In this document: in pieces, positions 1 through 62,712 of the stretch | How positions within the stretch are numbered: the stretch's first letter is position 1 | Layout: every line of letters starts with the position of its first letter | Source of the DNA: Microgenomates group bacterium Gr01-1014_16 | Lineage (GTDB): Bacteria > Patescibacteriota > Microgenomatia > CAZETR01 > Amesbacteraceae | Length of the DNA: 62,712 bases | Assembly: GCA_007376345.1 (NCBI GenBank) | Contig: VMGA01000003.1 | Location: 1-62,712, forward strand | Direction of reading: 5' to 3' | Made by a program: the position numbers and the translations under genes | Notes under the pieces: model-generated | Told to the model about the DNA's origin: nothing | The model's database searches: none | What the model saw: only the letters and a program-made list of their open reading frames with translations

Positions 1-73
1 TAAACAACGGGTCGTCCTCATGCGCGTCCGCGAATCCCAAACACGTCACAACTTTAATCAACTTGTCATCCAT
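1..73 (-). CDS. N-terminal fragment of an unidentified gene that continues past the window start
   Basis: ATG at 73 (minus) lies directly after the rpe stop. The open frame MDDKLIKVVTCLGFADAHEDDPLF runs off the left edge and is too short to identify. Confidence 0.25.
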   Translation of the reverse strand, partial: MDDKLIKVVTCLGFADAHEDDPLF

Positions 74-74
74 C

Positions 75-671
75 TCACCATTCTAACACCCGTCTCGCCC
101 CCACGGCTACCTCATCCGCCCCCGCCTCTTCCAGTATCTTCAAATGCTCTTTCTGTACCCCCCCATCCACGCAAATTTTAAATTTATATCCATTTATTCG
201 TCCTATCTGTCCTATTTGTCTTATTTTGTCCAATGTTGTTTTGTTAAATTCCTGCCCTCCAAACCCTGGCTCTACTGACATTACAACTACATATTTCAGC
301 TTGGGTAAATAAGGTTTAATTGCCTCAACCGGCGAATGTATATCCAGCGCCAGGGCCGAAAAATCCTCCGGCCGCGAAATACTTTCCATCTGGGCGATGA
401 TCCGATCAAATCCAACGTTTTTCGCCTCCTGGACATATTTATTTATATTTCTTTCAGTCACCATCAAATGAGCGTCGAACTTTAATTCCGGATATCTTTT
501 TACACTTTTACACTCTGATACTTTTACACTTTCGTTTGCAGCATACTCCCCGTCAATAAAATCAATCTGAACTCTCCCAAATTTCTTACTCTCGCCTATC
601 CTCCGCATCAGCTCACCAAACTCCACCGGATCATTAGTCAATATTGCCGGAATTATTTCCATAACTGCCAA
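75..671 (-). CDS. rpe: ribulose-phosphate 3-epimerase
   Basis: 198 aa. Motifs DAHLMV, MSVEPGFGGQEF and CVDGG are typical of the Rpe TIM barrel. The gene sits in a sugar-phosphate operon. Confidence 0.8.
   Translation of the reverse strand: MAVMEIIPAILTNDPVEFGELMRRIGESKKFGRVQIDFIDGEYAANESVKVSECKSVKRYPELKFDAHLMVTERNINKYVQEAKNVGFDRIIAQMESISRPEDFSALALDIHSPVEAIKPYLPKLKYVVVMSVEPGFGGQEFNKTTLDKIRQIGQIGRINGYKFKICVDGGVQKEHLKILEEAGADEVAVGARRVLEW
496..534 (+). repeat. TTTTACAC-type tract, in-frame in rpe (a minus-strand gene)
   Basis: ctttttacacttttacactctgatacttttacactttcg, encoding ESVKVSECKSVKRY. Confidence 0.75.
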
Positions 672-1114
672 AACTCCTCCAATGCCATTTCCTGCACCTC
701 CTCTAAATGAATCTCCGGCCTGTTTTGTCCAATAAACTCAACCGCCCCTTCCACTGTCTTTTTCTCATACCTGATCAAATACGCCGCCACCATTGTCGGG
801 CTTCGGCTGTGCCCTTCCCGGCAATGCACGTACACAGTGTGTCCCGCGGTCACAATCTCACGCATGGCCGCCGTCCCCACCAGCAGCTGTCCCAGCTTTG
901 GCGCTGTTTTATCCATTACCGGCAACCACAAGTACACTTCCACTCCAGGTGTGGGCATTTCCACCCGCTCCATCTCCAAATTAATCTCCGCCATTATCCC
1001 CAGTTTTTTAAACTCCACCGAGTGCAATGGGCATTCCAGTCCCTTACACAAATCCGACCCGATATAAATCTGATTCGTTATTTTTGAATAATCTGTCAAA
1101 TGATCGTCCCTCAT
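653..1114 (-). CDS. dual-specificity / protein-tyrosine phosphatase-like protein
   Basis: P-loop VHCREGHSRSPT matches HCX5R(S/T). The start was moved to the ATG at 1114, which overlaps the gap stop as ATGA. Confidence 0.7.
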   Translation of the reverse strand: MRDDHLTDYSKITNQIYIGSDLCKGLECPLHSVEFKKLGIMAEINLEMERVEMPTPGVEVYLWLPVMDKTAPKLGQLLVGTAAMREIVTAGHTVYVHCREGHSRSPTMVAAYLIRYEKKTVEGAVEFIGQNRPEIHLEEVQEMALEEFWQLWK

Positions 1115-2160
1115 GCCTGTCCGAATTTTATCACCTGCTCTACTAACCTGTTGGTATACCCCCATTCGTTATCATACCAAACCACCACTTTCACCAAATC
1201 CCCGTCAATCACCTGCGTCAATTCAAGGTCTACTATCGCGCTATATGAACTACCTATCACATCCGAACTCACCAAATATTCCGGTACCCCATTTATCCCA
1301 CTTATCCCCATTATCCCCTCGTACTCCGGCCTTCCACTCGCCTCCACCAATACCTGATTCACTTCCTCCCTAGTTGTCTTTCTCTTTGTCACAAATACAA
1401 AATCCGCGATGGACCCCGTAATCACCGGTACTCGTAATGAAATCCCATCAAACAAGCCTTTAAGTTCCGGTATCACTTCCGTCGTGGCTATCGCCGCCCC
1501 CGTACTTGTTGGCACCACGTTCATCGCCGCCGCCCTCGCCCGCCGCAAATCTTTGTGCGACCCATCCTGCAATACCTGGTCATCGGTATACGCGTGTACC
1601 GTCGTCATCATGGCTTTAGCAATCCCGAATTTGGCATGTATAACAGCCGCTACCGGCGTCACGCAGTTCGTCGTACAGCTCGCATTAGAGATCACTTCCG
1701 CTTTCCCGTCAACCGTATTAACTCCCAGCACAAAAGTGCCTACATTCCCACCCTTGCTCGGCGCCGAAATTACTACTTTCTTCGCCCCGGCCTTGGCATG
1801 TTTTAGCGCTCCCAACTCATCCGTAAATTTCCCCGTACATTCCATCACCACGTCTACCCCATATTTGCCCCATGGCAACTTCTCCGGATCTTTTTGCGCC
1901 AACACCGGGATCTTCAAATACATACTCGGAACAACTAAATAGCCAATCAGCGGATCTTCAATTTTTTCTTCACTCGCCACTGGAATCTCAAACTTTCTGT
2001 ATGTCGTGTCCTGGTTCACCAAATGCGCCCATCCCATCACATTCATCGACCCGCTGGTATTAATCGCCACCACTTCCATCTCGTTAGCATGCTTCAGTAG
2101 CCACACCCTAAACGCCAGCCTCCCAATCCTCCCAAATCCATTGACAGCAACTTTGACCAT
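1111..2160 (-). CDS. gap: glyceraldehyde-3-phosphate dehydrogenase, type I
   Basis: 349 aa. N-terminal NGFGRIGR Rossmann motif and the catalytic SNASCTTNC motif. Confidence 0.95.
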   Translation of the reverse strand: MVKVAVNGFGRIGRLAFRVWLLKHANEMEVVAINTSGSMNVMGWAHLVNQDTTYRKFEIPVASEEKIEDPLIGYLVVPSMYLKIPVLAQKDPEKLPWGKYGVDVVMECTGKFTDELGALKHAKAGAKKVVISAPSKGGNVGTFVLGVNTVDGKAEVISNASCTTNCVTPVAAVIHAKFGIAKAMMTTVHAYTDDQVLQDGSHKDLRRARAAAMNVVPTSTGAAIATTEVIPELKGLFDGISLRVPVITGSIADFVFVTKRKTTREEVNQVLVEASGRPEYEGIMGISGINGVPEYLVSSDVIGSSYSAIVDLELTQVIDGDLVKVVVWYDNEWGYTNRLVEQVIKFGQA

Positions 2161-2181
2161 CGATCACAAGTATAAACATTT

Positions 2182-2217
2182 CCCCCTCTTAAGTTAAGAG
2201 GGGGATTAGGGGGTGTT
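2182..2217 (+). repeat. palindromic hairpin element, variant copy (E1)
   Basis: ccccctcttaagttaagagggggattagggggtgtta, lying between the pgk stop and the gap start. Confidence 0.6.
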
Positions 2218-3103
2218 ATGAAATCGCTTCAATCCCAACTAAAGTTCCCGTACTCAAATACTCCAACATTGCCCCACCGCCCACCGATATCCAATCAAAT
2301 TTTTCTGTCAGCCCAAACATGTCAATTGCTCTTTCAATATCTCCCCCCCCGGCTACTTTATAAGCGTGACTCCCAGCAATTGCATTCAAAACTTCTTTAG
2401 TTCCCCGGCTTGAGTTTTCATTTTCATATTTTCCCATCACCCCCGCCGCCAATATCACCTCAGCGCTCGAAATTTCATGAATATAATTATTGATAGCCTC
2501 GTCAGAAATATCCAGCCCGTCCGGCCGCAAGTCCACTCCCACCAGTAATCCTCCTTTCAACACAGCAGCAAACCTATTCCCCATTTTATCCGCGAATTTT
2601 TGTTTCTCCTCGACTTTTACTCCACCAATCACCAAAATTCTCTTCCCCGGCTTCTCCCATATTTGACCTAACTTCTCTATCTCTATCCCAAATCTCAAGC
2701 CTATTACTATTTCTTTACCCTGCTTTTTCATCAACTTTGGCAGAGCATCAATCGACGCGTGGTCCCTGTGGCTCGTTGCGAATGCCTCGTTTACATATAC
2801 ATCCCACCCCTCGGCCAACTGCTCGGCAAATTTCTCACTATTTCCCTTCTCTCCGGGATTATCCCGCAACCTATCATCAAACTCCGCTCTGGGAAATTCA
2901 ACCCGCAAATCATCCACCACCCGGTATTTCGTCTCCGTGTGCCCAATTACCTTAATCTTTTTTGCACCCTTTTCCAGCAAATATTTCACCACTTGTCTCA
3001 CCGACTCCGTCCGCAGGTTGTCTTTATCATCCACATCCAAATCCCCCCGTACTAATATGTTTTTTTCGGAAAAATTAATATCCTTGACTGTTAATAAATT
3101 CAT
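2216..3103 (-). CDS. pgk: phosphoglycerate kinase, unusually short (295 aa)
   Basis: PGK motifs are present in order: RGDLDV, NEAFATSHRDHAS, GGVKVEEK, GGGD, GGGAMLEYL. The protein is about 100 aa shorter than canonical PGK. Confidence 0.75.
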   Translation of the reverse strand: MNLLTVKDINFSEKNILVRGDLDVDDKDNLRTESVRQVVKYLLEKGAKKIKVIGHTETKYRVVDDLRVEFPRAEFDDRLRDNPGEKGNSEKFAEQLAEGWDVYVNEAFATSHRDHASIDALPKLMKKQGKEIVIGLRFGIEIEKLGQIWEKPGKRILVIGGVKVEEKQKFADKMGNRFAAVLKGGLLVGVDLRPDGLDISDEAINNYIHEISSAEVILAAGVMGKYENENSSRGTKEVLNAIAGSHAYKVAGGGDIERAIDMFGLTEKFDWISVGGGAMLEYLSTGTLVGIEAIS

Positions 3104-3143
3104 TTTGGTTCCCCTCTCCGGATAATACCCCTTCCTTTTGGTT

Positions 3144-3183
3144 TCCCTCCCCTAAATTAGGGGAGGGATTAAAGGGTGAGGTA
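3144..3183 (+). repeat. palindromic hairpin element (E2)
   Basis: tccctcccctaaattaggggagggattaaagggtgaggta, lying between the rpiB stop and the pgk start. A half-copy (cccctctccgg) at 3108-3120 provides the pgk SD. Confidence 0.7.
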
Positions 3184-3221
3184 TTATTCGGGTCAGGGGT
3201 GAGGTGATATAAAAATCGAGA

Positions 3222-3692
3222 TCAGGTTTTATTATGTTTCTCAAAGACAGCCCCCTCATACCTGGCTATTTTTTCAATCCTCCTCATATAACGCTCGCTT
3301 TTGACAAACTCCGTCTCCAAAAACCGCTCCACCAGTTTCAATGCTTCTTCCTCGGTTACGTTGTCCGATGCCAGCGCCAATACATTTATATTGTCATCCT
3401 TTCTGCCCGCGTACACTTGATCCGCTTCAAATCCCAATCCGCACCGCACTCCCCTCACTTTGTTCGCCGCAATTTCTACCCCCACTCCCGATCCGCACAA
3501 CACTATTCCCATATTTTTGTCCGGCGACTGGACCACCCGCTGCGCCACGTCAATCGCATAGTCCGCGTAATCATCTCCATGGTCGTAACTAAACGCCCCC
3601 ACATCCTCAAACTCATACCCCCGCCCCTTCATCCAGCGGTCAATCGTCGCCTTCATCTCAAACCCCCGATGATCAGCTCCGATATAAATCAT
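3222..3692 (-). CDS. rpiB: ribose-5-phosphate isomerase B
   Basis: 156 aa. IGADHRGFE and LCGSGVGVEIAANK are typical of RpiB/LacAB. Confidence 0.9.
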   Translation of the reverse strand: MIYIGADHRGFEMKATIDRWMKGRGYEFEDVGAFSYDHGDDYADYAIDVAQRVVQSPDKNMGIVLCGSGVGVEIAANKVRGVRCGLGFEADQVYAGRKDDNINVLALASDNVTEEEALKLVERFLETEFVKSERYMRRIEKIARYEGAVFEKHNKT

Positions 3693-3967
3693 ACTTTCAA
3701 GCTTACCGTCAGTTTACCCCCCAGCGCCCCCGCTAGCCTTTCCAAGAATGATAACGTCGGCTTGGTCTGGGCGTTTTCCACCCGGGAAATAACCGACTGC
3801 TTAGTCTTCATTTTACGCGCCAACTGCGCCTGTGTCATCTTCTTCTCAATCCGGGCCTTAATTAATGCTCTCGCCACTTCATACTCCAACCTGGTTTTCT
3901 CCCAAGCCTTCCTAAATTCCGGATCCTTCATCAAAATTTTCCTGTGTTCTTCCCACGTCATCGGCAT
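3689..3967 (-). CDS. XRE-family HTH antitoxin (HigA-like)
   Basis: HTH MTQAQLARKMKTKQSVISRVENAQTKPTLSFLERLA. It lies immediately downstream of a Gp49/HigB-like toxin. Confidence 0.8.
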   Translation of the reverse strand: MPMTWEEHRKILMKDPEFRKAWEKTRLEYEVARALIKARIEKKMTQAQLARKMKTKQSVISRVENAQTKPTLSFLERLAGALGGKLTVSLKV

Positions 3968-3999
3968 ACCTCACAAAATATCACAATATTGCGATAAAG

Positions 4000-4347
4000 T
4001 CAATGTCTCAATTTGTAATCAACCAACCGCTTCATGGCAATGGACATTTCTTTTTCTGGTGTTTTCTGGGTTTTCTTTACAAACCCGTGCAGTAGCAAAA
4101 ATATCTTTCCGCTTTTAGCTAAGTACAAAATTCTGGTTGCTACTTCACCACTAGTCCGTAACTCCCACAAGCCAGTCCCTTTCAATTTCTTTACATGAGG
4201 CGCTCCCACCATGACACCGAATTCCCTCATCAAATCCAGAACGGAATAAACTTTAGTCCTCGGATCCACTGGCAAACCAAGAATGAAATCCTCAACCGGC
4301 CTCTCGCCTCTTGCGTTCTCGTAATACTCAATCTCCCATTTTTCCAC
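4000..4347 (-). CDS. Gp49/HigB-like RelE-superfamily toxin
   Basis: LWELRTSG..RILY..LLHGFVKKTQKTPEKE. It is a paralogue of 56445..56753. Confidence 0.75.
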   Translation of the reverse strand: MEKWEIEYYENARGERPVEDFILGLPVDPRTKVYSVLDLMREFGVMVGAPHVKKLKGTGLWELRTSGEVATRILYLAKSGKIFLLLHGFVKKTQKTPEKEMSIAMKRLVDYKLRH

Positions 4348-4352
4348 TACCC

Positions 4353-5081
4353 TTATCTTAGTACATACCCCCCGTTAATATCTAGGCACGCCCCCGTTAT
4401 GTGTCCCGCCTCCTCGCTGGCCAAAAAATATATCCCATTCGCCACATCTTCCGGCTGAGCGATCTTTTTAAGCAAAGTGGCATTAATTAAAAACTCTTTT
4501 CTATCAGCATCATAGTTTTTCATCATATCCGTATCCGTCGCCCCTGGCGCTACCGCATTTACTCGTATTTTTGGAGCCATCACTTTTGCCAAACTTTTGG
4601 TAAACCCCAAAATCGCCGCTTTAGTTGCAGAATACATAGGATCAGTCCCCCCAACTTGAGCTACAGTAGAACTCACACTTATTATCGAACCGGATTCCAT
4701 CTTAGCTAGCACCGACTTTGTACACCAATACACCCCTTTTTCGTTAATTCCTATCATTTCATCAATCATCTTTTCATCTACGTTAGGATATTTCTTATAC
4801 CCAAAAATTCCTGCATTGTTCACCAAACAATCTATTCTCCCAAAATCAGCGAATGCCTGATCAAACGCCTTTTGAACACTACTCGCGTCAGCCACATCAC
4901 ACTGGTAGTATTTCACAGTTTCAGTATTTTCAATTCTTGTTTGTTTATAAAACCCCGCCACATTCCAACCATTATCAGAAAATTTCCTAACACACGCCGC
5001 CCCGATCCCCCTGCTCGCCCCAGTAATAAATACTACCTTCCTGTCCATCAATCGGTAGTATACCCCTGCCTGCTTACCCAA
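4353..5081 (-). CDS. short-chain dehydrogenase/reductase (FabG-like)
   Basis: TGASRGIG cofactor motif, NNAG, and a YSATK catalytic YxxxK. Confidence 0.85.
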   Translation of the reverse strand: MGKQAGVYYRLMDRKVVFITGASRGIGAACVRKFSDNGWNVAGFYKQTRIENTETVKYYQCDVADASSVQKAFDQAFADFGRIDCLVNNAGIFGYKKYPNVDEKMIDEMIGINEKGVYWCTKSVLAKMESGSIISVSSTVAQVGGTDPMYSATKAAILGFTKSLAKVMAPKIRVNAVAPGATDTDMMKNYDADRKEFLINATLLKKIAQPEDVANGIYFLASEEAGHITGACLDINGGYVLR

Positions 5082-5340
5082 GCAATCTCTCCAACAATTT
5101 GTACACTTCTTTTCTGTGTCCGATTACCAATACGCACACTTCATCAATAGTTTTCCTATATACAATCCTATAATCACCAACTCTAACTCTATACGCGTTT
5201 TTATAGCCGCTTAATACTTCCACATTAGATACCATCTCGCCGATTGCCAAGGATCTTATTTTTTGACTTATGATTAGTTGCTTGAATTTCGGTAACCCCT
5301 TAAGCTGTTTCTTCGCCGAACCCAAAATCGTCAACTTCAT
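5074..5340 (-). CDS. RelE/ParE-family toxin
   Basis: YRVRVGDYRIVYRK..VLVIGHRKEVY. It overlaps the upstream antitoxin by 4 nt. Confidence 0.8.
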   Translation of the reverse strand: MKLTILGSAKKQLKGLPKFKQLIISQKIRSLAIGEMVSNVEVLSGYKNAYRVRVGDYRIVYRKTIDEVCVLVIGHRKEVYKLLERLLG

Positions 5341-5576
5341 ATTCCCAATTTTTTTGCCACCTTTTCAAAATCTTCGGCTGTAGAAAAATCAGCCGTTTCT
5401 ACTGCCCGTCTATCCATAAAATCTTCTACATATCGTTCTAATCTCTCAAACAAGTCCTTTCCCACCAAATATGCCTTCACTTCACCTCTGTTTTCAACTG
5501 CCACTGGATAGTCTCCGGACGCCAAAATAGCCTTAGCGGGATTTATTTTCAATTGACTTATCGATAAAGAGGTCAT
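5337..5576 (-). CDS. Phd/YefM-type antitoxin
   Basis: 79 aa, located upstream of and overlapping the RelE-like toxin. The N-terminus resembles Phd/YefM (ISQLKINPAKAI..YPVAVENRGEVKAYLV). Confidence 0.7.
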   Translation of the reverse strand: MTSLSISQLKINPAKAILASGDYPVAVENRGEVKAYLVGKDLFERLERYVEDFMDRRAVETADFSTAEDFEKVAKKLGI

Positions 5577-5627
5577 AAATAAATATTAAACTCAAACAGG
5601 TCTCATGTCAAGACCATTAAACAGGTC

Positions 5628-6272
5628 TTATCTAAACGCCTCCGCCAGTTTTCTTAATTGATATTCAGGATCTTCGGCCAAAACCACATTTGTCGCCAGC
5701 AGTACTCCTTTTGCCCCCAGCTTAACTCCCACTTTTATATCCTCCGGACTATGCACCCCCGCCCCGATTAAAACCGGTGTTTTCAACATTTTTACAACCT
5801 TCTCCACCACCTCTGGTTTCTCACTCGCCACCGATTTGTCTGTACTCCCAATAAGTTCCGGCGGCTCATAAGCTATATAGTTTGGTTCCAACCTATCCAA
5901 TTCCACCGCCTCGTTTTCATCCGCCGCGCACAAACATAATTCAAACGCCATCCCTCGCGTCTGGTCGGCAATATTTTTCACCAAATCAAAAGCCAATTTA
6001 TGTTCAGAATGATTAAGTAATGTCCCCCTCGCCCCTGCTTCCTCCACATCCTCAACCGTAATCCATCCGGTCTTTTTCCCCTGTTCGACAGTATCTACAT
6101 GCTGTACCCAGCATTCCGCCCCCGTTTCCACGCAGTTGCGCAAATCCGCCACCTGCGGTACCGCCACAATTCTCACTTTCGTTTCCTCCTGCACCCTCCG
6201 GCAAATCTGCGCCAACCGCACCGCCGCATACCCCGTCCCCTCCTTATACGTTTTAAAGTTCACCACTATCAT
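5628..6272 (-). CDS. tpiA: triosephosphate isomerase, archaeal-type (about 214 aa)
   Basis: VNFKTY, GTLLNHSEH, YEPPELIG, GAG. Length and motifs match the short archaeal TIM class. Confidence 0.85.
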   Translation of the reverse strand: MIVVNFKTYKEGTGYAAVRLAQICRRVQEETKVRIVAVPQVADLRNCVETGAECWVQHVDTVEQGKKTGWITVEDVEEAGARGTLLNHSEHKLAFDLVKNIADQTRGMAFELCLCAADENEAVELDRLEPNYIAYEPPELIGSTDKSVASEKPEVVEKVVKMLKTPVLIGAGVHSPEDIKVGVKLGAKGVLLATNVVLAEDPEYQLRKLAEAFR

Positions 6273-6316
6273 GTCCTCATCTTACTGTGCAACTGTGCAA
6301 CTGTGCAACTGAAAAA

Positions 6317-6826
6317 CTATTCCACAATCAGCTTTCCCACCATTCCCATCGCCCTGTGGTTCCCGACCGAACAGTAATACTCAAAAGTACCCACTTTATC
6401 AGCTGTAAATTCCACTTCCTCTTCTTCCCCTTCCCCGATTTGGTTCGTCCTTACGTCAAACTCGTCAATCACAAAATCGTGCGTCCCCTGCATATTCTTA
6501 AACACCACTCTCACGGTATCTCCTTTTTTCACCCTCAACACCGTCGGCAAAAACTTAAACGGACTCCCCTCCACTACAAACTCTTTTATTACCTCCCCAG
6601 CCTCCATCGTCGTTTCTTCAGCGGGCAACACGGTAGGCTCAATTGCCACTTCCGTCACTGTTGGTGGGTTTACGTTTTGAGTTCTTGAATTTCTCAGCAT
6701 TAAAACTCCACCCACAACTACCACCAACCCAACTATTCCCAACACCACCCACATCCCCACCCCCTTCTTTTCCCCTTCCACCACCGGCTGTACTTGGTTT
6801 TCTTCCATGTCCAAGTACTTAATCAT
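6317..6826 (-). CDS. membrane-anchored cupredoxin (plastocyanin/azurin-like blue copper protein)
   Basis: N-terminal TM helix followed by a cupredoxin domain. Candidate type-1 Cu ligands are GTHDF ... YYCSVGNHRAMGM (H, C, H, M). Confidence 0.7.
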   Translation of the reverse strand: MIKYLDMEENQVQPVVEGEKKGVGMWVVLGIVGLVVVVGGVLMLRNSRTQNVNPPTVTEVAIEPTVLPAEETTMEAGEVIKEFVVEGSPFKFLPTVLRVKKGDTVRVVFKNMQGTHDFVIDEFDVRTNQIGEGEEEEVEFTADKVGTFEYYCSVGNHRAMGMVGKLIVE

Positions 6827-6873
6827 ATTGCGTCCGTCTTGACAACCCCCAATTTCGACCTCACAATAACTTC

Positions 6874-7416
6874 ATGTTCCGTCTATTCGCTATTCTCTCA
6901 CTTACACTTCTACACTTCTACACTTTTACACTTTCGGCTGCGTCAGCAGCCGACCCGGATCTGGTTATTCTCTCCCCCACCAAAGGCCAAATCCTTCCCG
7001 GTCACGAACTTTCCGTCCAGTTCCTCACCCCGGACTTTACCTTGCCGAAAGCAGGCCATATCCACGTTTGGCTGGATCAAACCCCACTCACCAAAACATC
7101 CGCTATCAAGGTCTACTCTTCTTCCCACACTCTCACCAACCTCAAATACGGCTATCATACTCTAACCGCCGAGTTGGTCCAACCCGACCATTCCTCTTTC
7201 TCACCCGCTCTGATCTCCTCCGTTACCTTCAAGCTCAACCCTCCCTCCATGTTTCCTAAGTCTACCCCACCCGTCGGTCTTCCCCCCCTCCATCTCGCCT
7301 TCACCATTATAATTCTTTTGGCCGCCGCCTTCTATTTAGTCTCCAAACAACGGGAATCGTTCACAAAAAAGCCCGTCAAAACATCCAAACCCAAGTCAAA
7401 ATCAAAAAGACACTAA
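6874..7416 (+). CDS. hypothetical secreted protein with a C-terminal TM anchor and basic tail
   Basis: Signal peptide ending AASA, a C-terminal hydrophobic helix, and a KPKSKSKRH tail. Confidence 0.5.
   Translation: MFRLFAILSLTLLHFYTFTLSAASAADPDLVILSPTKGQILPGHELSVQFLTPDFTLPKAGHIHVWLDQTPLTKTSAIKVYSSSHTLTNLKYGYHTLTAELVQPDHSSFSPALISSVTFKLNPPSMFPKSTPPVGLPPLHLAFTIIILLAAAFYLVSKQRESFTKKPVKTSKPKSKSKRH
6901..6936 (+). repeat. TTCTACAC/TTTTACAC tract forming the signal-peptide core of 6874..7416
   Basis: Encodes LTLLHFYTFTLS. Confidence 0.75.
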
Positions 7417-7851
7417 GCTCTTCGCGATTTCTCCGGCCAGCCCTTCCATTGGACTGATTATTTTTATAAACACGTCACCTTTTTTCGTCAGTGCTGTCTG
7501 ATTACCGTCCTTAGTCAGTACTGTAACATTCGTGCTAACGTGGTCCGGCTCTCTGTCAAGTTTTCCCAGCCTAGCCACTTCCTCATCCACCAAATCCGGC
7601 AAGTTCTTCCCAGACTTCTCAATCTTCAAGTTCTTCTCAATTTCCCAATCTGCCGGATACTTTAACCTTATCCCCAGCTCATCATTCTGATAAATCTCCG
7701 TCAATTGAACATTGAACATTGAACTTTGAACATTTATTTTTGGACCTTTCCCATATTCCCTAATTTCTTCTCTTCTCCAGCTTTTATAATCCCAAACCGA
7801 AAACCCCACCCCCACTACCAGCAAAAGTGCTACAATTATCTTTAGTCGCAT
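7402..7851 (-). CDS. hypothetical membrane-anchored protein
   Basis: Start moved to MRLKIIVALLLVVGVG (a TM helix). The gene contains a TTGAACA tract encoding SSMFNVQL. Confidence 0.45.
   Translation of the reverse strand: MRLKIIVALLLVVGVGFSVWDYKSWRREEIREYGKGPKINVQSSMFNVQLTEIYQNDELGIRLKYPADWEIEKNLKIEKSGKNLPDLVDEEVARLGKLDREPDHVSTNVTVLTKDGNQTALTKKGDVFIKIISPMEGLAGEIAKSLVSF
7704..7734 (+). repeat. TTGAACA-type heptamer tract, in-frame in 7402..7851
   Basis: attgaacattgaacattgaactttgaacatt, encoding VQSSMFNVQL. Confidence 0.85.
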
Positions 7852-7852
7852 T

Positions 7853-8224
7853 ATGAAAGTAATTTTATCACTTCTGTTACTGTTACTGTTTACTTCGCCC
7901 GCCATAGCTTTAGCGGCGGCGGGTCCGGATGCTTCTCTTCGCACCGATCCCACCCACCGCTACGTTTTCCTGACTTTCTCCAACCTCCAAACAGCATCCA
8001 AAGTCAGCTATTCCCTGACCTACGAAACAAATAGCGTCACCAAAGGATTGGAGGGGGGCTTCAGGCTATTTGGCCGCCAGCGCCGCTCCGTCCGCCGCCA
8101 AATATTAGGCACCTGTTCGTCCGGCAAATGCGTTTTCCACGCCAACCCCCACTCCCTCCAGCTCAACGTCACCTTTACTCTCAAATCCGGCCTTACCACA
8201 ACAATTTCTAAATCTTTACAGTGA
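7853..8224 (+). CDS. hypothetical secreted protein
   Basis: Clear signal peptide MKVILSLLLLLLFTSPAIALAAA. It is divergent from 7402..7851 with a 1-nt spacer. Confidence 0.45.
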   Translation: MKVILSLLLLLLFTSPAIALAAAGPDASLRTDPTHRYVFLTFSNLQTASKVSYSLTYETNSVTKGLEGGFRLFGRQRRSVRRQILGTCSSGKCVFHANPHSLQLNVTFTLKSGLTTTISKSLQ

Positions 8225-8268
8225 TTGAGCATTGAACATTGAACATTGAACATTGAACATTGAATATT
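8224..8268 (+). repeat. TTGAACA-type heptamer tract (about 6 units), intergenic
   Basis: attgagcattgaacattgaacattgaacattgaacattgaatatt. Confidence 0.9.
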
Positions 8269-8273
8269 AAAGT

Positions 8274-8456
8274 ATGATCCCCCTCTACGGCCGGCCTCCC
8301 ACTACCTTAGAGCGCCTCAAAGACTACTTTACCTCCCGCTCACCCTACTGGTTAATCAAATTTTTCCGCTTCCTGGCCAAAATCGTCGAAATCGCTATTC
8401 GTTTTGTCATCGGTCTTTTCCAGGAAGCTATCCGTACTTTCCAAGGCAAGTACTAA
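8274..8456 (+). CDS. small hypothetical protein
   Basis: 60-aa ORF with an amphipathic/hydrophobic C-terminus. No homology recognised. Confidence 0.3.
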   Translation: MIPLYGRPPTTLERLKDYFTSRSPYWLIKFFRFLAKIVEIAIRFVIGLFQEAIRTFQGKY

Positions 8457-8457
8457 G

Positions 8458-9102
8458 CTATAAACCGGGCGGGACATTCTTCTTCGACCCCAAACTCGAT
8501 ACCAGAACCACTACCACAATCGCCCCGATCCCCAGTACAAACGCCACCCCCAATACTCTCAATATCGTCACTCCCAGTTGAACTCCCTTGGCTGCAACCC
8601 GTTCAGGCGCCTGCCCCTCCGAAGCCCCCGTAGGGCGAAGGGGGGTTACCTCTCCAAAAACCACCGATGTAGGCGTGGGCACCCCCGGCTCCACTTCCAA
8701 AAATCCAATTGGCCGCACCGTTCCCCTCATTACAATTGGACCCATCTTCTGATTAAACCCCTGTTGTCTTCCTTCTTTAGTTACCCATGCCTCCGAAAAT
8801 TTTGACCGGACGTCAAACTCCGCCTTTCCCACTCCCAACACCCCCAACCTCTCCGGATCTTTCCCGCTTACCGGTATTATCCACAAAGCGTAATCAAATA
8901 CATCTTCGTCCGAAGCCGGATACGTCAAATCCCGGCAGCTCACAATCAGCCTGTAATTAAATGTCTTTAAAAGCACCGACCCCATCCAGCATCTGGCCGG
9001 CTCTCCCTCCGTGTTTCTCAGCTCCACTGTCCCCTCACTCGCCGCAACGCTTCCCGCCATCAAAAGTCCCGTTATCAAAAACCCTCCCACCCACTTCTTC
9101 AT
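8458..9102 (-). CDS. hypothetical secreted protein with a C-terminal TM anchor
   Basis: Start moved to MKKWVGGFLITGLLMAGSVAASEG (signal peptide). C-terminal TM helix VLGVAFVLGIGAIVVVVLV. Confidence 0.5.
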   Translation of the reverse strand: MKKWVGGFLITGLLMAGSVAASEGTVELRNTEGEPARCWMGSVLLKTFNYRLIVSCRDLTYPASDEDVFDYALWIIPVSGKDPERLGVLGVGKAEFDVRSKFSEAWVTKEGRQQGFNQKMGPIVMRGTVRPIGFLEVEPGVPTPTSVVFGEVTPLRPTGASEGQAPERVAAKGVQLGVTILRVLGVAFVLGIGAIVVVVLVSSLGSKKNVPPGL

Positions 9103-9187
9103 AGTCAATCCATTATAAACATCCCTGTTCAATAAATCACCATAAACATATGCTATAGGTTATAAGAAGTGGTACAATGGGTTTCCC

Positions 9188-9400
9188 ATGGAATTCGACA
9201 CTATTCATTATACATTAGCGGCTGTCGCGGGATTTATATCGTTCATAGCAATAAGGAGCCAAGACCAAACATATTTCACCCCCCCAAAAGACCCAAGTGG
9301 ATTGGAATTGCATCACCAAGAAGAAAATAATACTTTCATCATCGGCGTGATTGGAGCCTTTCTTACTCCCGCACTTTTGTACATATCAACAATGTTTTAA
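9188..9400 (+). CDS. small hypothetical two-TM protein
   Basis: 70 aa with two hydrophobic helices. A TACAAT -10-like box lies 9 nt upstream of the ATG. Confidence 0.3.
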   Translation: MEFDTIHYTLAAVAGFISFIAIRSQDQTYFTPPKDPSGLELHHQEENNTFIIGVIGAFLTPALLYISTMF

Positions 9401-9559
9401 ATTAAGTTTAAATTACAATAAACACCACGACCGCATATGTTTTTGTAAAAACAAAGCGTTGCACTTTATAACGGTTTCATTTGTACGATTTCCTCGTACA
9501 CGCAATACTGCAAAAAATCCGATCTTCCGATTCTCCGAGTTTTCCCAAGTTTTCCGAAT

Positions 9560-10795
9560 TTATGGTCCCACCGCCGTCGCTGCATTCACCCGCCCCGCCG
9601 ACCAATATGTTCCCGTCCCGGAGATCTTATCTGCTTTTCCTTCAATCCTCGCCCTCACCGCCGAGTTGCTCGTCCCCCACGAGCTGGACCACACCATCCC
9701 GGCCACAGCTGCCGTCATTGGAGTCGCCATCGACGTCCCGGAAGCAAAGTCGTAATTTTGCGCTCGCCCGTAATTTGTCCCGATCACAAACGGATGATTA
9801 GGAAAAGTGGAAAAGATATTTTCCCCCGGCGCCGCCACGTCCACCCACTTCACCCCCCAGTTAGACCAGCTGGCTTTAGCATCCAGATTGTTCGTTGCCG
9901 CTACCGCAATCACCTTGGTATACGCCGCCGGGTACAGTTTGCTGCTGCTTCCCGAATTCCCCGCCGCCGCCACAATTACCGCTCCCTTATTCCAGGCATA
10001 ATTCACCGCCCGCTCCAAAGTCAGCGACCGCGCCGTACCTCCCAAACTCAAATTAATTACCCTGGCCCCGTTATCCGCCGCCCAGGTAATCCCATTCGCA
10101 ATCCACGAATACGCCCCACTCCCATTATTCCCCAGCACCTTGCCGTCTAGTATCACACACTGCGGACATCCTCCGGCCACACCTAGTCCATTATTTGTTG
10201 CCGCCGCGATTATTCCCGCCACATGTGTTCCGTGCCCGTAAAAATCATCTACCGAGCCTGATCCGGAAAAATCCTCATCCAAAACCACCTTGGCCGAAAT
10301 ATCCTCATGGTCCTGGTCCACCCCGGTATCCAACACTGCCACTCTCACACCTGCTCCGCTGGCCACATCCCACGCCTCCGGCCCGTCAATATCCGCGTCT
10401 ACTACCCCCGCCACTCCCAATATCGTCTGACCCGTATTATTTAGACCCCATTGTTTATCGGCAAAATTCGGGTCATTCGGCACTTCGAGCGCCTTAGCCA
10501 CATAATCCGGCTCCGCAAATTCCACCAGCGGATTTGCCGCCAAAATCTTTGTCCACACTTCCTGCGTCGCCGCTGGCACACTCAAACTCCACACATCCAA
10601 CGCCTCCAGCCTTTCCTTTATCCGTCCTATCCGTCCCATCTGTCTTATGGCCTCATTTCTCCCCACCCCGTCCCGAAACTTCAGAAGTACTCTCCCCTCA
10701 ATTTTCTCCCCCAAATCCCTCCCATCAATTACCATTGCCTTCACCGGTACCACTCCCCACAAAAACACCACCGCTACTAGCAATGCTTTCTTCAT
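9560..10795 (-). CDS. subtilisin-like serine protease (peptidase S8) with signal peptide
   Basis: Catalytic triad contexts VAVLDTGV, HGTHVAG and GTSMATP. Start moved to MKKALLVAVVFLWG. Confidence 0.9.
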   Translation of the reverse strand: MKKALLVAVVFLWGVVPVKAMVIDGRDLGEKIEGRVLLKFRDGVGRNEAIRQMGRIGRIKERLEALDVWSLSVPAATQEVWTKILAANPLVEFAEPDYVAKALEVPNDPNFADKQWGLNNTGQTILGVAGVVDADIDGPEAWDVASGAGVRVAVLDTGVDQDHEDISAKVVLDEDFSGSGSVDDFYGHGTHVAGIIAAATNNGLGVAGGCPQCVILDGKVLGNNGSGAYSWIANGITWAADNGARVINLSLGGTARSLTLERAVNYAWNKGAVIVAAAGNSGSSSKLYPAAYTKVIAVAATNNLDAKASWSNWGVKWVDVAAPGENIFSTFPNHPFVIGTNYGRAQNYDFASGTSMATPMTAAVAGMVWSSSWGTSNSAVRARIEGKADKISGTGTYWSAGRVNAATAVGP

Positions 10796-10809
10796 ATCTC
10801 GAGTATACA

Positions 10810-11043
10810 CTACTTCTTCATCATTTCCCCGCAAATTTTGCAGTCGTCCTTATGCCCGGCAAATACATATACTGCCGAAACACCCACCAGGATATAAACC
10901 AGTTTAACCAGTCCCGGCCACGACCCCAACAAGGTCGCCACCAGGTCAAAATTAAGTAGGCCGACTAGCCCCCAGTTCAGAGCCCCGACCATCGCCAGGG
11001 AAAAAGCCACTACATGCAAAGTTGCTTTTGTCTGTTTATCCAT
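10810..11043 (-). CDS. DUF378-family small membrane protein
   Basis: VGALNWGLVGLLNFDLV is typical of DUF378. Confidence 0.65.
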   Translation of the reverse strand: MDKQTKATLHVVAFSLAMVGALNWGLVGLLNFDLVATLLGSWPGLVKLVYILVGVSAVYVFAGHKDDCKICGEMMKK

Positions 11044-11050
11044 TTCTTTT

Positions 11051-11269
11051 TCACCTCCCCCCGCTCAAAGGATATAAATGTCCCAACACGCCAACCAGTA
11101 CAAACGCCGTCCCCCACCTAAATGGGTGTTCACCCACCAGCGGATAAGTCATCAGTATCCCGATCCCCACTCCCATCAACGTATGTACCAGAGCGTTGTA
11201 GTTGTAATGTTTTTTAAAGTAGTCTTCAATTTTCTTCAACTCACTCACCCCCTCTATCCAATATAACAT
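11051..11269 (-). CDS. small hypothetical membrane protein
   Basis: 72 aa with two hydrophobic helices. Its start abuts the stop of the upstream C39-like peptidase gene (shared base 11269). Confidence 0.4.
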   Translation of the reverse strand: MLYWIEGVSELKKIEDYFKKHYNYNALVHTLMGVGIGILMTYPLVGEHPFRWGTAFVLVGVLGHLYPLSGGR

Positions 11270-11982
11270 TATTTCCCCAATGCAATCATCACTTTTTTTC
11301 TCTCGGTTATTGGCTCATGATCCCCCGTGGGATAGTCTCGGATGGCATTAAACAGCGTTTCATATTTATACCGGTACTTTTCTCCCTTTCTCGTCCCCGG
11401 ATCATTCGTTATAAACTCCCCCGTTTCGTCATTGTACCCCCGAATCAAAATCATGTGCCTCTCCGGCCCCGGCGCCGTGTAATTCGGGTTCAGCCCCCTC
11501 CCGTCCACCGGTACAATCACAATCCTTCCCTTCGCCAACTCATCCCTTATCTCCTCGTAACCATGTAACAATGTAACCATGTAACCATCGAACTTAAAGT
11601 AATTTTTAATAATTCTTTCGGCCGTGTCCTCGGCCGACGTATCCACCCCACTCCCGTAATTCTCCTCCTCCCACTCCCAAATCCCCTCAATCTCCCTCTT
11701 CGCATAATTTTTATCTATGATTCCGTCCTTTATTAAACATTGATCATTGAACATTGAACATTTAAGCATCAGCGCTGATGCTTCCTCGCATCCGTCCTGA
11801 TGCCTTGGGTCACCCCACTCTCCAAACGGCGCCTGGCTGGTAAACGGAACGTCTAGTAACACAAAACTCTTCCTAACTGTTACAGTAGGCGTCGGCGATA
11901 TTTGCTCAATTGAAAATTGATTGAATCTTGAATATTGAATATTGAATATTAACGCAGCAATCGCTGCGATCATCCACTTCAT
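11269..11982 (-). CDS. peptidase C39-like (papain-fold) secreted protein
   Basis: DVPFTSQAP..DGCEEASALM resembles the catalytic Cys region of the Peptidase_C39_2 family. The gene contains two heptamer tracts. Confidence 0.6.
   Translation of the reverse strand: MKWMIAAIAALIFNIQYSRFNQFSIEQISPTPTVTVRKSFVLLDVPFTSQAPFGEWGDPRHQDGCEEASALMLKCSMFNDQCLIKDGIIDKNYAKREIEGIWEWEEENYGSGVDTSAEDTAERIIKNYFKFDGYMVTLLHGYEEIRDELAKGRIVIVPVDGRGLNPNYTAPGPERHMILIRGYNDETGEFITNDPGTRKGEKYRYKYETLFNAIRDYPTGDHEPITERKKVMIALGK
11732..11763 (+). repeat. TTGAACA-type heptamer tract, in-frame in the C39-like peptidase gene
   Basis: Encodes LKCSMFNDQCLI. Confidence 0.85.
11908..11950 (+). repeat. TTGAATA/TTGAAAA heptamer tract, in-frame in the C39-like peptidase gene
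   Basis: Encodes IFNIQYSRFNQFSI. Confidence 0.85.
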
Positions 11983-12044
11983 CTCCCCATTTTACGCTCC
12001 AGACTAGCTTGCGGTATAATTGCCCTCGCACATTCAAAAAACAT

Positions 12045-12119
12045 TCCGCGGTAGCTCAACGGTAGAGCAGGTCGCTGTTAACGACAAGGTTCGGGGTTCG
12101 AATCCCTGCCGCGGAGCCA
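12045..12119 (+). tRNA. tRNA-Asn (GTT), CCA encoded
   Basis: Hand-folded cloverleaf: acceptor TCCGCGG/CCGCGGA, anticodon loop CTGTTAA, T-loop TTCGAAT, 3' GCCA. Confidence 0.9.
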
Positions 12120-12142
12120 GTTGGCACTTAATATACCTAAAT

Positions 12143-12727
12143 ATGATTAAATTTACACAAGAAGCCTGGAACGGCATAAATAAATTAAGCCCTAGGAGTT
12201 ATATTTGTGGATTCTGTGGAGACAAGATTGCTTCGGATAAAGGCTATTACAATAGTTCCTATTCAGTTATTTCCTTTCTCTATATTTGTCCATCGTGTGG
12301 TTGGCCTACATTTTTTGACACGCAAAACGATCAATACCCCGGCCCAATGTTAGGAAGAAATATAAAACATCTTCCGGAAAATATTGAAGTAGTTTACAAC
12401 GAACTTAGGGAAGATATTAAAAACGGAAGTTATACTTCCGCTGTTTTACTTGGACGAAAGTTAATAATGCACCTAGCGGTGGATATTGCAAAAGCCCCTG
12501 AGGGTGAATCATTCGTAAAATACATAACTCATCTGAAATCTTCAGGATATGTCCCGCCAAACGGCGATAAGTGGTTGGAGTATATGAAGGATATGGGTAA
12601 TGAAAAAAACCATGAAATCAAAATTGGAAGCAAAGAGGAAGCTGAGAGAATTATAAAATTTGTTGAAATGTTGCTTATTTTTATATACGAATTCTCGCAA
12701 GAATTTGAGCAGGCCGGGGAAAAATAA
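12143..12727 (+). CDS. zinc-ribbon plus DUF4145-like protein
   Basis: CGFCGDKI...CPSCGWPTFF zinc ribbon followed by a helical C-terminus resembling DUF4145 (LGRKLIMHLAVDIA...GNEKNHE). Start moved downstream of the tRNA. Confidence 0.55.
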   Translation: MIKFTQEAWNGINKLSPRSYICGFCGDKIASDKGYYNSSYSVISFLYICPSCGWPTFFDTQNDQYPGPMLGRNIKHLPENIEVVYNELREDIKNGSYTSAVLLGRKLIMHLAVDIAKAPEGESFVKYITHLKSSGYVPPNGDKWLEYMKDMGNEKNHEIKIGSKEEAERIIKFVEMLLIFIYEFSQEFEQAGEK

Positions 12728-12740
12728 TAAAAGGAAAACT

Positions 12741-13319
12741 ATGAACAAAATTAATAGCAATAAAGAAGAACTACTCAGAGCATTGAAAGCCCGTTTTGAG
12801 AAAAACATGAACCGCCATAAAGGTCTTGAGTGGGCTAAAGTCCAGGCAAAGCTGGATCCGCCAGCTGGCGGAGAAAAACTGTGGTCACTTTCAGAAATGG
12901 AAAGAACTGGCGGCGAACCGGATGTTGTCGAATTTGATGACAAGACAGGGCGCCTGCCTGCCGGCAGGCAGGAATACATTTTTTATGATTGTTCAACCCA
13001 AAGCCCTTATGGCCGCAGAAGTGTTTGTTACGACCGGCAAGCGCTGGATTCAAGAAAAGAACATAAACCGAAAAATAACGCTCTTGATATGGCTGCCACC
13101 ATGGGCATCGAGATTTTATCGGAAGAACAATATAGGCAGTTACAAAAATTTGGAAACTTCGATACGAAAACATCCAGCTGGATAAAAACACCAACTGACA
13201 TTAGAAAGCTCGGCGGCGCCCTCTTTGTTGATCGCCGTTACAATAATGTCTTCGTGTATCACAACGGTGCGGAATCTTATTATGCCGCCAGGGCATTCCG
13301 TGGCTCGCTAAGGGTCTAG
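12741..13319 (+). CDS. DUF4256-family protein
   Basis: LKARFEKNMNRHKGLEWAKVQAKL, ERTGGEPDVV, YDCS, HNGAESYYAARAFRGSLRV. This is highly characteristic of DUF4256 as I recall the family. Confidence 0.7.
   Translation: MNKINSNKEELLRALKARFEKNMNRHKGLEWAKVQAKLDPPAGGEKLWSLSEMERTGGEPDVVEFDDKTGRLPAGRQEYIFYDCSTQSPYGRRSVCYDRQALDSRKEHKPKNNALDMAATMGIEILSEEQYRQLQKFGNFDTKTSSWIKTPTDIRKLGGALFVDRRYNNVFVYHNGAESYYAARAFRGSLRV
12953..12972. repeat. perfect 20-bp palindrome CCTGCCTGCCGGCAGGCAGG inside the DUF4256 gene
   Basis: Read directly from the sequence. It encodes the extra residues (R)LPAGRQ. Confidence 0.9.
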
Positions 13320-13340
13320 CCATCTGGCACTTATGGGCTG

Positions 13341-14408
13341 TTACTTGTCCGCGTCAATACTTAAAGAAAGTTGGGGTTTCTCTACTCTGCCGACCATGAA
13401 CTTCACACCTGCGGACATATTTACAGATTCAATCTTGGTATTGGGGTGCTGGCTCGCAAATACTCGGAAGACTTCGTCCGCGAACGCTTGTCCTACTGTT
13501 TCAATTCCATCAAAATCAAGAATGACCACCTTGAACTTGTCAAGATTTGACATAAGTCTTCTTCCTTGAGACCTAGAAATATAAAGGGTTCCGGCCTTAT
13601 ATAATTTGACATGAATTTTGGTTTTATCGAATGAATAGGAATCCGGTTCAGCCTGGAATTGGGCGAAAATGTTATTGAGATGTTTATTTGAACTTTTACT
13701 AATCTCAAATCTCACTAGCGTTCCGATTGTGGATGGGGCCTTGTCAATGAATAGGTCGGGAAGGGTGTTATCGATCCTGAGAATATTCCCATAGCTGTTG
13801 AGTATAAATAAATCGGCAACCTTAGAGGTAAAAAAGATTCCTTCACCGGTGTGAGAATGGGGAAGAGTTGTGGTCTTACCTTTCAATAGCTCTTGGATAG
13901 CTTCTAGCTCGGACGAGAGACGTTTCTTTTCCATGATATTTCTAAAGACACCAACCCCATGATCTTGTATTTCAAAGGCGATTCTCTGTTCATATTTCTC
14001 GATATTTACATCAATCCGCTTAGATTGAGAGTGCTCTATGGCGTTGTTGAACATTTCAGTAAAAGCGTAGTCAACGATACTGGCGACATTTTCGTCGAGA
14101 GAATTTAAGATAGGGCTTTCTGACTTGATTTGAACCAAAATACGGTCTTCGCTCAGGTTGGTGTTTACGAAGTGTTTTGTGAGCCTATTTGCTAGTGCTG
14201 TCTCGTTCTGGGGAAGGGCATAAATTAGATATTTTCCACTTCTGGCTCTGACGAGACGTTTTTCTTTTATTAACTCATTAAGCTGTCTGCTGATCCAAAT
14301 ACGGGATCTGGGCGTGTCTAGACTGGCCAGTATTTGGGACACGCTAGCCTTACCTAGCCGAGATAGGGTGGCGATAACTTCTTCTTTTGTACTTGTTTTT
14401 GTAGACAT
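13341..14408 (-). CDS. fused wHTH / GHKL (anti-sigma-kinase-like ATPase) / STAS-like (DUF4325) protein
   Basis: N-terminal winged-helix region (ISRQLNELIKEKRLV). Central region has NNAIEHS and DHGVGVF, resembling the N and G1 boxes of RsbW/SpoIIAB-type HATPases. C-terminal VVILDFDGIETVGQAFADEVF resembles DUF4325/STAS. Confidence 0.6.
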   Translation of the reverse strand: MSTKTSTKEEVIATLSRLGKASVSQILASLDTPRSRIWISRQLNELIKEKRLVRARSGKYLIYALPQNETALANRLTKHFVNTNLSEDRILVQIKSESPILNSLDENVASIVDYAFTEMFNNAIEHSQSKRIDVNIEKYEQRIAFEIQDHGVGVFRNIMEKKRLSSELEAIQELLKGKTTTLPHSHTGEGIFFTSKVADLFILNSYGNILRIDNTLPDLFIDKAPSTIGTLVRFEISKSSNKHLNNIFAQFQAEPDSYSFDKTKIHVKLYKAGTLYISRSQGRRLMSNLDKFKVVILDFDGIETVGQAFADEVFRVFASQHPNTKIESVNMSAGVKFMVGRVEKPQLSLSIDADK

Positions 14409-14439
14409 GTAAACTGATTATACAAACATGTAAACTGAT
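14405..14439. promoter_or_regulatory. two 14-bp direct repeats (ACATGTAAACTGAT) at the 5' end of 13341..14408, candidate operator
   Basis: Exact copies at 14405-14418 and 14426-14439, spaced 21 bp start to start. The first copy overlaps the start codon. Confidence 0.4.
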
Positions 14440-14486
14440 ATGTCAAGTGTCTCGCCTATCGTGTAAGCTACTGGTTTGATAAAAAC

Positions 14487-14726
14487 TCACTGATCTTCCG
14501 GCATCGCAGCGAAGTCATTTTGAAACTTTTCCATAAACCGTTTAACCGCTTCCGGATCATCCATGTATTGTCTCATGGCCTCCACAACTTTAATGTGCGC
14601 TTCGTCTCCAATGGCTGCCATTTCCATTCCGTGTTTTTTACTATTCTCCATCATTTCTTCAGCGGTTTCACCATGGATAAGCGCCTCGCACGGTCCATAT
14701 AATTGTTTACATGTCATTGTTTTCAT
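14487..14726 (-). CDS. DUF1059-family small protein
   Basis: MKTMTCKQLYGPCEALIHGETAEEMMENSKKHGMEM matches the DUF1059 pattern. Confidence 0.65.
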   Translation of the reverse strand: MKTMTCKQLYGPCEALIHGETAEEMMENSKKHGMEMAAIGDEAHIKVVEAMRQYMDDPEAVKRFMEKFQNDFAAMPEDQ

Positions 14727-14780
14727 CTAATCACCTCCTCACAAATTTAATATACATTTAATTGTAGCATATTTGAATCT

Positions 14781-14819
14781 TGCATAGATTTGCATAGATA
14801 TGGTAATATATGCATAGAT
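14781..14819. promoter_or_regulatory. three direct repeats of TGCATAGAT in the divergent intergenic region, candidate operator with a TAATAT -10
   Basis: Copies at 14781-14789, 14791-14799 and 14811-14819, upstream of the MerR-type HTH gene that starts at 14831. Confidence 0.4.
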
Positions 14820-14830
14820 TTTGATAAATT

Positions 14831-15559
14831 ATGCCAAATAGCCTTGTTTCAATCGGAAATACCGCCAAGCAGCTAGGCGTATCTATTGACACCCTAAGGA
14901 GATGGGATACCGCGAATAGGTTACCGTCAATCAGAAGTGGTTCGGGTGGACATCGTTTCTATCGACAAGAAGACATAGATCTTTTTTTGAGAAACGAAAG
15001 CGCACTGGCTAAACAATGGGCCATGGCCTCTACCGGCGTGCCGCCATCGAATGATGTCTATTGCCAAACTAGAGATGTATTTCAGGCTCGGCTTGAAAGT
15101 CTCCAACACACGCTTCAAGGTAAAGTGCCGGAATCGGCCGTATCACTTTTAAGCGCGGTTGCGGGGGAAATTGGCAACAATTCATTTGATCACAATCTTG
15201 GCAACTGGCCGGATGTAACTGGAATATATTTTTCATACGATTTACGAAATAGGAATATTGTTTTAGCCGACCGTGGACAAGGAATACTTACTACTCTCAA
15301 ACGGGTTAGGCCGGAGTTAACCACTGCCGGTGAGGCCCTAAAAGTTGCCTTTACCGAAACCATATCCGGCCGGCTTCCGGAAGCCCGGGGAAACGGGTTA
15401 AAATTTGTTAGGTCCGTCATAATTGAAAATCCGTTTACACTTATGTTTCAATCCGGCGACGCGCGTTTATTCTTAAAAGAAAACGATAAAGATATTGTCG
15501 TTACCCAAGTAGAAGAATATATTAGAGGGTGTATGGCTGTTATCGGCTTTGAAAACTAG
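14831..15559 (+). CDS. MerR/excisionase-type HTH fused to a GHKL (anti-sigma-kinase-like) ATPase domain
   Basis: IGNTAKQLGVSIDTLRRWD HTH. GEIGNNSFDHN and DRGQGI resemble HATPase N and G1 boxes. This is a split counterpart of 13341..14408. Confidence 0.55.
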   Translation: MPNSLVSIGNTAKQLGVSIDTLRRWDTANRLPSIRSGSGGHRFYRQEDIDLFLRNESALAKQWAMASTGVPPSNDVYCQTRDVFQARLESLQHTLQGKVPESAVSLLSAVAGEIGNNSFDHNLGNWPDVTGIYFSYDLRNRNIVLADRGQGILTTLKRVRPELTTAGEALKVAFTETISGRLPEARGNGLKFVRSVIIENPFTLMFQSGDARLFLKENDKDIVVTQVEEYIRGCMAVIGFEN

Positions 15560-15562
15560 AAA

Positions 15563-15820
15563 ATGATCATAGCTATAAAAAAGTTCGGCACGACATTAGT
15601 TTCTCGGCCTTCCGGCAAAGAAGCGTGGTTGGCTTTTCAGCCCATTCTTAAAGATGTTTCAGATACCGAAGAGGTCGTCGTTGATTTCAGCGATGTCTTA
15701 GTCCTAGCCCCTTCATGGGCAGACGAATTTTTAACACCGCTCCGGAGTCGCTTCAATGACAAGGTAAAACTAATTAATACGGATAACGCTTCCGTCAAAG
15801 CCACCTTGGCGATACTTTAG
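15563..15820 (+). CDS. STAS-like DUF4325 protein
   Basis: 85 aa. VVVDFSDVLVLAPSWADEFL matches the C-terminal domain of 13341..14408. There is a 3-nt gap to the upstream kinase-like gene. Confidence 0.55.
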   Translation: MIIAIKKFGTTLVSRPSGKEAWLAFQPILKDVSDTEEVVVDFSDVLVLAPSWADEFLTPLRSRFNDKVKLINTDNASVKATLAIL

Positions 15821-16512
15821 CCCTCTATAGGATCCAGGGTTAAACATCCTGGAATAGCCAAGGATTCATCATACAGGCTTTGGTCTCCCATATATTCCTC
15901 CCAGGACTTAAAAAGATTCCTCAAATTTGTAAAGGTTTCCTCTCTGATGGAATCATCGAGGTAAGCAAACGGACAAACGTGTTCCGGCTTTTGGCCTCCT
16001 TTCAAAATCCCTATCTCCACACTTCCAAAGCCTGCCGGCGCCCCATGATTAAAATCGCTCACCTCCCCGACTATCTGGCCGGCCGTTACCTTATCCCCCA
16101 CTTTAACCTTGGGGTTTATCAAATGCTCCGTTTCATAAACCCATTTTTGCATTTTTCCGTCCGCCGTTACCTGGACCGAGAAATCCCCGCTCCAAAGAAC
16201 GGGTATTGCTGCCACTATCCCGTCCACGGTTGACCGGACCGGCGTCCCCAAGGGCACGACAAAAGTCGGCTGCGGATTATTTTTGGCCGGGTTATCATTG
16301 CCCGCTGGGATATAAAAACCATACTCCATAAAAAGTTTCCCGAACTGTAATTTCTCTTTGATAAATTCAAAGTCGGAAAACTCCACCCCTATGCCTTTTA
16401 ATTTTAAAGGCGGCTCATCCGGGTGTGGGATGTTACTCTGCCTAAACAGTGAAAACGTTATTGCGCCAATAACCAGAACCGTCGAGACACCCGCAAATAC
16501 CTTAAGTGGCAT
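15817..16512 (-). CDS. M23/LytM-like peptidase-domain protein (tentative)
   Basis: N-terminal TM helix. The C-terminal barrel-like segment VRSTVDGIVA...VKVGDKVTAGQIVGEV resembles the Peptidase_M23 / lipoyl-like fold. Confidence 0.4.
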   Translation of the reverse strand: MPLKVFAGVSTVLVIGAITFSLFRQSNIPHPDEPPLKLKGIGVEFSDFEFIKEKLQFGKLFMEYGFYIPAGNDNPAKNNPQPTFVVPLGTPVRSTVDGIVAAIPVLWSGDFSVQVTADGKMQKWVYETEHLINPKVKVGDKVTAGQIVGEVSDFNHGAPAGFGSVEIGILKGGQKPEHVCPFAYLDDSIREETFTNLRNLFKSWEEYMGDQSLYDESLAIPGCLTLDPIEG

Positions 16513-16610
16513 TAATTAAACTATAGCCAACTAACTCAAATTTGCAACTGACCACCAATCCTAACATCTACTTGACACATGTAAGGATTAAGTCCACTAA
16601 TCCTAACAAT

Positions 16611-17069
16611 TCATTTCAATATTTTAGGTTCCGCTGCCAGTCCCGCGTCTTGATCCGCCCGGATCTCAAAAATATTTCCGGCATGGGGGTTTTGATATCC
16701 CTCAATTTTTGAGTCGACCCAAGCCACCAGATGCGCCGCTCCATACAAGGGCAGAAAAGCTGGTCCCAAAATGGAATACTGCCTCGTATGCGCCAGCTCA
16801 TGTCTGTAAATTGTTTCAGGCAAACTATTCCCCATCGTCAATATCACATTGTCAAAAGTCACCGCGCCCGCCCCTAACAACTCATCAATAAAATATCTAG
16901 TAAAACCCCCGCAATTATAAAATGACCACACCCTGTTTGGTCGATCGAATAATCCATCGCATTTGCCAACAAAGGCTAGAGATCGCCCAATAACTCTGTT
17001 CATTGAAAAAAGGACCAAAATACCGAAGACAATTATTATTACCTTCCCCTTCCGCCCAATTTCCGCCAC
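16611..17069 (-). CDS. hypothetical membrane protein with an HExxH motif
   Basis: N-terminal TM helix plus HELAH (HExxH), suggesting a small metallopeptidase-like protein. Confidence 0.35.
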   Translation of the reverse strand: MAEIGRKGKVIIIVFGILVLFSMNRVIGRSLAFVGKCDGLFDRPNRVWSFYNCGGFTRYFIDELLGAGAVTFDNVILTMGNSLPETIYRHELAHTRQYSILGPAFLPLYGAAHLVAWVDSKIEGYQNPHAGNIFEIRADQDAGLAAEPKILK

Positions 17070-17119
17070 ATTTCAAATGTTAACACATTGATTTGTTGAT
17101 ATACTACACAAAAGTGAAT

Positions 17120-17536
17120 ATGAACATGTTCAAACCAATCAAAACAAAATCTATCAAGGAGTATTTTGAAGCGCTCCCGGAGCAAAGGCGGGAACCGATG
17201 GAGTTTCTGCACAAGTTCATTCAAACAACGGTTCCGTCTCTTAAGCCCAATTTTATTTACAATATGCCGGGTTACGGAAGTTTTAAATACAAAAACTACA
17301 AAAAAGAAATACTCAACTGGCCGATTATCGCCCTCGCCAGCCAGAAAAATTATATTAGTCTATACGTCTGTGCTCTCGAAAACGGTAAATACCTCGCCGA
17401 AAAATATAAACTGGACTTAGGCAAAGTCAGCGTCGGAAGAAGTTGCATTCGATTCAAAAAACTTGAAGACTTGAATTTAAAAACACTCAAGAAAATCATA
17501 CTCTTAGCTGAAAAATCCCCAGGTCTACAAGTATGA
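17120..17536 (+). CDS. DUF1801 (YdhG-like) domain protein
   Basis: SIKEYFEALPEQRREPMEFLHKFI...ISLYV...GRSCIRFKKLEDL matches the DUF1801 pattern. The start was chosen at the internal ATG at 17120. Confidence 0.6.
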   Translation: MNMFKPIKTKSIKEYFEALPEQRREPMEFLHKFIQTTVPSLKPNFIYNMPGYGSFKYKNYKKEILNWPIIALASQKNYISLYVCALENGKYLAEKYKLDLGKVSVGRSCIRFKKLEDLNLKTLKKIILLAEKSPGLQV

Positions 17537-17651
17537 AGCTCGCAAAAGATGACCCCCTGGAAACCAGAAGCTTGATATCAATTTTGTGCATTGAAAGACA
17601 TCCAGCTCACGTTTATTAGTTTGTCTAAGTATTGACAAAGGAAGTATAAAT

Positions 17652-17917
17652 ATGGTTTCTCTAGAGAGAAAAACGAGCTGCTAAAAGAAACCAGAGGCCT
17701 TGGCTTCAGAGATATCATAGAAGCAATCGAGTCTGACAAGTTACTTGACAACAAAAGTCATCCCAATAAAAACAAATATCCAAGGCAAAAAATATTTGTT
17801 GTAAAAATAGATACCTATGTTTATGCTATACCGTACGTGATAGACAAAGAAAGAAAATTATTTTTCTTAAAAACCTTTTATCCCAGCAAGAAACTTACAA
17901 AAAAATATGAAAAATAA
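17652..17917 (+). pseudogene. BrnT-like toxin, start codon out of frame (apparent 1-nt frameshift)
   Basis: The frame from 17636 encodes ..FSREKNELLKETRGLGFRDIIEAI...YVYAIPYV...FFLKTFYPSKKLTKKYEK, paralogous to 46247..46513, but has no in-frame start. The only nearby ATG (17652) is in another frame and stops after 10 codons. Confidence 0.5.
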
Positions 17918-18215
17918 AACTGTTGATCCTTTCAAAAACTTAATACTCGACGAATATGAACAAGAGCTGGAAGACGCTTTGGAAAAAGGCGAGTTTATTA
18001 GTGACCCTAATTTCAAGAAAAATAAAAAGATATTTGAAGAAGCGGCGAAAAGATTTATTGAGCTTGAAGAGAGTAAAAGCATTACTTTGAGAGTTAAGAA
18101 AAAGGATTTGATTCGGGTGAAAGCAAGAGCCGAGAGAAACAGACTCCCCTATCAAACCCTTATAAACCTGCTCATTACAAATTATGTGGACGGCAGACCA
18201 CAACTTACTATATAA
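17907..18215 (+). CDS. BrnA/CopG-type antitoxin
   Basis: C-terminal RHH-like segment ITLRVKKKDLIRVKARAERNRLPYQTLINLLI. It is a paralogue of 46510..46788 and overlaps the toxin remnant by 11 nt. Confidence 0.7.
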   Translation: MKNKTVDPFKNLILDEYEQELEDALEKGEFISDPNFKKNKKIFEEAAKRFIELEESKSITLRVKKKDLIRVKARAERNRLPYQTLINLLITNYVDGRPQLTI

Positions 18216-18224
18216 TCTAAACAT

Positions 18225-18437
18225 ATGAACCCCGTTGTCCATTCTGATGTTCCGACCGCGAATGACGAACATACCCAAAAGTCCCCGCACTACATCTGTA
18301 CCGGCGGCTGCAAAGGCGTCTCCGATCACCCCGGATCATGCCAAACCGACGGCTGCCCCCTCAAAAGCCACACACTTCAGCCCTGCGACTGCACAGACGA
18401 CAATCATTCTGATATGCTTAATAAACTCTGTCAATGA
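18225..18437 (+). CDS. small Cys/His-rich protein (putative metal-binding)
   Basis: 70 aa containing HYICTGGCKGVSDHPGSCQTDGCPLKSHTLQPCDCTDDNH. Confidence 0.4.
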   Translation: MNPVVHSDVPTANDEHTQKSPHYICTGGCKGVSDHPGSCQTDGCPLKSHTLQPCDCTDDNHSDMLNKLCQ

Positions 18438-18649
18438 AAAATTCCACTCTTAAACAAAGACTAGAAGCCCTACTTTGGATACTTTTTAGTCTAGTAGGAG
18501 TTTACATTGTACTAATTCAAGTAGAAACAACAATCGTGTATTCAATTTTAGATGGTAAAATTAGGGATCCCCTAGATATTGGACTTTTCATCGGTCTTCT
18601 GATTTCTTCTATGGGTATTTTACAAATTGTTTTATTCCTCAAAAGATAA
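18434..18649 (+). CDS. small two-TM membrane protein
   Basis: 71 aa with two hydrophobic helices. It overlaps the upstream ORF by 4 nt. Confidence 0.35.
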   Translation: MKNSTLKQRLEALLWILFSLVGVYIVLIQVETTIVYSILDGKIRDPLDIGLFIGLLISSMGILQIVLFLKR

Positions 18650-19160
18650 CCATAGATCCAAACTCCTTATATAGCTTTGTTATCTTCGGGTCGATCACTA
18701 TCCGACAATATCCGGCGGTCCTGTTTTTTTCATAATAATCTTTGTGGAAATTCTCGGCCGGACAAAAATTAGTTAGCGGGCTAATCTCCGTCACCGCCCC
18801 GGCAATTTTGGCTTTGGCCGCCTCAGCCATATTCCTCTGTTCCTCATCATGGTAAAAAACCGCCGACCGGTATTGCGTCCCTTCATCCGCTCCTTGCTTG
18901 TTCAAACTGGTTGGATCATGCACCGCAAAAAACACCTCCAACAACTTTTCGTACGAAATTATCTCCGGATCAAATTTTACCTGTATCGCCTCCGCCGCCC
19001 CGGTACTACCTGAGAAAACATCTCCATATGTGGGATTGGCCTTATTGGAGTTGGCATAACCCGGCATCACCTCATCCACCCCTTTCAGTTTCCGAAATAC
19101 CGCCTCTGTACACCAAAAACACCCACCCGCAAAAATTGCCGTTTCTATTTTCTCTTCCAT
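18639..19160 (-). CDS. msrA: peptide-methionine (S)-S-oxide reductase
   Basis: The GGCFWCTEAVF active-site motif and a length of 173 aa. Confidence 0.9.
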   Translation of the reverse strand: MEEKIETAIFAGGCFWCTEAVFRKLKGVDEVMPGYANSNKANPTYGDVFSGSTGAAEAIQVKFDPEIISYEKLLEVFFAVHDPTSLNKQGADEGTQYRSAVFYHDEEQRNMAEAAKAKIAGAVTEISPLTNFCPAENFHKDYYEKNRTAGYCRIVIDPKITKLYKEFGSMVIF

Positions 19161-19165
19161 GTAGT

Positions 19166-19202
19166 TCCCTCTCCTAGGTTAGGAGAGGGCTAGGGTGAGG
19201 TA
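19166..19202 (+). repeat. palindromic hairpin element (E3), 3' arm is the msrA Shine-Dalgarno
   Basis: tccctctcctaggttaggagagggctagggtgaggta. On the minus strand, GGAGAGGG lies 6 nt before the msrA ATG. Confidence 0.75.
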
Positions 19203-19206
19203 CTAG

Positions 19207-20355
19207 TCATTCTAGATAGTCCTGCAATTTCTTTCTTCGACTAGGGTGTTTCAACTTCCGCAGCGCCTTAGCCTCGATCTGCCGGATGCGCTCCCGGGTC
19301 ACCCCGAATTCCCGCCCCACCTCTTCCAATGTCATCGGATTTTTGCCATCCAGCCCGAATCGCATCCGCAACACCCTCGCCTCCCGGTCGGACAATGTCG
19401 CCAATACTTCCTCAATATTCTCCTTTAGCAGTTCTTTAGACGCCGCTTCAATCGGCGACGGTTGGCTCGTGTCCGCGATAAAGTCCCCCAACATCGAGTC
19501 CTCCTCGTCCCCCACCGGCGTCTCCAAGCTGGTCGTGTCCTGGGCGATTTTCAAAATCTCCCGCACCCGATGAGCCGTGATCTCCCCCATTTCGGTAGCC
19601 ACCTCCTCCGCCGTCGGCTCCCTCCCCAGTTTCTGCATCAGCTGTCTCTGAATTCGAATCAACTTGTTTATCGTCTCCACCATGTGCACCGGGATCCGGA
19701 TCGTCCTCGCCTGGTCGGCAATCGCCCGGGTAATGGCCTGCCTTATCCACCACGTGGCATAAGTAGAAAACTTATATCCTTTCCGCCAGTCATACTTCTC
19801 CACCGCCCGGATTAGCCCTTGATTTCCCTCCTGGATTAGATCGAGTAAAGACAATCCCCGCATTACGTACTTTTTAGCTATAGATACTACCAACCTCAAA
19901 TTACTTTCTGTCAGCTTTTTCTTTGCCCGCCGGTCCCCTTTTTCAATTTTTTGGGCCAGTGCGATTTCTTCCGGGGATTTTAAAAGTGGGATCCTTCCGA
20001 TTTCCCGCAAGTACATCCGCACCGGATCGGTCGTTATCGCCCCTTCGGTTTTTGTCAGCGCTTCAATCTCTTTTTCCAAGTCCACCACCGATTTTTCACT
20101 TTCTTCAATTTCCTCCTCCGTTACCGTCTCAAAAACATCCACGTCCACGCTCAACAATTTTCCAAACAAACAATCCAGTTCCTCCACCCTTTCCTCCGCG
20201 TTCGGATATACCTCCAATATTTCATCCAGGGTCAAATAACCCTGATGCCGGCCTTTTGCTACTAGTTTTTCCGCCCCTTCCGAAAATTTCACCGTTTTAG
20301 CCATATAAAAAGGACCTGTGTCAAGCACGTTCGGTTCACCCGAACGTACCGTCAT
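19207..20355 (-). CDS. rpoD: RNA polymerase sigma-70 factor (primary-like)
   Basis: Regions 2-4 are recognisable: [47 protein letters not shown]. An alternative start is MAKTVKF at 20304. Confidence 0.9.
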
Positions 20356-20381
20356 GGTCAGATTCGGCCAACTATACAGGT

Positions 20382-22010
20382 TTATTTATTCCGCGTCAAC
20401 TCCGCCTTTCTCCTGCTCAACTCCCCAATCTTGCTCGTATCATCTCCCACCATCCTTTCCTCAATATCAACTAGCTCCAGCAAATCCTTCGCCTCCTCCC
20501 ACTTTTTCTCGCTAAACTCTTCGTCAGTCAGCATCAACTCCTGCACCCGGCCTTTCAATTCACTAGGCAAATCATCAATGCGTTCTACTACTCTTCTCCA
20601 AAAATCCGTCTTTATCCATGAAATTTTACCCAGCTCTTTAGTTTTTTTCCCCAGCAGCGCCATCAGTATTAGTCTCTCCTCCCGTACTTCCCTCCGGCTT
20701 TTTTGGGATTTAAAATTTGGGATTTGGGATTTGTTTAGGATTTCGTGCTTAGAATTTAGAGTTTTCGCCAACTGGACTCTTATATCATCTTCGCCCACAT
20801 CCAACACTTTTGCCAGTTGGCGTATGTAGTGTGCTTTGACTATCTCATCGCTTATCCCCGCCCAAATCGGCAGCAATTCCTGTCCGATCTTCTTCTTCCC
20901 CGCTATCTCTAATCCATGTCTGGTAACCGCCGACTCGATATAAAAATCATAAATCGGTATCGCCTCCTTCACCGCCTTCTTCCACTCCTCCGGTTTTTGT
21001 ATTGCCAATTCTCCTGGATCCTTCGCCCCAGACAATCTAACCATCTTAACCATCAAACCGTTTTTATCTGCTATTTCTATTCCCCGCCGTGCAGCCGAAT
21101 CTCCCGCCACGTCCGCATCCAGCGCCAAAACTACCGTGTCACAAATCCTCCTCAATATTTCCACTTGCCTCTCAGTCAACGCCGATCCCTTTATCGCCAC
21201 CACGTTTGTCACCCCTGATTGCCAACTGGCAATCATGTCAATTTCTCCCTCCACAATTACCGCCCACCCCGCGTGTTTAATCTCACTCCTAGTTATATCC
21301 AATCCGTATAACAACTCGCTTTTGTGATAAATCTCCGTCTCCGGCGTATTCACATACTTAGCCTGTCCCTCACCATCCAATATTCTTCCCGCGAATCCCA
21401 TCACCTGACCCCTCGCATTGGCCAACGGAAAAATAATTCTATTTCTAAATCTATCATAACTTTTGCCTTCGACTACTAACCCCGCTCTTCTTAAATCGTC
21501 AATCTTTATGTTCTTTTTCCCCATGTACTTCGTCAGGAATTCCCATTCATCAGGAGCGTATCCCAAATTAAATTTCTCCACACTCTCTTCACTTATCCCC
21601 CGATCCTTCAAATACTCCAGCGCTTTTTTACCCGACTTATGCTTGGTCAGCAAATAATGATATGCCTGCGCCGCCAGGGTATTTATTCCGATCAACTTTT
21701 CCCTCACCTCTTCCACCCCGCTCGGCCGGTAACTCTCCAACGTCACCCCCACTCTTTTCGCCAACGTCTGCAACGCTTCTCCAAATTCCATTCCCTCTAT
21801 TTTTTGCAAAAAAGAGTAACAATCACCTCCCTCATTACAACCAAAACATTTAAATATCTGCAGCTCCGGATTGACCATAAACGACGGCGTCTTCTCCCCG
21901 TGAAACGGACACAATCCCTTAAAATTCCGCCCCGCCCGCTTCAGCTGCACATACTCCTGCACCAACTCCACAATATCGACTTTTTGTTTTATTTCCTCAA
22001 CCTGATCCAC
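20382..22010 (-). CDS. dnaG: DNA primase
   Basis: Zinc finger [17 protein letters not shown] and a Toprim segment ([20 protein letters not shown]). It lies upstream of rpoD, as in the classic dnaG-rpoD arrangement. Confidence 0.9.
20703..20765 (+). repeat. TGGGATT-type heptamer tract, in-frame in dnaG
   Basis: ttgggatttaaaatttgggatttgggatttgtttaggattt..., encoding ..[15 protein letters not shown].. Confidence 0.8.
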
Positions 22011-22036
22011 TCCTGCATCTTACCATTTAGGCACAT

Positions 22037-22891
22037 TTATGGTAATTGCATCAGGGTGTTGGTGTCACCCCCGCCCACGTAAGTTGGTAATTTCCCATCC
22101 CATTTCTCAATCCACAATTTGCGCAGTAGTGCGTCATTTATCGTCAGTCTTTGCAATTCCTGCTCGCGGGCTTGACCCTCCGCCGCCGTAATTCTCTGCT
22201 CTTTTCTAAACTCCTCCTGCGCCGCTTTATTTTTCTCCACTTCAATCATCACCAGTTCCACCTGTTTTTGTTTAATAGCCTCGACATAGCTCATGTCAAA
22301 AACTATCTCTCGTATTCCTACTGTGTCCAAAACTAATCCATTCGTTTCAAACACCGGTTTCAATTTTTCAAAAATCGCGTCTTGCACTTTTATCGACCCC
22401 TCTCCTGTATACAATTCTTCCGCCGAATAATTCCGAGGCACGTTTCTTGCCCAGATTCGCGACTCGGTTTTGACAATCTTTTCTACCAGTGCTTCTTCTG
22501 GTCCTATATTTTGGGCTATCCACTTCGCCTTCTCCGGGTCTACTGAAAATCGCACCGTATACGAAATATCCACCGGCTGGCCGTCCTTGGTATTTGTATC
22601 CACCGGCGAATCCCGATAGTCGGCGTTGGATAATCCCTTTTTCTCCGTCGGCGCCGTCTCATATGTAATTTTCTTGGTATTGTAATTCAAGGTTGTTTCC
22701 ACAAAAGGCATTATAAAATTTGCCCCGGGATACAAAACTCTTCCGGTCACCTGGCCAAACCGCGTTACCACCGCCACCTCTCCTGTTTTTACCGTCCGAA
22801 ACGCCGCCAACACTACAACCAACATCCCCAACAATACTCCTGCTGTCCTTGTTCCCCCTCTCACTCTCTGCCACACCTCATCTGGTCTCAT
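22037..22891 (-). CDS. SPFH/Band-7 (prohibitin/HflC-like) membrane protein
   Basis: N-terminal TM helix, then a typical SPFH core (VVTRFGQV...) and a coiled-coil tail. Confidence 0.8.
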   Translation of the reverse strand: MRPDEVWQRVRGGTRTAGVLLGMLVVVLAAFRTVKTGEVAVVTRFGQVTGRVLYPGANFIMPFVETTLNYNTKKITYETAPTEKKGLSNADYRDSPVDTNTKDGQPVDISYTVRFSVDPEKAKWIAQNIGPEEALVEKIVKTESRIWARNVPRNYSAEELYTGEGSIKVQDAIFEKLKPVFETNGLVLDTVGIREIVFDMSYVEAIKQKQVELVMIEVEKNKAAQEEFRKEQRITAAEGQAREQELQRLTINDALLRKLWIEKWDGKLPTYVGGGDTNTLMQLP

Positions 22892-23423
22892 ATGTCTTTG
22901 CCGCCTCCTGTGCCTTTTGTAACTGTCCGAGCGGATTAATAGCTATCAATAATATTGTCGCCACTATTCCCAACACAACCACAATCGGCAGTGAACAAAC
23001 CAGCAAGTAAGCCAAAAACTTTCTTCCCCCGCCGATTGCCTCATACTGCACCACAAAAGTCTTAGCGATTTTGTCATGCCACCCCTGTTTGTTTTTGTCC
23101 CAAATAATCCAGAAATACCCCAACGAAAAGACCAAAGTCGAAAGGATCTTTCCCAAGGTTTCTCTCAAGAATGCTTTTCCCATTCCCACCTTGGTGCCGT
23201 CCTCGGTTACCACCCTCAAGTGGAAAAATCTTTTTCCCAGCGTCATTCCGTACATTCCCGTTGCCAAACTCGAATAAACCATAAACATCAACCCGGCTAT
23301 CATGTCTATCTCTCCCCGGTTATTACCCAGCAGCACAATCAAGGGAGACACCAATAAGGTCGCCAAAAAAATATCCACCAGATAAGCCGCCCCTCTAATT
23401 ACAAACCCTGCCTTATTCTCCAT
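22878..23423 (-). CDS. RDD-family membrane protein
   Basis: RGAAYLVDI...GMTLGKRFFHLRVV...QGWHDKIAKT is characteristic of RDD. Confidence 0.75.
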   Translation of the reverse strand: MENKAGFVIRGAAYLVDIFLATLLVSPLIVLLGNNRGEIDMIAGLMFMVYSSLATGMYGMTLGKRFFHLRVVTEDGTKVGMGKAFLRETLGKILSTLVFSLGYFWIIWDKNKQGWHDKIAKTFVVQYEAIGGGRKFLAYLLVCSLPIVVVLGIVATILLIAINPLGQLQKAQEAAKTYETR

Positions 23424-23429
23424 ACTCCC

Positions 23430-24863
23430 TCACTTTACTCCTATGATTTTATCCCTGTCAATCCACTTGCTTGCCGCCAACTTCCCGTTATAAATCAATT
23501 TATAATCAAACCCCTCAATTCCCGGCTGACGCTTGATGAGTATCTTATACTGATTTCCCTCTCCGAAAAATATCTCTCTCTTCTTATCCCCCTCTCCTAA
23601 ATTAGGAGAGGGGTCAGGGGTGAGGTATTGGAGCTCCGCCGTTATCGTCTTTTTCGCCGGCACGTTCGCCCAAAACCCGATTATTTGTAAATCGCCCCTT
23701 TCTTCAACGTTATACATATCTGTGCTCATTTCTTGCCTCAGCGAATTCGGCATGACAAAATCCTTCTCCGTCGCCAATCTTAATTCTCGTCCTTGGAGCT
23801 TGACGGCTTGGATCTTGTGGCTTGAGGGAATTACAACTCTGTTGTAATTCACGTACTGTCCGCCCCAAAACACCGGCGGCTTCGTGGCATCAAACTCATT
23901 CTCATTTTTCCAAGTTATTGTTAACTTAACTTTATTATTCTCAATCTCTTGTCTCACGTCTCTATCCATACAACAATTGGCTTTATTAGCTCCTAAATTA
24001 CTCTCCACTATATATAAGTAGTCCGATTTTTTGTCCCATCCGTCTTCAAGCCTTCCCCCCCACCTCCGAATTTCCGCATCCTTTATCCACACCAAAATCT
24101 GTTTCTTTCTCAGCTCATCCCACACCAATTTGCCCAATTTGCCCAATTCGACTAATCCGGCATCTTTTACTTTTCTCACCAGCGCACCACCTACTGAACC
24201 CAAAAAATCCTTCTTTTTAGTCGATCCGGGGAAAAAGCCTTCTTCTGCATATCTTTGTGCAAGTGAATACAAGTTTTGTCCGGTAACCGTCTTATCAAAA
24301 TCTAACACTTTCACCCCTCCGAGTACATCAATTATCTTAGCAACTGTTGTTTGATTGATCGCAACAATCCCCGCTGGTTCCGGTTCGTTACCTTGTTTTA
24401 GAAACCAGGCAATTGTCGCCGCAGAAGAAGCAAAATCCGGATCCCAATTGCTATCCCGCAGCCACCAGTAACCAATCTTAAAAGCTTCCTGCACCGGATA
24501 CGGCGGTTCCACGTGTCCCGGCAATTGCCCATCCGGTACATATATATCCTGAATGTCTATACTCTTCACTCCGCATTGAACATTGAACATTGAACATTGA
24601 ACATTTATTTTCGCGTAGCTTCCCATAAACCCCCCCGTCGCCCGGAGTTCGGTATTATTCTGCAACATCACGTAGTACGTTTTATTATCCAGCAATCTAT
24701 CCAAATCCACCAACCCGCTCGTGCACCAGTTAAACAACTTATGATCCCCCAAATTATTATTCAACATCCTCCTCATTACACCCGCTGCACTCCACCCACA
24801 CCCCCCTCCCAACAACCCCAAAATCCCTAAACTACCTAAAACTATAAACCACACTTTCTTCAT
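23430..24863 (-). CDS. DUF4012-domain secreted/membrane-anchored protein
   Basis: YYVMLQNNTELRATGGFMGSY is the hallmark DUF4012 motif. The gene carries a TTGAACA tract and a palindromic element in-frame. Confidence 0.75.
   Translation of the reverse strand: MKKVWFIVLGSLGILGLLGGGCGWSAAGVMRRMLNNNLGDHKLFNWCTSGLVDLDRLLDNKTYYVMLQNNTELRATGGFMGSYAKINVQCSMFNVQCGVKSIDIQDIYVPDGQLPGHVEPPYPVQEAFKIGYWWLRDSNWDPDFASSAATIAWFLKQGNEPEPAGIVAINQTTVAKIIDVLGGVKVLDFDKTVTGQNLYSLAQRYAEEGFFPGSTKKKDFLGSVGGALVRKVKDAGLVELGKLGKLVWDELRKKQILVWIKDAEIRRWGGRLEDGWDKKSDYLYIVESNLGANKANCCMDRDVRQEIENNKVKLTITWKNENEFDATKPPVFWGGQYVNYNRVVIPSSHKIQAVKLQGRELRLATEKDFVMPNSLRQEMSTDMYNVEERGDLQIIGFWANVPAKKTITAELQYLTPDPSPNLGEGDKKREIFFGEGNQYKILIKRQPGIEGFDYKLIYNGKLAASKWIDRDKIIGVK
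23588..23626 (+). repeat. palindromic hairpin element (E4), in-frame inside the DUF4012 gene
   Basis: cccctctcctaaattaggagaggggtcaggggtgaggta, translated as ..YLTPDPSPNLGEGD.. Confidence 0.75.
24574..24606 (+). repeat. TTGAACA heptamer tract (4 units), in-frame in the DUF4012 gene
   Basis: Encodes KINVQCSMFNVQCGV. Confidence 0.9.
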
Positions 24864-26304
24864 TGTCTTTATGAATTATTACATAATCGACTTTCGCGTC
24901 TATTTCTGGCGGCTTAAATCCCGAGTACCCATTAACTAGTTTTTTATCATGTATCCAACTGTAATACATCCTTTGCAACTCTATATCTTCGTTCCCCCTC
25001 GGCAACTCCAATATCACCTCTCCCGGCTGGTCCTTTAACCATTTATAAACCTTCGGAAATTCCTCCGGCCTCGGCAACTCCCTGTATTTTACTAAGTGTG
25101 TCCCTCCAAATATCGCAACAAATATCGCTCCTACAAGCCCTAAGGTTTTTTTATTGAACATTGAATATTGAATATTGGACATTCCTAGTGCAATCAGTCC
25201 GCTTGCCCCAAACCCCGCCAGCCACATCCACCTGCTAGTTGTCCGCGAAGCTTGCAATCCCGGAACTGCGTAATACGCTGCCGCGTACGGCAGCGGTATC
25301 GGATATCCGCCAACTTTGACCGTCTCCCCCCGCCATCTCAAGGTCGGCCCCATCGCCATCACCACCCCAATAAATAATATCAATATTAACCACTTTCCCT
25401 CTCCTAATTTAGGAGAGGGATAAGGGTGAGGTACTACCAGCCTAATAACAGCAACTGCCAGCAATATGAATAGACCCGGCGAATAGAACTTCCCCCACAA
25501 ATCATTCACCGAAATACTGCCGTGTGCCGCGTCCCTAATCGTCCTCACAAACCCCATCTCTCTCGAAACTTTGGAATAAACTCTAACTACCGGCCACGCA
25601 ACTACTCCCGCAATTACACAAATAAATAATAATTTCTTGAATTTATTGAATCTTGAATCTTGAATCTTGAATATTAAAGCGGCAAGTATTATTGTAGCCG
25701 CAAAATACACCGGCAACACAGTCTGCCACATTTGCAACCCCAAAAGTATCGCCCCCACCACCCCCTTAACCCATTTTTCCCCCTTAACCCATTTTATTAT
25801 TAACCAACAACCAACTAACCAATACTGCATTCCCCACATCTGCAAATGTACCTGGTACTCCCACCTTATTTGTGACAGTCCAAATGCCACACTTCCCACC
25901 ACCGCTCCCCAACTGTTTCCGGCAATTTCTTTAAACCAAAAATATAAAACTAGCATTGTCGTCACTTGTCCCACCGCCATTACCCATCCACTGGCAACTG
26001 CCGGATTTTTACTCAATATCACCGGAAAATATGCCACCGCAGCGTCTATAAAAAATAACTCGGAATAGGCCAAAGTATTCTTATACGGGTAATAAATGTT
26101 TCCCTGAAAAAGCAGGTGTTTGCACTCACCCGGATTGCGAATACAACCCGAAATAATTTTTGCCTCCCGGTTAATAACCCAGTTTATAAACCACCCGTCA
26201 TATCCATAGTCCGGAATCCGGCTCTGCCGGACCACAACCGGCCACACCGACCACAACGCTACCGCGGCAACAACTACCGCCGGCGCCAGTTTCCTAAAAT
26301 CCAT
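24832..26304 (-). CDS. polytopic membrane protein, GT-C-fold glycosyltransferase-like (tentative)
   Basis: More than 10 predicted TM helices. Start moved to MDFRKLAPAVVV. Contains three in-frame repeat insertions. Confidence 0.45.
   Translation of the reverse strand: MDFRKLAPAVVVAAVALWSVWPVVVRQSRIPDYGYDGWFINWVINREAKIISGCIRNPGECKHLLFQGNIYYPYKNTLAYSELFFIDAAVAYFPVILSKNPAVASGWVMAVGQVTTMLVLYFWFKEIAGNSWGAVVGSVAFGLSQIRWEYQVHLQMWGMQYWLVGCWLIIKWVKGEKWVKGVVGAILLGLQMWQTVLPVYFAATIILAALIFKIQDSRFNKFKKLLFICVIAGVVAWPVVRVYSKVSREMGFVRTIRDAAHGSISVNDLWGKFYSPGLFILLAVAVIRLVVPHPYPSPKLGEGKWLILILFIGVVMAMGPTLRWRGETVKVGGYPIPLPYAAAYYAVPGLQASRTTSRWMWLAGFGASGLIALGMSNIQYSMFNKKTLGLVGAIFVAIFGGTHLVKYRELPRPEEFPKVYKWLKDQPGEVILELPRGNEDIELQRMYYSWIHDKKLVNGYSGFKPPEIDAKVDYVIIHKDNEESVVYSFR
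25153..25183 (+). repeat. TTGAA(C/T)A heptamer tract, in-frame in 24832..26304
   Basis: Encodes MSNIQYSMFNKK. Confidence 0.85.
25396..25433 (+). repeat. palindromic hairpin element (E5), in-frame inside membrane protein 24832..26304
   Basis: tccctctcctaatttaggagagggataagggtgaggta, translated as ..PHPYPSPKLGEGK.. Confidence 0.75.
25636..25675 (+). repeat. TTGAATC heptamer tract, in-frame in 24832..26304
   Basis: Encodes FKIQDSRFNKFKK. Confidence 0.85.
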
Positions 26305-27413
26305 ATTGCCATTAGTACTGCAAATAACTTCGGATGAAAATCTAGTTGCGTGAACTCTACCACCATCATAAGTAGCGCAAGAATTCCCAACTCCTCTTCT
26401 CTCTTGTGTTCCTTTGCCCACAAAAAACACGCCAACATCAGCGGAATCATAACCAAATATATGTATCTCGAATCAGATAATACATTTTCCACCCCCGCCG
26501 GAATAAACAAATACACCCCGAAATTCCCCGCCGCCAAAAACAGTAATGTACTTGTTTTTAAATTTAAAAATTTAGATTTGAAAATTGATTTAAAATTAAA
26601 AATTAAAAATTTAAAATTATGAGCTATTAAAACAATTCCTAATACTGGCCACAACAGGTATTCAGAAAATAAAGCTTCCGCAAATTTAGCCGGGTGGTAA
26701 ACCGGAATCATCCACACTCTTCTTTCCAACATCCGGAAATTAGCCGCCCCCACCGGATACAGCGCATGCCCCATTTCCAAATAGTTTCTCAGGTACCACC
26801 CACCACCCACCAAAATCATCACTAAAACCGCCACCAAAAAATTCTTGCTTTTGTATTTCCAGACCGCCGCCGCCAGAAATACCGCCGCAAACCCCAAACC
26901 GGAATATTTAGTCCCGATTAAAAGTCCCAAAAACACTCCAAACTTTATCCAACTCTTTATTGAACATTGAACATTGAACATTAAACATTCCCGCAACGCG
27001 AACAACCCCCAAACTGCCATCCAAATATCAACTGTTTGAGTCGGAATCAATCTAACGACCGACGGCAACAAGCCCGCCGCCGCCGCCAATATCGTCGCCC
27101 CGTCCTTCCCGATCCCCCAAACCTCCCCAAACTCCCTAACCACCCAAAACAACACTATCCACCCCACCACATTATACAAATTCAGCGGTATTCCCAATTT
27201 CATAAACCCGGCCAAAATTATCTCCCCCGTCCCCGGGTAATACTCCAGCCAGTTATCAAAATTCCCCCATTTCCCCGCCACAATATTCCTGGCAATGGGA
27301 ATGTGATACGCCAAACTGTCCCCCTCCCACGCCCGTCCCAACATCCCTAAATACCCAAAATACCCCAAAACTATTAACCAAATCCCCACCGCCACTTTAG
27401 CCAGAATCTTCAT
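26274..27413 (-). CDS. polytopic membrane protein, ArnT/PMT-like glycosyltransferase (tentative)
   Basis: Many TM helices. Start moved to MKILAKVAVGIW so that it does not run into tRNA-Ser. Confidence 0.45.
   Translation of the reverse strand: MKILAKVAVGIWLIVLGYFGYLGMLGRAWEGDSLAYHIPIARNIVAGKWGNFDNWLEYYPGTGEIILAGFMKLGIPLNLYNVVGWIVLFWVVREFGEVWGIGKDGATILAAAAGLLPSVVRLIPTQTVDIWMAVWGLFALRECLMFNVQCSIKSWIKFGVFLGLLIGTKYSGLGFAAVFLAAAVWKYKSKNFLVAVLVMILVGGGWYLRNYLEMGHALYPVGAANFRMLERRVWMIPVYHPAKFAEALFSEYLLWPVLGIVLIAHNFKFLIFNFKSIFKSKFLNLKTSTLLFLAAGNFGVYLFIPAGVENVLSDSRYIYLVMIPLMLACFLWAKEHKREEELGILALLMMVVEFTQLDFHPKLFAVLMAIWILGNWRRR
26556..26619 (+). repeat. A/T-rich TTTAAAA/TTGAAAA tract, in-frame in 26274..27413
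   Basis: Encodes NFKFLIFNFKSIFKSKFLNLK. Confidence 0.75.
26959..26989 (+). repeat. TTGAACA heptamer tract, in-frame in 26274..27413
   Basis: Encodes CLMFNVQCSIK. Confidence 0.9.
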
Positions 27414-27439
27414 TCTGGGGTAAAATATACACCACACCG

Positions 27440-27526
27440 GGAAGGGTCGCATAGTGGTCTAGTGCCCGCGCTTGGAGAGCGCGTATGGCCGCAAGGTCAT
27501 CGGGGGTTCGAATCCCCCCCCTTCCG
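27440..27526 (+). tRNA. tRNA-Ser (GGA), class II with long variable arm
   Basis: Acceptor GGAAGGG/CCCTTCC, anticodon stem CGCGC/GCGCG with loop TTGGAGA, variable arm TATGGCCGCAAGGTCATC, T-arm GGGGG-TTCGAAT-CCCCC. Confidence 0.85.
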
Positions 27527-27544
27527 CCTTCGGTCACCATAGCT

Positions 27545-28711
27545 TTAGTGAAGGCGACCCTCCAATAAGATCGCTCCCGCCAATACTATTATCCCCACTA
27601 GTTCAAGTATCGCGTACCACGCGGGCCCTATTTGCAAGGCTCCCACCACCCCAATCATTCCCAACGCCAAAAAGACACCCCGCGTCTCCCCTAATTTCAT
27701 CATCAATCCGCGCGCGCTCAAAAACACGACCACCAGCAGCAATGTCAAATCAGAATAATTTACATGCCGGCTGGTAAACAAAGCCAAAAGTATAGCTAGG
27801 GCCCATCTCAAATCCAGCTCCTCAGAATCAACTCTCCATTTTCCTCTCCACACCAAAAATCCCACTATCATTACCACTGTCACACCTACCAACCAAACTG
27901 CGTCCCCCAACTGAAGTTTAGCCACCAATCCACTCCAACTATACTCCAGCTGGCTGTGTAATCCGTATGTTTCCCCCAGGTTCACTGCCTTCATACCCAA
28001 AGTCATCCATCCCACCAGTCCCGTCCATCCCACCATGTACCAACTTACTACCATCAACCCCAATATCCCCACCACCACGCCCCCCAAAAATCTCGTTTCC
28101 TTCTTCACGGTCCACATCAACACCAAAACCATCAGTAAATGCGGTTTTACCAGCATTAGCGACATCACCACTCCTGCCCAAAAAATTTTATTTCGCCTGG
28201 CCAACTCTGCCACCCCCCACATCGCCATTGCCAACCATCCGTCAAATCTTCCGTGTAGCCAATTCACTACCATTGGCGGAAATATCATCACCCCAATTAT
28301 CACCAACATTCCTCTTCCCAATCCTTTCCACGTCTCCGCTATCCCTCTTCCTCCTGCCATCCAGCTCGCCCAGCCCACAGTCATCACTACATTAATCCCT
28401 GCCCACACCCTATACGCTATCTCCACCCCCCACCCGGTCAATGGGACCAATATCAACACCGCCACCGGCAAATAAAACATCGGCAACACCCTCTGGCTTT
28501 CCGCCGCTTCCGGAAACAGTTTCCCCTGCCACTGCTTCTGTTCCTCCAGGTCATACAGCCTCTCCCCCGCCCCGCTCTTCCACATCACGGCTGCCCTAAA
28601 AAACGACCCGAAGTCTTTATTCACCATTCGGTTTTCAGCTTCCCGCTCTACATATTTCCACTGTGCTACCAGTAATACCCCGACTATTGCCAATACTATC
28701 CCCCACCTCAT
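27545..28711 (-). CDS. polytopic membrane protein (DUF2029/GT87-like, tentative)
   Basis: 388 aa, almost entirely TM helices. Confidence 0.4.
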   Translation of the reverse strand: MRWGIVLAIVGVLLVAQWKYVEREAENRMVNKDFGSFFRAAVMWKSGAGERLYDLEEQKQWQGKLFPEAAESQRVLPMFYLPVAVLILVPLTGWGVEIAYRVWAGINVVMTVGWASWMAGGRGIAETWKGLGRGMLVIIGVMIFPPMVVNWLHGRFDGWLAMAMWGVAELARRNKIFWAGVVMSLMLVKPHLLMVLVLMWTVKKETRFLGGVVVGILGLMVVSWYMVGWTGLVGWMTLGMKAVNLGETYGLHSQLEYSWSGLVAKLQLGDAVWLVGVTVVMIVGFLVWRGKWRVDSEELDLRWALAILLALFTSRHVNYSDLTLLLVVVFLSARGLMMKLGETRGVFLALGMIGVVGALQIGPAWYAILELVGIIVLAGAILLEGRLH

Positions 28712-30252
28712 TACATCCCCTTTCTCATAAATATCAATGCCGCCCCATCTTCATACACCATCTTCCATCCGACCGCTTCCAGTCTTACCGGCAATGGTTT
28801 CGGTTTTTTCCCCGGCTTCCCTAGTTCAATATTTATCCACACTTTAGTTTTAACCAGATCCCTCTTCGGCCACAACACCGCCTCCACTCCATGTTTATCA
28901 AAAATCGGCTCAAAATCCGCCCCCTCCCGGGTAATGTCCAAAAACTCCTCAAACGCCGAATAACCAGGCATTAAACATTGAACATTGAACATTGAACATT
29001 TCCATGATGGCATTCTCCCGTCCACAAATGTCTTATACTCCGGCAACTTCCAAATCAGATACCCTCCCCAATCATATGTAGAAAACAGCCTTCCCATGTC
29101 AGGCTGTCCTTTTAGCCATGCCACGGCTTTTTGCGGATAAAAACTGGCCTCACTCAAACTCCTCGAAAACCACAACTCCAACCCGCCCTGGACCACAAAT
29201 ACCATCACTGCCACTCCCACCATCAATTTATAAAATCCGCCCAGTCTCCGTCTCGCCTCGTCGTTTACCCCCACATCCTCCTCAAAAGCTTTCCACACCT
29301 TCCCCAGTCCCCATCCGGCCGTCAGGGCAAATACCGGCATATGCCGCAGGCTGGACAATCCTGCCACAAAAGTTCCCCCCACTATTAATCTTTCCGGCCA
29401 ACCCATCACCCTTCTGTATTTCCACCCCCACATCCCCACCATTGCCGCTAGCATCCAAAATGCTAAATCCACCCCCCCGTACCACGGCAGCCACTCGGCA
29501 ATCGTCGTCTTCAGACTCCGGTCCCCCGCCACTTCCCCAATCTCTTTCCACAACCTAATTCCATACGGGTTTATTAATACTGCCGCCACAACCAACCCCC
29601 CAACAAATAAGGCTTTTACTGCTTGGCTTCCCTCTCCTGCGGCGAAGCCACGAGCTTGCGAGATGCTAGGAGAGGGACCAGAGGGTGAGGTAGGGGGTAA
29701 GGTATTAGTAAGAATTTTCCCCGTCACCCCAGCTCCCAAAATCGCCAAACCCATCGCCACTCCGCTATGCAAATTTACCCACCAGCCGAAAATCACCGGC
29801 ACTACCCATTTCCACTTTTGCCAAACAGCATCTTCAAGTAATCTCAATATCACGGCAATCAGTAACCAATCTTCTACCTGTTGCCTCACTCCGGCTCTTC
29901 CGATCAAAACTGCTGCTCCCAATATCGCAGTCACTACCCCCCATCTTCCCTTGTCTGTCACTAGCCACAATGCTCCTATCGCCATAGTCGCGTACACCGC
30001 CGCCAAAAACTCTGTTCCCCCGGCCTGATACCCCACCCAAACCAGCACATCAGACAACCAGGCGTGGTCAATATATTTCCAATCGGGCATGGTGTACGAA
30101 AACGGATCGGTCACGGGCAACCCCGACTTCACAATCACTTCTCCCGTTCTCAAGTGCTGCCCAAAGTCCGGGTCCAGCATCCACAGCCCCTTCACCAAAA
30201 ACACCACCCACAATAAAACCCAACTAACAACCCGCCAGTAATTCTTTTTCAT
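28711..30252 (-). CDS. polytopic membrane protein with a C-terminal soluble domain
   Basis: 513 aa with about 10 or more TM helices. Contains a palindromic element (expanded loop) and a TTGAACA tract in-frame. Confidence 0.45.
   Translation of the reverse strand: MKKNYWRVVSWVLLWVVFLVKGLWMLDPDFGQHLRTGEVIVKSGLPVTDPFSYTMPDWKYIDHAWLSDVLVWVGYQAGGTEFLAAVYATMAIGALWLVTDKGRWGVVTAILGAAVLIGRAGVRQQVEDWLLIAVILRLLEDAVWQKWKWVVPVIFGWWVNLHSGVAMGLAILGAGVTGKILTNTLPPTSPSGPSPSISQARGFAAGEGSQAVKALFVGGLVVAAVLINPYGIRLWKEIGEVAGDRSLKTTIAEWLPWYGGVDLAFWMLAAMVGMWGWKYRRVMGWPERLIVGGTFVAGLSSLRHMPVFALTAGWGLGKVWKAFEEDVGVNDEARRRLGGFYKLMVGVAVMVFVVQGGLELWFSRSLSEASFYPQKAVAWLKGQPDMGRLFSTYDWGGYLIWKLPEYKTFVDGRMPSWKCSMFNVQCLMPGYSAFEEFLDITREGADFEPIFDKHGVEAVLWPKRDLVKTKVWINIELGKPGKKPKPLPVRLEAVGWKMVYEDGAALIFMRKGM
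28969..29001 (+). repeat. TTGAACA heptamer tract, in-frame in 28711..30252
   Basis: Encodes KCSMFNVQCLM. Confidence 0.9.
29629..29704 (+). repeat. palindromic hairpin element with an expanded loop (E6), in-frame inside 28711..30252
   Basis: tccctctcc-[28-nt insert]-ggagaggg-accagagggtgaggtagggggtaaggta, translated as ..TLPPTSPSGPSPSISQARGFAAGEGS.. Confidence 0.65.
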
Positions 30253-30625
30253 TTTTGAATGCTAACATTGTTAAAGCTTCATCTTTCGTTACCCATTTTA
30301 CTTCTTCAGTCTCAAAGTCATACCCCTCCGGCACGTCTTTTTCCCATTCCATCACAAAATAAGTTATGAATTTCATCACCGTCTCCCCCTTATCCTTAAA
30401 AAATACCTTTATTGTTGGCAATTTTTTAATTATTTTCGCCTCCACTCCCCCCTCCTCCCTCACTTCCCTCACCGCCGCTTCTTCCAGCTTTTCTCCCTCG
30501 TCCACCCAACCTTTAGGAAAGCCCCATCCTAGATTTCCCCGATACTCTGGATTGGCCTTCGGCCGCCGCAACAGCACCTTACTCCCCTTAAACACAATCC
30601 CTCCGGCACTAAATTCACGTCGCAT
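30224..30625 (-). CDS. NUDIX hydrolase
   Basis: Nudix box GWGFPKGWVDEGEKLEEAAVREVREEGG. Confidence 0.85.
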   Translation of the reverse strand: MRREFSAGGIVFKGSKVLLRRPKANPEYRGNLGWGFPKGWVDEGEKLEEAAVREVREEGGVEAKIIKKLPTIKVFFKDKGETVMKFITYFVMEWEKDVPEGYDFETEEVKWVTKDEALTMLAFKNEKELLAGC

Positions 30626-30656
30626 GAAGCCATTTTAGCGTATAATTTGCGCTACT

Positions 30657-30741
30657 GGAGGGTTGGCCGAGCGGTAAGGCGTTGGTCTTGAAAACCAATG
30701 AGCGTAAGCTCTCGGGGGTTCGATTCCCTCACCCTCCGCCA
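30657..30741 (+). tRNA. tRNA-Ser (TGA), CCA encoded
   Basis: Acceptor GGAGGGT/ACCCTCC, anticodon loop CTTGAAA, long variable arm, T-loop TTCGATT, 3' GCCA. Confidence 0.9.
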
Positions 30742-30744
30742 GTT

Positions 30745-31167
30745 ATGAATTCAAAAAATAAAATCTTAATTGGAGTGTTTATCAGCGGATTAGTTTTAAT
30801 TGGTTTGTGGTGGATATTGGATAAGCAAAAAATCTCAACCGAAAAAACAGAACCTAGGCAATGTAATCTAGAAAAAATCACCTTTGATCTAACCGAAATT
30901 GACGAAAATGGATTGATCGGCCCGCCAGACAGGAAAGTTTCTGAGGACTACGAATTTTGTATTCCTCACGAAGATCAATATCTACAGGAAATTAAGAAAA
31001 TAAACCAAAATATCAAGTGTCATTACGGATCTGAGGGGCGAGTAGGATGTACTGATGCGGAATATTTATGTATCGGGAACACGGGTTTCAAGGATTTTAG
31101 AAACATTTTATGTAAACTATCAACACTGGGTTACATAGATCGTATAGACCGAACTCTTTGGGAATAA
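30745..31167 (+). CDS. hypothetical membrane-anchored protein
   Basis: Start moved to MNSKNKILIGVFISGLVLIGLWW, past the tRNA. Cys-containing ectodomain. Confidence 0.4.
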   Translation: MNSKNKILIGVFISGLVLIGLWWILDKQKISTEKTEPRQCNLEKITFDLTEIDENGLIGPPDRKVSEDYEFCIPHEDQYLQEIKKINQNIKCHYGSEGRVGCTDAEYLCIGNTGFKDFRNILCKLSTLGYIDRIDRTLWE

Positions 31168-31200
31168 GTTTTATGACATTACTTGTGGTATATTATCTGT

Positions 31201-31710
31201 ATGCCGGATAAGTCCGATCCCCAGATTCAGCAGGAAAAGATTCTCATTTCCTGGCAAGCCCCCGTCCGCCTGGTTGCCCCCGGCAACAAGCAAATTTACA
31301 CCACCGCTATTGTCATCCTCTCTCTGGTCGGAATTATTTTAGCCATCGCCGGCGAATGGATGCTCATTGCCACCCTGGCCGCCCTCCTTTTTGCCTACTA
31401 TCTCTGGTCCACCGCTACCCCGGAAATGACTTCATATTCCATATCCAACTGGGGCATTCGAGCCCACGAACGCCTGTATCGCTGGCAGGAAATGGATCGC
31501 TGGTGGCTGGACTCCAAATGGGGCAAAGATCTTTTGGTTATAGATACTCCCTTTAGTTTCCCCCCCCGGCTTCACCTCATCCTGGGCGCTACCAAGACCA
31601 AAGACGTCTCCGATATTATGGCCAAATATCTGATCATGGAAAAGCCTCTGCCTACCACCCTGGACAAAACTTCCTCCTGGCTCTCCGCCAAATTCCCTCT
31701 TCATATATAA
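31201..31710 (+). CDS. hypothetical two-TM membrane protein
   Basis: Start at MPDKSDP. Two adjacent TM helices are followed by a Trp-rich soluble domain. Confidence 0.4.
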   Translation: MPDKSDPQIQQEKILISWQAPVRLVAPGNKQIYTTAIVILSLVGIILAIAGEWMLIATLAALLFAYYLWSTATPEMTSYSISNWGIRAHERLYRWQEMDRWWLDSKWGKDLLVIDTPFSFPPRLHLILGATKTKDVSDIMAKYLIMEKPLPTTLDKTSSWLSAKFPLHI

Positions 31711-31718
31711 TACTCTCA

Positions 31719-34103
31719 ATGCTCGAAAAGTTTGGTCATTGGTTCTTGGTACTTGCGATTTTATTGGGATTTGGGATTTGGTCATTGAGTTTTGCCTCGC
31801 CTTTGGCGAGGGCAGCCTGTTGGTGCACTACTCCGAATGCGACCACTCCCTGCGGCTGTGGCTACAGTCGTCCTCCTGGAGGACAATTTGATGAAGACGC
31901 CCTCAAAGCCAAATATTCCAGCGGCACATATATACCCGGACTAGATTATGTTGATCCTGAATTCTTTGATGGTGCTTATCATTCCGCCTCTCTTTGGGGT
32001 GTCCAACTAGAATGTAATACGGCCAAAGAAGCCAACAATTTTTACGCCAATCGCTCTCCCATTTGTCTCGGACTCGGACCGGAACAGGTTCCTTATTGCG
32101 CTTGCCGTCTCGATCCAAACGGCTCCATTGATTGTAGTCAAGTCACTTGTTACGGCACCGGAGCATACGTCAATAATGTCAATTTACCTAGAAACATCCC
32201 TGACGCCACCGCTGGATTAATAGAATGGAAACAAGATGTTGACTTCAATGGATTTCACGCCACTAACGTTAAAGATCTTCTGGTTTGTAGCTCGTCAGAT
32301 TTTTGTTGCAACAGAGGAGATCCGGATCCCCCCGGTTCCAAGCGTATTTTTCAATGCGCTGGAGACACAAACCCCCAGTTTCCTGGGTATGATAACTACA
32401 CCCACATTTGTCAACCGGAACGCAATGACTTAGTTTCCAAACTCAATCCCCAATGCGGCAACGACGAAACGGGCGGCGAATCCCGCCTCTTTTTCCCCCA
32501 CCTCAAATCCACTTCATTTTTAGCCACCCTGCTCCAATCCATGTTCATCCCCCACCCCAGCAGCCTTATTAGAAATCTCTTACCGACCAAAAACCTTGCC
32601 GACTACCTCAACAAAACAGTTACCAATCCCAACATCGATACTTCAAAAGTATATGAACACCAGGGAATAGACGATCAGACCCGAGTCGTCAATACTTCAG
32701 ACAACAATTCTTCAGTAATCGTAAATCGTGACGTCCAGCCCCCATATCCCGCTCCCAGATCTCCCTACAACTCATATGTTTGTTCTCTGACCCCCGTTCA
32801 ATCCAACAATCCCGGCGATGATTTATTGGGCCCCAAAATCCGTGCCTCGCTCACCTTCACTCAAAAATTCACTTACTCCTATTTGGGCAAACGCCCCGGA
32901 TGTAAAGAGGACGGTGCAGAGACAACCGACCTCAAGCTGTGTTGCTCCGTCGATCCCGCCACTCCCACCCCCGGCGGCCCCACCCCCACCCCGGGAACTT
33001 CATCTGGATGCGAATGCCAAATACCGTTCCAGTCTTGTCCCCCTGATAAACCAAGCGAAATTCCCAACCCAATCTGCACAGACACCGGCAGAGCTTGTTG
33101 CCCAGCCACCACTCCCGGCGGCCCCACTCTTGTCTGCCCCCCCATTCCTCCCCCTGGCCACCCCAAGCTTCCCAGCACCGGCACTCTCAACGTCGCCGTC
33201 AAAACTCCCCTCGTCGAGTATATTTCCGATACTGTTCTCACTGGTACCCAAGCCCTCATCAACCGTTTCTTTCCCCAGGGTTGGACCAAAACTATCCAGG
33301 AACTCCCCGTCCCGGTCACCTATTCCGCCTCCAGTGGCACCGTTCCTCTCAAAGTCGGCGACGGATCAACCTCAATTCCCACTTTCTACATCCCCAGAAT
33401 TGGCGCCTTATATCAACATTTTCTCGGCTCCGGCTGCAATTCCTATAATCTCCAACGTCTCCTCCGCCCCCTAGGTCTCATGGGCACCTGCCCCCCACCC
33501 GGTTCAGTCTATATCCCGCCTCCGACTACCCAATGTACTGAATTCTCTGTTCCCCTGGTAACCCAAGCCATCCAACTTGCTGCCGCCAGATATAATGTTC
33601 CCGTCTCTCTTCTTACTGCCGTTTTTGAAATCGAATCCTTCCCCTATATCACCGGCGCAATTCCCTATGTTTGTCAAAACAATCCCGCCCTAGCCGCCGG
33701 TCCCATGCAAATTACCCGCCCCACCTATGAACTTGTCACCTGTGCTGGTGAAGAATACCCCAACGATATAGGCATCTGTACTTCCGTTGCCGGGAAACTC
33801 TCCCGCTGCAGTATTGCTGACAACGTCGAGCTCGCCGCTCGCGTATTACTCTCCAAAGTCGGTTTGTGGAACTATACAACTTGTCAACCAACCGGAACAA
33901 TTTCACCCACAGCCAAAAGAACAATTTATGACGCAGTCAATCGTTATTATGGATTATGCGCCCCCGATAGTTTCACTAGGAACTATTCATACATTCTTCC
34001 GGGTCCCAAGCGAACTTTAGGTGACAATTACGGAGACATTATTCTCAACAAAATGGGTTTCATAAATTCACAATCAGATTACATTATCCCCCAATGCCCA
34101 TGA
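31719..34103 (+). CDS. large Cys-rich secreted protein with a C-terminal lytic-transglycosylase (SLT)-like domain
   Basis: Signal/TM helix, many Cys, Pro/Thr-rich linkers. The C-terminus LLTAVFEIES...AAGPMQITRPTY resembles the SLT catalytic E-S ... G-x-M-Q motifs. Confidence 0.5.
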   Translation: MLEKFGHWFLVLAILLGFGIWSLSFASPLARAACWCTTPNATTPCGCGYSRPPGGQFDEDALKAKYSSGTYIPGLDYVDPEFFDGAYHSASLWGVQLECNTAKEANNFYANRSPICLGLGPEQVPYCACRLDPNGSIDCSQVTCYGTGAYVNNVNLPRNIPDATAGLIEWKQDVDFNGFHATNVKDLLVCSSSDFCCNRGDPDPPGSKRIFQCAGDTNPQFPGYDNYTHICQPERNDLVSKLNPQCGNDETGGESRLFFPHLKSTSFLATLLQSMFIPHPSSLIRNLLPTKNLADYLNKTVTNPNIDTSKVYEHQGIDDQTRVVNTSDNNSSVIVNRDVQPPYPAPRSPYNSYVCSLTPVQSNNPGDDLLGPKIRASLTFTQKFTYSYLGKRPGCKEDGAETTDLKLCCSVDPATPTPGGPTPTPGTSSGCECQIPFQSCPPDKPSEIPNPICTDTGRACCPATTPGGPTLVCPPIPPPGHPKLPSTGTLNVAVKTPLVEYISDTVLTGTQALINRFFPQGWTKTIQELPVPVTYSASSGTVPLKVGDGSTSIPTFYIPRIGALYQHFLGSGCNSYNLQRLLRPLGLMGTCPPPGSVYIPPPTTQCTEFSVPLVTQAIQLAAARYNVPVSLLTAVFEIESFPYITGAIPYVCQNNPALAAGPMQITRPTYELVTCAGEEYPNDIGICTSVAGKLSRCSIADNVELAARVLLSKVGLWNYTTCQPTGTISPTAKRTIYDAVNRYYGLCAPDSFTRNYSYILPGPKRTLGDNYGDIILNKMGFINSQSDYIIPQCP
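31758..31781 (+). repeat. TGGGATT heptamer tract in the signal/TM region of 31719..34103
   Basis: attttattgggatttgggatttgg, encoding ILLGFGIW. Confidence 0.7.
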
Positions 34104-35110
34104 AAAAACTATTTTTTATACTTACACTTTTACACCTTTACACTTTTATGCTTCCGCGGCCAGCCTCCGCCCAATCAACCGATTTAACTCAATTCATAGC
34201 CGGACCAAATTTCATAGAACACTTGTTAAGCACCGGCGAAACTATCCGTTTTACCAACCAAGGAACGACCGCCTGTCCCGGTGGATCTTCTCCTGCCAGA
34301 ATGTATAAAAATAATAATTACGAACAATATTGCGTTGGCTCTTCGGGTGTATTCCGTCAGGAAGATACCAGCTGGGCTCCCCTTCCGGGATTTCAAGATG
34401 CGCACTGCCTAAACGGTGACAGGGCCATCTATACGTTAGACCCGGGATGCACCAAATATTCCGAAGGCCAAATAGTTAGTGGGGACGGAACTCTCTGGGC
34501 CATTCCATCCGCCTCTGTCGGTCAAACCTGGAACACCCAAGTTCACCAGATAGTCACAATTGATTCGGTCAAACTTGCCAATAACAATCAAAAAAACTAT
34601 TGTACTCTCGTCGATCTTTCTGGGTACTCAAATCCTGCCGCCTGCAACCAATCAAACACCATTCTTTTCGCTCAATTCATTCCAGCCAATTCAGGATTTA
34701 GATTTTGCACAGGAATAGAAAATCCTGAAGATATGATCAAACTCCAAAACACTGGTGGCGCCGGCTCTGGAGAAACATACTATTTCATGAAGGGATATGG
34801 TCTGGTTGGCTTCGAAGCCACGGGGTTCATTGCCGGGCTGATGGGACCGGGCGCAAACCCTTCCGGTTGCACTGGAGGGTCTGGTCCTCCGCCCGGTTCT
34901 CCTTCCAACCCCAATCCCCTCCTCTGGTCACCGGTACTAAAAGTTGGTTGTCCGGATTACAAAACCAATTTCCACTATCTCCGCCCGTATCCCGGCAACC
35001 CGATGTGCGATCCACTTATCCCCAGAACCAATCCAGACGCCGAGTCAGATCCCAACAAAAAATACAACACTTTGTCTTGCGGAAACAGTCTTTCCGGAGA
35101 ATCAACCTAA
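34094..35110 (+). CDS. hypothetical secreted protein
   Basis: Signal peptide ending PASAQS. It overlaps the upstream gene by 10 nt. Confidence 0.5.
   Translation: MPMKKLFFILTLLHLYTFMLPRPASAQSTDLTQFIAGPNFIEHLLSTGETIRFTNQGTTACPGGSSPARMYKNNNYEQYCVGSSGVFRQEDTSWAPLPGFQDAHCLNGDRAIYTLDPGCTKYSEGQIVSGDGTLWAIPSASVGQTWNTQVHQIVTIDSVKLANNNQKNYCTLVDLSGYSNPAACNQSNTILFAQFIPANSGFRFCTGIENPEDMIKLQNTGGAGSGETYYFMKGYGLVGFEATGFIAGLMGPGANPSGCTGGSGPPPGSPSNPNPLLWSPVLKVGCPDYKTNFHYLRPYPGNPMCDPLIPRTNPDAESDPNKKYNTLSCGNSLSGEST
34121..34150 (+). repeat. TTTACAC-type tract forming the signal-peptide core of 34094..35110
   Basis: Encodes LTLLHLYTFML. Confidence 0.75.
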
Positions 35111-35556
35111 ATACCGCCAATTTGGGAATTTTAGGTAATACCCAAACCGACGGTAGTTTACCCAATGTCACCAAACAAAACGAGTACTTGAGCTGGTATC
35201 TGTCAGGGCCGTCTACTGTCGACAGTCGCAGCACTACAAACTTAGGTAACGACGCCGGCCCAGTCTGGAAATTATTACCCGCCATACTCAAAGACAAAGC
35301 CCAGCAAGCCGTCAGGGGATCAATCGGTACCGAAGTCCATCCGGTCGACAATTTTCGCTACCAATCCTCTCCCATTACTTCTATGGAAGACCTGGCCGGT
35401 GAATTCATCCCCTATGCCGACAAAAACAATAAACCCCCCGAAATTGTCGATCCCGTTTGTCCTTCAATCGTTCCTGCCGGCCCATTAGCCGCCGGAGCCA
35501 CCTGCACCGCCCCCTACGTCGTCATCCCCAAATCCGCCATCCCCGCCGGCCACTAA
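35101..35556 (+). other. coding-like open frame without a start codon, possibly the shifted C-terminal part of 34094..35110
   Basis: A protein-like translation (NLGILGNTQTDGSLPNVTKQNEYLSWYLSG...VCPSIVPAGPLAAGATCTAPYVVIPK) begins exactly where the upstream frame stops. There is no ATG/GTG and no properly spaced SD. Confidence 0.35.
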
Positions 35557-35563
35557 TCTCAAG

Positions 35564-35635
35564 TGCCTCCTGTGCGAATCGGACGCACATCTACGGTTCC
35601 GGAAACCGGCGCTCTGTCCATTGAGCTAAGGAGGC
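35564..35635 (-). tRNA. tRNA-Arg (CCG) with an atypical T-loop
   Basis: Reverse complement folds as GCCTCCT-TA-GCTC..GAGC-G-CCGGT-TTCCGGA-ACCGT-AGAT-GTGCG-TCCGATT-CGCAC-AGGAGGC-A. There is a 27:43 mismatch, and the T-loop reads TCC where TTC is expected. Confidence 0.7.
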
Positions 35636-35640
35636 CTGAG

Positions 35641-35727
35641 CGGAGAGAGTGGGATTCGAACCCACGAGGATGTTACCACCCTACCGCTTTTCGAGAGCGG
35701 CCAGTTCAACCACTCCTGCATCTCTCC
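35641..35727 (-). tRNA. tRNA-Ser (CGA), class II
   Basis: Reverse complement: acceptor GGAGAGA/TCTCTCC, anticodon loop CTCGAAA, long variable arm, T-arm GTGGG-TTCGAAT-CCCAC. Confidence 0.85.
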
Positions 35728-35778
35728 CCGGGCTCGCCCTGAGCGAGTCGATGGGCTCGCACTGAGCCTGTCGAAGTG

Positions 35779-35850
35779 TGCTCCCGATAGGAATCGAACC
35801 TATATTTTGTCTTCCGCAAAGACACGCTCTGTCCATTGAGCTACGGGAGC
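35779..35850 (-). tRNA. tRNA-Arg (GCG)
   Basis: Reverse complement: GCTCCCG-TA-GCTC..GAGC-G-TGTCT-TTGCGGA-AGACA-AAAT-ATAGG-TTCGATT-CCTAT-CGGGAGC-A. All stems are perfect. Confidence 0.85.
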
Positions 35851-36543
35851 AGCTGGAACTATTATTCTTTTCCCAACCAATCTCTCCCCCAGAGCATATC
35901 CGTATTGTAAAATACGCTCCTTCAGATTGATGTCATTATATCTGATCGTGCATATTCCACCAAAATTCCTCCTAAAAGTCTTCTCCTTATTGCGCTTCTT
36001 CCAATAAATCTTTCCGAATTTGGAGATAGGAATTTCCAATAGTCCTGACCAGTACCGAACTATCTCGCTTGATTTGTGATAATAATGCAAATGTAATCTA
36101 ACTCTCCATTTTCTCTCGTCAATCTGATAACAAGAGCGTAATAATGTTACAAACAACAAACACATCCTCGGATCAACATTCACAAAGCCAACTGTTGAAC
36201 CTGTTTTAGAACCCTCGCTCCAATACAATATCGCTAAAACCATCTTCTTTACTTCCAAGGCGATATCTTCAATCTTTCCAACTTCTCCCCAAGACTCATT
36301 GCGTATTTTTTCAAATCTCTGAATTTTCTCCTTTTTAAGAGCCGCAACCGCCATAGACTGTATAGACTTAATCCACTCTCTGTTATTAAACCGTTCAGGT
36401 CTTGGCAATGGCTTAACCCATTCAAATACGGTTGTCCTCGGAACCCCCAACTCCTTCATAATCTCCCCCAAAGACCTACCTTCTCGTCTCAATTTAACAG
36501 CTCTTAATTTAATCTCATCCTGCCAAACTATTCTCATAAACAA
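35800..36543 (-). CDS. HTH-domain protein with a possible degenerate LAGLIDADG-like homing-endonuclease core (tentative)
   Basis: N-terminal HTH (RSLGEIMKELGVPRTTVFEW). The segment LAILYWSEGSKTG...FVTLLRSCYQI resembles single-motif LAGLIDADG proteins. The last 17 codons read through tRNA-Arg(GCG) on the same strand. Confidence 0.4.
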   Translation of the reverse strand: MFMRIVWQDEIKLRAVKLRREGRSLGEIMKELGVPRTTVFEWVKPLPRPERFNNREWIKSIQSMAVAALKKEKIQRFEKIRNESWGEVGKIEDIALEVKKMVLAILYWSEGSKTGSTVGFVNVDPRMCLLFVTLLRSCYQIDERKWRVRLHLHYYHKSSEIVRYWSGLLEIPISKFGKIYWKKRNKEKTFRRNFGGICTIRYNDINLKERILQYGYALGERLVGKRIIVPAAPVAQWTERVFAEDKI

Positions 36544-36622
36544 CTCTAAACTTTAGAATATACCAAAGAATACCCGAATTCAAGTAGTAATTTCGGTCAA
36601 TTTTTGAGACAATCAGCCATAA

Positions 36623-36707
36623 GGAGGGTACCTCGAACGGCTTAGAGACGGGTTTGCTAAACCCGAGTCGGGCAACCGGCTGGTGGGTTCGACTCCCACA
36701 CCCTCCG
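36623..36707 (+). tRNA. tRNA-Ser (GCT), class II
   Basis: Acceptor GGAGGGT/ACCCTCC, anticodon loop TTGCTAA, long variable arm, T-arm GTGGG-TTCGACT-CCCAC. Confidence 0.85.
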
Positions 36708-36763
36708 CAGATCATAAGGTTTCTTCTTGACAAATACACACGTTCATGTGTACAATCATTAAT

Positions 36764-37075
36764 ATGAATCTCACCTCTGCTCAAAACCTCCAGTACTTCA
36801 ACGATTTATCTGAAAGTTTAAGCGGAAATAAACATCCGTCCGATCACCGCATCCAAGTCAAAATGCCCCGGCGTGTAGTCAAGGAGTTAGACCGGCTTTT
36901 CCCTCACATTGATCGCAGTCGTTTACTCTCTCAGTTAGCCATCACAGCTATCGCTCAATCGCTTCGGTTTCAGGACCGTTCCATTCTGCGCGATCAGGCA
37001 GTATCGCAGCAGCTTGGGCTTAACGATATGATTACTTACTTAGAGGATCGTGATGCCGGCACAATCGATAGTTAA
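36764..37075 (+). CDS. putative RHH/MazE-type antitoxin
   Basis: Small ORF that overlaps the downstream MazF-like toxin by 26 nt. MPRRVVKELDRLFP suggests a ribbon-helix-helix. The start could also be 36746. Confidence 0.5.
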   Translation: MNLTSAQNLQYFNDLSESLSGNKHPSDHRIQVKMPRRVVKELDRLFPHIDRSRLLSQLAITAIAQSLRFQDRSILRDQAVSQQLGLNDMITYLEDRDAGTIDS

Positions 37076-37400
37076 CACCGGAGATATTTTTTTAGTCAAG
37101 TTTCATCCCGGATATGGCTCAGAGTTTCAAAAATACCGACCGGCTGTAATAGTCTCCGAAAAAATAACCTCTTTTGATCCGAGATTTACCCTCATTGCCC
37201 CCTTAACCACCAATACCAACATCGTTGTTAAAAATTTCGAGTTCGTTATTTCCAAAAACCCGGGTCTGGAAAAAGACTCTTTGCTTCTGTGTTGGTATCT
37301 ATGGACAATTGACGCTACCAGGCTTATCAAAAAACTAGGTAAGCTTAAGACTGTGGACAAAGTAAAAATGCTGCGGGCAGTTAGTAGTCTTTTTATATAA
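37050..37400 (+). CDS. MazF/PemK-family toxin (mRNA interferase)
   Basis: GDIFLVKFHPGYGSEFQKYRPAVIVS...LIAPLTT is typical of the PemK fold. Confidence 0.8.
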   Translation: MMPAQSIVNTGDIFLVKFHPGYGSEFQKYRPAVIVSEKITSFDPRFTLIAPLTTNTNIVVKNFEFVISKNPGLEKDSLLLCWYLWTIDATRLIKKLGKLKTVDKVKMLRAVSSLFI

Positions 37401-38132
37401 TGGCCAAACACACCCTCTCCCGCGGTAAAGCCGCATTTTTAGACTATTACACTCGCCTTTTCCCAACTCTGGATATAGACACATATTTATCAATATCGAA
37501 TCCGCCTGTCCTTCTGGTTTCTCCCATTCATGAATCGGAAATAAAAAAACAATTTCTCCTCAATAAATATTCATGGATCCCTCTAAGTTGGTTTCCCCAC
37601 CGACACCATTTTGGACGCCTGTGCTGCTCCTGGTGGTAAAACTCTGGCCACCCAAATTTTAGGTCATCCCACAATAGTCGCAGCTGATGCCTCTCTTCCC
37701 CGCTTCAAACGCCTCCGCTCTACTCTAAAATTATTCGGTTTCCCCGAAATTGCCACCGTCCATTCCTCCGTCCAGGCTTTGCCCTATAAATTAACCGGTC
37801 AATTTGACAAGATTTTATTGGACGCCCCTTGCAGCAGCGAAAAACACGTCTACAACTCCAAGCGCTTTCTCAAAATCTGGTCCGAAAATAAAATTACCAC
37901 CCTCTCCCACCTCCAACAACTATTAGTAAATACTCTACTTCCTCTCCTCAAACCCGGCGGCCTCTTGGTCTACAGTACCTGCGCCCTCAATCCTTCCGAA
38001 AACGAAGAAGTCGTATCCAAAACGCTCTCTAAGCATCCAAATCTAGCCCTCAAATCCATGTCCTACTCCATTCCCCCCTCCGACCCAATGTTCATCGCAA
38101 TCCTCCAAAACAATCGTATGCCCATTGTATGA
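37400..38132 (+). pseudogene. NOL1/NOP2/Sun (RsmB-like) RNA m5C methyltransferase, split by a +1 frameshift near 37586-37600
   Basis: The downstream frame has ILDACAAPGGKT, LLDAPCSSE and LVYSTCALNPSENEEVV. The N-terminal 60-odd residues are in another frame (37400..37590), and there is a stop at 37584 in the methyltransferase frame. Confidence 0.55.
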
Positions 38133-38159
38133 CTATCGCATGACCATCGTATGCCAATA

Positions 38160-38873
38160 TTATCTAGCCAGCACAAACCCCCAAACTTGCTTCACCCCAG
38201 CCTTTTTTAGCACGCGGGCGCACTCTCTCATCGTTGCCCCCGTCGTCCACACATCATCCACCAAAATAACAGCCGAAGGCGTTCTGATTTCCCTCTCCTT
38301 AAATAAGGAGAGGGGCAGGGGTGAGGTAGTAAAAGCGCCACTCATAGCGCTTAATCTCTCTTCCCTCGTCCTTCCTACCTGCGGCTTCGTTTCCTTAATT
38401 CTCGACAACAAATGACTATTGCATGCCAATGAATGCCGCGCAGCAAATGACTTAGCTATAATTTCCGCCTGATTAAACCCCCTCTCCCGCAATCTCTTCG
38501 GGTGCAGCGGCACCGGCACAACCACCGGCTTAGTTTTCAGGAATTTTTGAAAATTGAAAAATTGAGAATTATTTGAAAATTGAAAATTGAAAATTGAAAA
38601 TTCCCGCAAATAATCAAAGTAGAAATTGTATTTTGTTTTAGTAATTAATTTGCGGGTAATCCCCTCATATGTCCACAAACACGTCAGCCCCTCCAAATCT
38701 CCCTTGCAATATTTATGTCTTAATCCATTCCTGGAATTCCGCCCGCAAGTGGGACAAATCTGTTCCTCCTCCCACAATCCCACCTCGCAGTCACTGCACA
38801 CATAACTGCCGTATTTCCCACACCCCACGCACTTCTTCGGAAAAATCCAATCCAAAATATCCGAAATATTCAT
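38160..38873 (-). CDS. comF: ComF-family phosphoribosyltransferase-domain protein
   Basis: N-terminal double CxxC zinc finger and C-terminal VILVDDVWTTGATM PRTase motif. A heptamer tract and a palindromic element are both in-frame. Confidence 0.8.
   Translation of the reverse strand: MNISDILDWIFPKKCVGCGKYGSYVCSDCEVGLWEEEQICPTCGRNSRNGLRHKYCKGDLEGLTCLWTYEGITRKLITKTKYNFYFDYLREFSIFNFQFSNNSQFFNFQKFLKTKPVVVPVPLHPKRLRERGFNQAEIIAKSFAARHSLACNSHLLSRIKETKPQVGRTREERLSAMSGAFTTSPLPLSLFKEREIRTPSAVILVDDVWTTGATMRECARVLKKAGVKQVWGFVLAR
38290..38328 (+). repeat. palindromic hairpin element (E7), in-frame inside comF
   Basis: tccctctccttaaataaggagaggggcaggggtgaggta, translated as ..TTSPLPLSLFKERE.. Confidence 0.75.
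38543..38602 (+). repeat. TTGAAAA heptamer tract, in-frame in comF
   Basis: Encodes FSIFNFQFSNNSQFFNFQKF. Confidence 0.85.
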
Positions 38874-38886
38874 ATCTTCAATATAG

Positions 38887-38928
38887 CCCCCCCTCTCCTA
38901 AATTAGGAGAGGGGCGGGGGGTGAGGTA
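38887..38928 (+). repeat. palindromic hairpin element (E8), upstream of comF
   Basis: cccccctctcctaaattaggagaggggcggggggtgaggta. Confidence 0.75.
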
Positions 38929-38979
38929 CTGGGAAAAATGGACAAATCGGTAAAAAATGATATAATTCAATCTAGTTCA

Positions 38980-39336
38980 GGGGATGACGGGATTCGCTGA
39001 TTTAGCCCTTTGAAAACACATCAAGCCGAGTTTGAACCGCACTCGTAAAACAGGCTCAAAACTAAGTGTCAAAAATACTTTGACACGCGTGGCTAAGGCT
39101 CTCTTTGGAGAACCCAAGTACGCTCCTAATTATCTTTACGCTTAAGCGGGATAATTACGCATCTTAAATTCGCTTCCTCGACTGTGAATTTAGGGTGACA
39201 ACCAATCGAGGTGCTTCTAAACCAGTTTTGTTTAAGCGCGTTTAGAAAAAGACCAGTTAAACAAAAACAAAAAAGCTTGTACAAATGTGTTTCAATCCTA
39301 TTTCACACGGGGGTTCAACTCCCCCCATCTCCACCA
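38980..39336 (+). ncRNA. ssrA: tmRNA (SsrA)
   Basis: The 5' GGGGATGACGGGATTCG pairs with the 3' ..CATCTCCACCA, including a G3:U70 pair. T-arm GGGGG-TTCAACT-CCCCC. An internal open frame ends ...PNYLYA-TAA at 39143-39145. smpB is adjacent. Confidence 0.9.
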
Positions 39337-39761
39337 CGTTCCAAATCCCTCTTCTTAATACTTTCCCTCTTCTCATACTTCCTCTTCCCCCTGGCCAATC
39401 CCAATTCGATTTTCACAAACCCCGATTTGGTATATATCGCCGTTGGAATGAGGGTCAGTCCTCCGGATTTCATTTTCATCTGCAACGCCACCAGTTCCCT
39501 CTGGTGCAGCAACAATTTTCTCGTTCTCATCGGATCATAATTCGTGTTATCCGCGTGTTTATACGGATAAATCTGCATTCCCACCAACCACGCTTCCCTT
39601 TGAGTCTTGAACCTTGAATCTTGAATCTTTACATGAGAGCTTCCCATCTCCACCGCTCCCGCCTTTGCCGATTTAACTTCCGCCCCCGTCAACTGTATCC
39701 CCGCCTCCACAGTATCTTTTATTTCATAATCGAAATATGCCTTTCTATTAGTAATCTTCAT
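39315..39761 (-). CDS. smpB: SsrA-binding protein
   Basis: NRKAYFDYEI, AGIQLTGAEVKS, DPMRTRKLLLHQREL and a basic C-tail. The last 22 nt overlap the 3' end of ssrA on the opposite strand. Confidence 0.9.
   Translation of the reverse strand: MKITNRKAYFDYEIKDTVEAGIQLTGAEVKSAKAGAVEMGSSHVKIQDSRFKTQREAWLVGMQIYPYKHADNTNYDPMRTRKLLLHQRELVALQMKMKSGGLTLIPTAIYTKSGFVKIELGLARGKRKYEKRESIKKRDLERGGDGGS
39605..39630 (+). repeat. TTGAA(T/C)C heptamer tract, in-frame in smpB
   Basis: Encodes KIQDSRFKTQ. Confidence 0.8.
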
Positions 39762-39768
39762 ATTGGTC

Positions 39769-39807
39769 TCCCTCTCCTAAATTAGGAGAGGGATCAAGGG
39801 TGAGGTA
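39769..39807 (+). repeat. palindromic hairpin element (E9), 3' arm is the smpB Shine-Dalgarno
   Basis: tccctctcctaaattaggagagggatcaagggtgaggta. On the minus strand, GGAGAGGGAG lies 6 nt before the smpB ATG. Confidence 0.75.
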
Positions 39808-39817
39808 TATCCGGGAT

Positions 39818-41389
39818 TCACAACCCAATTTCCCAGATTTTAGCTCCGGAAAGCAAATATAATTTCTCATTCTGCTCATCGGCAATCATACCCGTCGCCT
39901 CCTTCGCCTGATCGAATATATATTGGCTCTCATATTCCCCAGTCTTTTTATACACCATTACCTTCCCCTCCCCCAAAACATACAATTTATCCGTTTCATC
40001 GCTCGTATAAATAACATCTCCACCCTCAATCTCCATCTCCATCTCTTTCACCCCCCTCGTAAATTTCAAAATTGAACATTGAACATTGGAAATTGGACAT
40101 TTTAGTATCCATATACTCCCGTCTATTGCCATACTTTTTCCCAAATCTTGCTTTTCATCCAACCACTCGTCCTTTTTTTCATTCGACCGATATACCCATA
40201 TTTCATCCGTGTCCAACAAATAAATATTTCCCGCCCAAGTCTCAGTGTCTTTTATCTCTTTCCACCCTTTATCTATGGGTATTTGCACTTGATTGCCCAA
40301 CACATACAACTTTCCCTCACTCACTTGTGCGACCACCTTACCGTTCCCCGATTTCAAACCCACCTCCACTACCCTTCCTTCGTCCGCCAAAATCCGCAAA
40401 CTTCCTTCCGCCATCACCATTTTTTCTCCTGTCATTCCATCCCGAACCAGTCCCAAATCAACCAACTCCTCCGCCTCCGGCCTTCTTACTCCCATCGCCT
40501 CTTCCCTCACACCCTCAATTTCATTCTCAATCTCCGCTATCCCCTTTATCCCCCTTAACTCGCTTATCCCGCTTTGAACTTCATCTAGCAGTTCCCGGCT
40601 TCTCACTGGATTCAACCCCGCCAGTCCCTTCGCCTCATCAAATTTCTGTTTTATTGTTTCTATCTTTTCATCTATGCCGCTCCGTCTTCTTTCAATTTCT
40701 TTCTTCCACATCGCCCCTCCTCCCACTAAAATCGCGAATAACACCAAAAACCCCACCCCAGCCCAAATCGGCTTTATTTTCGGTGTCCTCGGAACCTGGT
40801 ACTTGATGCTCGGCATCCTCACCCCTCCCCACCACTGCGTCCTCTCCGGTTTTTGTATTTGAATTTTGTCATTTAGATTTGAATTGATATTTGTAATTTG
40901 TAATTTGAATTTGATAATGGCTCCCACCGCGCCCCTCCCCCTCTCTCCTCCATGCACCACCGCTCCCAACTCCTCGGCGTCCGTCATTGTCCTCACCATC
41001 CCTTCCGGCACACACCCCCAAAATCTCTCATTCCCCATAGTTAAAGTCAATCCGTCCTCAATATTACTTACCAATACTCCCTGATTAGCCAACCATCCTT
41101 GTTTTCCCCCATTCCGCCTCACCCAAGTCTTCAGTTTTCCCGCTACAAAAACTCGTGTTGCTACCACCGCTACTACACCTACTTCCGCTCCAAATTCTCC
41201 CATTACCGCGGTCACCGCTTTTTCCAATCCCTCCCCATGCTGCAATTCTCTAATTCGGGTCAATGCTTCCCGCCCTGCCTCCGCCCCACCCGCGAAACTA
41301 ATCACCACTACCAAATCCCCGAAATTATGCACCTGTCCCCACTCCCCCTCCCCCATCTGTCCCACAATCTTCCCCACACTCATTTCCAT
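39818..41389 (-). CDS. hypothetical single-pass membrane protein (cytoplasmic N-domain, coiled coil, repeat-rich ectodomain)
   Basis: 523 aa with a central TM helix IWAGVGFLVLFAILVGGGAMW. Two low-complexity repeat tracts are in-frame. Confidence 0.45.
   Translation of the reverse strand: MEMSVGKIVGQMGEGEWGQVHNFGDLVVVISFAGGAEAGREALTRIRELQHGEGLEKAVTAVMGEFGAEVGVVAVVATRVFVAGKLKTWVRRNGGKQGWLANQGVLVSNIEDGLTLTMGNERFWGCVPEGMVRTMTDAEELGAVVHGGERGRGAVGAIIKFKLQITNINSNLNDKIQIQKPERTQWWGGVRMPSIKYQVPRTPKIKPIWAGVGFLVLFAILVGGGAMWKKEIERRRSGIDEKIETIKQKFDEAKGLAGLNPVRSRELLDEVQSGISELRGIKGIAEIENEIEGVREEAMGVRRPEAEELVDLGLVRDGMTGEKMVMAEGSLRILADEGRVVEVGLKSGNGKVVAQVSEGKLYVLGNQVQIPIDKGWKEIKDTETWAGNIYLLDTDEIWVYRSNEKKDEWLDEKQDLGKSMAIDGSIWILKCPISNVQCSILKFTRGVKEMEMEIEGGDVIYTSDETDKLYVLGEGKVMVYKKTGEYESQYIFDQAKEATGMIADEQNEKLYLLSGAKIWEIGL
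40070..40101 (+). repeat. TTGAACA/TTGGAAA heptamer tract, in-frame in 39818..41389
   Basis: Encodes KCPISNVQCSILKF. Confidence 0.85.
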
Positions 41390-41468
41390 ATAATTCCAGT
41401 ATACCCCAAGATCTCCAGGCGCAGACGCGCCAGTCCCGAGCGAAGTCGAGGGGCGCGCGTCGAGCCTG

Positions 41469-41699
41469 TTAAAGAATCACAACCATCCCCGCCGTCAACA
41501 ATATCGCCAATATCAAATGCAATATTCCCGCTATTTTTACAACCCGATTTGCTTCCGATTCCAGAGTTTCTGTCATTATCTTCACCTGCATCACCAGAAC
41601 TACCGCGAATCCGCAGTACAGCGCCATGCCCGCAATCATCATCAATTTTACCAGCCCCAACACTGAAAAATTGAGTATTGAATCTTGAATATTGAACAT
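41469..41699 (-). CDS. small two-TM membrane protein
   Basis: 76 aa. The N-terminus MFNIQDSILNF is encoded by a heptamer tract. Confidence 0.35.
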   Translation of the reverse strand: MFNIQDSILNFSVLGLVKLMMIAGMALYCGFAVVLVMQVKIMTETLESEANRVVKIAGILHLILAILLTAGMVVIL

Positions 41700-41700
41700 T
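41669..41700 (+). repeat. TTGAnnA heptamer tract forming the 5' end of 41469..41699
   Basis: Encodes MFNIQDSILNF. Confidence 0.8.
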
Positions 41701-42387
41701 TTATTCCCCCCGTTCCCTTCTTTTTTCCAGCTCCTCGGATAATTCCGAAATAATCCGCACTACTCTGTCCGGATACGGCACCGCCCGGGCTTCGGCCGTT
41801 CCGTCGGACGCCGCCGTGGCCACAAACACATCGCCGTACTTAAACAATGATCGGAAAAACCCGCCGGCTACCATCGAAGGCTCCTCAATATGATTCAAAT
41901 TGGCATAACTCACCACCCGAGTCAATAAATTTATAAAGTCAATATCCACCACCCGCTCGTTTGTTACAAAAAAAACCGAGTAATACCAATTCAAAAACCG
42001 CTCCAGTCCATACGCCAGCACCCCCAGGTACCACATCAGCTTTCCCATCACTACAAACCTCACCGGCACAGTAGAAAATACTCCCACAGCCGTCAGCAAT
42101 TCCGGTAAAACCACTAACCCCATCATTACCAATATCCATTTCAAATTTGTGATCGGGTGCGCCCGCAACAGCAGCACAACTTCTTCATCATCCTGCTCAT
42201 TTATAAATCTCTTCCCCGGATTGACACAGTACGCCCCCATCATCTCCCTCCCCTGCTTCTCCCCGGACTTTTCCAATATCTGGGCCACAAACACCTTCGG
42301 GTCAAACCTACTTGCCCCTAACGTAGCTTCATGCGAAGTGGGGTCTACTGGCTTCACTGCATCTGGGGCTTGATAAACATCCGGCAT
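41701..42387 (-). CDS. membrane protein with a bacterial PH-like (bPH_2/YdbS-like) domain (tentative)
   Basis: Two TM helices are followed by ...NERVVDIDF...FKYGDVFVATA, resembling bPH domains. Confidence 0.4.
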   Translation of the reverse strand: MPDVYQAPDAVKPVDPTSHEATLGASRFDPKVFVAQILEKSGEKQGREMMGAYCVNPGKRFINEQDDEEVVLLLRAHPITNLKWILVMMGLVVLPELLTAVGVFSTVPVRFVVMGKLMWYLGVLAYGLERFLNWYYSVFFVTNERVVDIDFINLLTRVVSYANLNHIEEPSMVAGGFFRSLFKYGDVFVATAASDGTAEARAVPYPDRVVRIISELSEELEKRRERGE

Positions 42388-42503
42388 AACTCAATTCTAT
42401 CACTACTTTCTTTTCAATCACGCCCCTCACGACTTGCGAAAGCGGACCCTGCTTTGCAGGGGAGCACTGAGCAACAAAGTGAGGTAAGGGATACAGAAAA
42501 AGT

Positions 42504-44240
42504 TTACTTTTTCTCTATATTAAACAGATAAGACTTGAGAGATAGCATCCCAGGAGCTCTTAAATTAAAGGCTTTATAAAAATTAGCCCCCGAAATGTTT
42601 ACCTCACCCCTATTAGTACTAAAAACTACCTGATTTGTCTGTCCATTACTGCCGTGTTTAATTGAAATATTTGTTACGTTTGTCACATTTCCCCCGTATT
42701 TTCCAGCCTCTTCAGCCATTTTTCCTTTACTCCACCCTGCCGTTCCGGTACACCCGTCCTCCGGCAGTATCCCGCTGGTGTCTCCCCCGCCGGCTACAAT
42801 AATCACCGCGTTTACCACATCTGCCATTTCTTCCGTCCGCAACCACGGGTGGCTTCGTCCACAGGTCTTGCCCGACCTCGACTTATACCACCCCTTATAA
42901 AACCACGGGCTTTTCGCCTTCACTTCCCACGCCCCGTCCGCCCACTTTGTCCAATCAGAAGTCGTGTCCCAAAATCCCGGCGTGCTGTGTCCACTCGCAC
43001 TGTACGCCTGCTGGTATCCCCCGGATGTTGACGCATACCAAGACGAAAACGACTTTCCTCCCGCCACCAGTACCCAACCCCTTGTCGCGTTCACCGCCTC
43101 CTCCCACCTCCCGCCCTTATTGGCCGGTTTATAAACTTGGCAAGCTTCAGTGGCACAAATCGACCCCGCTCCGTTGTTTGTGTAGGCCAGGGCATAGCTT
43201 CTCGCCGCCACTGCCTGTGCTTTCAGCGCTTCCATTCCCCCCTCGTCCCCCCAACTCCCCGGCATCTCGTAAATTCGCTTTACATAAGTTTCAATATCTA
43301 CCGTACCATACCCCCGCACACTTATATTTATATCCGTCCTATAAACCTTATCTAGACTTATTTCCCCATAATACGCCCGCAGTATCTGCTCCACATTTTG
43401 TCCAGCCTTCGCCCGTCCAAATGCTCCGTACTGGCTCATCCCCCGAAAATGCGGCGCCCCGAACGAAAACACCGCGAATGCCGGCGAAAATCCCGGATTA
43501 TAATCCGGCCGGGACGCCGGGTCGTCCGCCAGCGGCACATCTCCCACCGTCGTCGAAAACACTCCCGTCCTCTCCGCCAACAATTCCTGTTGCCGGGCAG
43601 ACAGCGCCGCTATCTTCCCTCCCAAGTCCGTAACATATCTATCTGCTTTTGCCACCTCTCCCGCCAAAAACGTCGCCTGCTTATCCACCCTCACCCTCAA
43701 TCCGTCCAAATTCTTTTTTTGGACATTGAGCATTGAACTTTGAACATTCAAATCATTTATTTCTCTAGAGATCCCTGATATGACTTCTCTATCATTCGCC
43801 GCCAGTCTCTCTCTATACCCAGCGTCTCTAAAAAACTTCTCCGCCGTCCCCGAAGAAAGTAGTACCAACAGCATGGGCTGTTCCCTCCTCCTCACATAAT
43901 CCTGCCTGATCTTCGCCGCCAGCAACTCCTCTTTCACCCCAATCTTCACCTCCCTCTCAAAAATATCCTTACTCAACTTATCCAGCTGCTTGTCCAAATT
44001 TGAAATCTGATTCTTGAGCCCTGCAACCTGAACCCTGAGTCCTTCCAATTCTTTAGCGTTGGTTGCGTTTGCCTTTGCTATCGCATCCAAAATCCCGGAA
44101 TACTTACCAATGCACTGCCCGATCTTAACCGCATCCGTCAAGCCTCCCGGATTGTCACACTCCTCAGCGCGGACGAGCGACAAAGCCACAAAGTAGCAAA
44201 GTAGCAAAGTAACTAATGCCAAACTTACTCGCTTAACCAT
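42504..44240 (-). CDS. SpoIID/LytB-domain protein with an N-terminal coiled coil
   Basis: Signal peptide, a long coiled coil, then RGMSQYGA...ALKAQAVAARSYAL...CATEACQVY, typical of SpoIID. Confidence 0.75.
   Translation of the reverse strand: MVKRVSLALVTLLLCYFVALSLVRAEECDNPGGLTDAVKIGQCIGKYSGILDAIAKANATNAKELEGLRVQVAGLKNQISNLDKQLDKLSKDIFEREVKIGVKEELLAAKIRQDYVRRREQPMLLVLLSSGTAEKFFRDAGYRERLAANDREVISGISREINDLNVQSSMLNVQKKNLDGLRVRVDKQATFLAGEVAKADRYVTDLGGKIAALSARQQELLAERTGVFSTTVGDVPLADDPASRPDYNPGFSPAFAVFSFGAPHFRGMSQYGAFGRAKAGQNVEQILRAYYGEISLDKVYRTDINISVRGYGTVDIETYVKRIYEMPGSWGDEGGMEALKAQAVAARSYALAYTNNGAGSICATEACQVYKPANKGGRWEEAVNATRGWVLVAGGKSFSSWYASTSGGYQQAYSASGHSTPGFWDTTSDWTKWADGAWEVKAKSPWFYKGWYKSRSGKTCGRSHPWLRTEEMADVVNAVIIVAGGGDTSGILPEDGCTGTAGWSKGKMAEEAGKYGGNVTNVTNISIKHGSNGQTNQVVFSTNRGEVNISGANFYKAFNLRAPGMLSLKSYLFNIEKK
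43721..43749 (+). repeat. TTGA(A/G)C(A/T) heptamer tract, in-frame in the SpoIID-like gene
   Basis: Encodes LNVQSSMLNVQKK. Confidence 0.85.
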
Positions 44241-44254
44241 AGTAAAATCTTATC

Positions 44255-44920
44255 ATGGCCGATTTGGTCTACGCTTTCCTGGACGAGTCCCCATCCCTCA
44301 ATAGTTCCGACCTCTTTTTCTGCGTGGCCATAATCCTCACCGATCTGTCCACCCAAAAACCCCTTGCCAAAATCCTCAAAAAAGCCCGGGGCAGACTAGA
44401 CCGTTCCCATAAAACGTCTGCGGAAATCAAATTTCACAAAGCCTCCGCTGCCACCAAGCGCTACATTCTCTCCGAACTGGCTAATATCGATATCGAAATT
44501 GTTGCCACCGTCATCGACAAAAACCACCGTCAGGTTTCCGACACTCCAGCAAATTATGGCCTGGTCATTGGCGCCGCTGTCGCCCAGTGCCTTACCCTCC
44601 ATCCTAACCTAGCCGTCACCCACGACCGGCATTACACCAATCGGCAACAATACACCGAATTTGTCAATTCCGCCAACCAATCTCTCCAGGTTTCTTCCCG
44701 TAAGCCATCGAGCGTCTTCTTCTCTCCTCCCGCCGACAGTCAAGTCCAACCCTTAATTCAACTGGCCGATTTCGTCGCCGGCGCACTTAATTACAAATAC
44801 AACCGCAAAGATTCCCAATACTTCAACCTTATCCGCACTCTGATCAAAAAAGAGTTTGTGTTTAAATGGACAGAATTAAAAAGAGCGGCGACCCCCGGGC
44901 TCCGATTCTCACCCCGCTAA
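44255..44920 (+). CDS. DUF3800-family protein
   Basis: N-terminal YAFLDES and C-terminal PLIQLADFVAGAL are the DUF3800 hallmarks. Confidence 0.75.
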   Translation: MADLVYAFLDESPSLNSSDLFFCVAIILTDLSTQKPLAKILKKARGRLDRSHKTSAEIKFHKASAATKRYILSELANIDIEIVATVIDKNHRQVSDTPANYGLVIGAAVAQCLTLHPNLAVTHDRHYTNRQQYTEFVNSANQSLQVSSRKPSSVFFSPPADSQVQPLIQLADFVAGALNYKYNRKDSQYFNLIRTLIKKEFVFKWTELKRAATPGLRFSPR

Positions 44921-45023
44921 ACGGGGATTAAGGCCGCACAAGGCGGCCTAGAGACACCGGGACTTACTCGTCCGCTCTCCAACCGCTATTATATACTTCC
45001 CATCAATGCTAAACTATCGGTAG

Positions 45024-45881
45024 ATGAAAAAACTCCCCCTATTCCTACTTACACTCTTCTACTCTTCCACTCTTCTACTCTTATTTCCTACCCCCGCCCC
45101 CGCCGCCGACTGCATTCCCACTAGCTGGTGCAAAGATCCTTCCATTGGTTGTACTTCTGGAGAAACATACCGAGGAGATCTCACTTGTCCTGATCTGGGC
45201 TGGGGCACAAACGGATCCTGCTGCGTCCCAGTCGGGGTCCCAACCCCAGTTATTCCCCCCACTTGCCCAGGAACTTGCAAAACTGGATGTAACCCCCTCA
45301 CTGAAGATAGTTGGGGTACTTCCTCTTGCATGGTTACCGGCTCCACTCCATTTTGTTGCGTCCCAAAACCAACTGCTGTCCCCCCCCCCGCTGGTTGCGT
45401 AAATCCGATTTGCGGCTCTACTGGTTGTTCCTGTGCAGCGTCAGGTAAGCCCGCCCAGTGTTATGACAACAGTGTCTCTCCCCCAAAAATTGTCTTATGT
45501 TGTGACTCTATGTCTCAATGCACCCCAGGCACTACCCCTATTCCTGTCGGTAGCGGCGGAGGCGCTTTTGTATTTTGCGACGTCAACGGAAGCAAAGGTG
45601 TTCCCACGGCCCTCGGTTGTCTGAATATTACCGGCAAGCAGACAATTTCCCAGATCCTCGGCTGGGCGGTGGGAGTTGGAGGAGGCATTGCCTTCCTGCT
45701 CATTGTCTACTCCGGCTTCCAGATGGCCACAGCTAGTGGCGACCCCAAGCGCGTCAAAGCCAGCCAGGAACTATTGACCGCCGCCCTCGGCGGCCTCGTC
45801 CTCATCGTTTTATCAGTCGTCTTGTTAAACTTCATTGGTGTCAAAGTTCTTAATTTGGGCGGCCTCGGATTTGGCCCCTAA
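45024..45881 (+). CDS. T4SS-pilin-like (VirB2/TrbC-type) protein with a large Cys-rich N-terminal domain
   Basis: Signal peptide, an ectodomain of about 190 aa with many Cys, then the two-helix pilin module ...GGGIAFLLIVYSGFQMATASGDPKRVKASQELLTAALGGLVLIVLSVV. Confidence 0.55.
   Translation: MKKLPLFLLTLFYSSTLLLLFPTPAPAADCIPTSWCKDPSIGCTSGETYRGDLTCPDLGWGTNGSCCVPVGVPTPVIPPTCPGTCKTGCNPLTEDSWGTSSCMVTGSTPFCCVPKPTAVPPPAGCVNPICGSTGCSCAASGKPAQCYDNSVSPPKIVLCCDSMSQCTPGTTPIPVGSGGGAFVFCDVNGSKGVPTALGCLNITGKQTISQILGWAVGVGGGIAFLLIVYSGFQMATASGDPKRVKASQELLTAALGGLVLIVLSVVLLNFIGVKVLNLGGLGFGP
45048..45083 (+). repeat. CTCTTCTA/CTCTTCCA tract forming the signal-peptide core of 45024..45881
   Basis: Encodes LTLFYSSTLLLL. 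Confidence 0.65.
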
Positions 45882-45911
45882 TTCATGATTCATAATTCAT
45901 AATTCAAATAT

Positions 45912-46223
45912 ATGCGCCTCGCCCAACTTGATATCCCCAACCCGCCCATCCTTCAAAGACTGGAAGTCCCTTTCTCCGGAACTGAGGCTGTCACCAAACT
46001 CACCTCCCGCTTTCTCCTTTTCACCATCGCCGGCGCCGGGTTTGTTTTCGTCATCCAGGTCGTCATGGCCGGGTATAAATATTTGACCAGTCTGGGCGAG
46101 CCGGCCAGCATTCAATCCGCCACCAAGCAATTGTTACACGCCACAACCGGCCTGCTCGTCGTCATCACCACTTTTTTCATCATCCAAATCCTCGAAACCA
46201 TCTTCGGCCTTGACATTCTATAG
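45912..46223 (+). CDS. T4SS-pilin-like (VirB2/TrbC-type) small two-TM protein
   Basis: Two helices flank LTSLGEPASIQSATKQLLHATTGLLVV. Same module as its neighbours. Confidence 0.55.
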   Translation: MRLAQLDIPNPPILQRLEVPFSGTEAVTKLTSRFLLFTIAGAGFVFVIQVVMAGYKYLTSLGEPASIQSATKQLLHATTGLLVVITTFFIIQILETIFGLDIL

Positions 46224-46246
46224 ACATTGTCATACACTAAACACTG

Positions 46247-46513
46247 GTGAAGCACGTTGACTGGAATGTGGAAAAAAACTCCTGGCTCAAAAAAGAGCGT
46301 GGTGTTTCTTTCGAAGATGCCATTTCGGCAATCATCGAAGGTCATTTACTCGAAGTTTCTCCCCATCCCAATCCCAAATATGCCCACCAGCAAATTTTTA
46401 TAGTCGAGATGAACAAATATATCTACGTCGTCCCATTTGTGGAAGACGAAGAAAAAATTTTTCTCAAAACCATTATTCCCAGCCGTAAGGCCAAGAAAAA
46501 GTATCTAAAATGA
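46247..46513 (+). CDS. BrnT-like toxin
   Basis: W..EKNSWLKKERGVSFEDA...IFLKTIIPSRKAKKKY follows the BrnT/DUF497 pattern. Confidence 0.7.
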   Translation: MKHVDWNVEKNSWLKKERGVSFEDAISAIIEGHLLEVSPHPNPKYAHQQIFIVEMNKYIYVVPFVEDEEKIFLKTIIPSRKAKKKYLK

Positions 46514-46788
46514 AAAACTACAAACTCGATCCGGAAGAAAAAGCCATTTTAAAAGCCTACAACGCGGGTGAGTTTAAAACTATCAACGATCCCAAAGCGC
46601 TGGCTCGGTATCAGGAGTACGCCAAATACACCCTTCAACAAAAAACCAAAAACATCAACATTCGCCTAACGTTAAAAGACCTTCTGGATCTCAAAAACCG
46701 GGCCGCCCAATCCGGCCTCCCTTACCAAACTCTCGTTTCTCTCCTCATCCGCCAGTTCAATGAAAACAAACTCCCCCTGACAATTTAG
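46510..46788 (+). CDS. BrnA/CopG-type antitoxin
   Basis: NIRLTLKDLLDLKNRAAQSGLPYQTLVSLLI. It overlaps the toxin by 4 nt. Confidence 0.7.
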   Translation: MKNYKLDPEEKAILKAYNAGEFKTINDPKALARYQEYAKYTLQQKTKNINIRLTLKDLLDLKNRAAQSGLPYQTLVSLLIRQFNENKLPLTI

Positions 46789-46806
46789 GTGTATAGTTAA
46801 ACAACG

Positions 46807-47142
46807 ATGTCCAACCTTCTCGCCATCTCCATTCCCGACCAATTTTATCTCAACCAAACCGCCGGCGTCAAAAATATTAATTCCGTCGGCGCTCTCGTTT
46901 CCGTCATTCTCCCCAATGTCATGATCGCCGCCGGGGTTATCTTTTTCCTTCTTATTTTGGGCGGGGGTTTCGGTATGATCAAAAGCGCCGGGGCGGAAGC
47001 CAATCCCCAAATGGCCGCCAAAGCCAAGGCCGCCGTTACCTACGGCTTTGCCGGCTTCTTGATAGTTGTCACCGCCTACTTTATACTTCAATTAGTCCAA
47101 ACCGCCACCGGCGTTAATTTAAACAACCCAAATCTGCCATAA
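46807..47142 (+). CDS. T4SS-pilin-like small two-TM protein
   Basis: IAAGVIFFLLILGGGFGMIKSAGAEANPQMAAKAKAAVTYGFAGFLIVV. Confidence 0.55.
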   Translation: MSNLLAISIPDQFYLNQTAGVKNINSVGALVSVILPNVMIAAGVIFFLLILGGGFGMIKSAGAEANPQMAAKAKAAVTYGFAGFLIVVTAYFILQLVQTATGVNLNNPNLP

Positions 47143-47144
47143 CC

Positions 47145-47501
47145 ATGTTCGGAGTGTTCGGAACTATCGATAATCCTTTCACAACTCTGGGTGGCCCACT
47201 GGCCACTGCTGGTGCCGAAGGCCAAGGCCTCATTCTCATCCTCAACTCTCTCGTTAAATTCGTCATCGTCCTCGCCGGCCTGTATACTTTCTGGAATCTG
47301 ATAGCCGCCGGCTTCATGTTCATGTCCGCGGGCGGTGATTCCAAAGCCATCGGCAAGGCCTGGGACAAAATCTGGCAATCCCTCATTGGTTTATTACTAG
47401 TCGCGGGTTCGTTCGTGTTAGCCATCATCTTCGGCTATCTCATCTTCGGTCCCCAAAACGCCATGATTCTTATTCAACCCCAGATTTTCAAGCCTCAATA
47501 A
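47145..47501 (+). CDS. T4SS-pilin-like small two-TM protein
   Basis: FMSAGGDSKAIGKAWDKIWQSLIGLLLVAGS. Confidence 0.55.
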   Translation: MFGVFGTIDNPFTTLGGPLATAGAEGQGLILILNSLVKFVIVLAGLYTFWNLIAAGFMFMSAGGDSKAIGKAWDKIWQSLIGLLLVAGSFVLAIIFGYLIFGPQNAMILIQPQIFKPQ

Positions 47502-47503
47502 CT

Positions 47504-47914
47504 ATGAAATTACTTGCTCAAGGCGTCCCTCTCGGAAATATAAATGGTATTGGGCCGTTAGGTACTGTCGCCACCCAAACCGACGCCTTTGTCGCTTTTA
47601 CTACGGTTTTATCAACTACCGTCGGCGTCCTCACTGTCTCTGCCGGAATTTGGTTTATTTTTCAAATTTTTGGCGGATCTCTCCAATGGCTTACAAGTGG
47701 CGGAGACAAACAAGGATTAGAAGCCGCAAAAAAAAGAATTACCCATGCCATTGTTGGTTTGCTCATGGTCGTCTTATCCTACGCCCTCATATCAATTATC
47801 GGCCTTATATTTGGGTTAAATATTCTATCCCCAATAGGATCCCTATTAGGAATTAATCTTCCCGGCGGAGGCGGTGGCGGAGGTACTTGTCCAATAATCG
47901 GAGTACCTTGTTAA
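47504..47914 (+). CDS. T4SS-pilin-like protein with a Gly-run and Cys tail
   Basis: LTSGGDKQGLEAAKKRITHAIVGLLMVVLS, then GGGGGGTCPIIGVPC. Confidence 0.55.
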   Translation: MKLLAQGVPLGNINGIGPLGTVATQTDAFVAFTTVLSTTVGVLTVSAGIWFIFQIFGGSLQWLTSGGDKQGLEAAKKRITHAIVGLLMVVLSYALISIIGLIFGLNILSPIGSLLGINLPGGGGGGGTCPIIGVPC

Positions 47915-47925
47915 CCATAAAGATT

Positions 47926-48264
47926 ATGAAGCTGTTAGCTCAAGGGTTAGACATCACCAACCCCGCCCTTCTTCCAGCCGTCGGTACTGGCGATGGTCGC
48001 ACCATTCTTCAGACATTTTTAACCAACTTCATCACTATCGGTTTCGGTATTGGCGCTATTGTTTTGGTATTTATGCTCATTTCCGGCGGAATTAAGTTTA
48101 TTGCCGCCGGATCAGACAAAGATGCAGTTCAACATGCCTCCAAACAATTAACCCACGCCCTGATCGGCATCGTTATTCTCCTTTCCGTCTACGCCATCGT
48201 GGCTTTAATCGGCGGCGTCTTCGGCATCAACATCCTCCAGGTGAACTTTCCGGTAATTCAATAA
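47926..48264 (+). CDS. T4SS-pilin-like small two-TM protein
   Basis: Start at MKLLAQGLD, which parallels MKLLAQGVP of the previous gene. IAAGSDKDAVQHASKQLTHALIGIVILLS. Confidence 0.55.
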   Translation: MKLLAQGLDITNPALLPAVGTGDGRTILQTFLTNFITIGFGIGAIVLVFMLISGGIKFIAAGSDKDAVQHASKQLTHALIGIVILLSVYAIVALIGGVFGINILQVNFPVIQ

Positions 48265-48265
48265 T

Positions 48266-48814
48266 ATGGCCGATCTTGATCTTACCCGTCTTCCCTCTGC
48301 CCAGCTCCAAAAGCTCACCCTTATCAAGCCCACCAATCTCTCTTCGGCCATCATCCAATTCATGTTTGTCATCGCCGGTGTCCTTTTTTTCTTATACTTC
48401 CTGACCGGCGCCGCCCAATGGGTTGCCTCCGGTGGCGACAAAGAAGGCCTGGACAAGGCAAGTAAAAAAATCAAACACGCCCTCATCGGTCTGTTTATCG
48501 TCTTGGGCATCTACGGTTTCGGTGCCATCTTAAATGGCCTTACCGGCGTCGATCTTTTCCGTGTCTGCTTCCCGGGACCAACCACTTCCGCATTTTCCTG
48601 TCCCCCTTCCGGCATCGGTTCCGGCGGCGGAGGAGGCGGCGGAGGAGGAGGTGGCCCGCCCGGAACATCCGCCTGTCGTTGCTTCAATGGAGGCTGCGCA
48701 TCCGTAGGCCAAATTGGTTATTTTAATGGAGGTTGTTACCGTTGCACCACAACACAGTGGGATGGACCTATTGGCGGAAGTTGTCCGCCCATTTCCTGCG
48801 GTACTTGCAATTAG
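48266..48814 (+). CDS. T4SS-pilin-like protein with a poly-Gly linker and a C-terminal Cys-rich knot
   Basis: VASGGDKEGLDKASKKIKHALIGLFIVLG, then G11, then CRCFNGGCASVGQIGYFNGGCYRCTTTQWDGPIGGSCPPISCGTCN. Confidence 0.55.
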   Translation: MADLDLTRLPSAQLQKLTLIKPTNLSSAIIQFMFVIAGVLFFLYFLTGAAQWVASGGDKEGLDKASKKIKHALIGLFIVLGIYGFGAILNGLTGVDLFRVCFPGPTTSAFSCPPSGIGSGGGGGGGGGGGPPGTSACRCFNGGCASVGQIGYFNGGCYRCTTTQWDGPIGGSCPPISCGTCN

Positions 48815-48865
48815 CTATATTTACCCCTAAACTTGAACTAACTTTGAAAGGAGGTGAGACAATAA

Positions 48866-49270
48866 GTGACTAAACTTCACAAAACTTTAGGTTACGCCGC
48901 GGCGTTTGGCAGCCTTTTGGCCGTCTCGCCTCTCTCGGCTCTGGCCCAAGGAGTCCAGGATATCAATCTGGCCCTTCCCGGTGGTAGCAGTTTTTCCAAT
49001 GTCGTCACCTGGAACGCTACCCGGATCGTCCAGGCTCTGATCAATATCATCTTGGTGACCGTCGGCCTGATCGCCTTTTTCTGGTTGTTAATCGGCGGTG
49101 TCCAATGGATTATGGCCGGAGGTGACAAGGAAGGGACCGAAAAAGCCAGGAAGAGAATCACGGCCGCCCTCATCGGGTTGGTTATCGTTTTCTCTGTCTT
49201 TGCTTTCACCCAAATCCTGTCCGCCTTCTTTGGTATCAACTTGCTGTTCTTCAGCATCAACGCTATCTAA
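48866..49270 (+). CDS. T4SS-pilin-like protein with signal peptide (GTG start)
   Basis: Strong SD AAAGGAGGTGA lies 8 nt upstream of the GTG. IMAGGDKEGTEKARKRITAALIGLVIVFS. Confidence 0.55.
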   Translation: MTKLHKTLGYAAAFGSLLAVSPLSALAQGVQDINLALPGGSSFSNVVTWNATRIVQALINIILVTVGLIAFFWLLIGGVQWIMAGGDKEGTEKARKRITAALIGLVIVFSVFAFTQILSAFFGINLLFFSINAI

Positions 49271-49354
49271 TTGGGTACGCTGCCCCCTTCGCTCTTCGAA
49301 GCCTTGGCGAAGAAGAGGCCGGGGGTGGCGTGGAAAGAGGGAAAGTAAAACAAT

Positions 49355-49639
49355 ATGCCCGCCAAGCTATCTAATCTTGATTCAGTCTTTTCTTCAATCT
49401 TAAACGTCGCTCTGGCCGGAGTCGGCATCGGCGTCGTCATCATGTTTATCGTCGGCGGATATCAATTTATGATGGCCGGTGGGGACAAAGAGGCCGCCGC
49501 TCGTGCCCGTCTCACCCTGACTTACGCCGTCATCGGCCTCATCGTCGCTCTTTCCGCCTGGATCATCCTCGCTCTCCTGGGCAATTTCCTAGGGATCAAC
49601 TTCACTCTCTTCACCGTCTGCTGGGGCACAGGGTGTTAA
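49355..49639 (+). CDS. T4SS-pilin-like small two-TM protein with a CxxxC tail
   Basis: MMAGGDKEAAARARLTLTYAVIGLIVALS...FTVCWGTGC. Confidence 0.55.
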   Translation: MPAKLSNLDSVFSSILNVALAGVGIGVVIMFIVGGYQFMMAGGDKEAAARARLTLTYAVIGLIVALSAWIILALLGNFLGINFTLFTVCWGTGC

Positions 49640-49675
49640 TTTTCGCCTCCGCCGCCCTCGTGATATAATTTCCCC

Positions 49676-49900
49676 ATGCCAAAAACATTCACCCACATCA
49701 ACGTCGATCCGGAAATCCTCGGCGGCAAACCAGTCATTCGCGGCACCCGCATTCCGGTTTACGTCATCGTCAATCTCACGGCACAAGGTCAAAATACAAA
49801 ATATATCCTCAAAAACTACCCCGACCTGACCCCCCAAGACATCACCGAAGCCCTCCAATATGCCGCTTGGACCACCCAGCTTTCGGAAATGTATGCCTAA
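49676..49900 (+). CDS. DUF433 antitoxin-like protein
   Basis: DPEILGGKPVIRGTRIPV...YPDLTPQDITEALQYA is the DUF433 signature. Confidence 0.75.
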   Translation: MPKTFTHINVDPEILGGKPVIRGTRIPVYVIVNLTAQGQNTKYILKNYPDLTPQDITEALQYAAWTTQLSEMYA

Positions 49901-50264
49901 ATTACTCGTTGACGAGAATCTCTCTCCAAGATTAACAGTGTTTCTCTTTGATTTGGGCTACGAAGCTAAACATGTCCGAGACATTAGCCTTAAAGGCCAA
50001 CCGGATTACAAAATCGTCGCCTGGGCCAAGAAAAACAATCACATCATAATTACCCGCGATTTAGGCTTCGGCCTCACCTACTCCCAATCGTCCAATCCAT
50101 CGGGAATTATTCTCCTGCGCTCAAAAATCGACACCATCGAAACCCTCCAAGACATCCTCCATCACCTCCATACCGAAAAAGTACTCTCAAATCCCGAAAT
50201 TGACCGGTCATTGATCATCGCCACTCCCACCAAAACCCGCATCATAAATCTCAATATTGCCTAA
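49893..50264 (+). CDS. DUF5615 (Mut7-C/PIN-like) toxin-like protein
   Basis: Start at MPKLLVDENLSPRL. The ..IIITRDLGF pattern matches DUF5615, the usual partner of DUF433. Confidence 0.7.
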   Translation: MPKLLVDENLSPRLTVFLFDLGYEAKHVRDISLKGQPDYKIVAWAKKNNHIIITRDLGFGLTYSQSSNPSGIILLRSKIDTIETLQDILHHLHTEKVLSNPEIDRSLIIATPTKTRIINLNIA

Positions 50265-50292
50265 CTGCTATTTATGCTAATATGGAACTAGG

Positions 50293-50382
50293 ATGAAAAA
50301 ACTCCTGCTCCTCATCTCCTCCATCCTTTTAGTCGCCGTAGCCTTGGCGAAGGCTGACCCCGCCTCCGCCGCCATGATATAA
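50293..50382 (+). pseudogene. orphan signal-peptide remnant (29 codons)
   Basis: MKKLLLLISSILLVAVALAKADPASAA followed by MI-stop. It ends in the 13-bp cgcctccgccgcc that also encodes the PASAA cleavage region of 51036..52397. Confidence 0.4.
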
Positions 50383-50389
50383 TTTCCCC

Positions 50390-50653
50390 ATGACCTACAA
50401 ACTCTACGATCGGATTGAGGTCAATCCCAAGATTTCTTCCGGCAAGCCTGTAATTGCTGGCACCAGAATTGCCGTCGGGTTCATCATTCAGCTTTTAGCC
50501 AACGGCTGGACCATCAACCAAATTATGAAAGGCTATCCTAATCTCAAAAAGGATGATGTGTTAGCCTGCCTCGAATACGCCCGGCAAACAATCGAAACCC
50601 AGTCCTTTCTCCCCCTCGGCTCTTCCCCTTCGCTGCAAGTAGCCCAAACATGA
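50390..50653 (+). CDS. DUF433 antitoxin-like protein (second copy)
   Basis: NPKISSGKPVIAGTRIAV...YPNLKKDDVLACLEYA. Confidence 0.75.
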   Translation: MTYKLYDRIEVNPKISSGKPVIAGTRIAVGFIIQLLANGWTINQIMKGYPNLKKDDVLACLEYARQTIETQSFLPLGSSPSLQVAQT

Positions 50654-51018
50654 AGTTATTAGCCGATGAAAACGTTTCCCGCTATCTCATCGACGAACTC
50701 AAACATTTAGGATACGCCGTCAGGGATCTCAAACAAATCTCTCCCCGTGCCTCTGATTCTCAAGTCGCCCAAATAGCAGTTTCCGCCGCCGAAATTCTCA
50801 TCACTCACGATTCGGACTTGGTCAGCCTTCTTTCCGGCAAAAAATATCCCAGCCTCAAACTCATCCACCTGGACACTCCCAACCTTACGGTCAACCAATG
50901 CCTCCAAATAGCCAGGTTACTACACGAGAACGGATTCCTCCAAAAAGAATTTACATTTCTCCAGGTTCATCTCCATGGCCAATTACTCTCTATCTCTTTA
51001 CATCCCCCCACCCAATAA
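50650..51018 (+). CDS. DUF5615 (PIN-like) toxin-like protein (second copy)
   Basis: MKLLADENVSRYL...ILITHDSDL. It overlaps the DUF433 gene by 4 nt. Confidence 0.7.
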   Translation: MKLLADENVSRYLIDELKHLGYAVRDLKQISPRASDSQVAQIAVSAAEILITHDSDLVSLLSGKKYPSLKLIHLDTPNLTVNQCLQIARLLHENGFLQKEFTFLQVHLHGQLLSISLHPPTQ

Positions 51019-51035
51019 GTTATTGTATACCTGCC

Positions 51036-52397
51036 ATGAAAAAACTCGCCGCAACTCTTCTTACACTTTTATACTTTTACACTGTTACACTTTCGTCCGC
51101 CCCCCCCGCCTCCGCCGCCTGGTACAACCCCACCACCGAAGAATTCTACGGCAAAGTTTACGGCACCAACCCCGTCAGCTCCAATGATGAAATCTTTGGC
51201 GAACGCTACACATTTGCCCAAGTCAATTGGATAGTAAATAGCTTAGCTATTATCTTCGCTCCTCCAAACATGACCCCTACCCAATTTCTCGACATTATTA
51301 GAGGAATTATCGCTTCTCTTGTCGCAGGCACACAACCAACCTTCCAACAATACGCCCAACTGGGTGTTCCTGGAATTCTCATGGGCGCCATAAACGAAAC
51401 TTACACCAACCCCCCGGCTTCCGGCATAAAATACGTCAGCGACACCCTCGCCAAGTTTGATCCCGCACCTCCGGTCTACGCCCAAGGGTACGGCTATAAA
51501 TCCCTCGAAATCGCCCAAACTCTCTGGAAAGCCTCCCGCAATATGGCCTATCTTCTTATGATTGTCCTTTTGGTTGTTTCTGGCTTCATGGTCATGTTCC
51601 GCGTCAAAATCAACCCCCAAACAGCAGTTACTCTCCAACTAATGATTCCCAAAATCATCATCACTTTACTACTGGTCACTTTCTCCTATGCAATTGCCGG
51701 CTTTGTCATCGATCTCATCTATGTCGTCATCACTTTCATTATCTCGATGCTCGCCATGCCCGGCATCGCCGTCATTACCGACGCCCCCAGAGCCATCCGG
51801 TTCTTCACGGGGGGATATATTGGTCCAATTGTTTACTTCATCGCCCCCTGGATAATGATCGCGTTTCTTGGTGCGGTAGGTGGTGGCCTTATAGGTCTTG
51901 TTGGCGGACCACTCGGAGCACTAATAACCGGAGCAATAGTCCCCATCATTTCCCTTATTGTTATGATCTTTCTTGTCTGGACTCTCTTCAAAATCTGGTG
52001 GCTCCTCCTTAAAACTTACATCGTTCTTCTGTTTTCAATTATAGTTGGTCCCTGGCAAATCATGCTGGGGTTACTTCCGGGTCAATCTGGTTTTGGCCCT
52101 TGGTTAAGAAATATAATTGCCAACGCCTCCGTCTTCGTCGCCGTCCCTATAATGTTCCTTATCAACATGCTTTTTTGGAAACCCGGATTCGGCTTAGACG
52201 CTTTGGCTGGACTCTTTAGTCCTGTGGGTGTAGTCCTTCCCTCAACTGGTGTCAGCCCCGGTCTTCCCTTTGTGAACGGCGGCGGAATTCTCAACTTAGC
52301 CCTTGGTTACGCCGTCCTTGCCCTCACCCCCAAAATCGCCGAAATCATCAGGGATGCCCTCAAAGTCCCAAATGGGAATCTTAACTGGCACTGTTAA
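51036..52397 (+). CDS. polytopic membrane protein, VirB6/TrbL-like (tentative)
   Basis: Start at MKKLAATLLTLLYFYTV (signal peptide). An ectodomain of about 150 aa is followed by six or more Gly-rich TM helices. It sits directly after the pilin array. Confidence 0.4.
   Translation: MKKLAATLLTLLYFYTVTLSSAPPASAAWYNPTTEEFYGKVYGTNPVSSNDEIFGERYTFAQVNWIVNSLAIIFAPPNMTPTQFLDIIRGIIASLVAGTQPTFQQYAQLGVPGILMGAINETYTNPPASGIKYVSDTLAKFDPAPPVYAQGYGYKSLEIAQTLWKASRNMAYLLMIVLLVVSGFMVMFRVKINPQTAVTLQLMIPKIIITLLLVTFSYAIAGFVIDLIYVVITFIISMLAMPGIAVITDAPRAIRFFTGGYIGPIVYFIAPWIMIAFLGAVGGGLIGLVGGPLGALITGAIVPIISLIVMIFLVWTLFKIWWLLLKTYIVLLFSIIVGPWQIMLGLLPGQSGFGPWLRNIIANASVFVAVPIMFLINMLFWKPGFGLDALAGLFSPVGVVLPSTGVSPGLPFVNGGGILNLALGYAVLALTPKIAEIIRDALKVPNGNLNWHC
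51060..51095 (+). repeat. TTTTACAC-type tract forming the signal-peptide core of 51036..52397
   Basis: Encodes LTLLYFYTVTLS. Confidence 0.75.
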
Positions 52398-52407
52398 ATC
52401 GTAATTA

Positions 52408-55083
52408 TCACCTTCCAGAGAATACAGAGGTTATTCCCGAAGCCTTAAGAATAGACTGAATCTTTTTGTCCAGAGAATTATCCACGTACTTTTCCCCCGT
52501 CAATGGATCGACCACGTGCTTCAACCTCGAGTTGGTCATATTACTAATAACTGCAAAAAGGTAGGGTCGTTTTTCCAGCCTTAAATTACGAGAGTCCTGA
52601 TCTACGCCCAAACAATTTGCCTCAATCCACCCCAACGATTCGGGTGTATTAATATATCTTCCCAAATACTTCCCCACCTCGCTTCCCCTTATCTTCGCAA
52701 GCGCGTTTGCCAAATCAACTCCCCAAGCCTCTTCCATAGCTGAAGTGGTTTTTGCAGGAAGAGCCCTCTTTTTCTCATCCCCGGTAACATATTCATTAAC
52801 CGTCGTCACTGAACTCCACAAGTCACCATAATAACCCTTAAATTCTTGAGCCTCCACTTTATCCCACTGGATAGCCTCACCATTAATCAACCTTTCAGCC
52901 AACGAAGGGCCTCCTTTTTCACCTATTACCTCCAACATGCTCACAAACATCGTCTCCGGAAACGGTGTCATTCCAGGTTGACCTAGCTTTTCTCGAATGC
53001 TTGGCTGCATTCCGTTCTCAGCCAACCAGTTACCTAGCGACCCACCCCAGCTCTCAATAGTTTCAGCCGCTTCTTCATCAGTCTTATGAAGCTTCAGTTT
53101 AGCTTTGATCTTCGCCAAAGGATGAAACTCTGTTCTGACTTGTTCTGAATAAACCGGTGTTCCTGGGGGTAATTTTCTATCTTTATCGGCAGACTCTGCC
53201 AAATGGGAAAGAAATATCAAATTCCAAGCATTTGCCACCTTGCCTTCGGCCACCACTTTAGGTTCCACATTAAACATCCCAGCCTCGTTGGCAATCCCCT
53301 CATGAGCTATCAAGCCCATAGCAACTCCCTCTTTTGCTTTGGTAAATTTGGAAATATCACAAAACTCTTCCATTGCTTCCTTGTTTTTAAACCTCACCCT
53401 AAATGTTCCGTTCGGCTCTGGAGAATCGTCTTGTTCAAAATACCTCTGAACTAATTGCTCCAAAGCCTCCCTTCCCCCAGCCGTTTCGTAAAACTGCTGA
53501 ATATCCAATTTGCCAATTGCCGGAAGAGCTTCATTTTTTTGTACTGCCTCTAAATTTGTGGGTCCATAAAGTTTTTTAACATATGCGCCATTTGCCAACG
53601 ATTCGTATAGTTCTGCCTGGTCTTTCGCCTCTTGATCCAGCTCCTGATACCACCGGGGAGGAAAGTCCGTCCAGTTGGTATGAGCGGCCGATTGGCCTTT
53701 TATTCTTCTTATAAAATCACCGTAACCCGTCCCTCTCCCCATTGCTCTCTCCAAAGCCTTAGTTATTGCATCCGGATCCTGACCTGTTATTGGCGGCTGA
53801 CCGTGTGATACACCGGCTTCTCGTTTTGTAGTTCCCCCACTACCTCCACCGCCTCCTCTCAAAATCTCCAACGCCTTCAACATCGCCCCTTCTGCACTTC
53901 CAGCTTTGCAATACGAACATGCAGCCCCCGTTTCCTTAGGAGCACCACATCGACTACACGTCTTTTCCCTCTCCACAACCGCATTAAATTGATCCTCTAT
54001 ACTTTTTCCTTTCTTCGCCTCTGCTGCAATTTTCTCCATCGTCTCCCTCAAAAGTTTCCTCTCCTCAGTATCCCCCTGATTTCTCTCCTCTTGTTTTTCT
54101 AAAACGGTGGTCACTCTATCCAAAATCTTCAGCAGCGCCCCCTCTTGTCCATTATTCGCAGCCTCCGTAACCACCGACTCCGCCGGAACCGCAGGTGCCG
54201 CCGGCGCCGCTTCAGTTTCACTGGCTTCTCTAGCCGCCCCCCCCGCCGGCCTTGCCGATTCTACCATCGGTCTACCTTCTTCTTTCATCCTCCTTCCCAA
54301 ATTTCTGTCTGCTTCATATTGTTTCAACAACAAATCCAACGCATCCCCTGCCTTTTCAATTACAATACCAAGTGCAACCGTCGCCGCTTTGTCTACCAAC
54401 GGATTTTGCCACCACTCTTTTTCAGGATTTCCCTCCGGCGCCTGCCGCGCAGATGAACCGGTCGTCTCCTCTTCGTCTCTTTTATTATCACCCCCCCCGG
54501 CTTCTCTTGCCGCTTTCACCCTCATCTCCCACACGTTCATATCCCAAGTATCGCTATTGATCTGTCCGCTCACTGACCCCACCGCGTCAAGCACATCCTG
54601 TCTCGGGCTTAGGCTTCCCCGTTCATGTACCTGAGCCGCCAATCTTACCATCTCCCCCCCCACCCATCCCCCAACTTTATCAGCAACCCCACTTTCCAAT
54701 AATCCGTCCGCCACCAATTTGTCTAATATCTTTTGGGCCTCCCCTTCTGCCCCCGGCGCCGCTTTCAATAATGCTTTAGCGATTTCACCCCCCCTTCTTT
54801 CCGCTCCAATGGGAACATTTGCTAGTGCCGTCTTTGCCTCGTTAATTGCAATTTCAGGCAACCTCAGCTGCCCAGCAATATTGCTCACCTGCCCAACTTC
54901 ACCTCTGATCCTCGTCAGTTCGTCAGGATCCCCCCGGGCAGCCATTGCCTCATCCAGCTTTCTCAAATAAGGAAAGTCCATCCTCGCTGCTTTCACAAAG
55001 CCTTCGGTTATATCAAATTCCCCGGACTTGGGTGCTCCTTTCGCGCCATTTTCTTGTGGAGCCGTCATATTACTTGCGGGCAT
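52408..55083 (-). CDS. large (891 aa) hypothetical protein with no recognisable enzymatic domain and a central zinc ribbon
   Basis: Long uninterrupted ORF. CSRCGAPKETGAACSYCK (CxxC..CxxC), a Gly run, and Ala/Glu-rich linkers. No TM helix or signal peptide seen. Confidence 0.6.
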   Translation of the reverse strand: MPASNMTAPQENGAKGAPKSGEFDITEGFVKAARMDFPYLRKLDEAMAARGDPDELTRIRGEVGQVSNIAGQLRLPEIAINEAKTALANVPIGAERRGGEIAKALLKAAPGAEGEAQKILDKLVADGLLESGVADKVGGWVGGEMVRLAAQVHERGSLSPRQDVLDAVGSVSGQINSDTWDMNVWEMRVKAAREAGGGDNKRDEEETTGSSARQAPEGNPEKEWWQNPLVDKAATVALGIVIEKAGDALDLLLKQYEADRNLGRRMKEEGRPMVESARPAGGAAREASETEAAPAAPAVPAESVVTEAANNGQEGALLKILDRVTTVLEKQEERNQGDTEERKLLRETMEKIAAEAKKGKSIEDQFNAVVEREKTCSRCGAPKETGAACSYCKAGSAEGAMLKALEILRGGGGGSGGTTKREAGVSHGQPPITGQDPDAITKALERAMGRGTGYGDFIRRIKGQSAAHTNWTDFPPRWYQELDQEAKDQAELYESLANGAYVKKLYGPTNLEAVQKNEALPAIGKLDIQQFYETAGGREALEQLVQRYFEQDDSPEPNGTFRVRFKNKEAMEEFCDISKFTKAKEGVAMGLIAHEGIANEAGMFNVEPKVVAEGKVANAWNLIFLSHLAESADKDRKLPPGTPVYSEQVRTEFHPLAKIKAKLKLHKTDEEAAETIESWGGSLGNWLAENGMQPSIREKLGQPGMTPFPETMFVSMLEVIGEKGGPSLAERLINGEAIQWDKVEAQEFKGYYGDLWSSVTTVNEYVTGDEKKRALPAKTTSAMEEAWGVDLANALAKIRGSEVGKYLGRYINTPESLGWIEANCLGVDQDSRNLRLEKRPYLFAVISNMTNSRLKHVVDPLTGEKYVDNSLDKKIQSILKASGITSVFSGR

Positions 55084-55098
55084 AAACCCATTTTAACA

Positions 55099-55587
55099 TC
55101 ATTCTTTAACCATCCAGTTTGTTTCTGAGGAAACCTTGTCTGTCACTGGCGATTTTCCCTGAGTCAAGTCCACACCTGAACCAGAAAATCCCATTGTTCT
55201 CGCTTCTTTGACCGCTTTTCTCTTTTCCCACGCCTCATCGACAGCTATAGGGTTAGCAACTTTTTGCAAAGCCCAGATTGACACTGCTCCCAATACGGCT
55301 GTCGCTAAACTCTTACTTACCAAGCCGTTATCCAATGCCCCCGCATCCACTCCCCTAAATACAAAAACACCATCCGGGATAATTCCTTCTTCAGGTATTT
55401 TACTAACTATAAAATACATCGCACCGGACGCAGCCGCCCCCAGTAATCCCTTGGTCCAAGGACTGACTCTTGGATCTTTCACCAAATCAGCCGCTACCAT
55501 AATGTTATCCAAAACAAACTCCCCCAATTGATCTACAACTTTGGCGGTATCCTGAAACTCTTTTAGTATTCCATCCAATCCACTCAT
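55099..55587 (-). CDS. hypothetical protein, DUF1232(YkvA)-like membrane segment (tentative)
   Basis: LVKDPRVSPWTKGLLGAAASGAMYFIVSKIPEEGIIPD resembles the DUF1232 core. It lies 15 nt upstream of the 891-aa gene. Confidence 0.4.
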   Translation of the reverse strand: MSGLDGILKEFQDTAKVVDQLGEFVLDNIMVAADLVKDPRVSPWTKGLLGAAASGAMYFIVSKIPEEGIIPDGVFVFRGVDAGALDNGLVSKSLATAVLGAVSIWALQKVANPIAVDEAWEKRKAVKEARTMGFSGSGVDLTQGKSPVTDKVSSETNWMVKE

Positions 55588-55618
55588 CCCCCAAATCTAC
55601 CACAATACTACAGGATAG

Positions 55619-55813
55619 TCAAGACTTTTGCTTCAATGATTTCCTTACCTCATTTAGTCCAAGTGCAACCAACCCCACCCCCAAAGCTAGCTTCTTTCGA
55701 TTCTCCCACGCAAGTCTAGCCAAATTTTCAAGCTTAAATATAAAAATATTCGCCCTATCTCTCACCTCAGCCCTCAATTCCCCATTTTTCCGCCAAGCCT
55801 CAAATTTTTCCAT
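55619..55813 (-). CDS. small hypothetical protein with a C-terminal TM helix
   Basis: 64 aa, KKLALGVGLVALGL. It is tightly packed within the operon. Confidence 0.35.
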   Translation of the reverse strand: MEKFEAWRKNGELRAEVRDRANIFIFKLENLARLAWENRKKLALGVGLVALGLNEVRKSLKQKS

Positions 55814-55819
55814 AAACTA

Positions 55820-56173
55820 CTATTTATCAGCCAACAATAAAGCAAGATACGCTCCTCCACTACAAAGAGCACACGCCCCGAGCGAACACCCCAAAGCCAC
55901 CTCCGCCAACGTCCTGCCACACCCTTTCTTCTTTTCTACTTTCGGCATCTCAACTGGAGCTGCGTGACTTCTGTGCGTTACCCGATGAACTGAATCGCTC
56001 ACTGCTTCCGCTGCCCCACCCAACACCGCCTGGGCTTTTAATTTCAGTGCCTCCAATGGTTCAAAAATAAATCTTTCGTACTCTTCGTTAGTCAAAGTTC
56101 CCTGACTAAAATCAGCCGCTTCACCTGGAAACATATGAAAAACGTGATCCGGAGGATATTCCTTTCTTTTCAT
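55820..56173 (-). CDS. small hypothetical protein with a Cys-rich C-terminal TM helix
   Basis: Start moved to MKRKEYPPDH, because the upstream codons are the translated 22-bp repeat motif. C-terminus GCGRTLAEVALGCSLGACALCSGGAYLALLL. Confidence 0.4.
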   Translation of the reverse strand: MKRKEYPPDHVFHMFPGEAADFSQGTLTNEEYERFIFEPLEALKLKAQAVLGGAAEAVSDSVHRVTHRSHAAPVEMPKVEKKKGCGRTLAEVALGCSLGACALCSGGAYLALLLADK

Positions 56174-56208
56174 TTCGCAATAATATACTATCGGTCGGAT
56201 TTTCGCAA

Positions 56209-56415
56209 CCCCTTCCCACACTACAGGCCGCAACGATTTTTCAACCTAGGGCGCACCAAACCCCGAACCAGGAGCGTCGAATAGCGCCGTGCCCGCCAAA
56301 GAGTCGCTCCGTGAGCCGCAGTTCAAATGAACTAAGGCGAACGGTAAGATCTGGCGGGAGTGTGAGGGCGTCCTTTTTTCCGTCCGCTATTTTGGACGAG
56401 CAAAAAAGCGGACAA
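56209..56415 (+). repeat. non-coding module of about 200 bp, copy A (22-bp motif ... conserved stem-loop 56382-56413)
   Basis: Shares cccgaaccaggagcg and gagtgtgagggcgtccttttttccgtc.gct.ttttggacgagcaaaaaagcggacaaa with copy B. Confidence 0.65.
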
Positions 56416-56444
56416 ATCAAATCCAAAGATGATATTCTAAATTA

Positions 56445-56753
56445 ATGGAGATTAATACTCCACCGGAAGTAGACAAATTTTTTAAATCCCTCGAAAAACC
56501 TACTCGCTCCAAACTGCTTCGGACTCTTGATCTTCTCCTTGTCTTTGGTTCCACTCTCGGACTACCCCACTCCAAAAAACTTGCCCCAGATCTTTATGAA
56601 CTTCGCATTCGCGGTCAGCAAGAAATCCGAGTTTTTTACACTCTCAGTAATAATCAGGTCTTTTTACTCCACGGTTTTGTCAAAAAAACCCAAAAAACAC
56701 CACCGCAAGAGCTGGCCAAAGCTCAAAAACTTCTTCAAACCCTTGACGTATAA
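56445..56753 (+). CDS. Gp49/HigB-like RelE-superfamily toxin
   Basis: LYELRIRGQQEIRVFY..FLLHGFVKKTQKTPPQE. It is a paralogue of 4000..4347. Confidence 0.75.
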   Translation: MEINTPPEVDKFFKSLEKPTRSKLLRTLDLLLVFGSTLGLPHSKKLAPDLYELRIRGQQEIRVFYTLSNNQVFLLHGFVKKTQKTPPQELAKAQKLLQTLDV

Positions 56754-56776
56754 CATATCTGTGATATCATCATCCT

Positions 56777-57055
56777 ATGAAATATAAAAGTTACACAACA
56801 CTCAAACGCGAATTGCTTTCTGACCCAGAGGTTAAAGCGGAATATGTTCGACTTGAGCCGGAATATAAGCTAATTGAACAAATCATCCGTAAACGCATCC
56901 AAAAAAGCCTTACCCAGTCTCAATTGGCCAAACTTGCCGGCACCAAACAAAGTGCCATTTCCCGTCTGGAATCTGGATCATACAATCCTAGTCTCAATTT
57001 TCTCCAAAAAATATCCCACGCCCTCAATTCCCAACTCCAAATAATTCTGAACTAA
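56777..57055 (+). CDS. XRE-family HTH antitoxin (HigA-like)
   Basis: LTQSQLAKLAGTKQSAISRLESGSYNPSLNFLQKISHAL. Confidence 0.8.
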   Translation: MKYKSYTTLKRELLSDPEVKAEYVRLEPEYKLIEQIIRKRIQKSLTQSQLAKLAGTKQSAISRLESGSYNPSLNFLQKISHALNSQLQIILN

Positions 57056-57060
57056 CCCCG

Positions 57061-57272
57061 CCCTCCCCACACTACAGGCTGCAGCGATTTTTCCTATCTA
57101 TTCGTTTCTACCCGCAAGTGGGAGCGTTAAACGCAAAATTCAAAAACACCTTGCTTGGTGAGGGCGTAATATAAACCCTGAACATAATCAATTTTTGAAT
57201 TTTGCGTAGCGAGCCTTGCGGCGTGCTTTCTTTGGTTCATTTCTTTCGCACGAGCAAAGAAATGAACAAAAA
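57061..57272 (+). repeat. non-coding module of about 200 bp, copy C (22-bp motif ... stem-loop 57235-57267)
   Basis: Same architecture as copies A and B, but the stem sequence differs (GTTCATTTCTTT/AAAGAAATGAAC) around a loop ending ACGAGC. Confidence 0.55.
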
Positions 57273-57274
57273 CA

Positions 57275-57532
57275 TCACTTCTTCCCCAACCCCTCATCAT
57301 GCATTCCAATCGTCTTCAAAACCAATTGTTCTCCCACAAACTCAAACGTAAATCGATAGTGAATATCTACTCTTGCTTCCCAAGTTGTCTCCGACTTTTT
57401 CTTCGTGTGCAACGACGGATGGCGAAAATCGCCCTGCATCAATCTCATCTGTTTCAAAAACTTTTTCTGGATCTCCCTCGGTAATCTGGAAAACTTCTTA
57501 TCAAACCCGCCGGTTCGAACAAAACTCCACAT
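57275..57532 (-). CDS. RelE/ParE-superfamily toxin
   Basis: 85 aa. F.KKFSRLPREIQKKF...WEARVDIHYRFTFEFVGEQLVLKTIGMHD follows the RelE-fold pattern. Confidence 0.6.
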   Translation of the reverse strand: MWSFVRTGGFDKKFSRLPREIQKKFLKQMRLMQGDFRHPSLHTKKKSETTWEARVDIHYRFTFEFVGEQLVLKTIGMHDEGLGKK

Positions 57533-57534
57533 AT

Positions 57535-57789
57535 CTACAATCCGAACTTCTTCTCCATTGCCTTAACTAAATCGTCTATCGACGCATGCTCTGTATACCT
57601 CCCCGCCCGATAGTCTTCCATTGCCAGTTCGTCTTCCTTCACCCACCACTCTTCCGTCCCCTCCCTAGCCGGCAGCGCCCGCACAATCTTTTTATACAAC
57701 TTCTCCACCGCTTCCCGCACAACAACCACCTCCCGATACAAGGACATAGCATCATCAGCCTTAGAAATATTCACTGTTTTCCCATTCAT
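57535..57789 (-). CDS. putative antitoxin of the downstream RelE-like toxin
   Basis: 84 aa, 2-nt gap to the toxin. No family recognised. Confidence 0.45.
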   Translation of the reverse strand: MNGKTVNISKADDAMSLYREVVVVREAVEKLYKKIVRALPAREGTEEWWVKEDELAMEDYRAGRYTEHASIDDLVKAMEKKFGL

Positions 57790-57820
57790 AAAACCATTAT
57801 ACTACACCAGAAAAAATCCT

Positions 57821-57842
57821 CCCCTCCCCACACTACAGGCCG
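57821..57842 (-). promoter_or_regulatory. 22-bp conserved motif (minus strand CGGCCTGTAGTGTGGGGAGGGG) followed by TAGTATAAT and the ATG of 57535..57789
   Basis: One of six copies (56209, 57061, 57821, 58728, 59531, 60164). In five of them a -10-like box and a start codon lie downstream on the minus strand (within 40 nt in four copies, about 110 nt in the 59531 copy); the 57061 copy has no downstream minus-strand gene. Confidence 0.45.
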
Positions 57843-57868
57843 CAAGATAGTTTCGACTCTTCTGATTA

Positions 57869-57907
57869 TCCCTCTCCAAAATTTTGGAGAGGGATCAAGG
57901 GTGAGAT
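57869..57907 (+). repeat. palindromic hairpin element (E10)
   Basis: tccctctccaaaattttggagagggatcaagggtgagata, just after the HEPN stop. Confidence 0.7.
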
Positions 57908-57915
57908 AAACTCCC

Positions 57916-58389
57916 TTACTTCTCCTCATCCAATTTTTTCATTTCTTCTTCTACTTTTTCATTCTCGCTTCTTACCATCTCTTCCGTCACCTCCCCGGAG
58001 ACACCCAACTTCTTTCTAATTTCAACCTGGACAGCCTCGGCCGCAACCAGCGCTTCTTTCGCTTGATCTTTTGTTGTCACTACAAACTTTTCATCTGGAT
58101 ACCGCGGCTCAATATAAAACCCATCTAAAAAATCGCATTTTGGTCTCAACACACGAAGTTTCTCATCGCCAGCCGAACAAATCTCAAGTAATTCAACCAG
58201 GTCGTGTGTTTTTGTAAACTTGAGTTTCCTTCCCACTACAAAAGCCTTCAGGTACTTTTCCGCAGCTTGCTGGAACATAAAGCAAATTTGATCATAATAG
58301 GGCTGTTCGGACTCAAACGTCGTTTTAGCAAAACCAAAATCTTGGTCTGCTTTATACAACCACTCCCACACCACCAGTCTATGTGCCAT
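57916..58389 (-). CDS. HEPN-domain protein
   Basis: Start at MAHRLVVWEW. ...FQQAAEKYLKAF..THDL..L...YIEPRYPD contains the HEPN R-x4-6-H-type context. It overlaps the upstream MNT by 11 nt. Confidence 0.7.
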   Translation of the reverse strand: MAHRLVVWEWLYKADQDFGFAKTTFESEQPYYDQICFMFQQAAEKYLKAFVVGRKLKFTKTHDLVELLEICSAGDEKLRVLRPKCDFLDGFYIEPRYPDEKFVVTTKDQAKEALVAAEAVQVEIRKKLGVSGEVTEEMVRSENEKVEEEMKKLDEEK

Positions 58390-58702
58390 AAAGCACTTTC
58401 CCCTGATCAAAGACAGATAACACAAATGGATCTTCAAGATACAGTCTTTTTTTCAACTCTTTCGGACTATAAACCAGCGCATCAACTGCTGTATCGTCCG
58501 GCAATAGCCCACGCACCTCCACATGCCTATCGTGAACTGGCACGTCATCCACCCCGTCTTTAATAATCAACAAGTCAAAATCACTGTCTTCCCCAAAGTC
58601 TCCTCGAGCCATCGATCCGAACAAGATTACCTTCTCTGGTCTATAACCTCTAACCAGAGTATCGACCACTCTATCCAACTTAATTTTAATATCCCCAGGC
58701 AT
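58379..58702 (-). CDS. MNT-type nucleotidyltransferase (antitoxin-like partner of HEPN)
   Basis: LFGSMARGDFGEDSDFDLLII (GS-x10-DxD). Confidence 0.8.
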   Translation of the reverse strand: MPGDIKIKLDRVVDTLVRGYRPEKVILFGSMARGDFGEDSDFDLLIIKDGVDDVPVHDRHVEVRGLLPDDTAVDALVYSPKELKKRLYLEDPFVLSVFDQGKVLYGT

Positions 58703-58727
58703 GCAAAAATTATAACAGAAATCCTAA

Positions 58728-58860
58728 CCCCTCCCCACACCACAGGCCGGATGAATAATGTGTCTCTTCTAATTAGCCCTCTCCTGAAATCAGGAGAGGG
58801 ACGAAGGGTGAGGTACAGGGCGGGTGAGGTAAACCCCCAACCTATATCTGCACCCCATAC
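58728..58860 (+). repeat. 133-bp composite repeat, copy A (22-bp motif plus palindromic element E11 plus tail)
   Basis: Nearly identical to 60164..60296 apart from a few mismatches near the 5' end. Its right end abuts a truncated MNT gene. Confidence 0.8.
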
Positions 58861-59080
58861 CATTAACTGACAATCCACGTAACTCCATTTCCTCATCCAA
58901 ATAATTCTTCCCAAAAAATCGTGAAACGATACACACATCAATGTCGCTGCTTTCGTCATCCCGACCCTTAGCAAACGATCCAAAAACATAAGCCTTATCC
59001 ACCGGATATTTTTTACCTACAACTGCGACAAACCTCTTAGCTGCTCCAATCGCGTCCTGTCTACTCATTTTTGCCTCCAA
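58790..59080 (-). pseudogene. MNT-type nucleotidyltransferase with its C-terminus replaced by a repeat element
   Basis: VFGSFAKGRDDESSDIDVCIV is intact. From about residue 74 onward the ORF reads through the 133-bp repeat (58728..58860): GMGCRYRLGVYLTRPVPHPSSLS. Confidence 0.55.
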
Positions 59081-59414
59081 ACAACGACAACAAATAATCC
59101 CGCAAGCTGCTAGATTTATTCATCCAGATATCAACAAACTCCTTAGTCGCTCCTTTTCGAAAACTTCTTTTATAATCATCGTATCTGGCATTAATATTAA
59201 AAGTCGAAATCTTTTTCAGATCTTTACCCGTTTCGTTCTCTGTTTCCAAACCCACTTTTTTAGCTAACAATGTCAAGTCATGTGTCATCAACGGATGATC
59301 GTCTTTTTTGTAGTAATGCAAAGCCTTAAGAATCTTTTCTAATGACAACTGCGCAAAAAATAGCGCATTATGCAAATCCTTCCCTGATTTCCACACCACC
59401 TTAGCTTTTTTCAT
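59061..59414 (-). CDS. HEPN-domain protein
   Basis: LFFAQLSLEKILKAL...THDLTLLA...INARYDDY. Confidence 0.7.
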   Translation of the reverse strand: MKKAKVVWKSGKDLHNALFFAQLSLEKILKALHYYKKDDHPLMTHDLTLLAKKVGLETENETGKDLKKISTFNINARYDDYKRSFRKGATKEFVDIWMNKSSSLRDYLLSLFGGKNE

Positions 59415-59530
59415 ACACTCATTATAGCCGCCACGCTCAATAATAACAAAAGTGGCGGATATATACCCGTCGAAATGCGTTCATACGCATAACATTTACC
59501 TCATGATGGGTATATACCAGAAAATCCTAA

Positions 59531-59748
59531 CCCCTCCCCACACTACAGGCCGCAATGATTTTTCAATCTAAGACCCGAACCCCGAACCAGGAGCGCAATG
59601 AGCGCGAGCAAAGTTCAATGCTTGGCGAAGAACGTAATACAAACTTCGAGCATAACTGCTTTGTAAAGCGCGAATAGCGAGTGTGAGGGCGTCCTTTTTT
59701 CCGTCTGCTTTTTTGGACGAGCAAAAAAGCGGACAAAACGATCTACTT
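59531..59748 (+). repeat. non-coding module of about 200 bp, copy B (22-bp motif ... stem-loop 59703-59734)
   Basis: See copy A. It lies between a degraded toxin stop and the HEPN gene 59061..59414. Confidence 0.65.
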
Positions 59749-60136
59749 CTTCCCCAATCCCTCGTCATGCATTCCCACCACTTCCAACACCATTTTGCCC
59801 TCCATTTCCCTTCCCCTCATTCGATAATGCAAATCCACCCTAAATTCCCACACTTCGGAATTTCCCATTCTTTTTGCCCCCAATCCCGGATGACTCATGT
59901 TTGTCTGAATAAATCCTACTGCTTTTTTCGCCTTCTTCCCTACCGGCCTCAATATCCTCCTGAGACAACAACTGCTCCCGTTCCCACCACGCCTCACTTC
60001 TCTCTTTCAAAAAGCCGTCGGGCAGGGACTTCAAAAGCCACGTTTTCAGTTCTCTAACCACCGCCCCGCTCGGCCGCTTGGCCGCCAAAAAATCCACCGC
60101 TATTCTTTTACCAATTGTCACATTCAAAGTGTCCAT
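59743..60136 (-). pseudogene. degraded paralogue of the 57275..57789 antitoxin-toxin pair (internal deletion/fusion)
   Basis: The antitoxin-like N-part (EAWWEREQLLSQEDIEAGR) and the toxin-like C-part (VWEFRVDLHYR...VLEVVGMHDEGLGKK) are in different overlapping frames. The antitoxin C-terminus and the toxin N-terminus are both missing. Confidence 0.5.
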
Positions 60137-60149
60137 ACTCCAAAGTATA

Positions 60150-60407
60150 TCACATCCCCGATTCCCCCCACCACACTACAGGCCGGATGAATAATGAGTC
60201 TCTTCTAATTAGCCCTCTCCTGAAATCAGGAGAGGGACGAAGGGTGAGGTACAGGGCGGGTGAGGTAAACCCCCAACCTATATCTGCACCCCATACGGCT
60301 CTGTTTTTTGCATAGGAGCCAAATAAATAAGCTTGGGATACGGGAATTTGCTTTTTTACCAACTCCACAAAACGTCTGGCAACTAAAATTGCACTATCAG
60401 TACTCAT
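60150..60407 (-). pseudogene. MNT nucleotidyltransferase remnant truncated after the GS motif by a repeat element
   Basis: AYLFGSYAKNRA, then the translated repeat (60164..60296). The DxD part is absent. Confidence 0.55.
60164..60296 (+). repeat. 133-bp composite repeat, copy B (22-bp motif plus palindromic element E12 plus tail)
   Basis: Nearly identical to 58728..58860. Its right end abuts the MNT remnant 60150..60407. Confidence 0.8.
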
Positions 60408-60421
60408 ATCTTAATTAAAAA

Positions 60422-60659
60422 TTAATAATCTCTAAATTTCCCTGCTTTTCTCATCCATTCTTCCACAAACTTCTGTGACGCTTTTTCGTAAAACTTACGT
60501 TTGTAATCATCGTATCTGGTTGCCGTGTTGAATAAGGTTAACTGAGCGAAAAAACAGAGCGTGGCGATAATGTTGGTTAGACTTGGTCAATTCATTAGCT
60601 AAGTTCCAATTTTCCTGAGCGCTTCCCAACCAAAAATTTACTACTTGATCCCTCTTCAT
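60422..60659 (-). pseudogene. HEPN-domain remnant (frameshift plus internal deletion)
   Basis: MKRDQVVNFWLGSAQENW...HALFF, then a frame change to QLTLFNTATRYDDYKRKFYEKASQKFVEEWMRKAGKFRDY. The central part seen in 59061..59414 is missing. Confidence 0.5.
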
Positions 60660-60819
60660 ATTCCAATTATATCAACCCGAAACCAATCTCTATTCCTCAA
60701 GTCCTGAATTGGCCTCGCCTGCCGACTGTTCCCCATAACTTTCCACGGCTTGCACAGTAAACATCCGCCTCTTCTCGATTTTGGTCGACCACGCTTAAAG
60801 TTCATGTGATAATCATATC

Positions 60820-61599
60820 ATGCGTAATCTCATTCTAAATCGCCTCCAGCAAATCGAAACTGAAGAAAACATTAAGATTCTTTATGCCTGTGAATCCGGT
60901 AGTCGAGCCTGGGGCTTCCCTTCCAGAGACAGTGATTACGACATCCGCTTCATTTATGTTCACCCAATCGATTGGTATTTGTCCATTTTCCCAAAATCTG
61001 ATGTTATCGAATTCCCCCTTCAAGACTCACTCGATTTCAGTGGTTGGGATCTGAAAAAAGCTCTCCAACTTTTTGCCAAATCCAACCCGCCCCTCTACGA
61101 ATGGCTTGGTTCATCCACTATATATCTTGAAAACAATCAGGTTATCCAAGAAATGCGCCGTCTTTCGTCCATCTTCTACTCCAAAACCGCCAGCTTATAC
61201 CATTACCTCCACATGGCTCGCCGCAATTTCCGCCAATATTTACAAGGCGAGCAGGTTTGGGTCAAAAAATATCTTTACGTCTTACGCCCACTTCTGGCTA
61301 TCTTATGGCTAGAGCGAAACCTCGGGATTGCTCCCACCGATTTCAATATTCTCGTCGAAAAATTAGTCACCGACCCTACCCTGAAAGATGCTGTTAATAA
61401 ACTTCTCTCTTCAAAAAAATCCGGAGCCGAACTAGACTCGGGTCCTCGCATCAACGTCATCAGTCAATTTTTAGAGCAAGAACTAAACCGGCTCGAACAC
61501 AAAGTTATCCCCCCCGAAAAGCACGGCCTGCAGTTTGACAAGCTTGATAGGCTTTTCCAGTCCGCAGTGTTAAAATCACCCCATGGATCGGGTTTTTGA
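60820..61599 (+). CDS. RlaP/COG3541-type nucleotidyltransferase
   Basis: YACESGSRAWGFPSRDSDYDIRFIY is the hallmark of this Pol-beta-superfamily NTase family. Confidence 0.7.
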   Translation: MRNLILNRLQQIETEENIKILYACESGSRAWGFPSRDSDYDIRFIYVHPIDWYLSIFPKSDVIEFPLQDSLDFSGWDLKKALQLFAKSNPPLYEWLGSSTIYLENNQVIQEMRRLSSIFYSKTASLYHYLHMARRNFRQYLQGEQVWVKKYLYVLRPLLAILWLERNLGIAPTDFNILVEKLVTDPTLKDAVNKLLSSKKSGAELDSGPRINVISQFLEQELNRLEHKVIPPEKHGLQFDKLDRLFQSAVLKSPHGSGF

Positions 61600-62712
61600 A
61601 CTGATAAAACTTGAGCAAATTCGTCAGGCGGACACTTTGCAAATGATCCCCAGTGAAAATTATGCCAGTTCTGCCGTCCGTCAAGCCATGGGTTCGGTAT
61701 TTGCCAACAAATACGCCGAGGGCTACCCCGGCAAAAGATATTACCAGGGCAACGAAGTCGTCGATGAACTGGAAAGGTTGTGTCAAGAAAGAGCCAAAAC
61801 TCTCTTCGACGTTCCCCACGTCAATGTTCAACCCCTTTCCGGTTCCCCCGCCAACCTAGCCATCTTAAAAGCCCTCAAATCTAATCCTAAAGATATCCAA
61901 TTATCCCAAGCTTTGGAAATGGGGGGCCATTTGTCCATGGGCCAAACAGTCAGCATCACCAGTGAATATATGAACGCTATCCATAATGGCTTAACACCGG
62001 ACGGAGAAATAAACTGGGAAGAATTAGAAAATTTAGCCATAAAACACCATCCCCGTATCATCTGGTCCGGCGGCACGGGTTATACCCGGATTTTTCAATG
62101 GGCCAAATACGCCGAAATCGCCGACCGGGTCGGCGCCTATTTTGTCGCTGATATTTCCCACATTGGCGGACTAGTCGCCGGCGGCGCCCACCCCAGTCCT
62201 GTGCCCTTTGCCCATTTAGTCATGACCACCACCCATAAAACTCTCCGTGGTCCCCGAGGGGCGATGATACTAGTCACCGAAAAAGGTCTGACCAAAGATC
62301 CGCAACTGGCCGCCAAAATCGACAAAGCCGTTTTTCCCGGCGTCCAGGGCGGCCCCCACATGGAAAATATCGCCTCGCTTGCCGTCGCCTTGGCCGAAGC
62401 CCAATTACCCCAATTTGCCCAATATGCCAAACAAATAGTTAAAAATTCCCAATTCCTGGCCCATGAACTAATAACTAATAACTATAAACTCATCGGTAAC
62501 GGCACCCAAAACCACATGCTCTGGATAGACCTGCGCAACCAGAACATCGACGGCTGGACTGTCGCCTGGGGATTGGAATCCGCCGGCATTATCGCCAACC
62601 GCCAAACCGTGCCGGACGAAACTGGCTCGCCTTATTTTCCTTCCGGCCTGCGCATGGGCACCCCCGCTGTCACTACCCGAGGTATGAAAGAAACCGAAAT
62701 GAAAATGATCGC
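61583..62712 (+). CDS. glyA: serine hydroxymethyltransferase (partial, runs off the window end)
   Basis: This frame is not in the ORF track because it has no stop in the window. LQMIPSENY, KYAEGYPGKRYYQG, VQPLSGSPAN, TTTHKTLRGPRG, FPGVQGGPH. Confidence 0.9.
   Translation, partial: MDRVFELIKLEQIRQADTLQMIPSENYASSAVRQAMGSVFANKYAEGYPGKRYYQGNEVVDELERLCQERAKTLFDVPHVNVQPLSGSPANLAILKALKSNPKDIQLSQALEMGGHLSMGQTVSITSEYMNAIHNGLTPDGEINWEELENLAIKHHPRIIWSGGTGYTRIFQWAKYAEIADRVGAYFVADISHIGGLVAGGAHPSPVPFAHLVMTTTHKTLRGPRGAMILVTEKGLTKDPQLAAKIDKAVFPGVQGGPHMENIASLAVALAEAQLPQFAQYAKQIVKNSQFLAHELITNNYKLIGNGTQNHMLWIDLRNQNIDGWTVAWGLESAGIIANRQTVPDETGSPYFPSGLRMGTPAVTTRGMKETEMKMI

Follow-up and report, generated by a model that had tools for sequence, protein, structure and literature searches.

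A short three-segment repeat in a Candidatus Amesbacteria genome, with copies in frame within genes, probably belongs to the BoxC/PIT/TM intrastrand triplex motifs

The palindromic element that recurs in this contig of Microgenomates group bacterium Gr01-1014_16 probably belongs to the BoxC/PIT/TM 'intrastrand triplex motif' repeats, as their Candidatus Amesbacteria subfamily. Repeats of this kind are known from E. coli and cyanobacteria (PMC4666352). The first-pass annotation had presented it as an undescribed hairpin built from a Shine-Dalgarno (SD) and an anti-SD arm, but the motif is a known one that occurs in many phyla. The kind of repeat is therefore not new; what is novel relative to the E. 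coli form is that it is intragenic, strand-polar and carried by a candidate phyla radiation (CPR) genome.

Copies of the element and their architecture

The pattern CCCTCTCC-N5-9-GGAGAGGG was matched nine times in the window (the whole 62,712-nt stretch that was analysed), always on the + strand, with none expected from 100 shuffles. Allowing one mismatch or a long loop added three further copies (29630-29704, 3145-3183 and 2182-2216), and the total of 12 copies of the same polarity counted previously was reproduced. Two of the added copies are sequence variants, 3145-3183 with the compensated hairpin CCCTCCCC/GGGGAGGG and 2182-2216 with CCCCCTCT/AGAGGGGG. The copies are as follows.

2182..2216, + strand: variant copy CCCCCTCT-TAAGTTA-AGAGGGGG-ATTA-GGGGGTGT, between the pgk stop and gap (ATG 2160); its last T belongs to the pgk stop codon
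3112..3206, + strand: composite copy upstream of pgk, with a solo arm, a hairpin and two third strands
19167..19202, + strand: intergenic copy that fills the sigma-70/msrA spacer, starting 4 nt after the sigma-70 stop (msrA ATG 19160)
23557..23627, + strand: in-ORF copy in the DUF4012 gene, aa 413-425, YLTPDPSPNLGEG
25397..25433, + strand: in-ORF copy in the membrane protein gene 24832-26430, peptide VPHPYPSPKLGEG
29630..29704, + strand: in-ORF long-loop copy in the membrane protein gene 28711-30252, aa 183-208
38291..38328, + strand: in-ORF copy in comF, aa 182-195, TTSPLPLSLFKERE
38891..38928, + strand: intergenic copy with the comF start (38873) on one side and a promoter-like site of ssrA (38939-38966) on the other
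39770..39807, + strand: intergenic copy upstream of smpB (ATG 39761)
57870..57908, + strand: toxin-antitoxin (TA) island copy, 7 nt after the HEPN gene stop, in a diverged copy of the 133-bp block
58777..58831, + strand: copy in the 133-bp block (58728-58860), third strand doubled in tandem
60213..60267, + strand: copy in the 133-bp block (60164-60296), third strand doubled in tandem, overlapping a truncated nucleotidyltransferase ORF

The duplicated 133-bp block of the TA island does carry two copies as annotated, but there is a third copy of the block, 60% identical, at 57821-57953. In the composite upstream of pgk, a solo CCCTCTCC at 3112-3119 (which reads GGAGAGGG on the mRNA, 8 nt before the pgk ATG) is followed by the hairpin CCCTCCCC-TAAATTA-GGGGAGGG at 3145-3167, a third strand AGGGTGAGGTA at 3173-3183 and a second third-strand copy at 3196-3206; as RNA, the whole is predicted to form a long composite palindrome (z = -5.25).

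The unit is ~38 nt long and consists of a homopyrimidine arm (CCCTCTCC[T]), a homopurine arm complementary to it ([A]GGAGAGGG) and a third segment built of G, T and A (GGGTGAGG[T]), which mirrors the purine arm and conforms to the reverse-Hoogsteen rules G*G:C, A*A:T and T*A:T. In all 12 copies this G-rich segment follows the hairpin on its 3' side, read on the + strand, and a terminal TA is conserved across them. Definition of the element by its SD and anti-SD arms is not supported; the 'UACCUCACCCU' segment is the complement of the mirror-repeat third strand. The cores CCCTCTCC, GGAGAGGG and GGGTGAGG match the E. coli TMECO cores in Table 1 of PMC4666352 letter for letter; the strict TMECO regular expression did not match the window element. 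Since the third segment mirrors the purine arm, the G-rich strand could fold, when single-stranded, into a triple helix of the class II purine motif with 9-10 triads, and on the + strand 8/8 purine-motif triads were found in ten of the 11 short-loop copies, against at most seven in the opposite orientation. The same fold may form in vivo; in E. coli, DMS footprinting of the triplex in vivo was negative (PMC4666352).

Covariation of the third strand and rival structures

The third strand of the 2182 variant is an exact mirror of its variant purine arm (8/8 triads), which shows that all three segments covary. Mirror third strands were also mostly kept in 50 hairpins with stems outside the search pattern, among which the pairing of GGGGAGGG with GGGTGGGG occurred seven times. 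Of the flanking bases, the one 3' of the purine arm and the one 5' of the third strand were A/A in 71 cases, G/G in 87, A/G in two and G/A in two, and the Watson-Crick partner covaries as well (T:A 66, C:G 86), both tallies being uncorrected for shared descent and many of the A/A cases coming from one Nostoc repeat family. The third strand covaries with the hairpin in the variant copies as well as at this flanking site.

The G-rich strand could alternatively act as a G-quadruplex/hairpin/duplex switch, an idea put forward for the E. coli members of the family (Kaplan et al. 2016, PMC5100583). Four G-runs are present in the G-form (GG-AGA-GGG-N-GGG-TGA-GG), and CD data for the E. coli versions were compatible with a quadruplex plus hairpin (PMC5100583). 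In the Amesbacteria subfamily, however, the outer runs are only GG, and the ninth positions have changed jointly to T:A*T (CCT / AGG / GGT), by which the triad is kept and a three-tetrad quadruplex is lost; the variant stems AGAGGGGG/GGGGGTGT and GAGAAGGG/GGGATGAG likewise obey mirror rules and not G-tract rules. A switch of this type is highly unlikely here.

Distribution across phyla and strand polarity

The exact 38-nt pattern was found at a minimum of 119 loci in many phyla, including cyanobacteria, Bacteroidota, Chloroflexota, Patescibacteria and Myxococcota, and copies in Nostoc are nested in a ~100-nt repeat. This extreme conservation between phyla, the terminal TA of the window copies and a tandem array of the element in one cyanobacterial contig (L038) would suit a recognition site for a protein, such as a nucleoid protein or a trans-acting recombinase or transposase, in which the mirror segment is a DNA-binding motif and not a triplex strand. 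That reading is extremely unlikely, as many different stems share the mirror geometry, which points to a structural rather than a sequence-specific rule, and the window yielded no candidate protein.

All 12 window copies are oriented one way, with the G-form always on the template strand of genes. Nine copies at other Amesbacteria loci are antisense and two are sense; across phyla, copies face both ways relative to genes, and sense in-ORF copies in other lineages show that the polarity rule is not universal. The single polarity may reflect selection against a foldable G-rich non-template or lagging-template strand, transcription and replication direction being inseparable in the window, or strand-specific insertion.

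Copies in frame within genes

The reading frame stays open through all four in-ORF copies, which use two different frames; the frame of the comF copy differs from that of the others, and its 8-nt loop TTAAATAA avoids a stop codon. Pfam confirmed msrA, smpB, DUF4012 and ComF. Neither of the two membrane proteins that host copies had a Pfam match, so their previous label of 'GT-C-like' is unconfirmed.

The DUF4012 copy has an extra 33-nt piece ending in a second arm copy (23557-23564). In the alignment, P0122 has the element without these 33 nt, whereas P0124, P0125 and all distant orthologues lack it, and the insertion site is empty in the syntenic locus L227. For the membrane protein 24832-26430, the element is missing from P0243, P0244, P0248 and P0249, while P0242 and P0245 have a long-loop version at the same site, the DNA of which was seen in L227. 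The copy at 29630..29704 has a 31-nt loop and two tandem third strands; its extra module is 24 nt (31 nt versus 7 nt) and not a 28-nt loop insertion as annotated. Most of the 150 listed homologues of its host (28711-30252) align in two stretches with a break at aa 177-215, and P0361 (65% identical), the closest among the matches listed, lacks ~30 aa at the element. In ComF the copy occupies a hypervariable linker before VLLVDDVWTTG, where most orthologues have no element and six have related element-like peptides.

Judged by these alignments, each of the four in-ORF copies was inserted into a variable loop and is absent from orthologues, in agreement with the in-frame insertion first proposed. 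The patchy presence at the same loop across lineages could result from an old insertion followed by loss, and not from recurrent insertion. Related contigs have the element in frame within the genes for ArgRS, GT4, DinB, PolX, Wzy_C, glycerate kinase and UvrB, all verified by Pfam.

Intergenic copies and the Shine-Dalgarno question

Five intergenic copies start 0-15 nt after the upstream stop codon and form a stable hairpin, as might a REP-like RNA element that stabilises mRNA 3' ends or acts as an intergenic transcription terminator or insulator. However, spacers are so short that any intergenic insert must adjoin a stop codon. No T/U run follows the hairpin, none of the copies was called terminator-like, and four copies lie within ORFs; in E. 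coli, PIT elements had neither terminator nor promoter activity (PMC4666352). Such a role is very unlikely.

The purine arm had been placed exactly 6 nt upstream of the ATG of both msrA and smpB, and interpreted as a SD sequestered by the hairpin. The end of the GGAGAGGG arm is 6 nt from the ATG in msrA as stated, but 8 nt in smpB, 17 nt in comF and 21 nt in gap. At msrA and smpB the arm is the sole SD-like motif within 20 nt of the ATG and lies inside a predicted 10-bp hairpin (-16.4 kcal/mol), and canonical GGAGG-type SDs are used elsewhere in the genome. These observations are compatible with a dedicated translational riboregulator, in which the hairpin hides the SD (GGAGAGGG) and frees it under some condition. 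Such a general role is unlikely, given that only two or three of the 12 copies are at SD distance, the remainder being within ORFs (four) or 17 to ~80 nt from a start. The predicted fixed distance to start codons is thus not seen (6, 8, 17, 21 and ~80 nt). Orthologous Amesbacteria smpB loci (L147-L156) do not have the element, apart from a remnant in L152, and their spacers are 0-10 nt compared with 56 nt in the window; the smpB-upstream copy is an insertion into a spacer that is short in relatives. A riboregulator also leaves the conserved third segment and the mirror covariation unexplained, and the element occurs in both orientations, also far from genes, in many phyla. With no fixed start distance, no conservation at the smpB locus and mixed orientation across phyla, use of the arm as a SD, probably supplied by only two copies (6 and 8 nt), is best read as a local by-product or co-option and not as the purpose of the element.

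Proposed behaviour and comparison with known systems

The triplex-motif subfamily would behave as a small, non-autonomous repeat whose defining trait is its structure. In this compact genome it may have spread into the intergenic spacers, which are very short, and into surface or linker loops where proteins tolerate inserts, with copies persisting only where the reading frame stays open. The purine arm by chance reads GGAG, and where insertion displaced the ancestral SD (smpB, msrA) the arm may have taken over as ribosome-binding site by co-option. Neither a target-site duplication nor a conserved flank was found around the window copies, and no HUH/RAYT-type transposase was found in the window.

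Small dispersed repeats (SDR) and heptamer repeats in heterocystous cyanobacteria were reportedly described by Elhai and colleagues in 2008. Like the present element, these are very small (20-40 nt), and they are nested in MITE-like repeats and heptamer arrays. Heptamer arrays also occur in the window.

REP/BIME and REPIN-RAYT systems are similar in that short, GC-rich palindromic repeats fill intergenic spacers. REPs, however, have sequences particular to a species, lie outside genes and go with a RAYT transposase, whereas the Amesbacteria sequence is shared by many phyla and no RAYT was found in the window. The SD-like purine arm paired in a hairpin just before the msrA and smpB ATGs recalls the ROSE and fourU RNA thermometers, but the Amesbacteria element has no conserved start-codon placement, most copies being away from start codons, and it is not kept at orthologous genes.

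The likeness to Rickettsia palindromic elements (RPE) suggested in the first-pass annotation is upheld by the orthologues without the element: both are palindromic repeats in frame in protein genes at permissive sites, adding short peptides that orthologues lack. RPEs differ in being 100-150 bp, Rickettsia-specific, unrelated in sequence and without a polypurine/polypyrimidine mirror architecture.

BoxC/PIT/TMECO (Bachellier 1990s; Hoyne and Maher 2000; Holder et al. 2015, PMC4666352) shares with the element the three-segment architecture, identical 8-nt cores and class II purine-motif triad rules; both are multi-copy and dispersed, with palindromic composites among some copies and sites whose presence varies between relatives. 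The Amesbacteria form differs in its ninth triad (T:A*T versus C:G*G), its AT-rich loop 1 (5-8 nt) and its conserved 3' TA. About one third of the window copies are in frame within genes whereas E. coli copies are all intergenic, a single polarity in the window compares with no bias in E. coli, and the host is a Patescibacteria (CPR) genome.

Copies and extent of the repeat

The pattern CCCTCTCC-N5-9-GGAGAGGG was matched exactly nine times in the window, always on the + strand, with zero matches expected from 100 dinucleotide-preserving shuffles. A fuzzy search added three copies, giving 12 in 62.7 kb, all in one orientation as described in the first-pass annotation.

Copies of the repeat in the window
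2182, + strand, near gap; variant with arms CCCCCTCT/AGAGGGGG, fuzzy search
3145, + strand, upstream of pgk; variant with arms CCCTCCCC/GGGGAGGG, fuzzy search
19167, + strand, near msrA
23557-23627, + strand, within the DUF4012 gene
25397-25433, + strand, within a membrane protein gene
29630-29704, + strand, within a second membrane protein gene; 31-nt loop, fuzzy search
38291-38328, + strand, within comF
38891-38928, + strand, intergenic
39770, + strand, near smpB
Three copies, + strand, in the toxin-antitoxin island

A perfect stem of at least 8 bp was present in 11 of the 12 copies, the remaining one being that with the 31-nt loop, and the core hairpin (predicted at -16.4 kcal/mol) forms in every copy folded. 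On the + strand each hairpin is followed 3' by (A/G)GGGTGAGGTA, or by the counterpart of this segment in the 2182 variant. In an alignment of the 12 copies, conservation ended at a T-rich 5' edge and a terminal TA, and the unit is therefore approximately 38-41 nt long; the element spans 38 nt and its long-loop form 75 nt. Beyond these edges, neither target-site duplications nor conserved flanks were seen at the 12 copies. None of them matched Rfam at gathering thresholds, the window giving only tmRNA, six tRNAs and DUF3800-III. A lone GGGGTGAGGTA at 42600 (minus strand) was rejected, being ordinary coding sequence with no hairpin.

Pfam searches confirmed MsrA, SmpB, DUF4012, ComF, sigma-70, GAPDH, PGK and RpiB near or around the copies; the two membrane proteins hosting copies had no Pfam match. 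For ComF, SmpB, DUF4012 and the membrane protein, the top homologues belong to Candidatus Amesbacteria (Microgenomates, CPR) and share 65-75% identity.

The previously noted 133-bp duplicated block was recovered as a 97% identical pair (58728-58860 and 60164-60296) with a third copy (57821-57953) at 60%. The region 56207-60407 is a toxin-antitoxin island of HEPN/nucleotidyltransferase and Gp49-like cassettes, separated by a 42-nt repeat in five copies (56207, 57058, 57819, 58726 and 59529), with a TATAAT-like box downstream of this repeat near 57800. At 60150-60407, an ORF resembles a nucleotidyltransferase that the 133-bp block has cut short.

A mirror-image third strand

A literature search with both arm sequences led to Holder et al. 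(PMC4666352), in which 23 'TMECO' repeats of E. coli K-12 are given in Table 1, for example CCCTCTCCCTGTGGGAGAGGGCCGGGGTGAGGGC; they were called BoxC repeats in the 1990s and 'PIT elements' by Hoyne and Maher (PMC4666352). The three 8-nt cores of the window element are identical to the TMECO cores (PMC4666352 Table 1). The TMECO consensus CCCTCNCCC-N3-6-GGGNGAGGG-N3-GGGNGAGGG, used as a strict regular expression, had no match in the window, and the ninth stem position is T/A/T in the window copies versus C/G/G in TMECO. Judged by its sequence, the element is a variant of the BoxC/PIT/TM triplex motifs and so a known kind of repeat (PMC4666352), not the undescribed hairpin it was first taken for.

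The tail previously called anti-SD-like is best read as a reverse-Hoogsteen strand. GGGTGAGG mirrors GGAGAGGG, with either A or T facing A, as required in an intrastrand triplex of the class II purine motif (G*G:C, A*A:T, T*A:T). When triads were scored on the + strand, 10 of the 11 short-loop copies reached 8/8, and the opposite orientation gave at most 7; with a third strand that follows the mirror rule, the definition of the element as an SD/anti-SD pair was abandoned. The flanking bases extend the predicted fold to 9-10 triads (Y=(T/C)CCCTCTCCT, R=AGGAGAGGG(A/G), H=(A/G)GGGTGAGGT), which therefore explains the conserved T of 'GGTGAGGT-A'.

Covariation had been proposed in the first-pass annotation as a check on the fold, and the third strand does track the hairpin. 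After the 2182 variant, CCCCCTCT/AGAGGGGG, comes GGGGGTGT, which mirrors it perfectly (8/8). Approximately 1.1 Mb of loci contained 271 perfect 8-bp pyrimidine/purine-arm hairpins; 228 of these are flanked on one side by a mirror strand scoring 8/8, with scores of mostly 3-5 on the other. Most of the 50 hairpins with stems outside the search pattern also keep mirror strands.

Mirror pairs outside the search pattern
GGGGAGGG with GGGTGGGG, seven times
AGGGGGGA with AGGGGGGT
GAGAAGGG with GGGATGAG
AGAGGGGG with GGGGGAGT

For 234 non-identical copies, a comparison of the bases that flank the purine arm (3') and the third strand (5') just outside the searched cores gave A/A 71, G/G 87, A/G 2 and G/A 2 (Fisher p = 6e-41, kinship ignored), and the Watson-Crick partner stands 5' of the pyrimidine arm (T:A 66, C:G 86). 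One Nostoc family supplies many of the A/A cases; the overall pattern spans many families.

The same E. coli repeats were earlier read as a three-tetrad G-quadruplex (PMC5100583). The consensus G-tracts here are GG, GGG, GGG and GG, where a G-quadruplex-hairpin switch (HPGQ) calls for four tracts of at least 3 G. The ninth triad is jointly changed to T:A*T, so that the triad is kept and GG runs are left at both ends, which argues against the three-tetrad reading. Because the three-way covariation holds across many stems and phyla, it argues that triplex geometry, rather than a G-quadruplex or a mere hairpin, is the conserved feature. Selection on, or recognition of, the folded structure is favoured, as copying cannot yield mirror symmetry with freedom between A and T.

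Distribution across bacteria

The pattern CCCTCTCC-N7-8-GGAGAGGG-N2-5-GGGTGAGGTA was found at at least 119 loci of a species-representative genome collection. Among the matches listed are Nostoc, Calothrix and Scytonema, whose copies lie inside a ~100-nt repeat, as well as Pontibacter and other Bacteroidota, Chloroflexota, Ignavibacteria, Polyangium and many Patescibacteria. Many copies have ACCTCACCCC upstream, giving larger palindromes, and the window copy upstream of pgk is alike (z = -5.25). The subfamily with the TAWWTTA loop, as in the window, was found at 28 genome loci and 64 metagenome loci.

In many Nostoc loci, including L002-L004 and L007-L009, the triplex unit has a fixed place in the ~100-nt dispersed repeat (ggattaaataaaatgcaaaacttcatcctgt...agccagggacataaattgtatgttatttaa), of which locus L097 carries a fully palindromic form. 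On a cyanobacterial contig (L038, 1794-1952) at least four whole triplex units lie head-to-tail with a period of 41 nt.

At the metagenome loci, 38 of 70 copies were within long ORFs by a crude ORF call. Copies inside genes are not confined to the window: hosts confirmed by Pfam include ArgRS, a GT4 glycosyltransferase, DinB, PolX, an O-antigen ligase, glycerate kinase and UvrB, and the in-ORF copies of these loci occur in either orientation, with peptide YLTPNPSPNLGEG or PSPKLGEGLGVRY.

Copies within open reading frames

The claim that four copies were inserted in frame into protein genes was upheld by orthologue alignments for all four hosts, and on this comparison each copy is read as an insertion. 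The ComF copy aligns to a hypervariable linker, from GAF to VLLVDDVWTTG, and is absent from most orthologues, including the closest (P0002, 69% identical); related element-like peptides occur at the same site in six. The DUF4012 copy lies in a variable loop, from AELxY to YKxLVKRQPGI. Here the homologue P0122 (73% identical) has YLTPDPSPNLGEG and lacks the extra 33 nt of the window. The element is missing from P0124, P0125 and every distant orthologue, and the DNA of the syntenic contig L227 shows an empty site. For the membrane protein at 24832-26430, the homologues P0243, P0244, P0248 and P0249 have no element, and P0242 and P0245 have a long-loop version at the same place. Most of the best 150 homologues of the membrane protein at 28711-30252 align in two stretches with a break at residues 177-215, where the closest (65% identical) is ~30 residues short.

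The loci vary among relatives, and signs of instability at the copies include a 33-nt indel in DUF4012 bounded by GGAGAGGG repeats, a site with both short- and long-loop alleles, third strands in tandem and a remnant in the related smpB locus L152. The 31-nt loop of L227 closely resembles that of window copy 29630. Within the hairpin loop of the long-loop variant (window 29638-29668; L227 1678-1708) is a conserved ~24-nt module, CTCGCAAGCTCGTGGCTTCGCCG (mRNA strand), which marks a subfamily and not a one-off insertion, as a different gene carries the same module in relatives (P0242, P0245).

Loops resembling PSP(N/K)LGEG, as annotated before, are encoded by three of the copies; the fourth, in comF, uses another frame. 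In that frame the usual TAATTTA loop would make a stop. An 8-nt loop variant removes it, as might be expected if translation through the element is selected for. The short PGK (2216-3103) was considered as truncated by the element and this was rejected, its N-terminus being intact and the shortening internal. The protein is only 295 aa long; both termini align with solved PGKs, and two internal segments of ~40-50 aa are missing, with the element not involved.

Intergenic copies and ribosome-binding sites

In ten related loci the stop codon upstream of smpB overlaps the start or lies within ~10 nt of it, and GGGAGG is often inside the end of the upstream gene. The spacer in the window is 56 nt and contains the 38-nt element, and since that of the relatives is ~0-10 nt, this copy is also taken as an insertion. 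Locus L152 keeps a remnant, TACCTCACCCCGGAGAGG; no pyrimidine/purine-arm hairpins were found in the smpB surroundings of the ten related genomes.

The purine arm had been placed 6 nt before the ATG of both msrA and smpB, which is correct for msrA, but the distance at smpB is 8 nt. At smpB this arm is the only SD-like motif close to the ATG, and in both genes the SD would be sequestered in the predicted hairpin. The arm lies 17 nt from the ATG of comF and 21 nt from that of gap. A hairpin arm at SD distance is seen at msrA and smpB only; pgk carries a solitary GGAGAGGG, 8 nt ahead of its ATG. The role as an SD regulator suggested by the first-pass annotation does not fit distances of 6, 8, 17, 21 and ~80 nt and four copies in ORFs, nor is there the conservation expected of a riboregulator, as no element precedes smpB in the related loci L147-L156. 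We conclude that SD supply is a co-option forced by insertion into minimal spacers, and not the function of the element.

Crude longest-ORF starts were rejected as the basis of a genome-wide figure for SD usage, being too noisy. An intrinsic terminator role was also discarded, as no copy qualified in a terminator scan; PIT elements in E. coli showed neither promoter nor terminator activity (PMC4666352).

A tmRNA gene (38980-39336, Rfam, 103 bits) places ssrA between comF and smpB. Its near-consensus promoter-like site (38939-38966; TGGACA-16-TATAAT, with TG upstream) begins 11 nt past the end of the triplex copy at 38891-38928. A DUF3800-III RNA (44882-44978, 71 bits) lies on the minus strand and overlaps the oppositely oriented DUF3800 gene (44255-44920, + strand) at its 3' end.

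Polarity and strand composition

With the toxin-antitoxin island trio counted once, the single orientation of the 12 window copies amounts to ~10 independent events (two-sided p ~0.002). In other Amesbacteria loci there were 9 antisense versus 2 sense copies, and all seven in-ORF copies were antisense. Across phyla, where crude ORF calls give a rough guide, copies follow no such polarity rule (intergenic ++ 34 versus -- 27; in ORFs 32 antisense versus 19 sense); shadow ORFs are likely in this census because the DNA is strongly skewed.

The GC skew of the + strand of the window is extreme (-0.2 to -0.43). As most genes are on the minus strand, mRNAs bear the C-rich form UACCUCACCC-N-CCCUCUCC-loop-GGAGAGGG. 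ORF compatibility does not explain the polarity bias, since each orientation leaves one open frame in three. In a genome almost entirely transcribed, a G-rich strand able to fold may be selected against where it is the non-template or lagging-template strand, which would produce the bias; alternatively, a strand-specific insertion route may be responsible. The window cannot separate these two causes because all copies sit among minus-strand genes.

By skew the coding strand is very G-rich, the exception being a segment at 12-16 kb (skew +0.03, GC 42%) with HATPase/DUF4325 and MerR genes, which may be foreign. Long ORFs of 794, 338, 499 and 891 aa (31719-35110, + strand, and 50898-55083) have no Pfam match, and some of these + strand ORFs may be shadow ORFs, as the skew of their DNA resembles that of minus-strand genes.

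A second repeat family, of three to six tandem heptamers (ATTGAAC), has all nine strict arrays on the + strand and none on the minus. Several arrays lie within ORFs (DUF4012, both membrane proteins and ComF) and encode CSMFNVQC or FNFQF-type peptides that are absent in orthologues.

Heptamer arrays in the window
7702-7724, + strand, strict
8223-8264, + strand, strict
11732-11762, + strand, strict
24572-24605, + strand, strict
25152-25172, + strand, strict
26957-26982, + strand, strict
28968-29000, + strand, strict
40065-40088, + strand, strict
43723-43748, + strand, strict
11920, related array
25646, related array
38547, related array
39600, related array
41670, related array

Implications and comparison with known repeats

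It is possible, if rather unlikely, that the triplex elements of Patescibacteria are active, strand-specific, RPE-like gene-invading DNA. Such elements would insert via a single-stranded (replication- or transcription-linked) triplex-folded intermediate, would rewire ribosome-binding sites, and would routinely add PSPxLGEG or GEGxGVRY loops to housekeeping proteins, among them ArgRS, UvrB, PolX, DinB and ComF. If this were true, it would give the first experimentally tractable handle on the role of the cross-phylum triplex motifs. BoxC/PIT/TM motifs have been known for ~30 years with no assigned function or spreading mechanism, on which these results bear. In CPR, the presence of the element in frame within essential genes provides natural filled versus empty sites for insertion rules, and copies within genes also generate variation in protein loops. 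From the strict polarity of this genome follows a testable prediction on transcription or replication conflicts. For annotation, PSPxLGEG and GEGxGVR peptides and hairpin-embedded SDs are to be recognised as repeat products.

In the papers found, in-frame occupation of protein genes, strict polarity and a CPR host are undescribed, the literature search having returned no account of CPR occurrence or of in-frame triplex elements. Both E. coli studies stress that there are zero copies inside ORFs (PMC4666352, PMC5100583). The BoxC/PIT/TM repeats of E. coli are exclusively intergenic with no strand bias, whereas four window copies are in ORFs and 12/12 share one polarity. In contrast to SD-sequestering riboregulators, the element has no fixed position relative to start codons and is not conserved at orthologous genes. 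REP/REPIN sequences are associated with RAYT, and the window ORFs scanned contained no transposase or RAYT (HUH Y1) gene, only a weak HTH ORF (35800-36543). Like Rickettsia palindromic elements, the repeat lies in frame in ORFs at sites that are empty in orthologues; unlike these (100-150 bp, families of Rickettsia), it is 38 nt long (75 nt with the long loop), has an Amesbacteria host and carries the sequence of a triplex motif.

Follow-up and report, generated by a model that had tools for sequence, protein, structure and literature searches.

The window analysed here is a 62,712-nt stretch of contig VMGA01000003.1 from Microgenomates group bacterium Gr01-1014_16 (a groundwater CPR bacterium), in which short tandem arrays of heptanucleotides are found in a series of unrelated genes (Table 1). 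Pfam matches support the identity of SmpB, DUF4012, SpoIID, Peptidase_C39_2 and a ComF-like protein (DZR_2 and Pribosyltran) amongst the hosts. Tandem Repeats Finder detects 14 arrays of period 7 with TTGAAnn units between 7704 and 43748, each of 3.9-8.3 copies, and with the array at 38547-38602 consisting of two sub-tracts these make up 15 tracts. An initial annotation of this DNA had described at least 15 such tracts of some 3-8 units in unrelated hosts, thirteen of them within minus-strand ORFs whose frames are unbroken, and this description is borne out, with 13-14 of the 15 in frame within intact minus-strand ORFs. The recurring peptides it quoted are correct on translation, and the small ORF with a tract-encoded N-terminus is a DUF5657 protein, the tract-encoded start of which precedes the Pfam domain (aa 16-76). 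The longest tract, which it called intergenic, does lie between annotatable genes, but a minus-strand ORF of 77 aa (8020-8253) without a Pfam match begins within it; a plus-strand ORF (7853-8224) terminates at it.

Table 1. Period-7 tracts of the window and the genes in which they lie
Position	Strand	Unit and copies	Peptide or sequence	Host or location
7704..7734	-	TTGAACA x4.4	INVQSSMFNVQ (aa 74-83)	183-aa ORF 7402-7953, weak PsbP_2 match
8224..8268		TTGAACA x6.4 (longest tract)		between annotatable genes
11732..11762	-	TTGAACA x4.4	KCSMFNDQC (aa ~74-84)	Peptidase_C39_2-like protein 11269-11982
11920..11950	-	TTGAATA x4.4	IFNIQYSRFNQ (aa 11-21)	Peptidase_C39_2-like protein 11269-11982
20702..20743	-	TTTGGGA-type (coding strand CAAATCC)		C-terminal linker of DnaG primase 20382-22010
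24574..24605	-	perfect TTGAACA x4.6	NVQCSMFNVQC	DUF4012 23430-24863
25153..25183	-	TTGAAYA x4.4	SNIQYSMFNK	PMT_2-like membrane protein 24832-26430
25646..25672	-	TTGAATC x3.9	FKIQDSRFN	PMT_2-like membrane protein 24832-26430
26557..26619	-	degenerate A/T-rich period-7/14 stretch	FKFLIFNFKSIFKSKFLNLK	392-aa membrane protein 26274-27452, second site
26959..26989	-	TTGAACA x4.4	CLMFNVQCS	392-aa membrane protein 26274-27452
28969..29000	-	TTGAACA x4.6	KCSMFNVQC	513-aa membrane protein 28711-30252
31764..31781	+	TTGGGAT x2.6		near N-terminus of 794-aa plus-strand gene
38547..38602	-	two TTGAAAA sub-tracts	FSIFNFQFS..QFFNFQKF	ComF-like 38160-38873
39600..39629	-	TTGAATC-type x4.3	KIQDSRFKTQ	SmpB 39315-39761
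40071..40101	-	TTGAACA-type x4.4	CPISNVQCSIL	523-aa protein 39818-41389
40851..40918	-	period-7	KFKLQITNINSNLNDKIQ	523-aa protein, second period-7 site
41670..41700	-	TTGAAYN x4.4	MFNIQDSILN (first residues)	DUF5657 protein 41469-41699
43719..43748	-	TTGAACA-type x4.3	LNVQSSMLNVQ	coiled-coil part of SpoIID 42504-44240
43998..44042	-	period-7	GLRVQVAGLKNQISN	SpoIID coiled coil, second period-7 site

Abundance, composition and polarity of the tracts

Counted directly, with two or more TTGAA cores at 7-nt spacing taken as a tract, there are 15 tracts on the plus strand and none on the minus strand, whereas in first-order Markov simulations of the window the two strands together average 0.46. Exact period-7 runs of at least 18 nt number 18 against an expected 0.03, with other periods (4-6 and 8-15) giving only 0-3 runs each, and in relatives there are 57 period-7 runs compared with 13 or fewer for these other periods. 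Coding and non-coding DNA have equal tract densities, at 1.2 per 10 kb, and within ORFs their positions are scattered with no 5' bias; one of the two in the C39-like protein (11920..11950) directly follows the N-terminal hydrophobic segment. A tract is typically made up of 4-5 good units, of which only 2-5 are perfect, with degenerate edge units and sharp boundaries. Copy number is 4.3-4.6 in 11 of the 14 arrays, an average tract having about 4.4 units. Consensus units of the TTGAACA type are found in ten of the 14 arrays (nine TTGAACA, one TTGAACT), and nearly all long tracts have a 'CAA' core, which is present in about 28% of stop-free A/T-rich heptamers. Elsewhere, (TTGAACA)n lies in frame within long ORFs of other phyla in 56 of 122 matches. 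Table 1 also holds period-7 tracts with units other than TTGAA, starting at 20702, 26557, 31764, 40851 and 43998, that were absent from the initial annotation.

The uniform polarity of the tracts, correctly noted before, is not a signal. Every TTGAAnn unit places TGA in all three plus-strand frames, whilst the minus-strand reading alone is free of stops, so that the orientation within a gene is forced, and as roughly two-thirds of the window's ORF sequence, and most of its genes, lie on the minus strand, which is the G-rich one, a single polarity follows. The TTGGGAT tract is stop-free in both orientations, its plus-strand polarity matching that of the DnaG tract, and period-8 tracts in signal peptides are oriented with their gene on both strands. 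As 7 and 3 share no common factor, a tract yields the identical cyclic heptapeptide in whichever frame it is read, which is why CSMFNVQ or DSRFKIQ is shared by unrelated proteins.

Orthologous sites and turnover of the unit

Compared with orthologues, the tracts add residues in SmpB, DUF4012, the 523-aa protein and the 513-aa membrane protein, but not in SpoIID or ComF. In SmpB the tract is a 7-aa insertion common to orthologues that are at least 62% identical and missing from outgroups and from solved SmpB structures, with 7 aa more than the outgroup orthologues and about 6 aa more than the structures, in the sequences of which a gap coincides with the position of the insertion. DUF4012 has a net 6 aa more than homologues of 67-73% identity, in a variable stretch between the invariant G81 and D106, and its unit there (AATGTTC) mismatches the AATCAAG-like unit of relatives with ~70% identity at 4 of 7 positions. 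At 40071..40101 the 523-aa protein has some 7-8 extra residues, the insert being patchy among orthologues with each lineage having its own unit. Smaller gains are seen in the 513-aa membrane protein (5 aa, its orthologues being without a tract) and at 26959..26989 in the 392-aa membrane protein (2 aa). The ComF tract does not alter length compared with close orthologues, which have AATTTCT units at this site, and there is no indel at 43719..43748 of SpoIID.

Periodicity at these sites is shared far more widely than the unit itself. With a codon-randomised scan as the null for period-7 at orthologous alignment columns, the two SpoIID sites are period-7 in 10/14 and 9/14 orthologues, the three sites of the 523-aa protein in 14/36, 14/36 and 6/36, and those of ComF in 5/25 and 10/25, in each case with varied units. 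At 43998..44042 of SpoIID, a site periodic in 10/14 orthologues, the units include CTCAAAT and TCGCAAA, whilst at 43719..43748 period-7 is significant (P <= 0.0065) in eight of 11 distinct orthologous sequences, whose units differ; the 14/36 at 40851..40918 of the 523-aa protein are periodic at identical columns. The DnaG linker follows the match to the DnaB-binding domain (aa 355-408) on its C-terminal side, and four relatives also have period-7 there, with a distinct unit in each; the DUF4012 hairpin and PMT_2-like sites are likewise periodic in relatives with different units. The PMT_2-like orthologue of relative L162, for example, has a CCATTTA tract at the site matching 25153..25183 and a decayed ATGTTCA tract at that matching 25646..25672.

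Such periodicity can still be detected at about 45% protein identity, which requires either a high rate of homogenisation or selection. The alignments suggest that the sites are old permissive positions at which the unit turns over in concert, sometimes with some seven extra residues, and the gap in the SmpB structures, the variable stretch of DUF4012, the DnaG linker and the SpoIID coiled coil all appear to be locations of this kind. With matching alignment positions in SmpB, SpoIID, ComF, DnaG, DUF4012 and the 523-aa protein, period-7 tracts are a habit of the lineage.

Origin and maintenance of the tracts

On balance the tracts are probably heptanucleotide SSRs, of the prokaryotic class with units of 5-11 nt, that are unusually intragenic, made by slippage or misalignment and tolerated by their hosts. 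Short arrays would arise by replication misalignment in a 7-nt register and would be continually re-homogenised, through slippage and through transient misalignments in which a unit is overwritten by a copy of the one next to it; 4-5 good units with degenerate edges and sharp ends are as expected of arrays homogenised in this manner. In a compact genome selection may then purge those versions with a broken frame or a new stop, the survivors being roughly one resident unit and three added (21 nt, or 7 codons), which would give the typical tract of 4.4 units and 31 nt. Survival would also be limited to the stop-free orientation and to proteins that can tolerate about seven extra or arbitrary residues, presumably in beta-hairpin turns, inter-domain linkers, coiled-coil heptads and the edges of membrane helices. 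Several observations sit awkwardly with the SSR explanation: purely local seeding should yield diverse units rather than TTGAACA-type dominance, the change at 4 of 7 positions in DUF4012 resembles a replacement more than it does gradual drift, a 'CAA' core is over-common, coding and non-coding densities are equal even though little of the coding DNA should be permissive, and periodicity extends down to about 45% protein identity.

Whilst the in-frame tracts in unrelated and housekeeping genes are real, neither of the interpretations first put on them is favoured here. Contingency (phase-variable) loci, in which gain or loss of one unit would reversibly frameshift the host gene, so that a population of the episymbiont would be a mixture of ON and OFF states for envelope and other proteins, are quite unlikely. 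The arithmetic is sound, as one unit more or less of a length not divisible by 3 does shift the frame, the hosts are mainly envelope or membrane proteins, and OFF/ON cycling could explain both the long-kept repetitiveness and the concerted change of unit at orthologous sites. Yet with so few perfect units the tracts are short and they are not 5'-proximal; no frameshift by unit-number change was found in any orthologous allele examined across dozens of contigs, nor any variant unit-number allele in the protein collection, and in 327 kb of alignment between near-identical strains, where indels of 1, 2, 3, 4, 12 and 17 nt occur, no indel has a length of 7, 14 or 21 nt. Frequent inactivation is implausible for SmpB and DnaG, and the SpoIID and ComF tracts align as ordinary residues of their orthologues, which the initial annotation had itself regarded as speaking against phase variation. 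The other proposal, of polar DNA signals (Chi-, KOPS- or uptake-sequence-like) or regulator-bound RNA sites tolerated in coding sequence, seems highly improbable. It would suit the 15:0 polarity and the extreme GC skew across the whole window, the block of plus-strand genes included, and CAAATCC, stop-free both ways, is on the G-rich strand in 4/4 cases, two of them in opposite-strand genes; a regulator-binding role has also been proposed for TAACTGA repeats (PMC4679880). However, stop codons fully predict the polarity, the unit is not conserved at orthologous sites of related species, and the tracts are inside ORFs rather than in 5' UTRs. Tract density differs only weakly with the strand of the gene (1.22 and 0.60 per 10 kb), the counts being 22 and 5 segments where the amounts of sequence scanned differ 2.15-fold, and known polar motifs are single fixed words, not tandem arrays.

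A genome-specific heptamer might alternatively be spread actively and in a sequence-directed way, by ectopic gene conversion between dispersed tracts, templated addition or a tiny mobile insertion, with the tracts being copies of one another and not local amplifications. The TTGAACA-type consensus common to unrelated genes and the replaced unit of DUF4012 would fit this, as would the TGTTCAA unit that relatives L127, L137 and L162 have elsewhere in the 523-aa protein and a divergent ComF patch in L161 that has a heptamer tract where strain L160 has none; TAACTGA dominance in Beggiatoaceae genomes has similarly been reported, with horizontal transmission suggested (PMC4679880). Such spread is nonetheless unlikely, as defined ends, target-site duplications and inverted repeats are all missing from the window tracts, and lengths and units vary within one genome, that of L153 having four different units in 15 kb. 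Period-7 already exists at the site in relatives without the additional residues, which fits evolution in situ, and tracts of 20-35 nt are at or below the length usually needed for homologous recombination. As a primary cause, selection for protein modules, with heptapeptides recruited as C-x6-C loops in the envelope or a/d heptads in the SpoIID coiled coil, is very unlikely, since it alone cannot hold 7-nt periodicity in DNA above the codon-randomised null, the units and hence the peptides vary widely among species at one site, and many orthologues have no insert. Tracts of TGTTCAA do automatically yield Cys-x6-Cys (DUF4012, C39, membrane proteins), CTCAAAT repeats in the coiled coil of SpoIID give ISNLKSQ, a good heptad, distant orthologues of the 523-aa protein in which period-7 has been lost retain a C-x5/6-C pair at that site, and the KIQxSxFKxQ motif of the SmpB insert is kept even where DNA periodicity has decayed. 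Recruitment of this kind is compatible with the SSR explanation as a secondary effect.

Comparison with known repeat systems

Contingency tracts of Haemophilus, Neisseria and others are long, usually 5'-proximal or in promoters, and vary in unit number between strains with out-of-frame alleles. The tracts described here are also intra-ORF SSRs with a unit that is not a multiple of three, but none of these other properties was seen. The class of SSRs with 5-11-nt units is reportedly found mainly in large genomes, its units in coding regions being those divisible by 3. Here, in contrast to the SSRs of Mrazek et al. 2007, a compact CPR genome has 13-14 of 15 tracts in frame within genes. What is shared, as summarised in PMC4679880, is head-to-tail heptamers far above chance, with heptanucleotides over-represented in prokaryotes as the dominant unit length and polymerase slippage in a 7-nt register proposed as their origin.

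Similar in form are the TAACTGA repeats of marine Beggiatoaceae, cyanobacteria and Bacteroidetes, where one heptamer dominates the genome in sets of 2-6 copies, the forward orientation has stops in all three frames, and intragenic copies occur in reverse only, so that unrelated proteins share a recurring heptapeptide, usually at their peripheries (PMC4679880). A dominant heptamer, stop-forced orientation and a recurring heptapeptide are all found here too, although most TAACTGA sets are intergenic and immediately upstream of start codons, where a site for a translational regulator has been proposed (PMC4679880), whereas the window tracts are ORF-internal with units that vary by site and species. 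GGGAATC in Xanthomonas and GGGGA(T/C)T in Nostoc (cyanobacterial STRR-type) likewise form dispersed arrays strongly biased to about four units, and are G-rich, G-quadruplex-forming, 89-93% (Xanthomonas) or 68% (Nostoc) intergenic, equal on both strands and under-represented on the coding strand (PMC4692102). The GAATC core is partly similar and the TTGGGAT of the window resembles GGGGATT, but the window units are A/T-rich and intragenic.

Intragenic repeats of Borg elements are said to have unit lengths divisible by three, unlike the 7-nt unit of the window, with which the frame is held only by sets of three units. The Borg tandem repeats create disordered protein regions (PMC9879509), and both are de novo, fast-evolving intra-ORF repeats that add residues to proteins of uncultivated microbes. 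The heptamer SSR class is already documented in prokaryotes, and it is the intragenic setting in a CPR lineage that is unusual here.

Number, shape and hosts of the tracts

Tandem Repeats Finder resolves 14 period-7 arrays of the TTGAAnn type in the window, of 3.9-8.3 copies each and all lying within 7704-43748, the array in the ComF gene being made up of two sub-tracts. When a tract is counted directly as at least two TTGAA cores at 7-nt spacing there are 15 on the + strand and none on the - strand, against a mean of 0.46 for both strands combined in Markov simulations, so the claim of the initial annotation of at least 15 tracts with a single polarity is borne out. Exact period-7 runs of at least 18 nt are seen 18 times where 0.03 are expected, and period 7 stands alone among periods 4-15, with each of the others (4-6 and 8-15) giving 0-3 runs. 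The tracts are uniform in shape, each having 4-5 recognisable units of which 2-5 are perfect; the units at the edges are degenerate and the boundaries sharp, and the copy number falls at 4.3-4.6 in 11 of the 14 arrays. The dominant unit is TTGAAnn in every array and has a TTGAACA-type consensus in ten (nine TTGAACA, one TTGAACT).

The tracts are found inside 12 ORFs, with 13-14 of the 15 being intragenic, and their position within the host ranges from aa 1 to aa 440 with no 5' bias. The 13 that had been placed in intact minus-strand ORFs do lie there and the peptides read from them are correct, whilst the tract at 8224-8268, described as intergenic, is indeed flanked on both sides by annotatable genes. 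Among the hosts Pfam supports SmpB, a ComF-like protein, DUF4012, SpoIID, Peptidase_C39_2 and DUF5657, the other hosts being proteins with weak PsbP_2 and PMT_2 matches and three unannotated membrane proteins. The ComF protein gave no match to solved structures, and as the single-sequence AlphaFold2 model of SmpB was unusable (mean pLDDT 34.5) the SmpB site was judged by alignment to solved SmpBs. An alternative genetic code can be rejected, as the ORFs read through unbroken with table 11 and give good Pfam matches. An assembly artefact can also be rejected, since the tracts are shorter than assembly k-mers, are present in many related contigs and are identical in two independent assemblies, a Logan assembly from a different run being 100% identical across 11,187 nt.

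The window carries CPR-like genes (T4SS_pilin, DUF5657, DUF4012 and a tmRNA), and the closest named homologues of its DUF4012 protein are from Candidatus Amesbacteria. Across most of it GC skew is extreme, ranging from -0.13 to -0.50 per 2-kb window; it approaches zero at 12-16 kb alone, and its sign remains negative among + strand genes, such as those of the block at 44-52 kb. The tmRNA gene (38980-39336, +) converges on smpB (39315-39761, -) and overlaps its 3' end by ~22 nt, and a DUF3800-III RNA motif (Rfam, 71 bits; 44882-44978, -) overlaps the 3' end of a DUF3800 gene (44255-44920, +). Over the 20-kb overlap examined with the ENA contig L001 there is one mismatch, apart from 118 nt and 204 nt of L001 (12166-12283 and 14784-14987) that are missing at ~37598 and ~35101 of the window. 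In the window a pair of ORFs takes the place of the RsmB-like methyltransferase, and another pair that of a 553-aa ORF; this could reflect strain variation or an assembly difference.

A second repeat family consists of 8-nt tandem tracts (TTACACTT, ACTCTTCT, CAAAGTAG), which in secreted or pilin-like proteins encode the hydrophobic or signal-peptide segment at the N-terminus (MKKL...LHFYTFTL). They are T/C-rich in the coding orientation and occur on both strands.

Positions of the 8-nt tandem tracts in the window
Feature	Position	Strand of gene	Host
8-nt tract	6903-6933	+	
8-nt tract	34122-34148	+	
8-nt tract	45048-45083	+	
8-nt tract	51061-51093	+	
8-nt tract	44189-44211	-	SpoIID

Orthologous sites and their units

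Relatives were gathered as 80 loci from a metagenome scan with SmpB (SmpB identity 46-79%, synteny conserved) and a further 7 loci through DUF4012 homologues. Period-7 runs are again in excess, with 57 against at most 13 for each of periods 4-6 and 8-15, and the relatives favour heptamer units other than the TTGAACA of the window. The density of period-7 tracts follows strong GC skew, being 1.2 per 10 kb compared with 0.09 in low-skew, more distant relatives.

It had been expected that alignment with orthologues would show the tracts to be lineage-specific insertions; extra residues are present at some sites only. In SmpB a 7-aa insert (KIQxSxFKxQ) is common to orthologues of at least 62% identity and missing from outgroups and solved SmpBs, its DNA being periodic in the window (AAGATTC) and in the relatives L146 and L137 (AAAATTC) and decayed in others. 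The DUF4012 protein of the window is a net 6 aa longer than homologues at 67-73% identity, in which the same site is already period-7 (AATCAAG/ACTCAAG/ATTCAGG), and in another lineage there is a separate insert made of CTAAGTG. The SpoIID site shows no change in length at all, and is significantly period-7 in 8 of 11 distinct orthologous sequences (P <= 0.0065, codon-randomised null) with units that vary from CTCAATG and CTCAGTG to TTAGGAG, CTAAGGG and TTGAGAG. At one site in the 523-aa protein the insert is phylogenetically patchy, each lineage having its own near-perfect unit (TGTTCAA, CAAATCT x4.7, CAAGGTC, GAAATTA), the DnaG linker has period 7 in each of the five species examined, with five different units, and both sites of the PMT_2-like protein recur with different units in a 46%-identical orthologue. 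In an unbiased sliding scan the significant period-7 segments of many orthologues coincide in the alignment, and some mark sites lost from the window. Periodicity survives to ~45% protein identity. Taken together, the alignments show old sites at which the heptamer units turn over in concert.

Strains within the related populations also differ near these sites. Loci L161 and L160 have an overall identity of 96%, but a short ComF patch (L161 ~3188-3240) is a GATTCAA-type heptamer tract in L161 (FDSRIKIHGSRFKNI) and unrelated sequence, 2 aa shorter, in L160; divergence is raised in the DNA beside the patch as well, and recombination is suggested. The DnaG gene of Candidatus Amesbacteria GCA_016176615.1 (L205, ~2950) has an in-frame TAG, away from the tract, where relatives have Glu.

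Polarity, phase variation and origin

The initial annotation considered the tracts to be contingency (phase-variable) loci or, alternatively, polar strand-specific signals tolerated within coding sequence, and neither proposal is supported. With regard to polarity, (TGTTCAA)n on the minus strand is stop-free and encodes CSMFNVQ, and as 7 and 3 are coprime three units (21 nt) span all phases, so that each frame gives the same cyclic heptapeptide. Read on the + strand, TTGAAnn has a TGA in every unit and these hit all three frames, thus only a single orientation survives inside genes; together with about two thirds of the ORF sequence of the window being on the minus strand, this accounts for the uniform + polarity. 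The same stop-codon argument has been made for the TAACTGA repeats of Beggiatoaceae (PMC4679880). The period-8 tracts in signal peptides follow the orientation of their genes on both strands, which also fits a coding constraint. The evidence for a polarity beyond stop codons is thin: CAAATCC, which is stop-free both ways, lies on the G-rich strand in 4/4 cases, two of them within opposite-strand genes; genes on the G-rich strand have 1.22 tracts per 10 kb and those on the C-rich strand 0.60, and significant segments in a codon-randomised scan of the window number 22 for minus-strand genes and 5 for + strand genes, the amounts of sequence scanned differing 2.15-fold. Neither comparison gives a firm difference in density between the strands, and no switch in GC skew was found among the 80 related loci searched. 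The TTGAA core cannot be put down to stop avoidance alone, as CAA occurs in only ~28% of A/T-rich stop-free heptamers. The units at orthologous sites differ between species, without a fixed conserved word such as those of Chi, KOPS and uptake sequences, and the tracts are very unlikely to be a polar signal.

Phase variation of the tracts is likewise unsupported by the sequences compared. As in contingency loci, the unit length is not divisible by 3 and the tracts lie within ORFs, but unit-number variation between strains and a long, 5'-proximal tract are both lacking, each tract having so few perfect units. Alignments of near-identical strains (at least 93% identity, mostly at least 99.5%) covering 327 kb contain indels of 1, 2, 3, 4, 12 and 17 nt and none of 7, 14 or 21 nt, and the 90% identity clusters of ten tract-bearing proteins, each of one or two members, contain no variant allele. 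Nor was a frameshift through a change in unit number found among the orthologous alleles compared, including those of housekeeping genes such as smpB for which it had been predicted. One gene alone is disrupted where a tract lies, and not through a unit slip: in one contig of a related population (L162 4087-4700, compared with L161 and L163) a frame-breaking deletion of 92 nt in ComF removes exactly the variable segment that holds the tract in the window, and its end points are not heptamer repeats.

The best reading is that the tracts are heptanucleotide simple sequence repeats that would arise by misalignment in a 7-nt register, which could both generate and homogenise the arrays, with selection then filtering what was generated. 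The modal 4.4 units would represent one resident unit (plus partial overlap) and three added units (+21 nt), the degenerate edge units would fit slippage, and a concerted change of units without a change in length may reflect transient misalignment or compensated slips. An origin by discrete in-frame mobile insertion is not supported, given the variable length, the degenerate edges, the lack of inverted repeats and the sites common to orthologues; Rickettsia palindromic elements, which are in-frame mobile insertions, have a defined length and structured or palindromic ends and are missing from orthologues.

A number of observations are not explained by misalignment followed by selection, and would allow for ectopic conversion or for an active process that may spread heptamers: the dominance of TTGAACA in this genome, the unit at the DUF4012 site, which appears to have been replaced relative to relatives, a preference for the CAA core that exceeds stop avoidance, the equal density of tracts in coding and non-coding DNA, and the deep persistence of the periodicity. 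A bolder form, in which a dedicated or strongly biased 7-nt-register process continually rewrites permissive protein loops and linkers with a genome-specific heptamer, and the tracts are evolvability or switching modules rather than neutral debris, is considered improbable. Such a process could be tied to the replication peculiarity behind the extreme GC skew, and the modules would work through in-frame length changes, or through rare reversible frameshifts in envelope genes.

The encoded peptides may also have been secondarily recruited as C-x6-C loops or coiled-coil heptads. TGTTCAA tracts encode Cys-x6-Cys automatically (in the window at 11732, 24574, 26959, 28969 and 40071), and in the 523-aa protein (alignment columns 530-552) distant orthologues that are not period-7 keep the Cys pair as C-x5/6-C, which hints at recruitment of the pair, possibly as a disulfide loop.

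Known heptanucleotide repeats and wider meaning

The unit itself is not specific to the lineage, as a scan of a genome collection with (TTGAACA)3 found more than 120 loci in Prevotella, other Bacteroidota, Cyanobacteria, Verrucomicrobiota and Planctomycetota, and one in Falkowbacteria; 56 of 122 matches are read in frame by an ORF of 100 aa or more. Five loci from rumen Bacteroidaceae, Verrucomicrobiota, Flavobacteriales and Planctomycetota (L013, L014, L064, L074 and L076) have 5-10 heptamer tracts per 4-8 kb, with related units (TGTTCAA, TTTTCAA, GTTCAAG, TGTTCGA); some tracts are read in frame within ORFs longer than 400 aa, and some form arrays as long as 139 nt.

The lineage offers an unusually clean view of heptanucleotide repeats, with a nearly all-coding genome in which selection would have left only tracts built of stop-free sets of three units, and with orthologous sites that can be traced across many species. 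Fixed sites with concerted turnover of units give direct access to how fast, and by what mechanism, 7-nt misalignment proceeds, and the pattern shows a route by which loops, linkers and coiled-coil heptads gain residues. For annotation, shared heptapeptides (CSMFNVQ, DSRFKIQ) will produce spurious similarity among unrelated proteins, and in-frame repeats in smpB, dnaG and similar genes should be called phase-variable only with evidence from reads.

A literature search on TTGAACA/TGTTCAA repeats and on tandem repeats in CPR or Amesbacteria returned nothing specific, and no paper describing such repeats in CPR was found. The intragenic tandem repeats of Borgs reportedly have unit lengths divisible by three within ORFs, unlike the 7-nt unit of the window. 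Heptanucleotides are the most over-represented class of long prokaryotic repeats and essentially unexplained (PMC4679880, PMC4692102), with polymerase slippage proposed for their over-representation (PMC4679880). The tracts of the window resemble this class (LSSR 5-11, STRR-like) in being above chance, dispersed and having a genome-specific dominant unit. The TAACTGA repeats of Beggiatoaceae are mainly intergenic (PMC4679880), as are GGGAATC in Xanthomonas and GGGGA(T/C)T in Nostoc, which are roughly equal on both strands (PMC4692102); the tracts of the window differ from these in being mostly within genes, although intergenic placement describes the known examples and does not strictly define the class. 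The tracts are an intragenic, site-conserved form of a known sort of repeat, and are unlikely to be a contingency system.

Follow-up and report, generated by a model that had tools for sequence, protein, structure and literature searches.

The region at positions 45024-52397 of the window (the whole stretch of DNA analyzed, 62.7 kb) is probably the pilin and channel part of a chromosomal T4SS locus that is typical of the class Microgenomatia (Patescibacteria/CPR). Nine small genes in this region encode VirB2-like pilins, which are two-helix membrane hairpins with a basic inter-helix loop, and a polytopic membrane protein, a candidate divergent VirB6, is encoded downstream. Comparisons across genomes indicate that the array consists of eight ancient paralogue slots in constant order plus one additional copy. 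The closest relatives are Candidatus Amesbacteria, and the array is this Amesbacteria-like bacterium's copy of an already described patescibacterial T4SS locus. Rearrangement of the locus and its filling by toxin-antitoxin genes account for the absence of the motor ATPase from the window.

Nine tandem VirB2-like pilin genes

An earlier note on this DNA had described nine consecutive plus-strand paralogues, and this description holds. Nine plus-strand ORFs (p1 to p9) span 45024-49639; each was recovered by an HMM built from the other eight (leave-one-out E values of 3e-9 to 2.5e-24), and when all 587 six-frame ORFs of the window were searched with an HMM of the nine, no tenth copy emerged. The assignment to a T4SS-pilin module was also borne out by profile searches, as the Pfam family T4SS_pilin (PF18895) matched eight of the nine genes, four of them above the gathering score. 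One database homologue carries both PF18895 and TrbC/VirB2 (PF04956), and sub-threshold matches to an NCBIfam family of Mycoplasma ICE pilin-like proteins were obtained for all of the pilins except p7. Each of the nine consists of two hydrophobic helices and a short loop with two to five K/R residues. A conserved loop motif, as had been claimed, is present in the form (A/S)GGDKxxxxxAxK(K/R)Ixx(A)xIGL, which is strict just in p4, p7, and p8 and relaxed in the other pilins. An AlphaFold model of p8 forms a helical hairpin (residues 51-84 and 88-122, pLDDT 88-95). In the pilin fold search, all matches were generic helical hairpins, with no solved VirB2 or TraA structure among them, and a profile search of PDB sequences found no pilin. 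The VirB2-like identity rests on the PF18895 matches, the paralogy of the nine genes, the hairpin topology, and the p8 model.

The first gene, p1 (slot 1; 45024-45881; PF18895, 34.3 bits, above the gathering score), has a signal-peptide-like N terminus and a Cys-rich extension of about 170 aa N-terminal to the pilin module. The Cys-rich domain reported for it is confirmed, with 22 Cys in the first 199 residues, arranged as three C-C-C-C-CC modules separated by Pro-rich linkers and followed by a conserved Cys pair. On L001, a contig identical to the window, the gene caller took just the last 123 aa, but the orthologues support the long ORF as the preferable reading. The next gene, p2 (slot 2; 45912-46223), matches PF18895 below threshold (22 bits; leave-one-out HMM E value of 1.2e-19) and shows the weakest positional orthology of the nine, followed by p3 (slot 3; 46807-47142; 23.9 bits; leave-one-out E value of 3.1e-13). 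Only p4 (slot 4; 47145-47501) lacks a Pfam match; it was recovered by the leave-one-out HMM (E value of 5.3e-12), matches NF045849 with an E value of 0.007, and has slot 4 as its best match in 41 of 53 genomes.

Several of the remaining genes carry Cys-containing tails. The tail described for p5 (slot 5; 47504-47914) as G6-TCPIIGVPC exists with a run of seven glycines (G7-TCPIIGVPC), and a similar Cys-pair tail occurs in the locus L004. For p6 (slot 6; 47923-48264; 34.3 bits), the mechanical ORF start is TTG at 47887, and the ATG at 47923 yields an MKLLAQG N terminus that is common to p5. The G11 linker of p7 (48266-48814; 26.4 bits) stood, but the supposed 12-Cys knot is a tail with 10 Cys, 8 of them beyond the G-run, and the sampled slot-7 orthologues showed no Cys-rich tail. 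This gene finds its best matches in slot 7 in 33 genomes and in slot 6 in 16. Its neighbor p8 (slot 7; 48866-49270; 30.2 bits), with a signal-peptide-like N terminus ending in ...ALAQG, belongs to the best conserved slot, which is its best match in 50 of 53 genomes with orthologues up to 73% identical. The last gene, p9 (slot 8; 49355-49639; 39.4 bits), ends in the CWGTGC loop that had been reported and has the last slot as its best match in 49 of 53 genomes; a C-terminal Cys pair also marks the last pilin of all the Amesbacteria-like loci listed (L002-L005, L007, and L008).

Linkage to VirB3 and VirB4 in related genomes

The earlier statement that no ATPase is in reach is true of the window, where no credible P-loop ATPase ORF and no homologues of the relatives' PrgI, TraC-like protein, or VirB4 were found, but it is misleading. 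Among related Microgenomatia loci with at least 9 kb downstream (n = 55), 51 have VirB4 at 3.3-7.8 kb beyond the polytopic gene, together with VirB3/PrgI and a TraC-like protein. Arrays in relatives are physically linked to VirB3 and VirB4, and of the 58 related loci with 8 kb or more of sequence upstream, 56 have six or more same-strand pilin genes. In relatives, a SpoIID gene on the opposite strand usually precedes the eight pilins, which are followed by a large Cys-rich secreted protein and the polytopic protein; next come a large gene on the opposite strand, the VirB3/PrgI-like, TraC-like, and VirB4 genes, a further large protein, and, in many cases, dnaN. For example, a complete Woesebacteria genome (L046) has PrgI (PF12666), VirB4 (PF19044/PF03135), and dnaN, and a close relative (L084) has PrgI, a TraC-like protein (PF26593), VirB4, and dnaN. 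The VirB4 proteins of relatives are 75-91% identical across the class and are annotated as VirB4 components, in one source as a "CD1110 family" VirB4-like ATPase.

The type of the linked VirB4 bears on whether the hairpins are filament subunits at all. This VirB4 is of the monoderm type (MPF-FATA, CD1110-like), and systems of this kind are not known to produce pili; the best NCBIfam matches, although sub-threshold, are to the "pilin-like conjugal transfer protein" of Mycoplasma ICEs, that is, of wall-less monoderms. The hairpins might then be membrane-embedded translocon parts of a monoderm-type T4SS, such as a ring or a short stalk that spans membrane and wall, with the Cys-rich parts anchoring or decorating the channel mouth, and eight fixed, distinct subunits fit a defined complex better than a homopolymer. 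However, the Pfam family is modeled as a pilin, the extracellular-type disulfide-rich domains on the termini suggest surface exposure, and a short stalk and a long filament are indistinguishable from sequence. We regard this alternative as possible but somewhat unlikely.

A rearranged locus with toxin-antitoxin insertions

The VirB3/TraC-like/VirB4 block is absent from the remaining 10.3 kb before the end of the window, whose last base lies inside glyA; two other assemblies of this sequence break there too. Where relatives have this block, the window has toxin-antitoxin genes. This absence is a peculiarity of the rearranged locus and not a property of the system. The upstream anchor of synteny is a SpoIID-domain gene (42504-44240, minus strand; PF08486), which also precedes the array in L046 and L084. 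Between it and p1, a DUF3800 gene (44255-44920, plus strand; PF12686) is inserted that is absent from the corresponding position in L084 and L046, and a DUF3800-III RNA motif (RF02962) lies at 44882-44978 on the minus strand (71.4 bits versus a gathering score of 43.8).

The three toxin-antitoxin cassettes that the earlier note had recognized are supported by precomputed Pfam matches on L001, and they interrupt or follow the pilins. A BrnT/BrnA-type pair (46247-46788, plus strand; PF04365 BrnT_toxin and a weak PF12441 CopG_antitoxin match) sits in the junction of slots 2 and 3, where L002 has an AAA_14/DUF4143 gene instead and several other loci have a gap of about 1.3 kb. Two plus-strand DUF433/DUF5615 (PIN-like) pairs (49676-50264 and 50390-51018; PF04255 and PF18480) stand where relatives have a secreted protein of 800-1500 aa; a large gene occupies that position in 48 of 58 related loci. 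A further toxin-antitoxin island lies downstream of the locus.

A homologue of the relatives' large T4SS-linked protein is encoded about 11 kb upstream of the array. This 794-aa Cys-rich secreted protein (31719-34103, plus strand) is roughly collinear with a 759-aa protein of L084 (25% identity, E value of 3e-14), and its region is matched in tblastn by the large proteins of L002 and L003 with E values of about 2e-22. It has no Pfam match, and by our own reading its C terminus carries a putative SLT-like motif. Next to it, a frameshifted fragment (34094-35556, plus strand; tblastn matches in two frames) resembles the N-terminal part of the same family and runs up to a cluster of tRNA genes (35563-35850). 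Beyond the polytopic gene, a conserved neighbor encodes an 891-aa protein (52408-55083, minus strand) without a Pfam match. L046 has a similar 642-aa protein in the equivalent place (phmmer E value of 3.9e-19), and minus-strand genes of similar size are also found in L002, L003, and L084, although pairwise comparison with the L084 protein gave no significant match.

These features invite the reading that the locus is a decaying remnant, in which the pilin and polytopic genes fell out of use once the VirB3/VirB4 module was lost or moved elsewhere and are being invaded by selfish toxin-antitoxin genes. In addition to the absent block and the displaced large protein with its frameshifted second copy, the locus and its immediate surroundings contain at least seven accessory or toxin-antitoxin units, and in this assembly a deletion shifts the reading frame of the polytopic gene. 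Against decay, none of the nine pilin ORFs is disrupted and each still finds its best match in its own slot, the polytopic gene is intact in two other assemblies of the same population, and the shared contig break means that the ATPase module may be on another contig. Furthermore, in Southlakia epibionticum, the sole Patescibacterium in which T4SS essentiality has been tested, both the T4SS and its array of six pilins proved essential (PMC12857230). We therefore consider decay unlikely, although function in this genome is unproven, as VirB3, the TraC-like protein, and VirB4 are all absent from the window.

A candidate divergent VirB6

The polytopic membrane protein (51036-52397, plus strand) has a signal-peptide-like N terminus, and its start is most likely M47 (51036) rather than 50898. 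Its 3' end has a 161-nt frameshifting deletion relative to the two other assemblies, and the C terminus is truncated. The family has at least 585 relatives, all in Microgenomatia-type genomes. The proposed VirB6/TrbL-like identity found no tie at the sequence level: the window protein has no Pfam or NCBIfam match, and none of 51 family members matched a Pfam T4SS family at an E value of ≤1. At the fold level, TrwI/VirB6 chains are the highest-probability PDB matches of the AlphaFold model (probability of 0.90-0.96), with target-normalized TM-scores of 0.43-0.48 and E values of 0.3-0.4, which are not significant. The modeled fold thus weakly resembles TrwI/VirB6, and in relatives the gene has a conserved place between the pilins and VirB3/VirB4.

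Eight conserved slots

Comparison of array content among related genomes, as the earlier note had recommended, revealed 6 to 12 pilins with differing tails and eight conserved slots. In the window, p1 to p6 map to slots 1 to 6, slot 7 is represented by both p7 and p8, and p9 corresponds to slot 8; judging from its best matches, p7 is an additional copy of slot 7. When 36 genomes with arrays of eight genes are compared, the best match in another genome is in the same slot 92.8% of the time, and median identity is 43-64% for the same slot between genomes versus 31% for different slots within a genome. All slot-1 orthologues in these genomes have an N-terminal extension, with 2-33 Cys. The slot order is common to genomes labeled Amesbacteria, Woesebacteria, Collierbacteria, and Blackburnbacteria, and most copy-number changes reflect duplication of slots 1 and 7.

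Pilins of one array share only about 25-31% identity, which, with the varying copy number and tails, accords with alternative, interchangeable major pilins that would allow antigenic variation or help the bacteria to adapt to diverse host strains, an idea proposed for Bartonella and Anaplasma VirB2 arrays and put forward for Patescibacteria (PMC12102498), but this is quite improbable here, as a varying repertoire should give lineage-specific expansions and gene conversion rather than ancient slots in fixed order. As the eight slots appear to be orthologous and not to substitute for one another, a heteromeric assembly in which each has a fixed role is most likely. Of the heteropolymeric or variable filament suggested earlier, the fixed slots favor the former, a defined heteromeric structure, over a variable repertoire.

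Model and comparison with described systems

In the T4SS locus that we propose, the hairpins would sit in the membrane with the loop on the cytoplasmic side and both termini outside, as predicted by the positive-inside rule. A VirB4-driven machine would assemble them into a pilus-like or stalk-like conduit towards a host cell, with the polytopic protein serving as a VirB6-like platform. The disulfide-rich N-terminal domain of slot 1 would be surface-exposed, perhaps at the tip, and the Cys-containing tails of slots 5 and 8 and of p7 may add extracellular disulfide loops. Filament formation is a point that we infer, since no pilus has yet been seen in any member of the Patescibacteria according to published work (PMC12857230).

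What we add to the published accounts consulted are the eight apparently fixed slots, the Cys extension of slot 1, and the weak fold-level resemblance of the polytopic family to TrwI/VirB6. The number of pilins itself had been singled out as far more than classical T4SS loci carry; this is true but was already published, as Quinonero-Coronel et al. (2025; PMC12102498) described 441 VirB2 arrays of 2-11 genes each in Patescibacteria, abundant in Microgenomatia. Compared with classical T4SS loci, multi-pilin arrays are a published hallmark of the Patescibacteria.

Nine VirB2-like paralogues in tandem

The array that the earlier note described at 45024-52397 is present as first described: nine plus-strand ORFs (p1 to p9, 45024-49639), encoding proteins of 94 to 285 aa, are closed by the gene of a large polytopic membrane protein that ends at 52397. 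The nine small proteins are paralogues well beyond chance, as an HMM built from any eight of them recovers the ninth with E values of 3e-9 to 2.5e-24 in a leave-one-out comparison, and they are 21 to 33% identical to the first sequence of their alignment. The 587 six-frame ORFs of the window, searched with an HMM built from the full set, include no further copy. By hydropathy scan, all nine carry two hydrophobic segments of transmembrane length joined by a loop with two to five Lys/Arg residues, and this inter-helix loop approximates the motif (A/S)GGDKxxxxxAxK(K/R)Ixx(A)xIGL.

The two-helix module had been recognized as that of T4SS pilins, and Pfam bears this out. Eight of the nine proteins match PF18895 (T4SS_pilin), four above the curated gathering score of 26.6 bits (p1 and p6, 34.3; p8, 30.2; p9, 39.4) and four just under it (p7, 26.4; p3, 23.9; p5, 22.4; p2, 22.0). 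No Pfam family matches p4, which the leave-one-out HMM ties to the other eight (E 5.3e-12). In NCBIfam, seven of the nine paralogues match best to NF045849 (E 6.7e-7 to 0.04), the Mbov_0395 family pilin-like conjugal transfer protein, which is a lesser match for p2 and absent for p7; these matches span the whole 80-residue model at 13.6 to 28.9 bits, all under the curated cut-off of 40 for membership. One weak NCBIfam match of p1 is to the pLS20_p028 conjugation-system transmembrane family, and p2 has one weak match each to two Mycoplasma ICE transmembrane families. Subthreshold matches to monoderm conjugation families suggest that monoderm-type T4SSs may have their own VirB2-like proteins, which bears on the origin of the Patescibacteria pilins, either by inheritance along with the system or by co-option from diderm T4SSs.

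A database search with p8 returned 256 relatives at up to 73% identity, nearly all of those among the matches listed being annotated PF18895, and one homologue carries both PF18895 and PF04956 (TrbC/VirB2). The AlphaFold model of p8 is a helical hairpin (residues 51 to 84 and 88 to 122, pLDDT 88 to 95). A Foldseek search of the PDB with this model matched no solved pilin and only generic helical hairpins (E of at least 1.4), a bare hairpin being too simple a fold, and a profile of 82 pilins searched against PDB sequences likewise found no pilin and only spurious matches to transmembrane helices or designed proteins (E of at least 0.006). The assignment of the small proteins as VirB2-like pilins is supported.

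The Cys-rich and Gly-rich additions to this module are also real, with small corrections to how they were first described: the tail of p5 carries a run of seven Gly residues rather than six, and that of p7 has 10 Cys residues rather than 12. Behind a signal-peptide-like N terminus, p1 has 22 Cys in its first 199 residues, laid out as three C-C-C-C-CC modules separated by Pro-rich linkers and followed by a further Cys pair. The C terminus of p5 reads G7-TCPIIGVPC, the Cys-bearing tail of p7 comes with a G11 run, and p9 ends in CWGTGC.

Locus layout and VirB4 linkage in related genomes

We scanned the ORFs of 80 loci that carry relatives of the polytopic gene, with up to 10 kb of flank per side, with the HMM of the window pilins and with the proteins of the complete Woesebacteria genome CP055308 (L046). 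The layout across loci is strikingly constant. The usual order is SpoIID on the opposite strand, about eight pilin genes, a secreted protein of 800 to 1500 aa, the polytopic protein, a large opposite-strand gene, a PrgI/VirB3-like protein (PF12666), a protein of about 200 to 230 aa (PF26593 TraC-like in the close relative L084), VirB4 (PF19044, PF12846, and PF01935, with a weak PF03135), another large protein, and, in L046 and L084, dnaN. At least six pilin ORFs are present in 56 of the 58 loci with at least 8 kb upstream, and the large secreted protein is present in 48 of the same 58. Among the 55 loci with at least 9 kb downstream, 51 have a VirB4 start 3.3 to 7.8 kb past the polytopic gene (median, 4.9 kb). 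VirB4 is 75 to 91% identical across these lineages. In a homology search with a relative's VirB4 (E ≤ 1e-50), the best 120 of 8,000 matches are 74 to 91% identical, and the protein is named a VirB4 component by several sources and a "VirB4-like conjugal transfer ATPase, CD1110 family" by one. The pilin reading of the earlier note was to fall if complete genomes showed no link to a secretion or conjugation ATPase. The family does show one: in relatives, including the complete genome L046, the array is linked to VirB3-like, TraC-like, and VirB4 genes.

Eight conserved array positions

For each window pilin, we recorded the array position, or slot, of its best match in each of 53 other genomes. 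The best match of p1 lies in slot 1 of eight in 39 genomes; those of p3, p4, and p5 lie in slots 3, 4, and 5 in 38 to 41 genomes; and p6 maps to slot 6 in 33, p8 to slot 7 in 50, and p9 to slot 8 in 49 of the 53. The least distinctive paralogue, p2, maps mostly to slot 2 (19 of 53 genomes). The best matches of p7 fall in slot 7 (33/53) or slot 6 (16/53), which makes p7 an extra copy. An all-against-all comparison of the 36 genomes with exactly eight pilin genes gave a similar picture: in 92.8% of 10,080 query-genome comparisons (84 to 100% per slot), the best match occupied the same slot, and median identity was 43 to 64% within a slot between genomes versus 31% between slots within a genome. 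This fixed slot orthology indicates that the divergence of the paralogues predates the split of these lineages and that the set and its order have been maintained since. On this sequence evidence, the eight slots would be eight non-redundant parts of one structure, at least in Microgenomatia.

The slots also differ in composition. Slot 1 always carries Cys (2 to 33 residues) and in most cases begins with a signal peptide and a long N-terminal extension, slots 2 to 7 are almost always Cys-free, and the last pilin has a C-terminal Cys pair in every Amesbacteria-like locus listed, as in p9. Larger arrays arise mainly through duplication of slot 1 or slot 7; the latter is the most conserved subunit and possibly the major one. 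Between slots 2 and 3, non-pilin genes have been inserted repeatedly: an AAA_14/DUF4143 gene in one Microgenomatia locus (L002, 2701-3966) and, in the window, BrnTA. The second and third pilin genes are separated by gaps of about 1.3 kb in L027, L063, L070, L076, and L077, and similar gaps lie one or two positions off in L041, L059, and L060. This junction may mark the border of an operon or a hot spot for insertions within the array.

The polytopic protein as a candidate VirB6

The polytopic ORF of the window has 499 codons and most likely starts at Met47 (51036), where a signal-peptide-like segment begins. Two other assemblies of this sequence, L001 (Logan) and L082 (ENA), have 161 nt that the window lacks at position 52369/52370 (L001 11335-11495). 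The deletion frameshifts the last 64 polytopic codons, which are replaced by 8 others, and the conserved ...VPxFKYGTAFGEALGP... tail is lost. The window's polytopic ORF has no exact-protein match, and its full-length form, together with the last complete gene of the window, is matched in both other assemblies (L001 and L082/L083); the deletion could be a strain variant or an assembly error.

Species-representative genomes hold at least 585 relatives of the polytopic protein, and those with an informative title are from Microgenomatia lineages: Candidatus Amesbacteria are closest at about 50% identity, and Woesebacteria, Collierbacteria, Shapirobacteria, and Blackburnbacteria follow at 30 to 39%. 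Members of the family carry no Pfam domain. No Pfam T4SS family, including PF04610 (TrbL/VirB6), was found at E ≤ 1 in 51 members, and searches of NCBIfam and of PDB sequences gave no relevant match. An AlphaFold model built with 51 homologues is all-helical and polytopic, with many long helices (mean pLDDT, 77), and its best-probability PDB matches are TrwI/VirB6 chains of the R388 stalk complex. Chain 7o3v_G matches at a probability of 0.96 and a target-normalized TM-score of 0.48, and chains F and J at probabilities of 0.90 to 0.91, with E values of 0.3 to 0.4, which are not significant; across 7o3v F, G, and J and 8rt9_F, all TrwI/VirB6, probabilities are 0.60 to 0.96, target-normalized TM-scores 0.43 to 0.48, and E values 0.3 to 1.8. 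The other fold matches listed are mostly GPCRs and designed repeat proteins with TM-scores of about 0.1 to 0.2.

The position of the gene is conserved in relatives, between the pilin array plus large secreted protein on one side and VirB3/TraC-like/VirB4 on the other; in the window it follows the array. From the fold matches and this cluster position, we consider the polytopic protein a likely divergent VirB6 of Microgenomatia, its formal membership being unproven. The label "VirB6-like" given to it in the earlier note is plausible on both counts but has no sequence link to VirB6/TrbL behind it.

A rearranged locus in the window

Upstream of the array, synteny with L084 is intact and runs through smpB, three genes, and SpoIID. 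In the window, a DUF3800 gene (44255-44920, plus strand) lies between SpoIID and p1, and a DUF3800-III RNA motif (RF02962; 44882-44978, minus strand; 71.4 bits against an Rfam gathering score of 43.8) overlaps its 3' end; the SpoIID-p1 gap that holds this pair is empty in L084 and L046. Further upstream, at 38980-39761, a tmRNA (RF00023, 103 bits) adjoins an smpB-like gene on the opposite strand with a 22-nt overlap (39315-39336), an ordinary housekeeping context in which the position of smpB is conserved in L084. Plus-strand GC skew is strongly negative almost throughout the window (-0.13 to -0.50 in 2-kb windows), being near zero only at 12 to 16 kb, and the cumulative skew falls steadily except there. 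The skew is negative also where genes lie on the plus strand and is therefore not only a coding-strand effect, and it produces many long spurious antisense ORFs.

Precomputed Pfam annotation of the identical contig L001 identifies three cassettes in the array: a BrnT toxin paired with a CopG-type antitoxin, and DUF433/DUF5615 twice. The BrnTA pair, at the slot-2/slot-3 junction, is the only one interposed among the nine pilin genes, and the two DUF433/DUF5615 pairs stand where relatives carry the large secreted protein. A Cys-rich, secreted 794-aa homologue of that protein is encoded about 11 kb upstream of the array (31719-34103) and is roughly collinear with the L084 protein (25% identity, E 3e-14). 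By eye, its C terminus (PMQITRPTYE) resembles a lytic transglycosylase, and nothing in Pfam matches it. The 794-aa gene is followed, in the region 31719-35556, by a frameshifted N-terminal fragment of the same family that ends at a cluster of three tRNA genes (35563-35850), which points to past rearrangement at these tRNA genes.

Downstream of the polytopic gene are opposite-strand genes for 891-aa and 162-aa proteins (52408-55587, minus strand), a toxin-antitoxin island, an RlaP-family gene, and glyA. A similar-sized, very divergent opposite-strand gene stands 3' of the polytopic gene in L046, L084, and two other related loci (L002 and L003). The 891-aa protein has no Pfam match and no pairwise similarity to its L084 counterpart, and its sole phmmer link is to L046; it has long charged stretches of helix-like sequence and a Cys4 motif like that of a zinc ribbon (CSRC...CSYC). 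The island (55800-60420) is dense in small toxin-antitoxin or defense-type pairs, including Gp49/HTH and three HEPN/nucleotidyltransferase pairs, and also holds small minus-strand ORFs without family matches. Two copies of a 133-nt repeat lie within it (58728-58860 and 60164-60296, about 97% identical), and small indels distinguish the assemblies here.

No PrgI, TraC-like, or VirB4 homologue is present in the 10.3 kb past the polytopic gene or elsewhere in the 62.7 kb, and a Walker A scan revealed no credible P-loop ATPase ORF in the window. The only ORFs of more than 100 aa with a Walker A motif are DnaG, the 891-aa protein, where the motif falls in a coiled-coil stretch, and a stop-to-stop frame of 129 aa (41984-42373) that runs antisense within a 228-aa gene; none of these is regarded as an ATPase. 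The window ends inside the glyA ORF (61643-62712; a serine hydroxymethyltransferase-like call made by reading the translation), at the same base where the two other assemblies end; a repeat or strain-variable junction probably lies just past this point. A relative's VirB4 used as a query gave 8,000 matches at E ≤ 1e-50, too many to assign one to this organism. Promoter and terminator counts over 44.2 to 52.6 kb equal the shuffled expectation and thus give no operon map.

The earlier statement that no ATPase is in reach is true within the window but does not extend to the family, given the VirB4 gene a few kilobases downstream in 51 of 55 related loci. The absence of an ATPase here reflects a locus that has been rearranged and invaded by toxin-antitoxin genes, together with a window whose end coincides with a contig break of two other assemblies, and is no evidence for a pilus that works without an ATPase. 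For the window itself, the result is mostly clarifying.

A proposed heteromeric surface structure

By the positive-inside rule, the basic loop of each pilin would face the cytoplasm and both termini the outside, and outward termini suit the disulfide-rich N- and C-terminal additions. A VirB4 machine and the polytopic platform would then extract the hairpins and assemble them into a conduit towards the host, with slot 1 presenting its Cys-rich domain at the surface or tip. We tentatively propose, as a combined reading that is possible though somewhat short of probable, that the Microgenomatia T4SS builds a defined heteromeric pilus or stalk of eight subunits with a disulfide-rich surface domain in slot 1, that the polytopic protein is its divergent VirB6, and that the window holds a variant uncoupled from the VirB4 motor.

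A serious rival concerns the product, which could be a short stalk or channel as opposed to a long pilus; a 2025 review (PMC12857230) treats a pilus in Patescibacteria only as a possibility. The locus in this genome may also be decaying after loss of its motor, but its nine pilin ORFs are intact and the contig break is shared with two other assemblies. A fast-changing pilin repertoire for antigenic or host variation, in line with the aid to host adaptation proposed for array variability in PMC12102498, fits poorly with paralogues that are ancient, order-conserved, and closer between genomes in each slot than to one another within a genome. Of the "heteropolymeric or variable" filament first suggested, the eight fixed slots favor the heteromeric half over the variable one, and the slot comparison points away from the published host-adaptive variability, at least for Microgenomatia.

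For a cultivated Patescibacterium, the T4SS has been shown to be essential to epibiotic life, as have few other systems. The slot comparison offers concrete subjects for structural modelling, proteomics, and genetic work: a candidate surface or tip subunit in slot 1, the most conserved and possibly major subunit in slot 7, and the polytopic family, a candidate for the VirB6 that HMM searches rarely find in Microgenomatia.

Comparison with known systems

Arrays of this kind have been described in Patescibacteria. According to Quinonero-Coronel et al. (2025, Microb Genom, PMC12102498), a search of Patescibacteria with PF18895, PF04956, and CONJScan profiles yielded 441 VirB2 arrays of 2 to 11 pilin genes in 383 assemblies, with genes in tandem or one non-pilin gene apart and a mean within-array identity of 25%; a pilin gene lay near virB4 in only 1,135 of 1,948 assemblies, and the authors called VirB6 homologues "scarce" in Microgenomatia and saw in this a hint of extreme divergence. 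VirB2-like pilin arrays of Patescibacteria T4SSs are also covered in the 2025 review (PMC12857230), which cites Wang et al. (2023, Cell) for them and reports that the Southlakia epibionticum locus has six sequence-divergent VirB2-like pilins and that growth on the host requires both this array and the T4SS. Given these published arrays and the six-pilin locus, our finding is an instance of a described phenomenon. The nine paralogues do exceed what classical loci carry, as first remarked, but a large number is a known Patescibacterial trait. The available text of PMC12102498 and PMC12857230 contains no description of the eight-slot orthology, of a slot 1 that always carries Cys, or of the polytopic family that accompanies the array.

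The window array resembles these arrays in its tandem, divergent (about 25% identity) PF18895/VirB2-like genes and agrees with the published definition of at least two such genes, in tandem or with a one-gene gap, at low mutual identity. With Patescibacteria T4SSs it shares a chromosomal location, abundance in Microgenomatia, and the lack of a relaxase; in relatives, a monoderm-type VirB4 accompanies it, together with VirB3/PrgI and a TrsD/TraC-like protein, often near dnaN/dnaA. The polytopic protein, the pilins, and the products of neighboring genes have their closest homologues in Candidatus Amesbacteria and other Microgenomatia, and the window contains the housekeeping genes dnaG, rpoD, and smpB, a tmRNA, and tRNAs. 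A VirB4 of the Patescibacteria/MPF-FATA clade with VirB3/PrgI and TrsD/TraC-like proteins is absent from the window and occurs at the syntenic position in relatives. Unlike Patescibacteria T4SSs, the window lacks the ATPase block, and toxin-antitoxin genes replace the large secreted protein.

Classical diderm T4SS loci have one or two pilin genes, and the pilus is a homopolymer with bound lipid. Like the VirB2/TrbC and TraA pilins (PF04956), the proteins described here are small two-helix hairpins with a basic loop and, in some members, an N-terminal leader, and in relatives VirB3, VirB4, and VirB6-type genes adjoin the pilins as in diderm VirB2/TrbC loci. Unlike VirB2/TraA loci, the arrays comprise eight or nine distinct paralogues in a monoderm, with no detectable sequence match or specific fold match to solved pilins. 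The Mycoplasma ICE Mbov_0395/MMCAP2_0565 family (NF045849) belongs to a monoderm T4SS class related to the Patescibacteria VirB4, and its pilin-like conjugal transfer protein is probably encoded by a single gene rather than an array. The polytopic protein resembles VirB6/TrbL/TrwI as a polytopic helical membrane protein encoded between the pilins and VirB3/VirB4; unlike TrwI, it is about 510 to 540 aa long, roughly twice the length of the resolved TrwI chain.

The minor-pilin sets of type IV pili and the type II pseudopili offer an analogous logic only: several conserved paralogues that cannot replace one another are encoded side by side, and large additional domains on some of them prime or cap the fiber. 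They belong to an unrelated protein family with an unrelated assembly ATPase, and we claim no homology. To our knowledge, all characterized T4SS pili are homopolymers; if the proposed eight-subunit structure is correct, the Microgenomatia filament would have an organization that recalls the major and minor sets of type IV pili and has no parallel among characterized T4SS pili.
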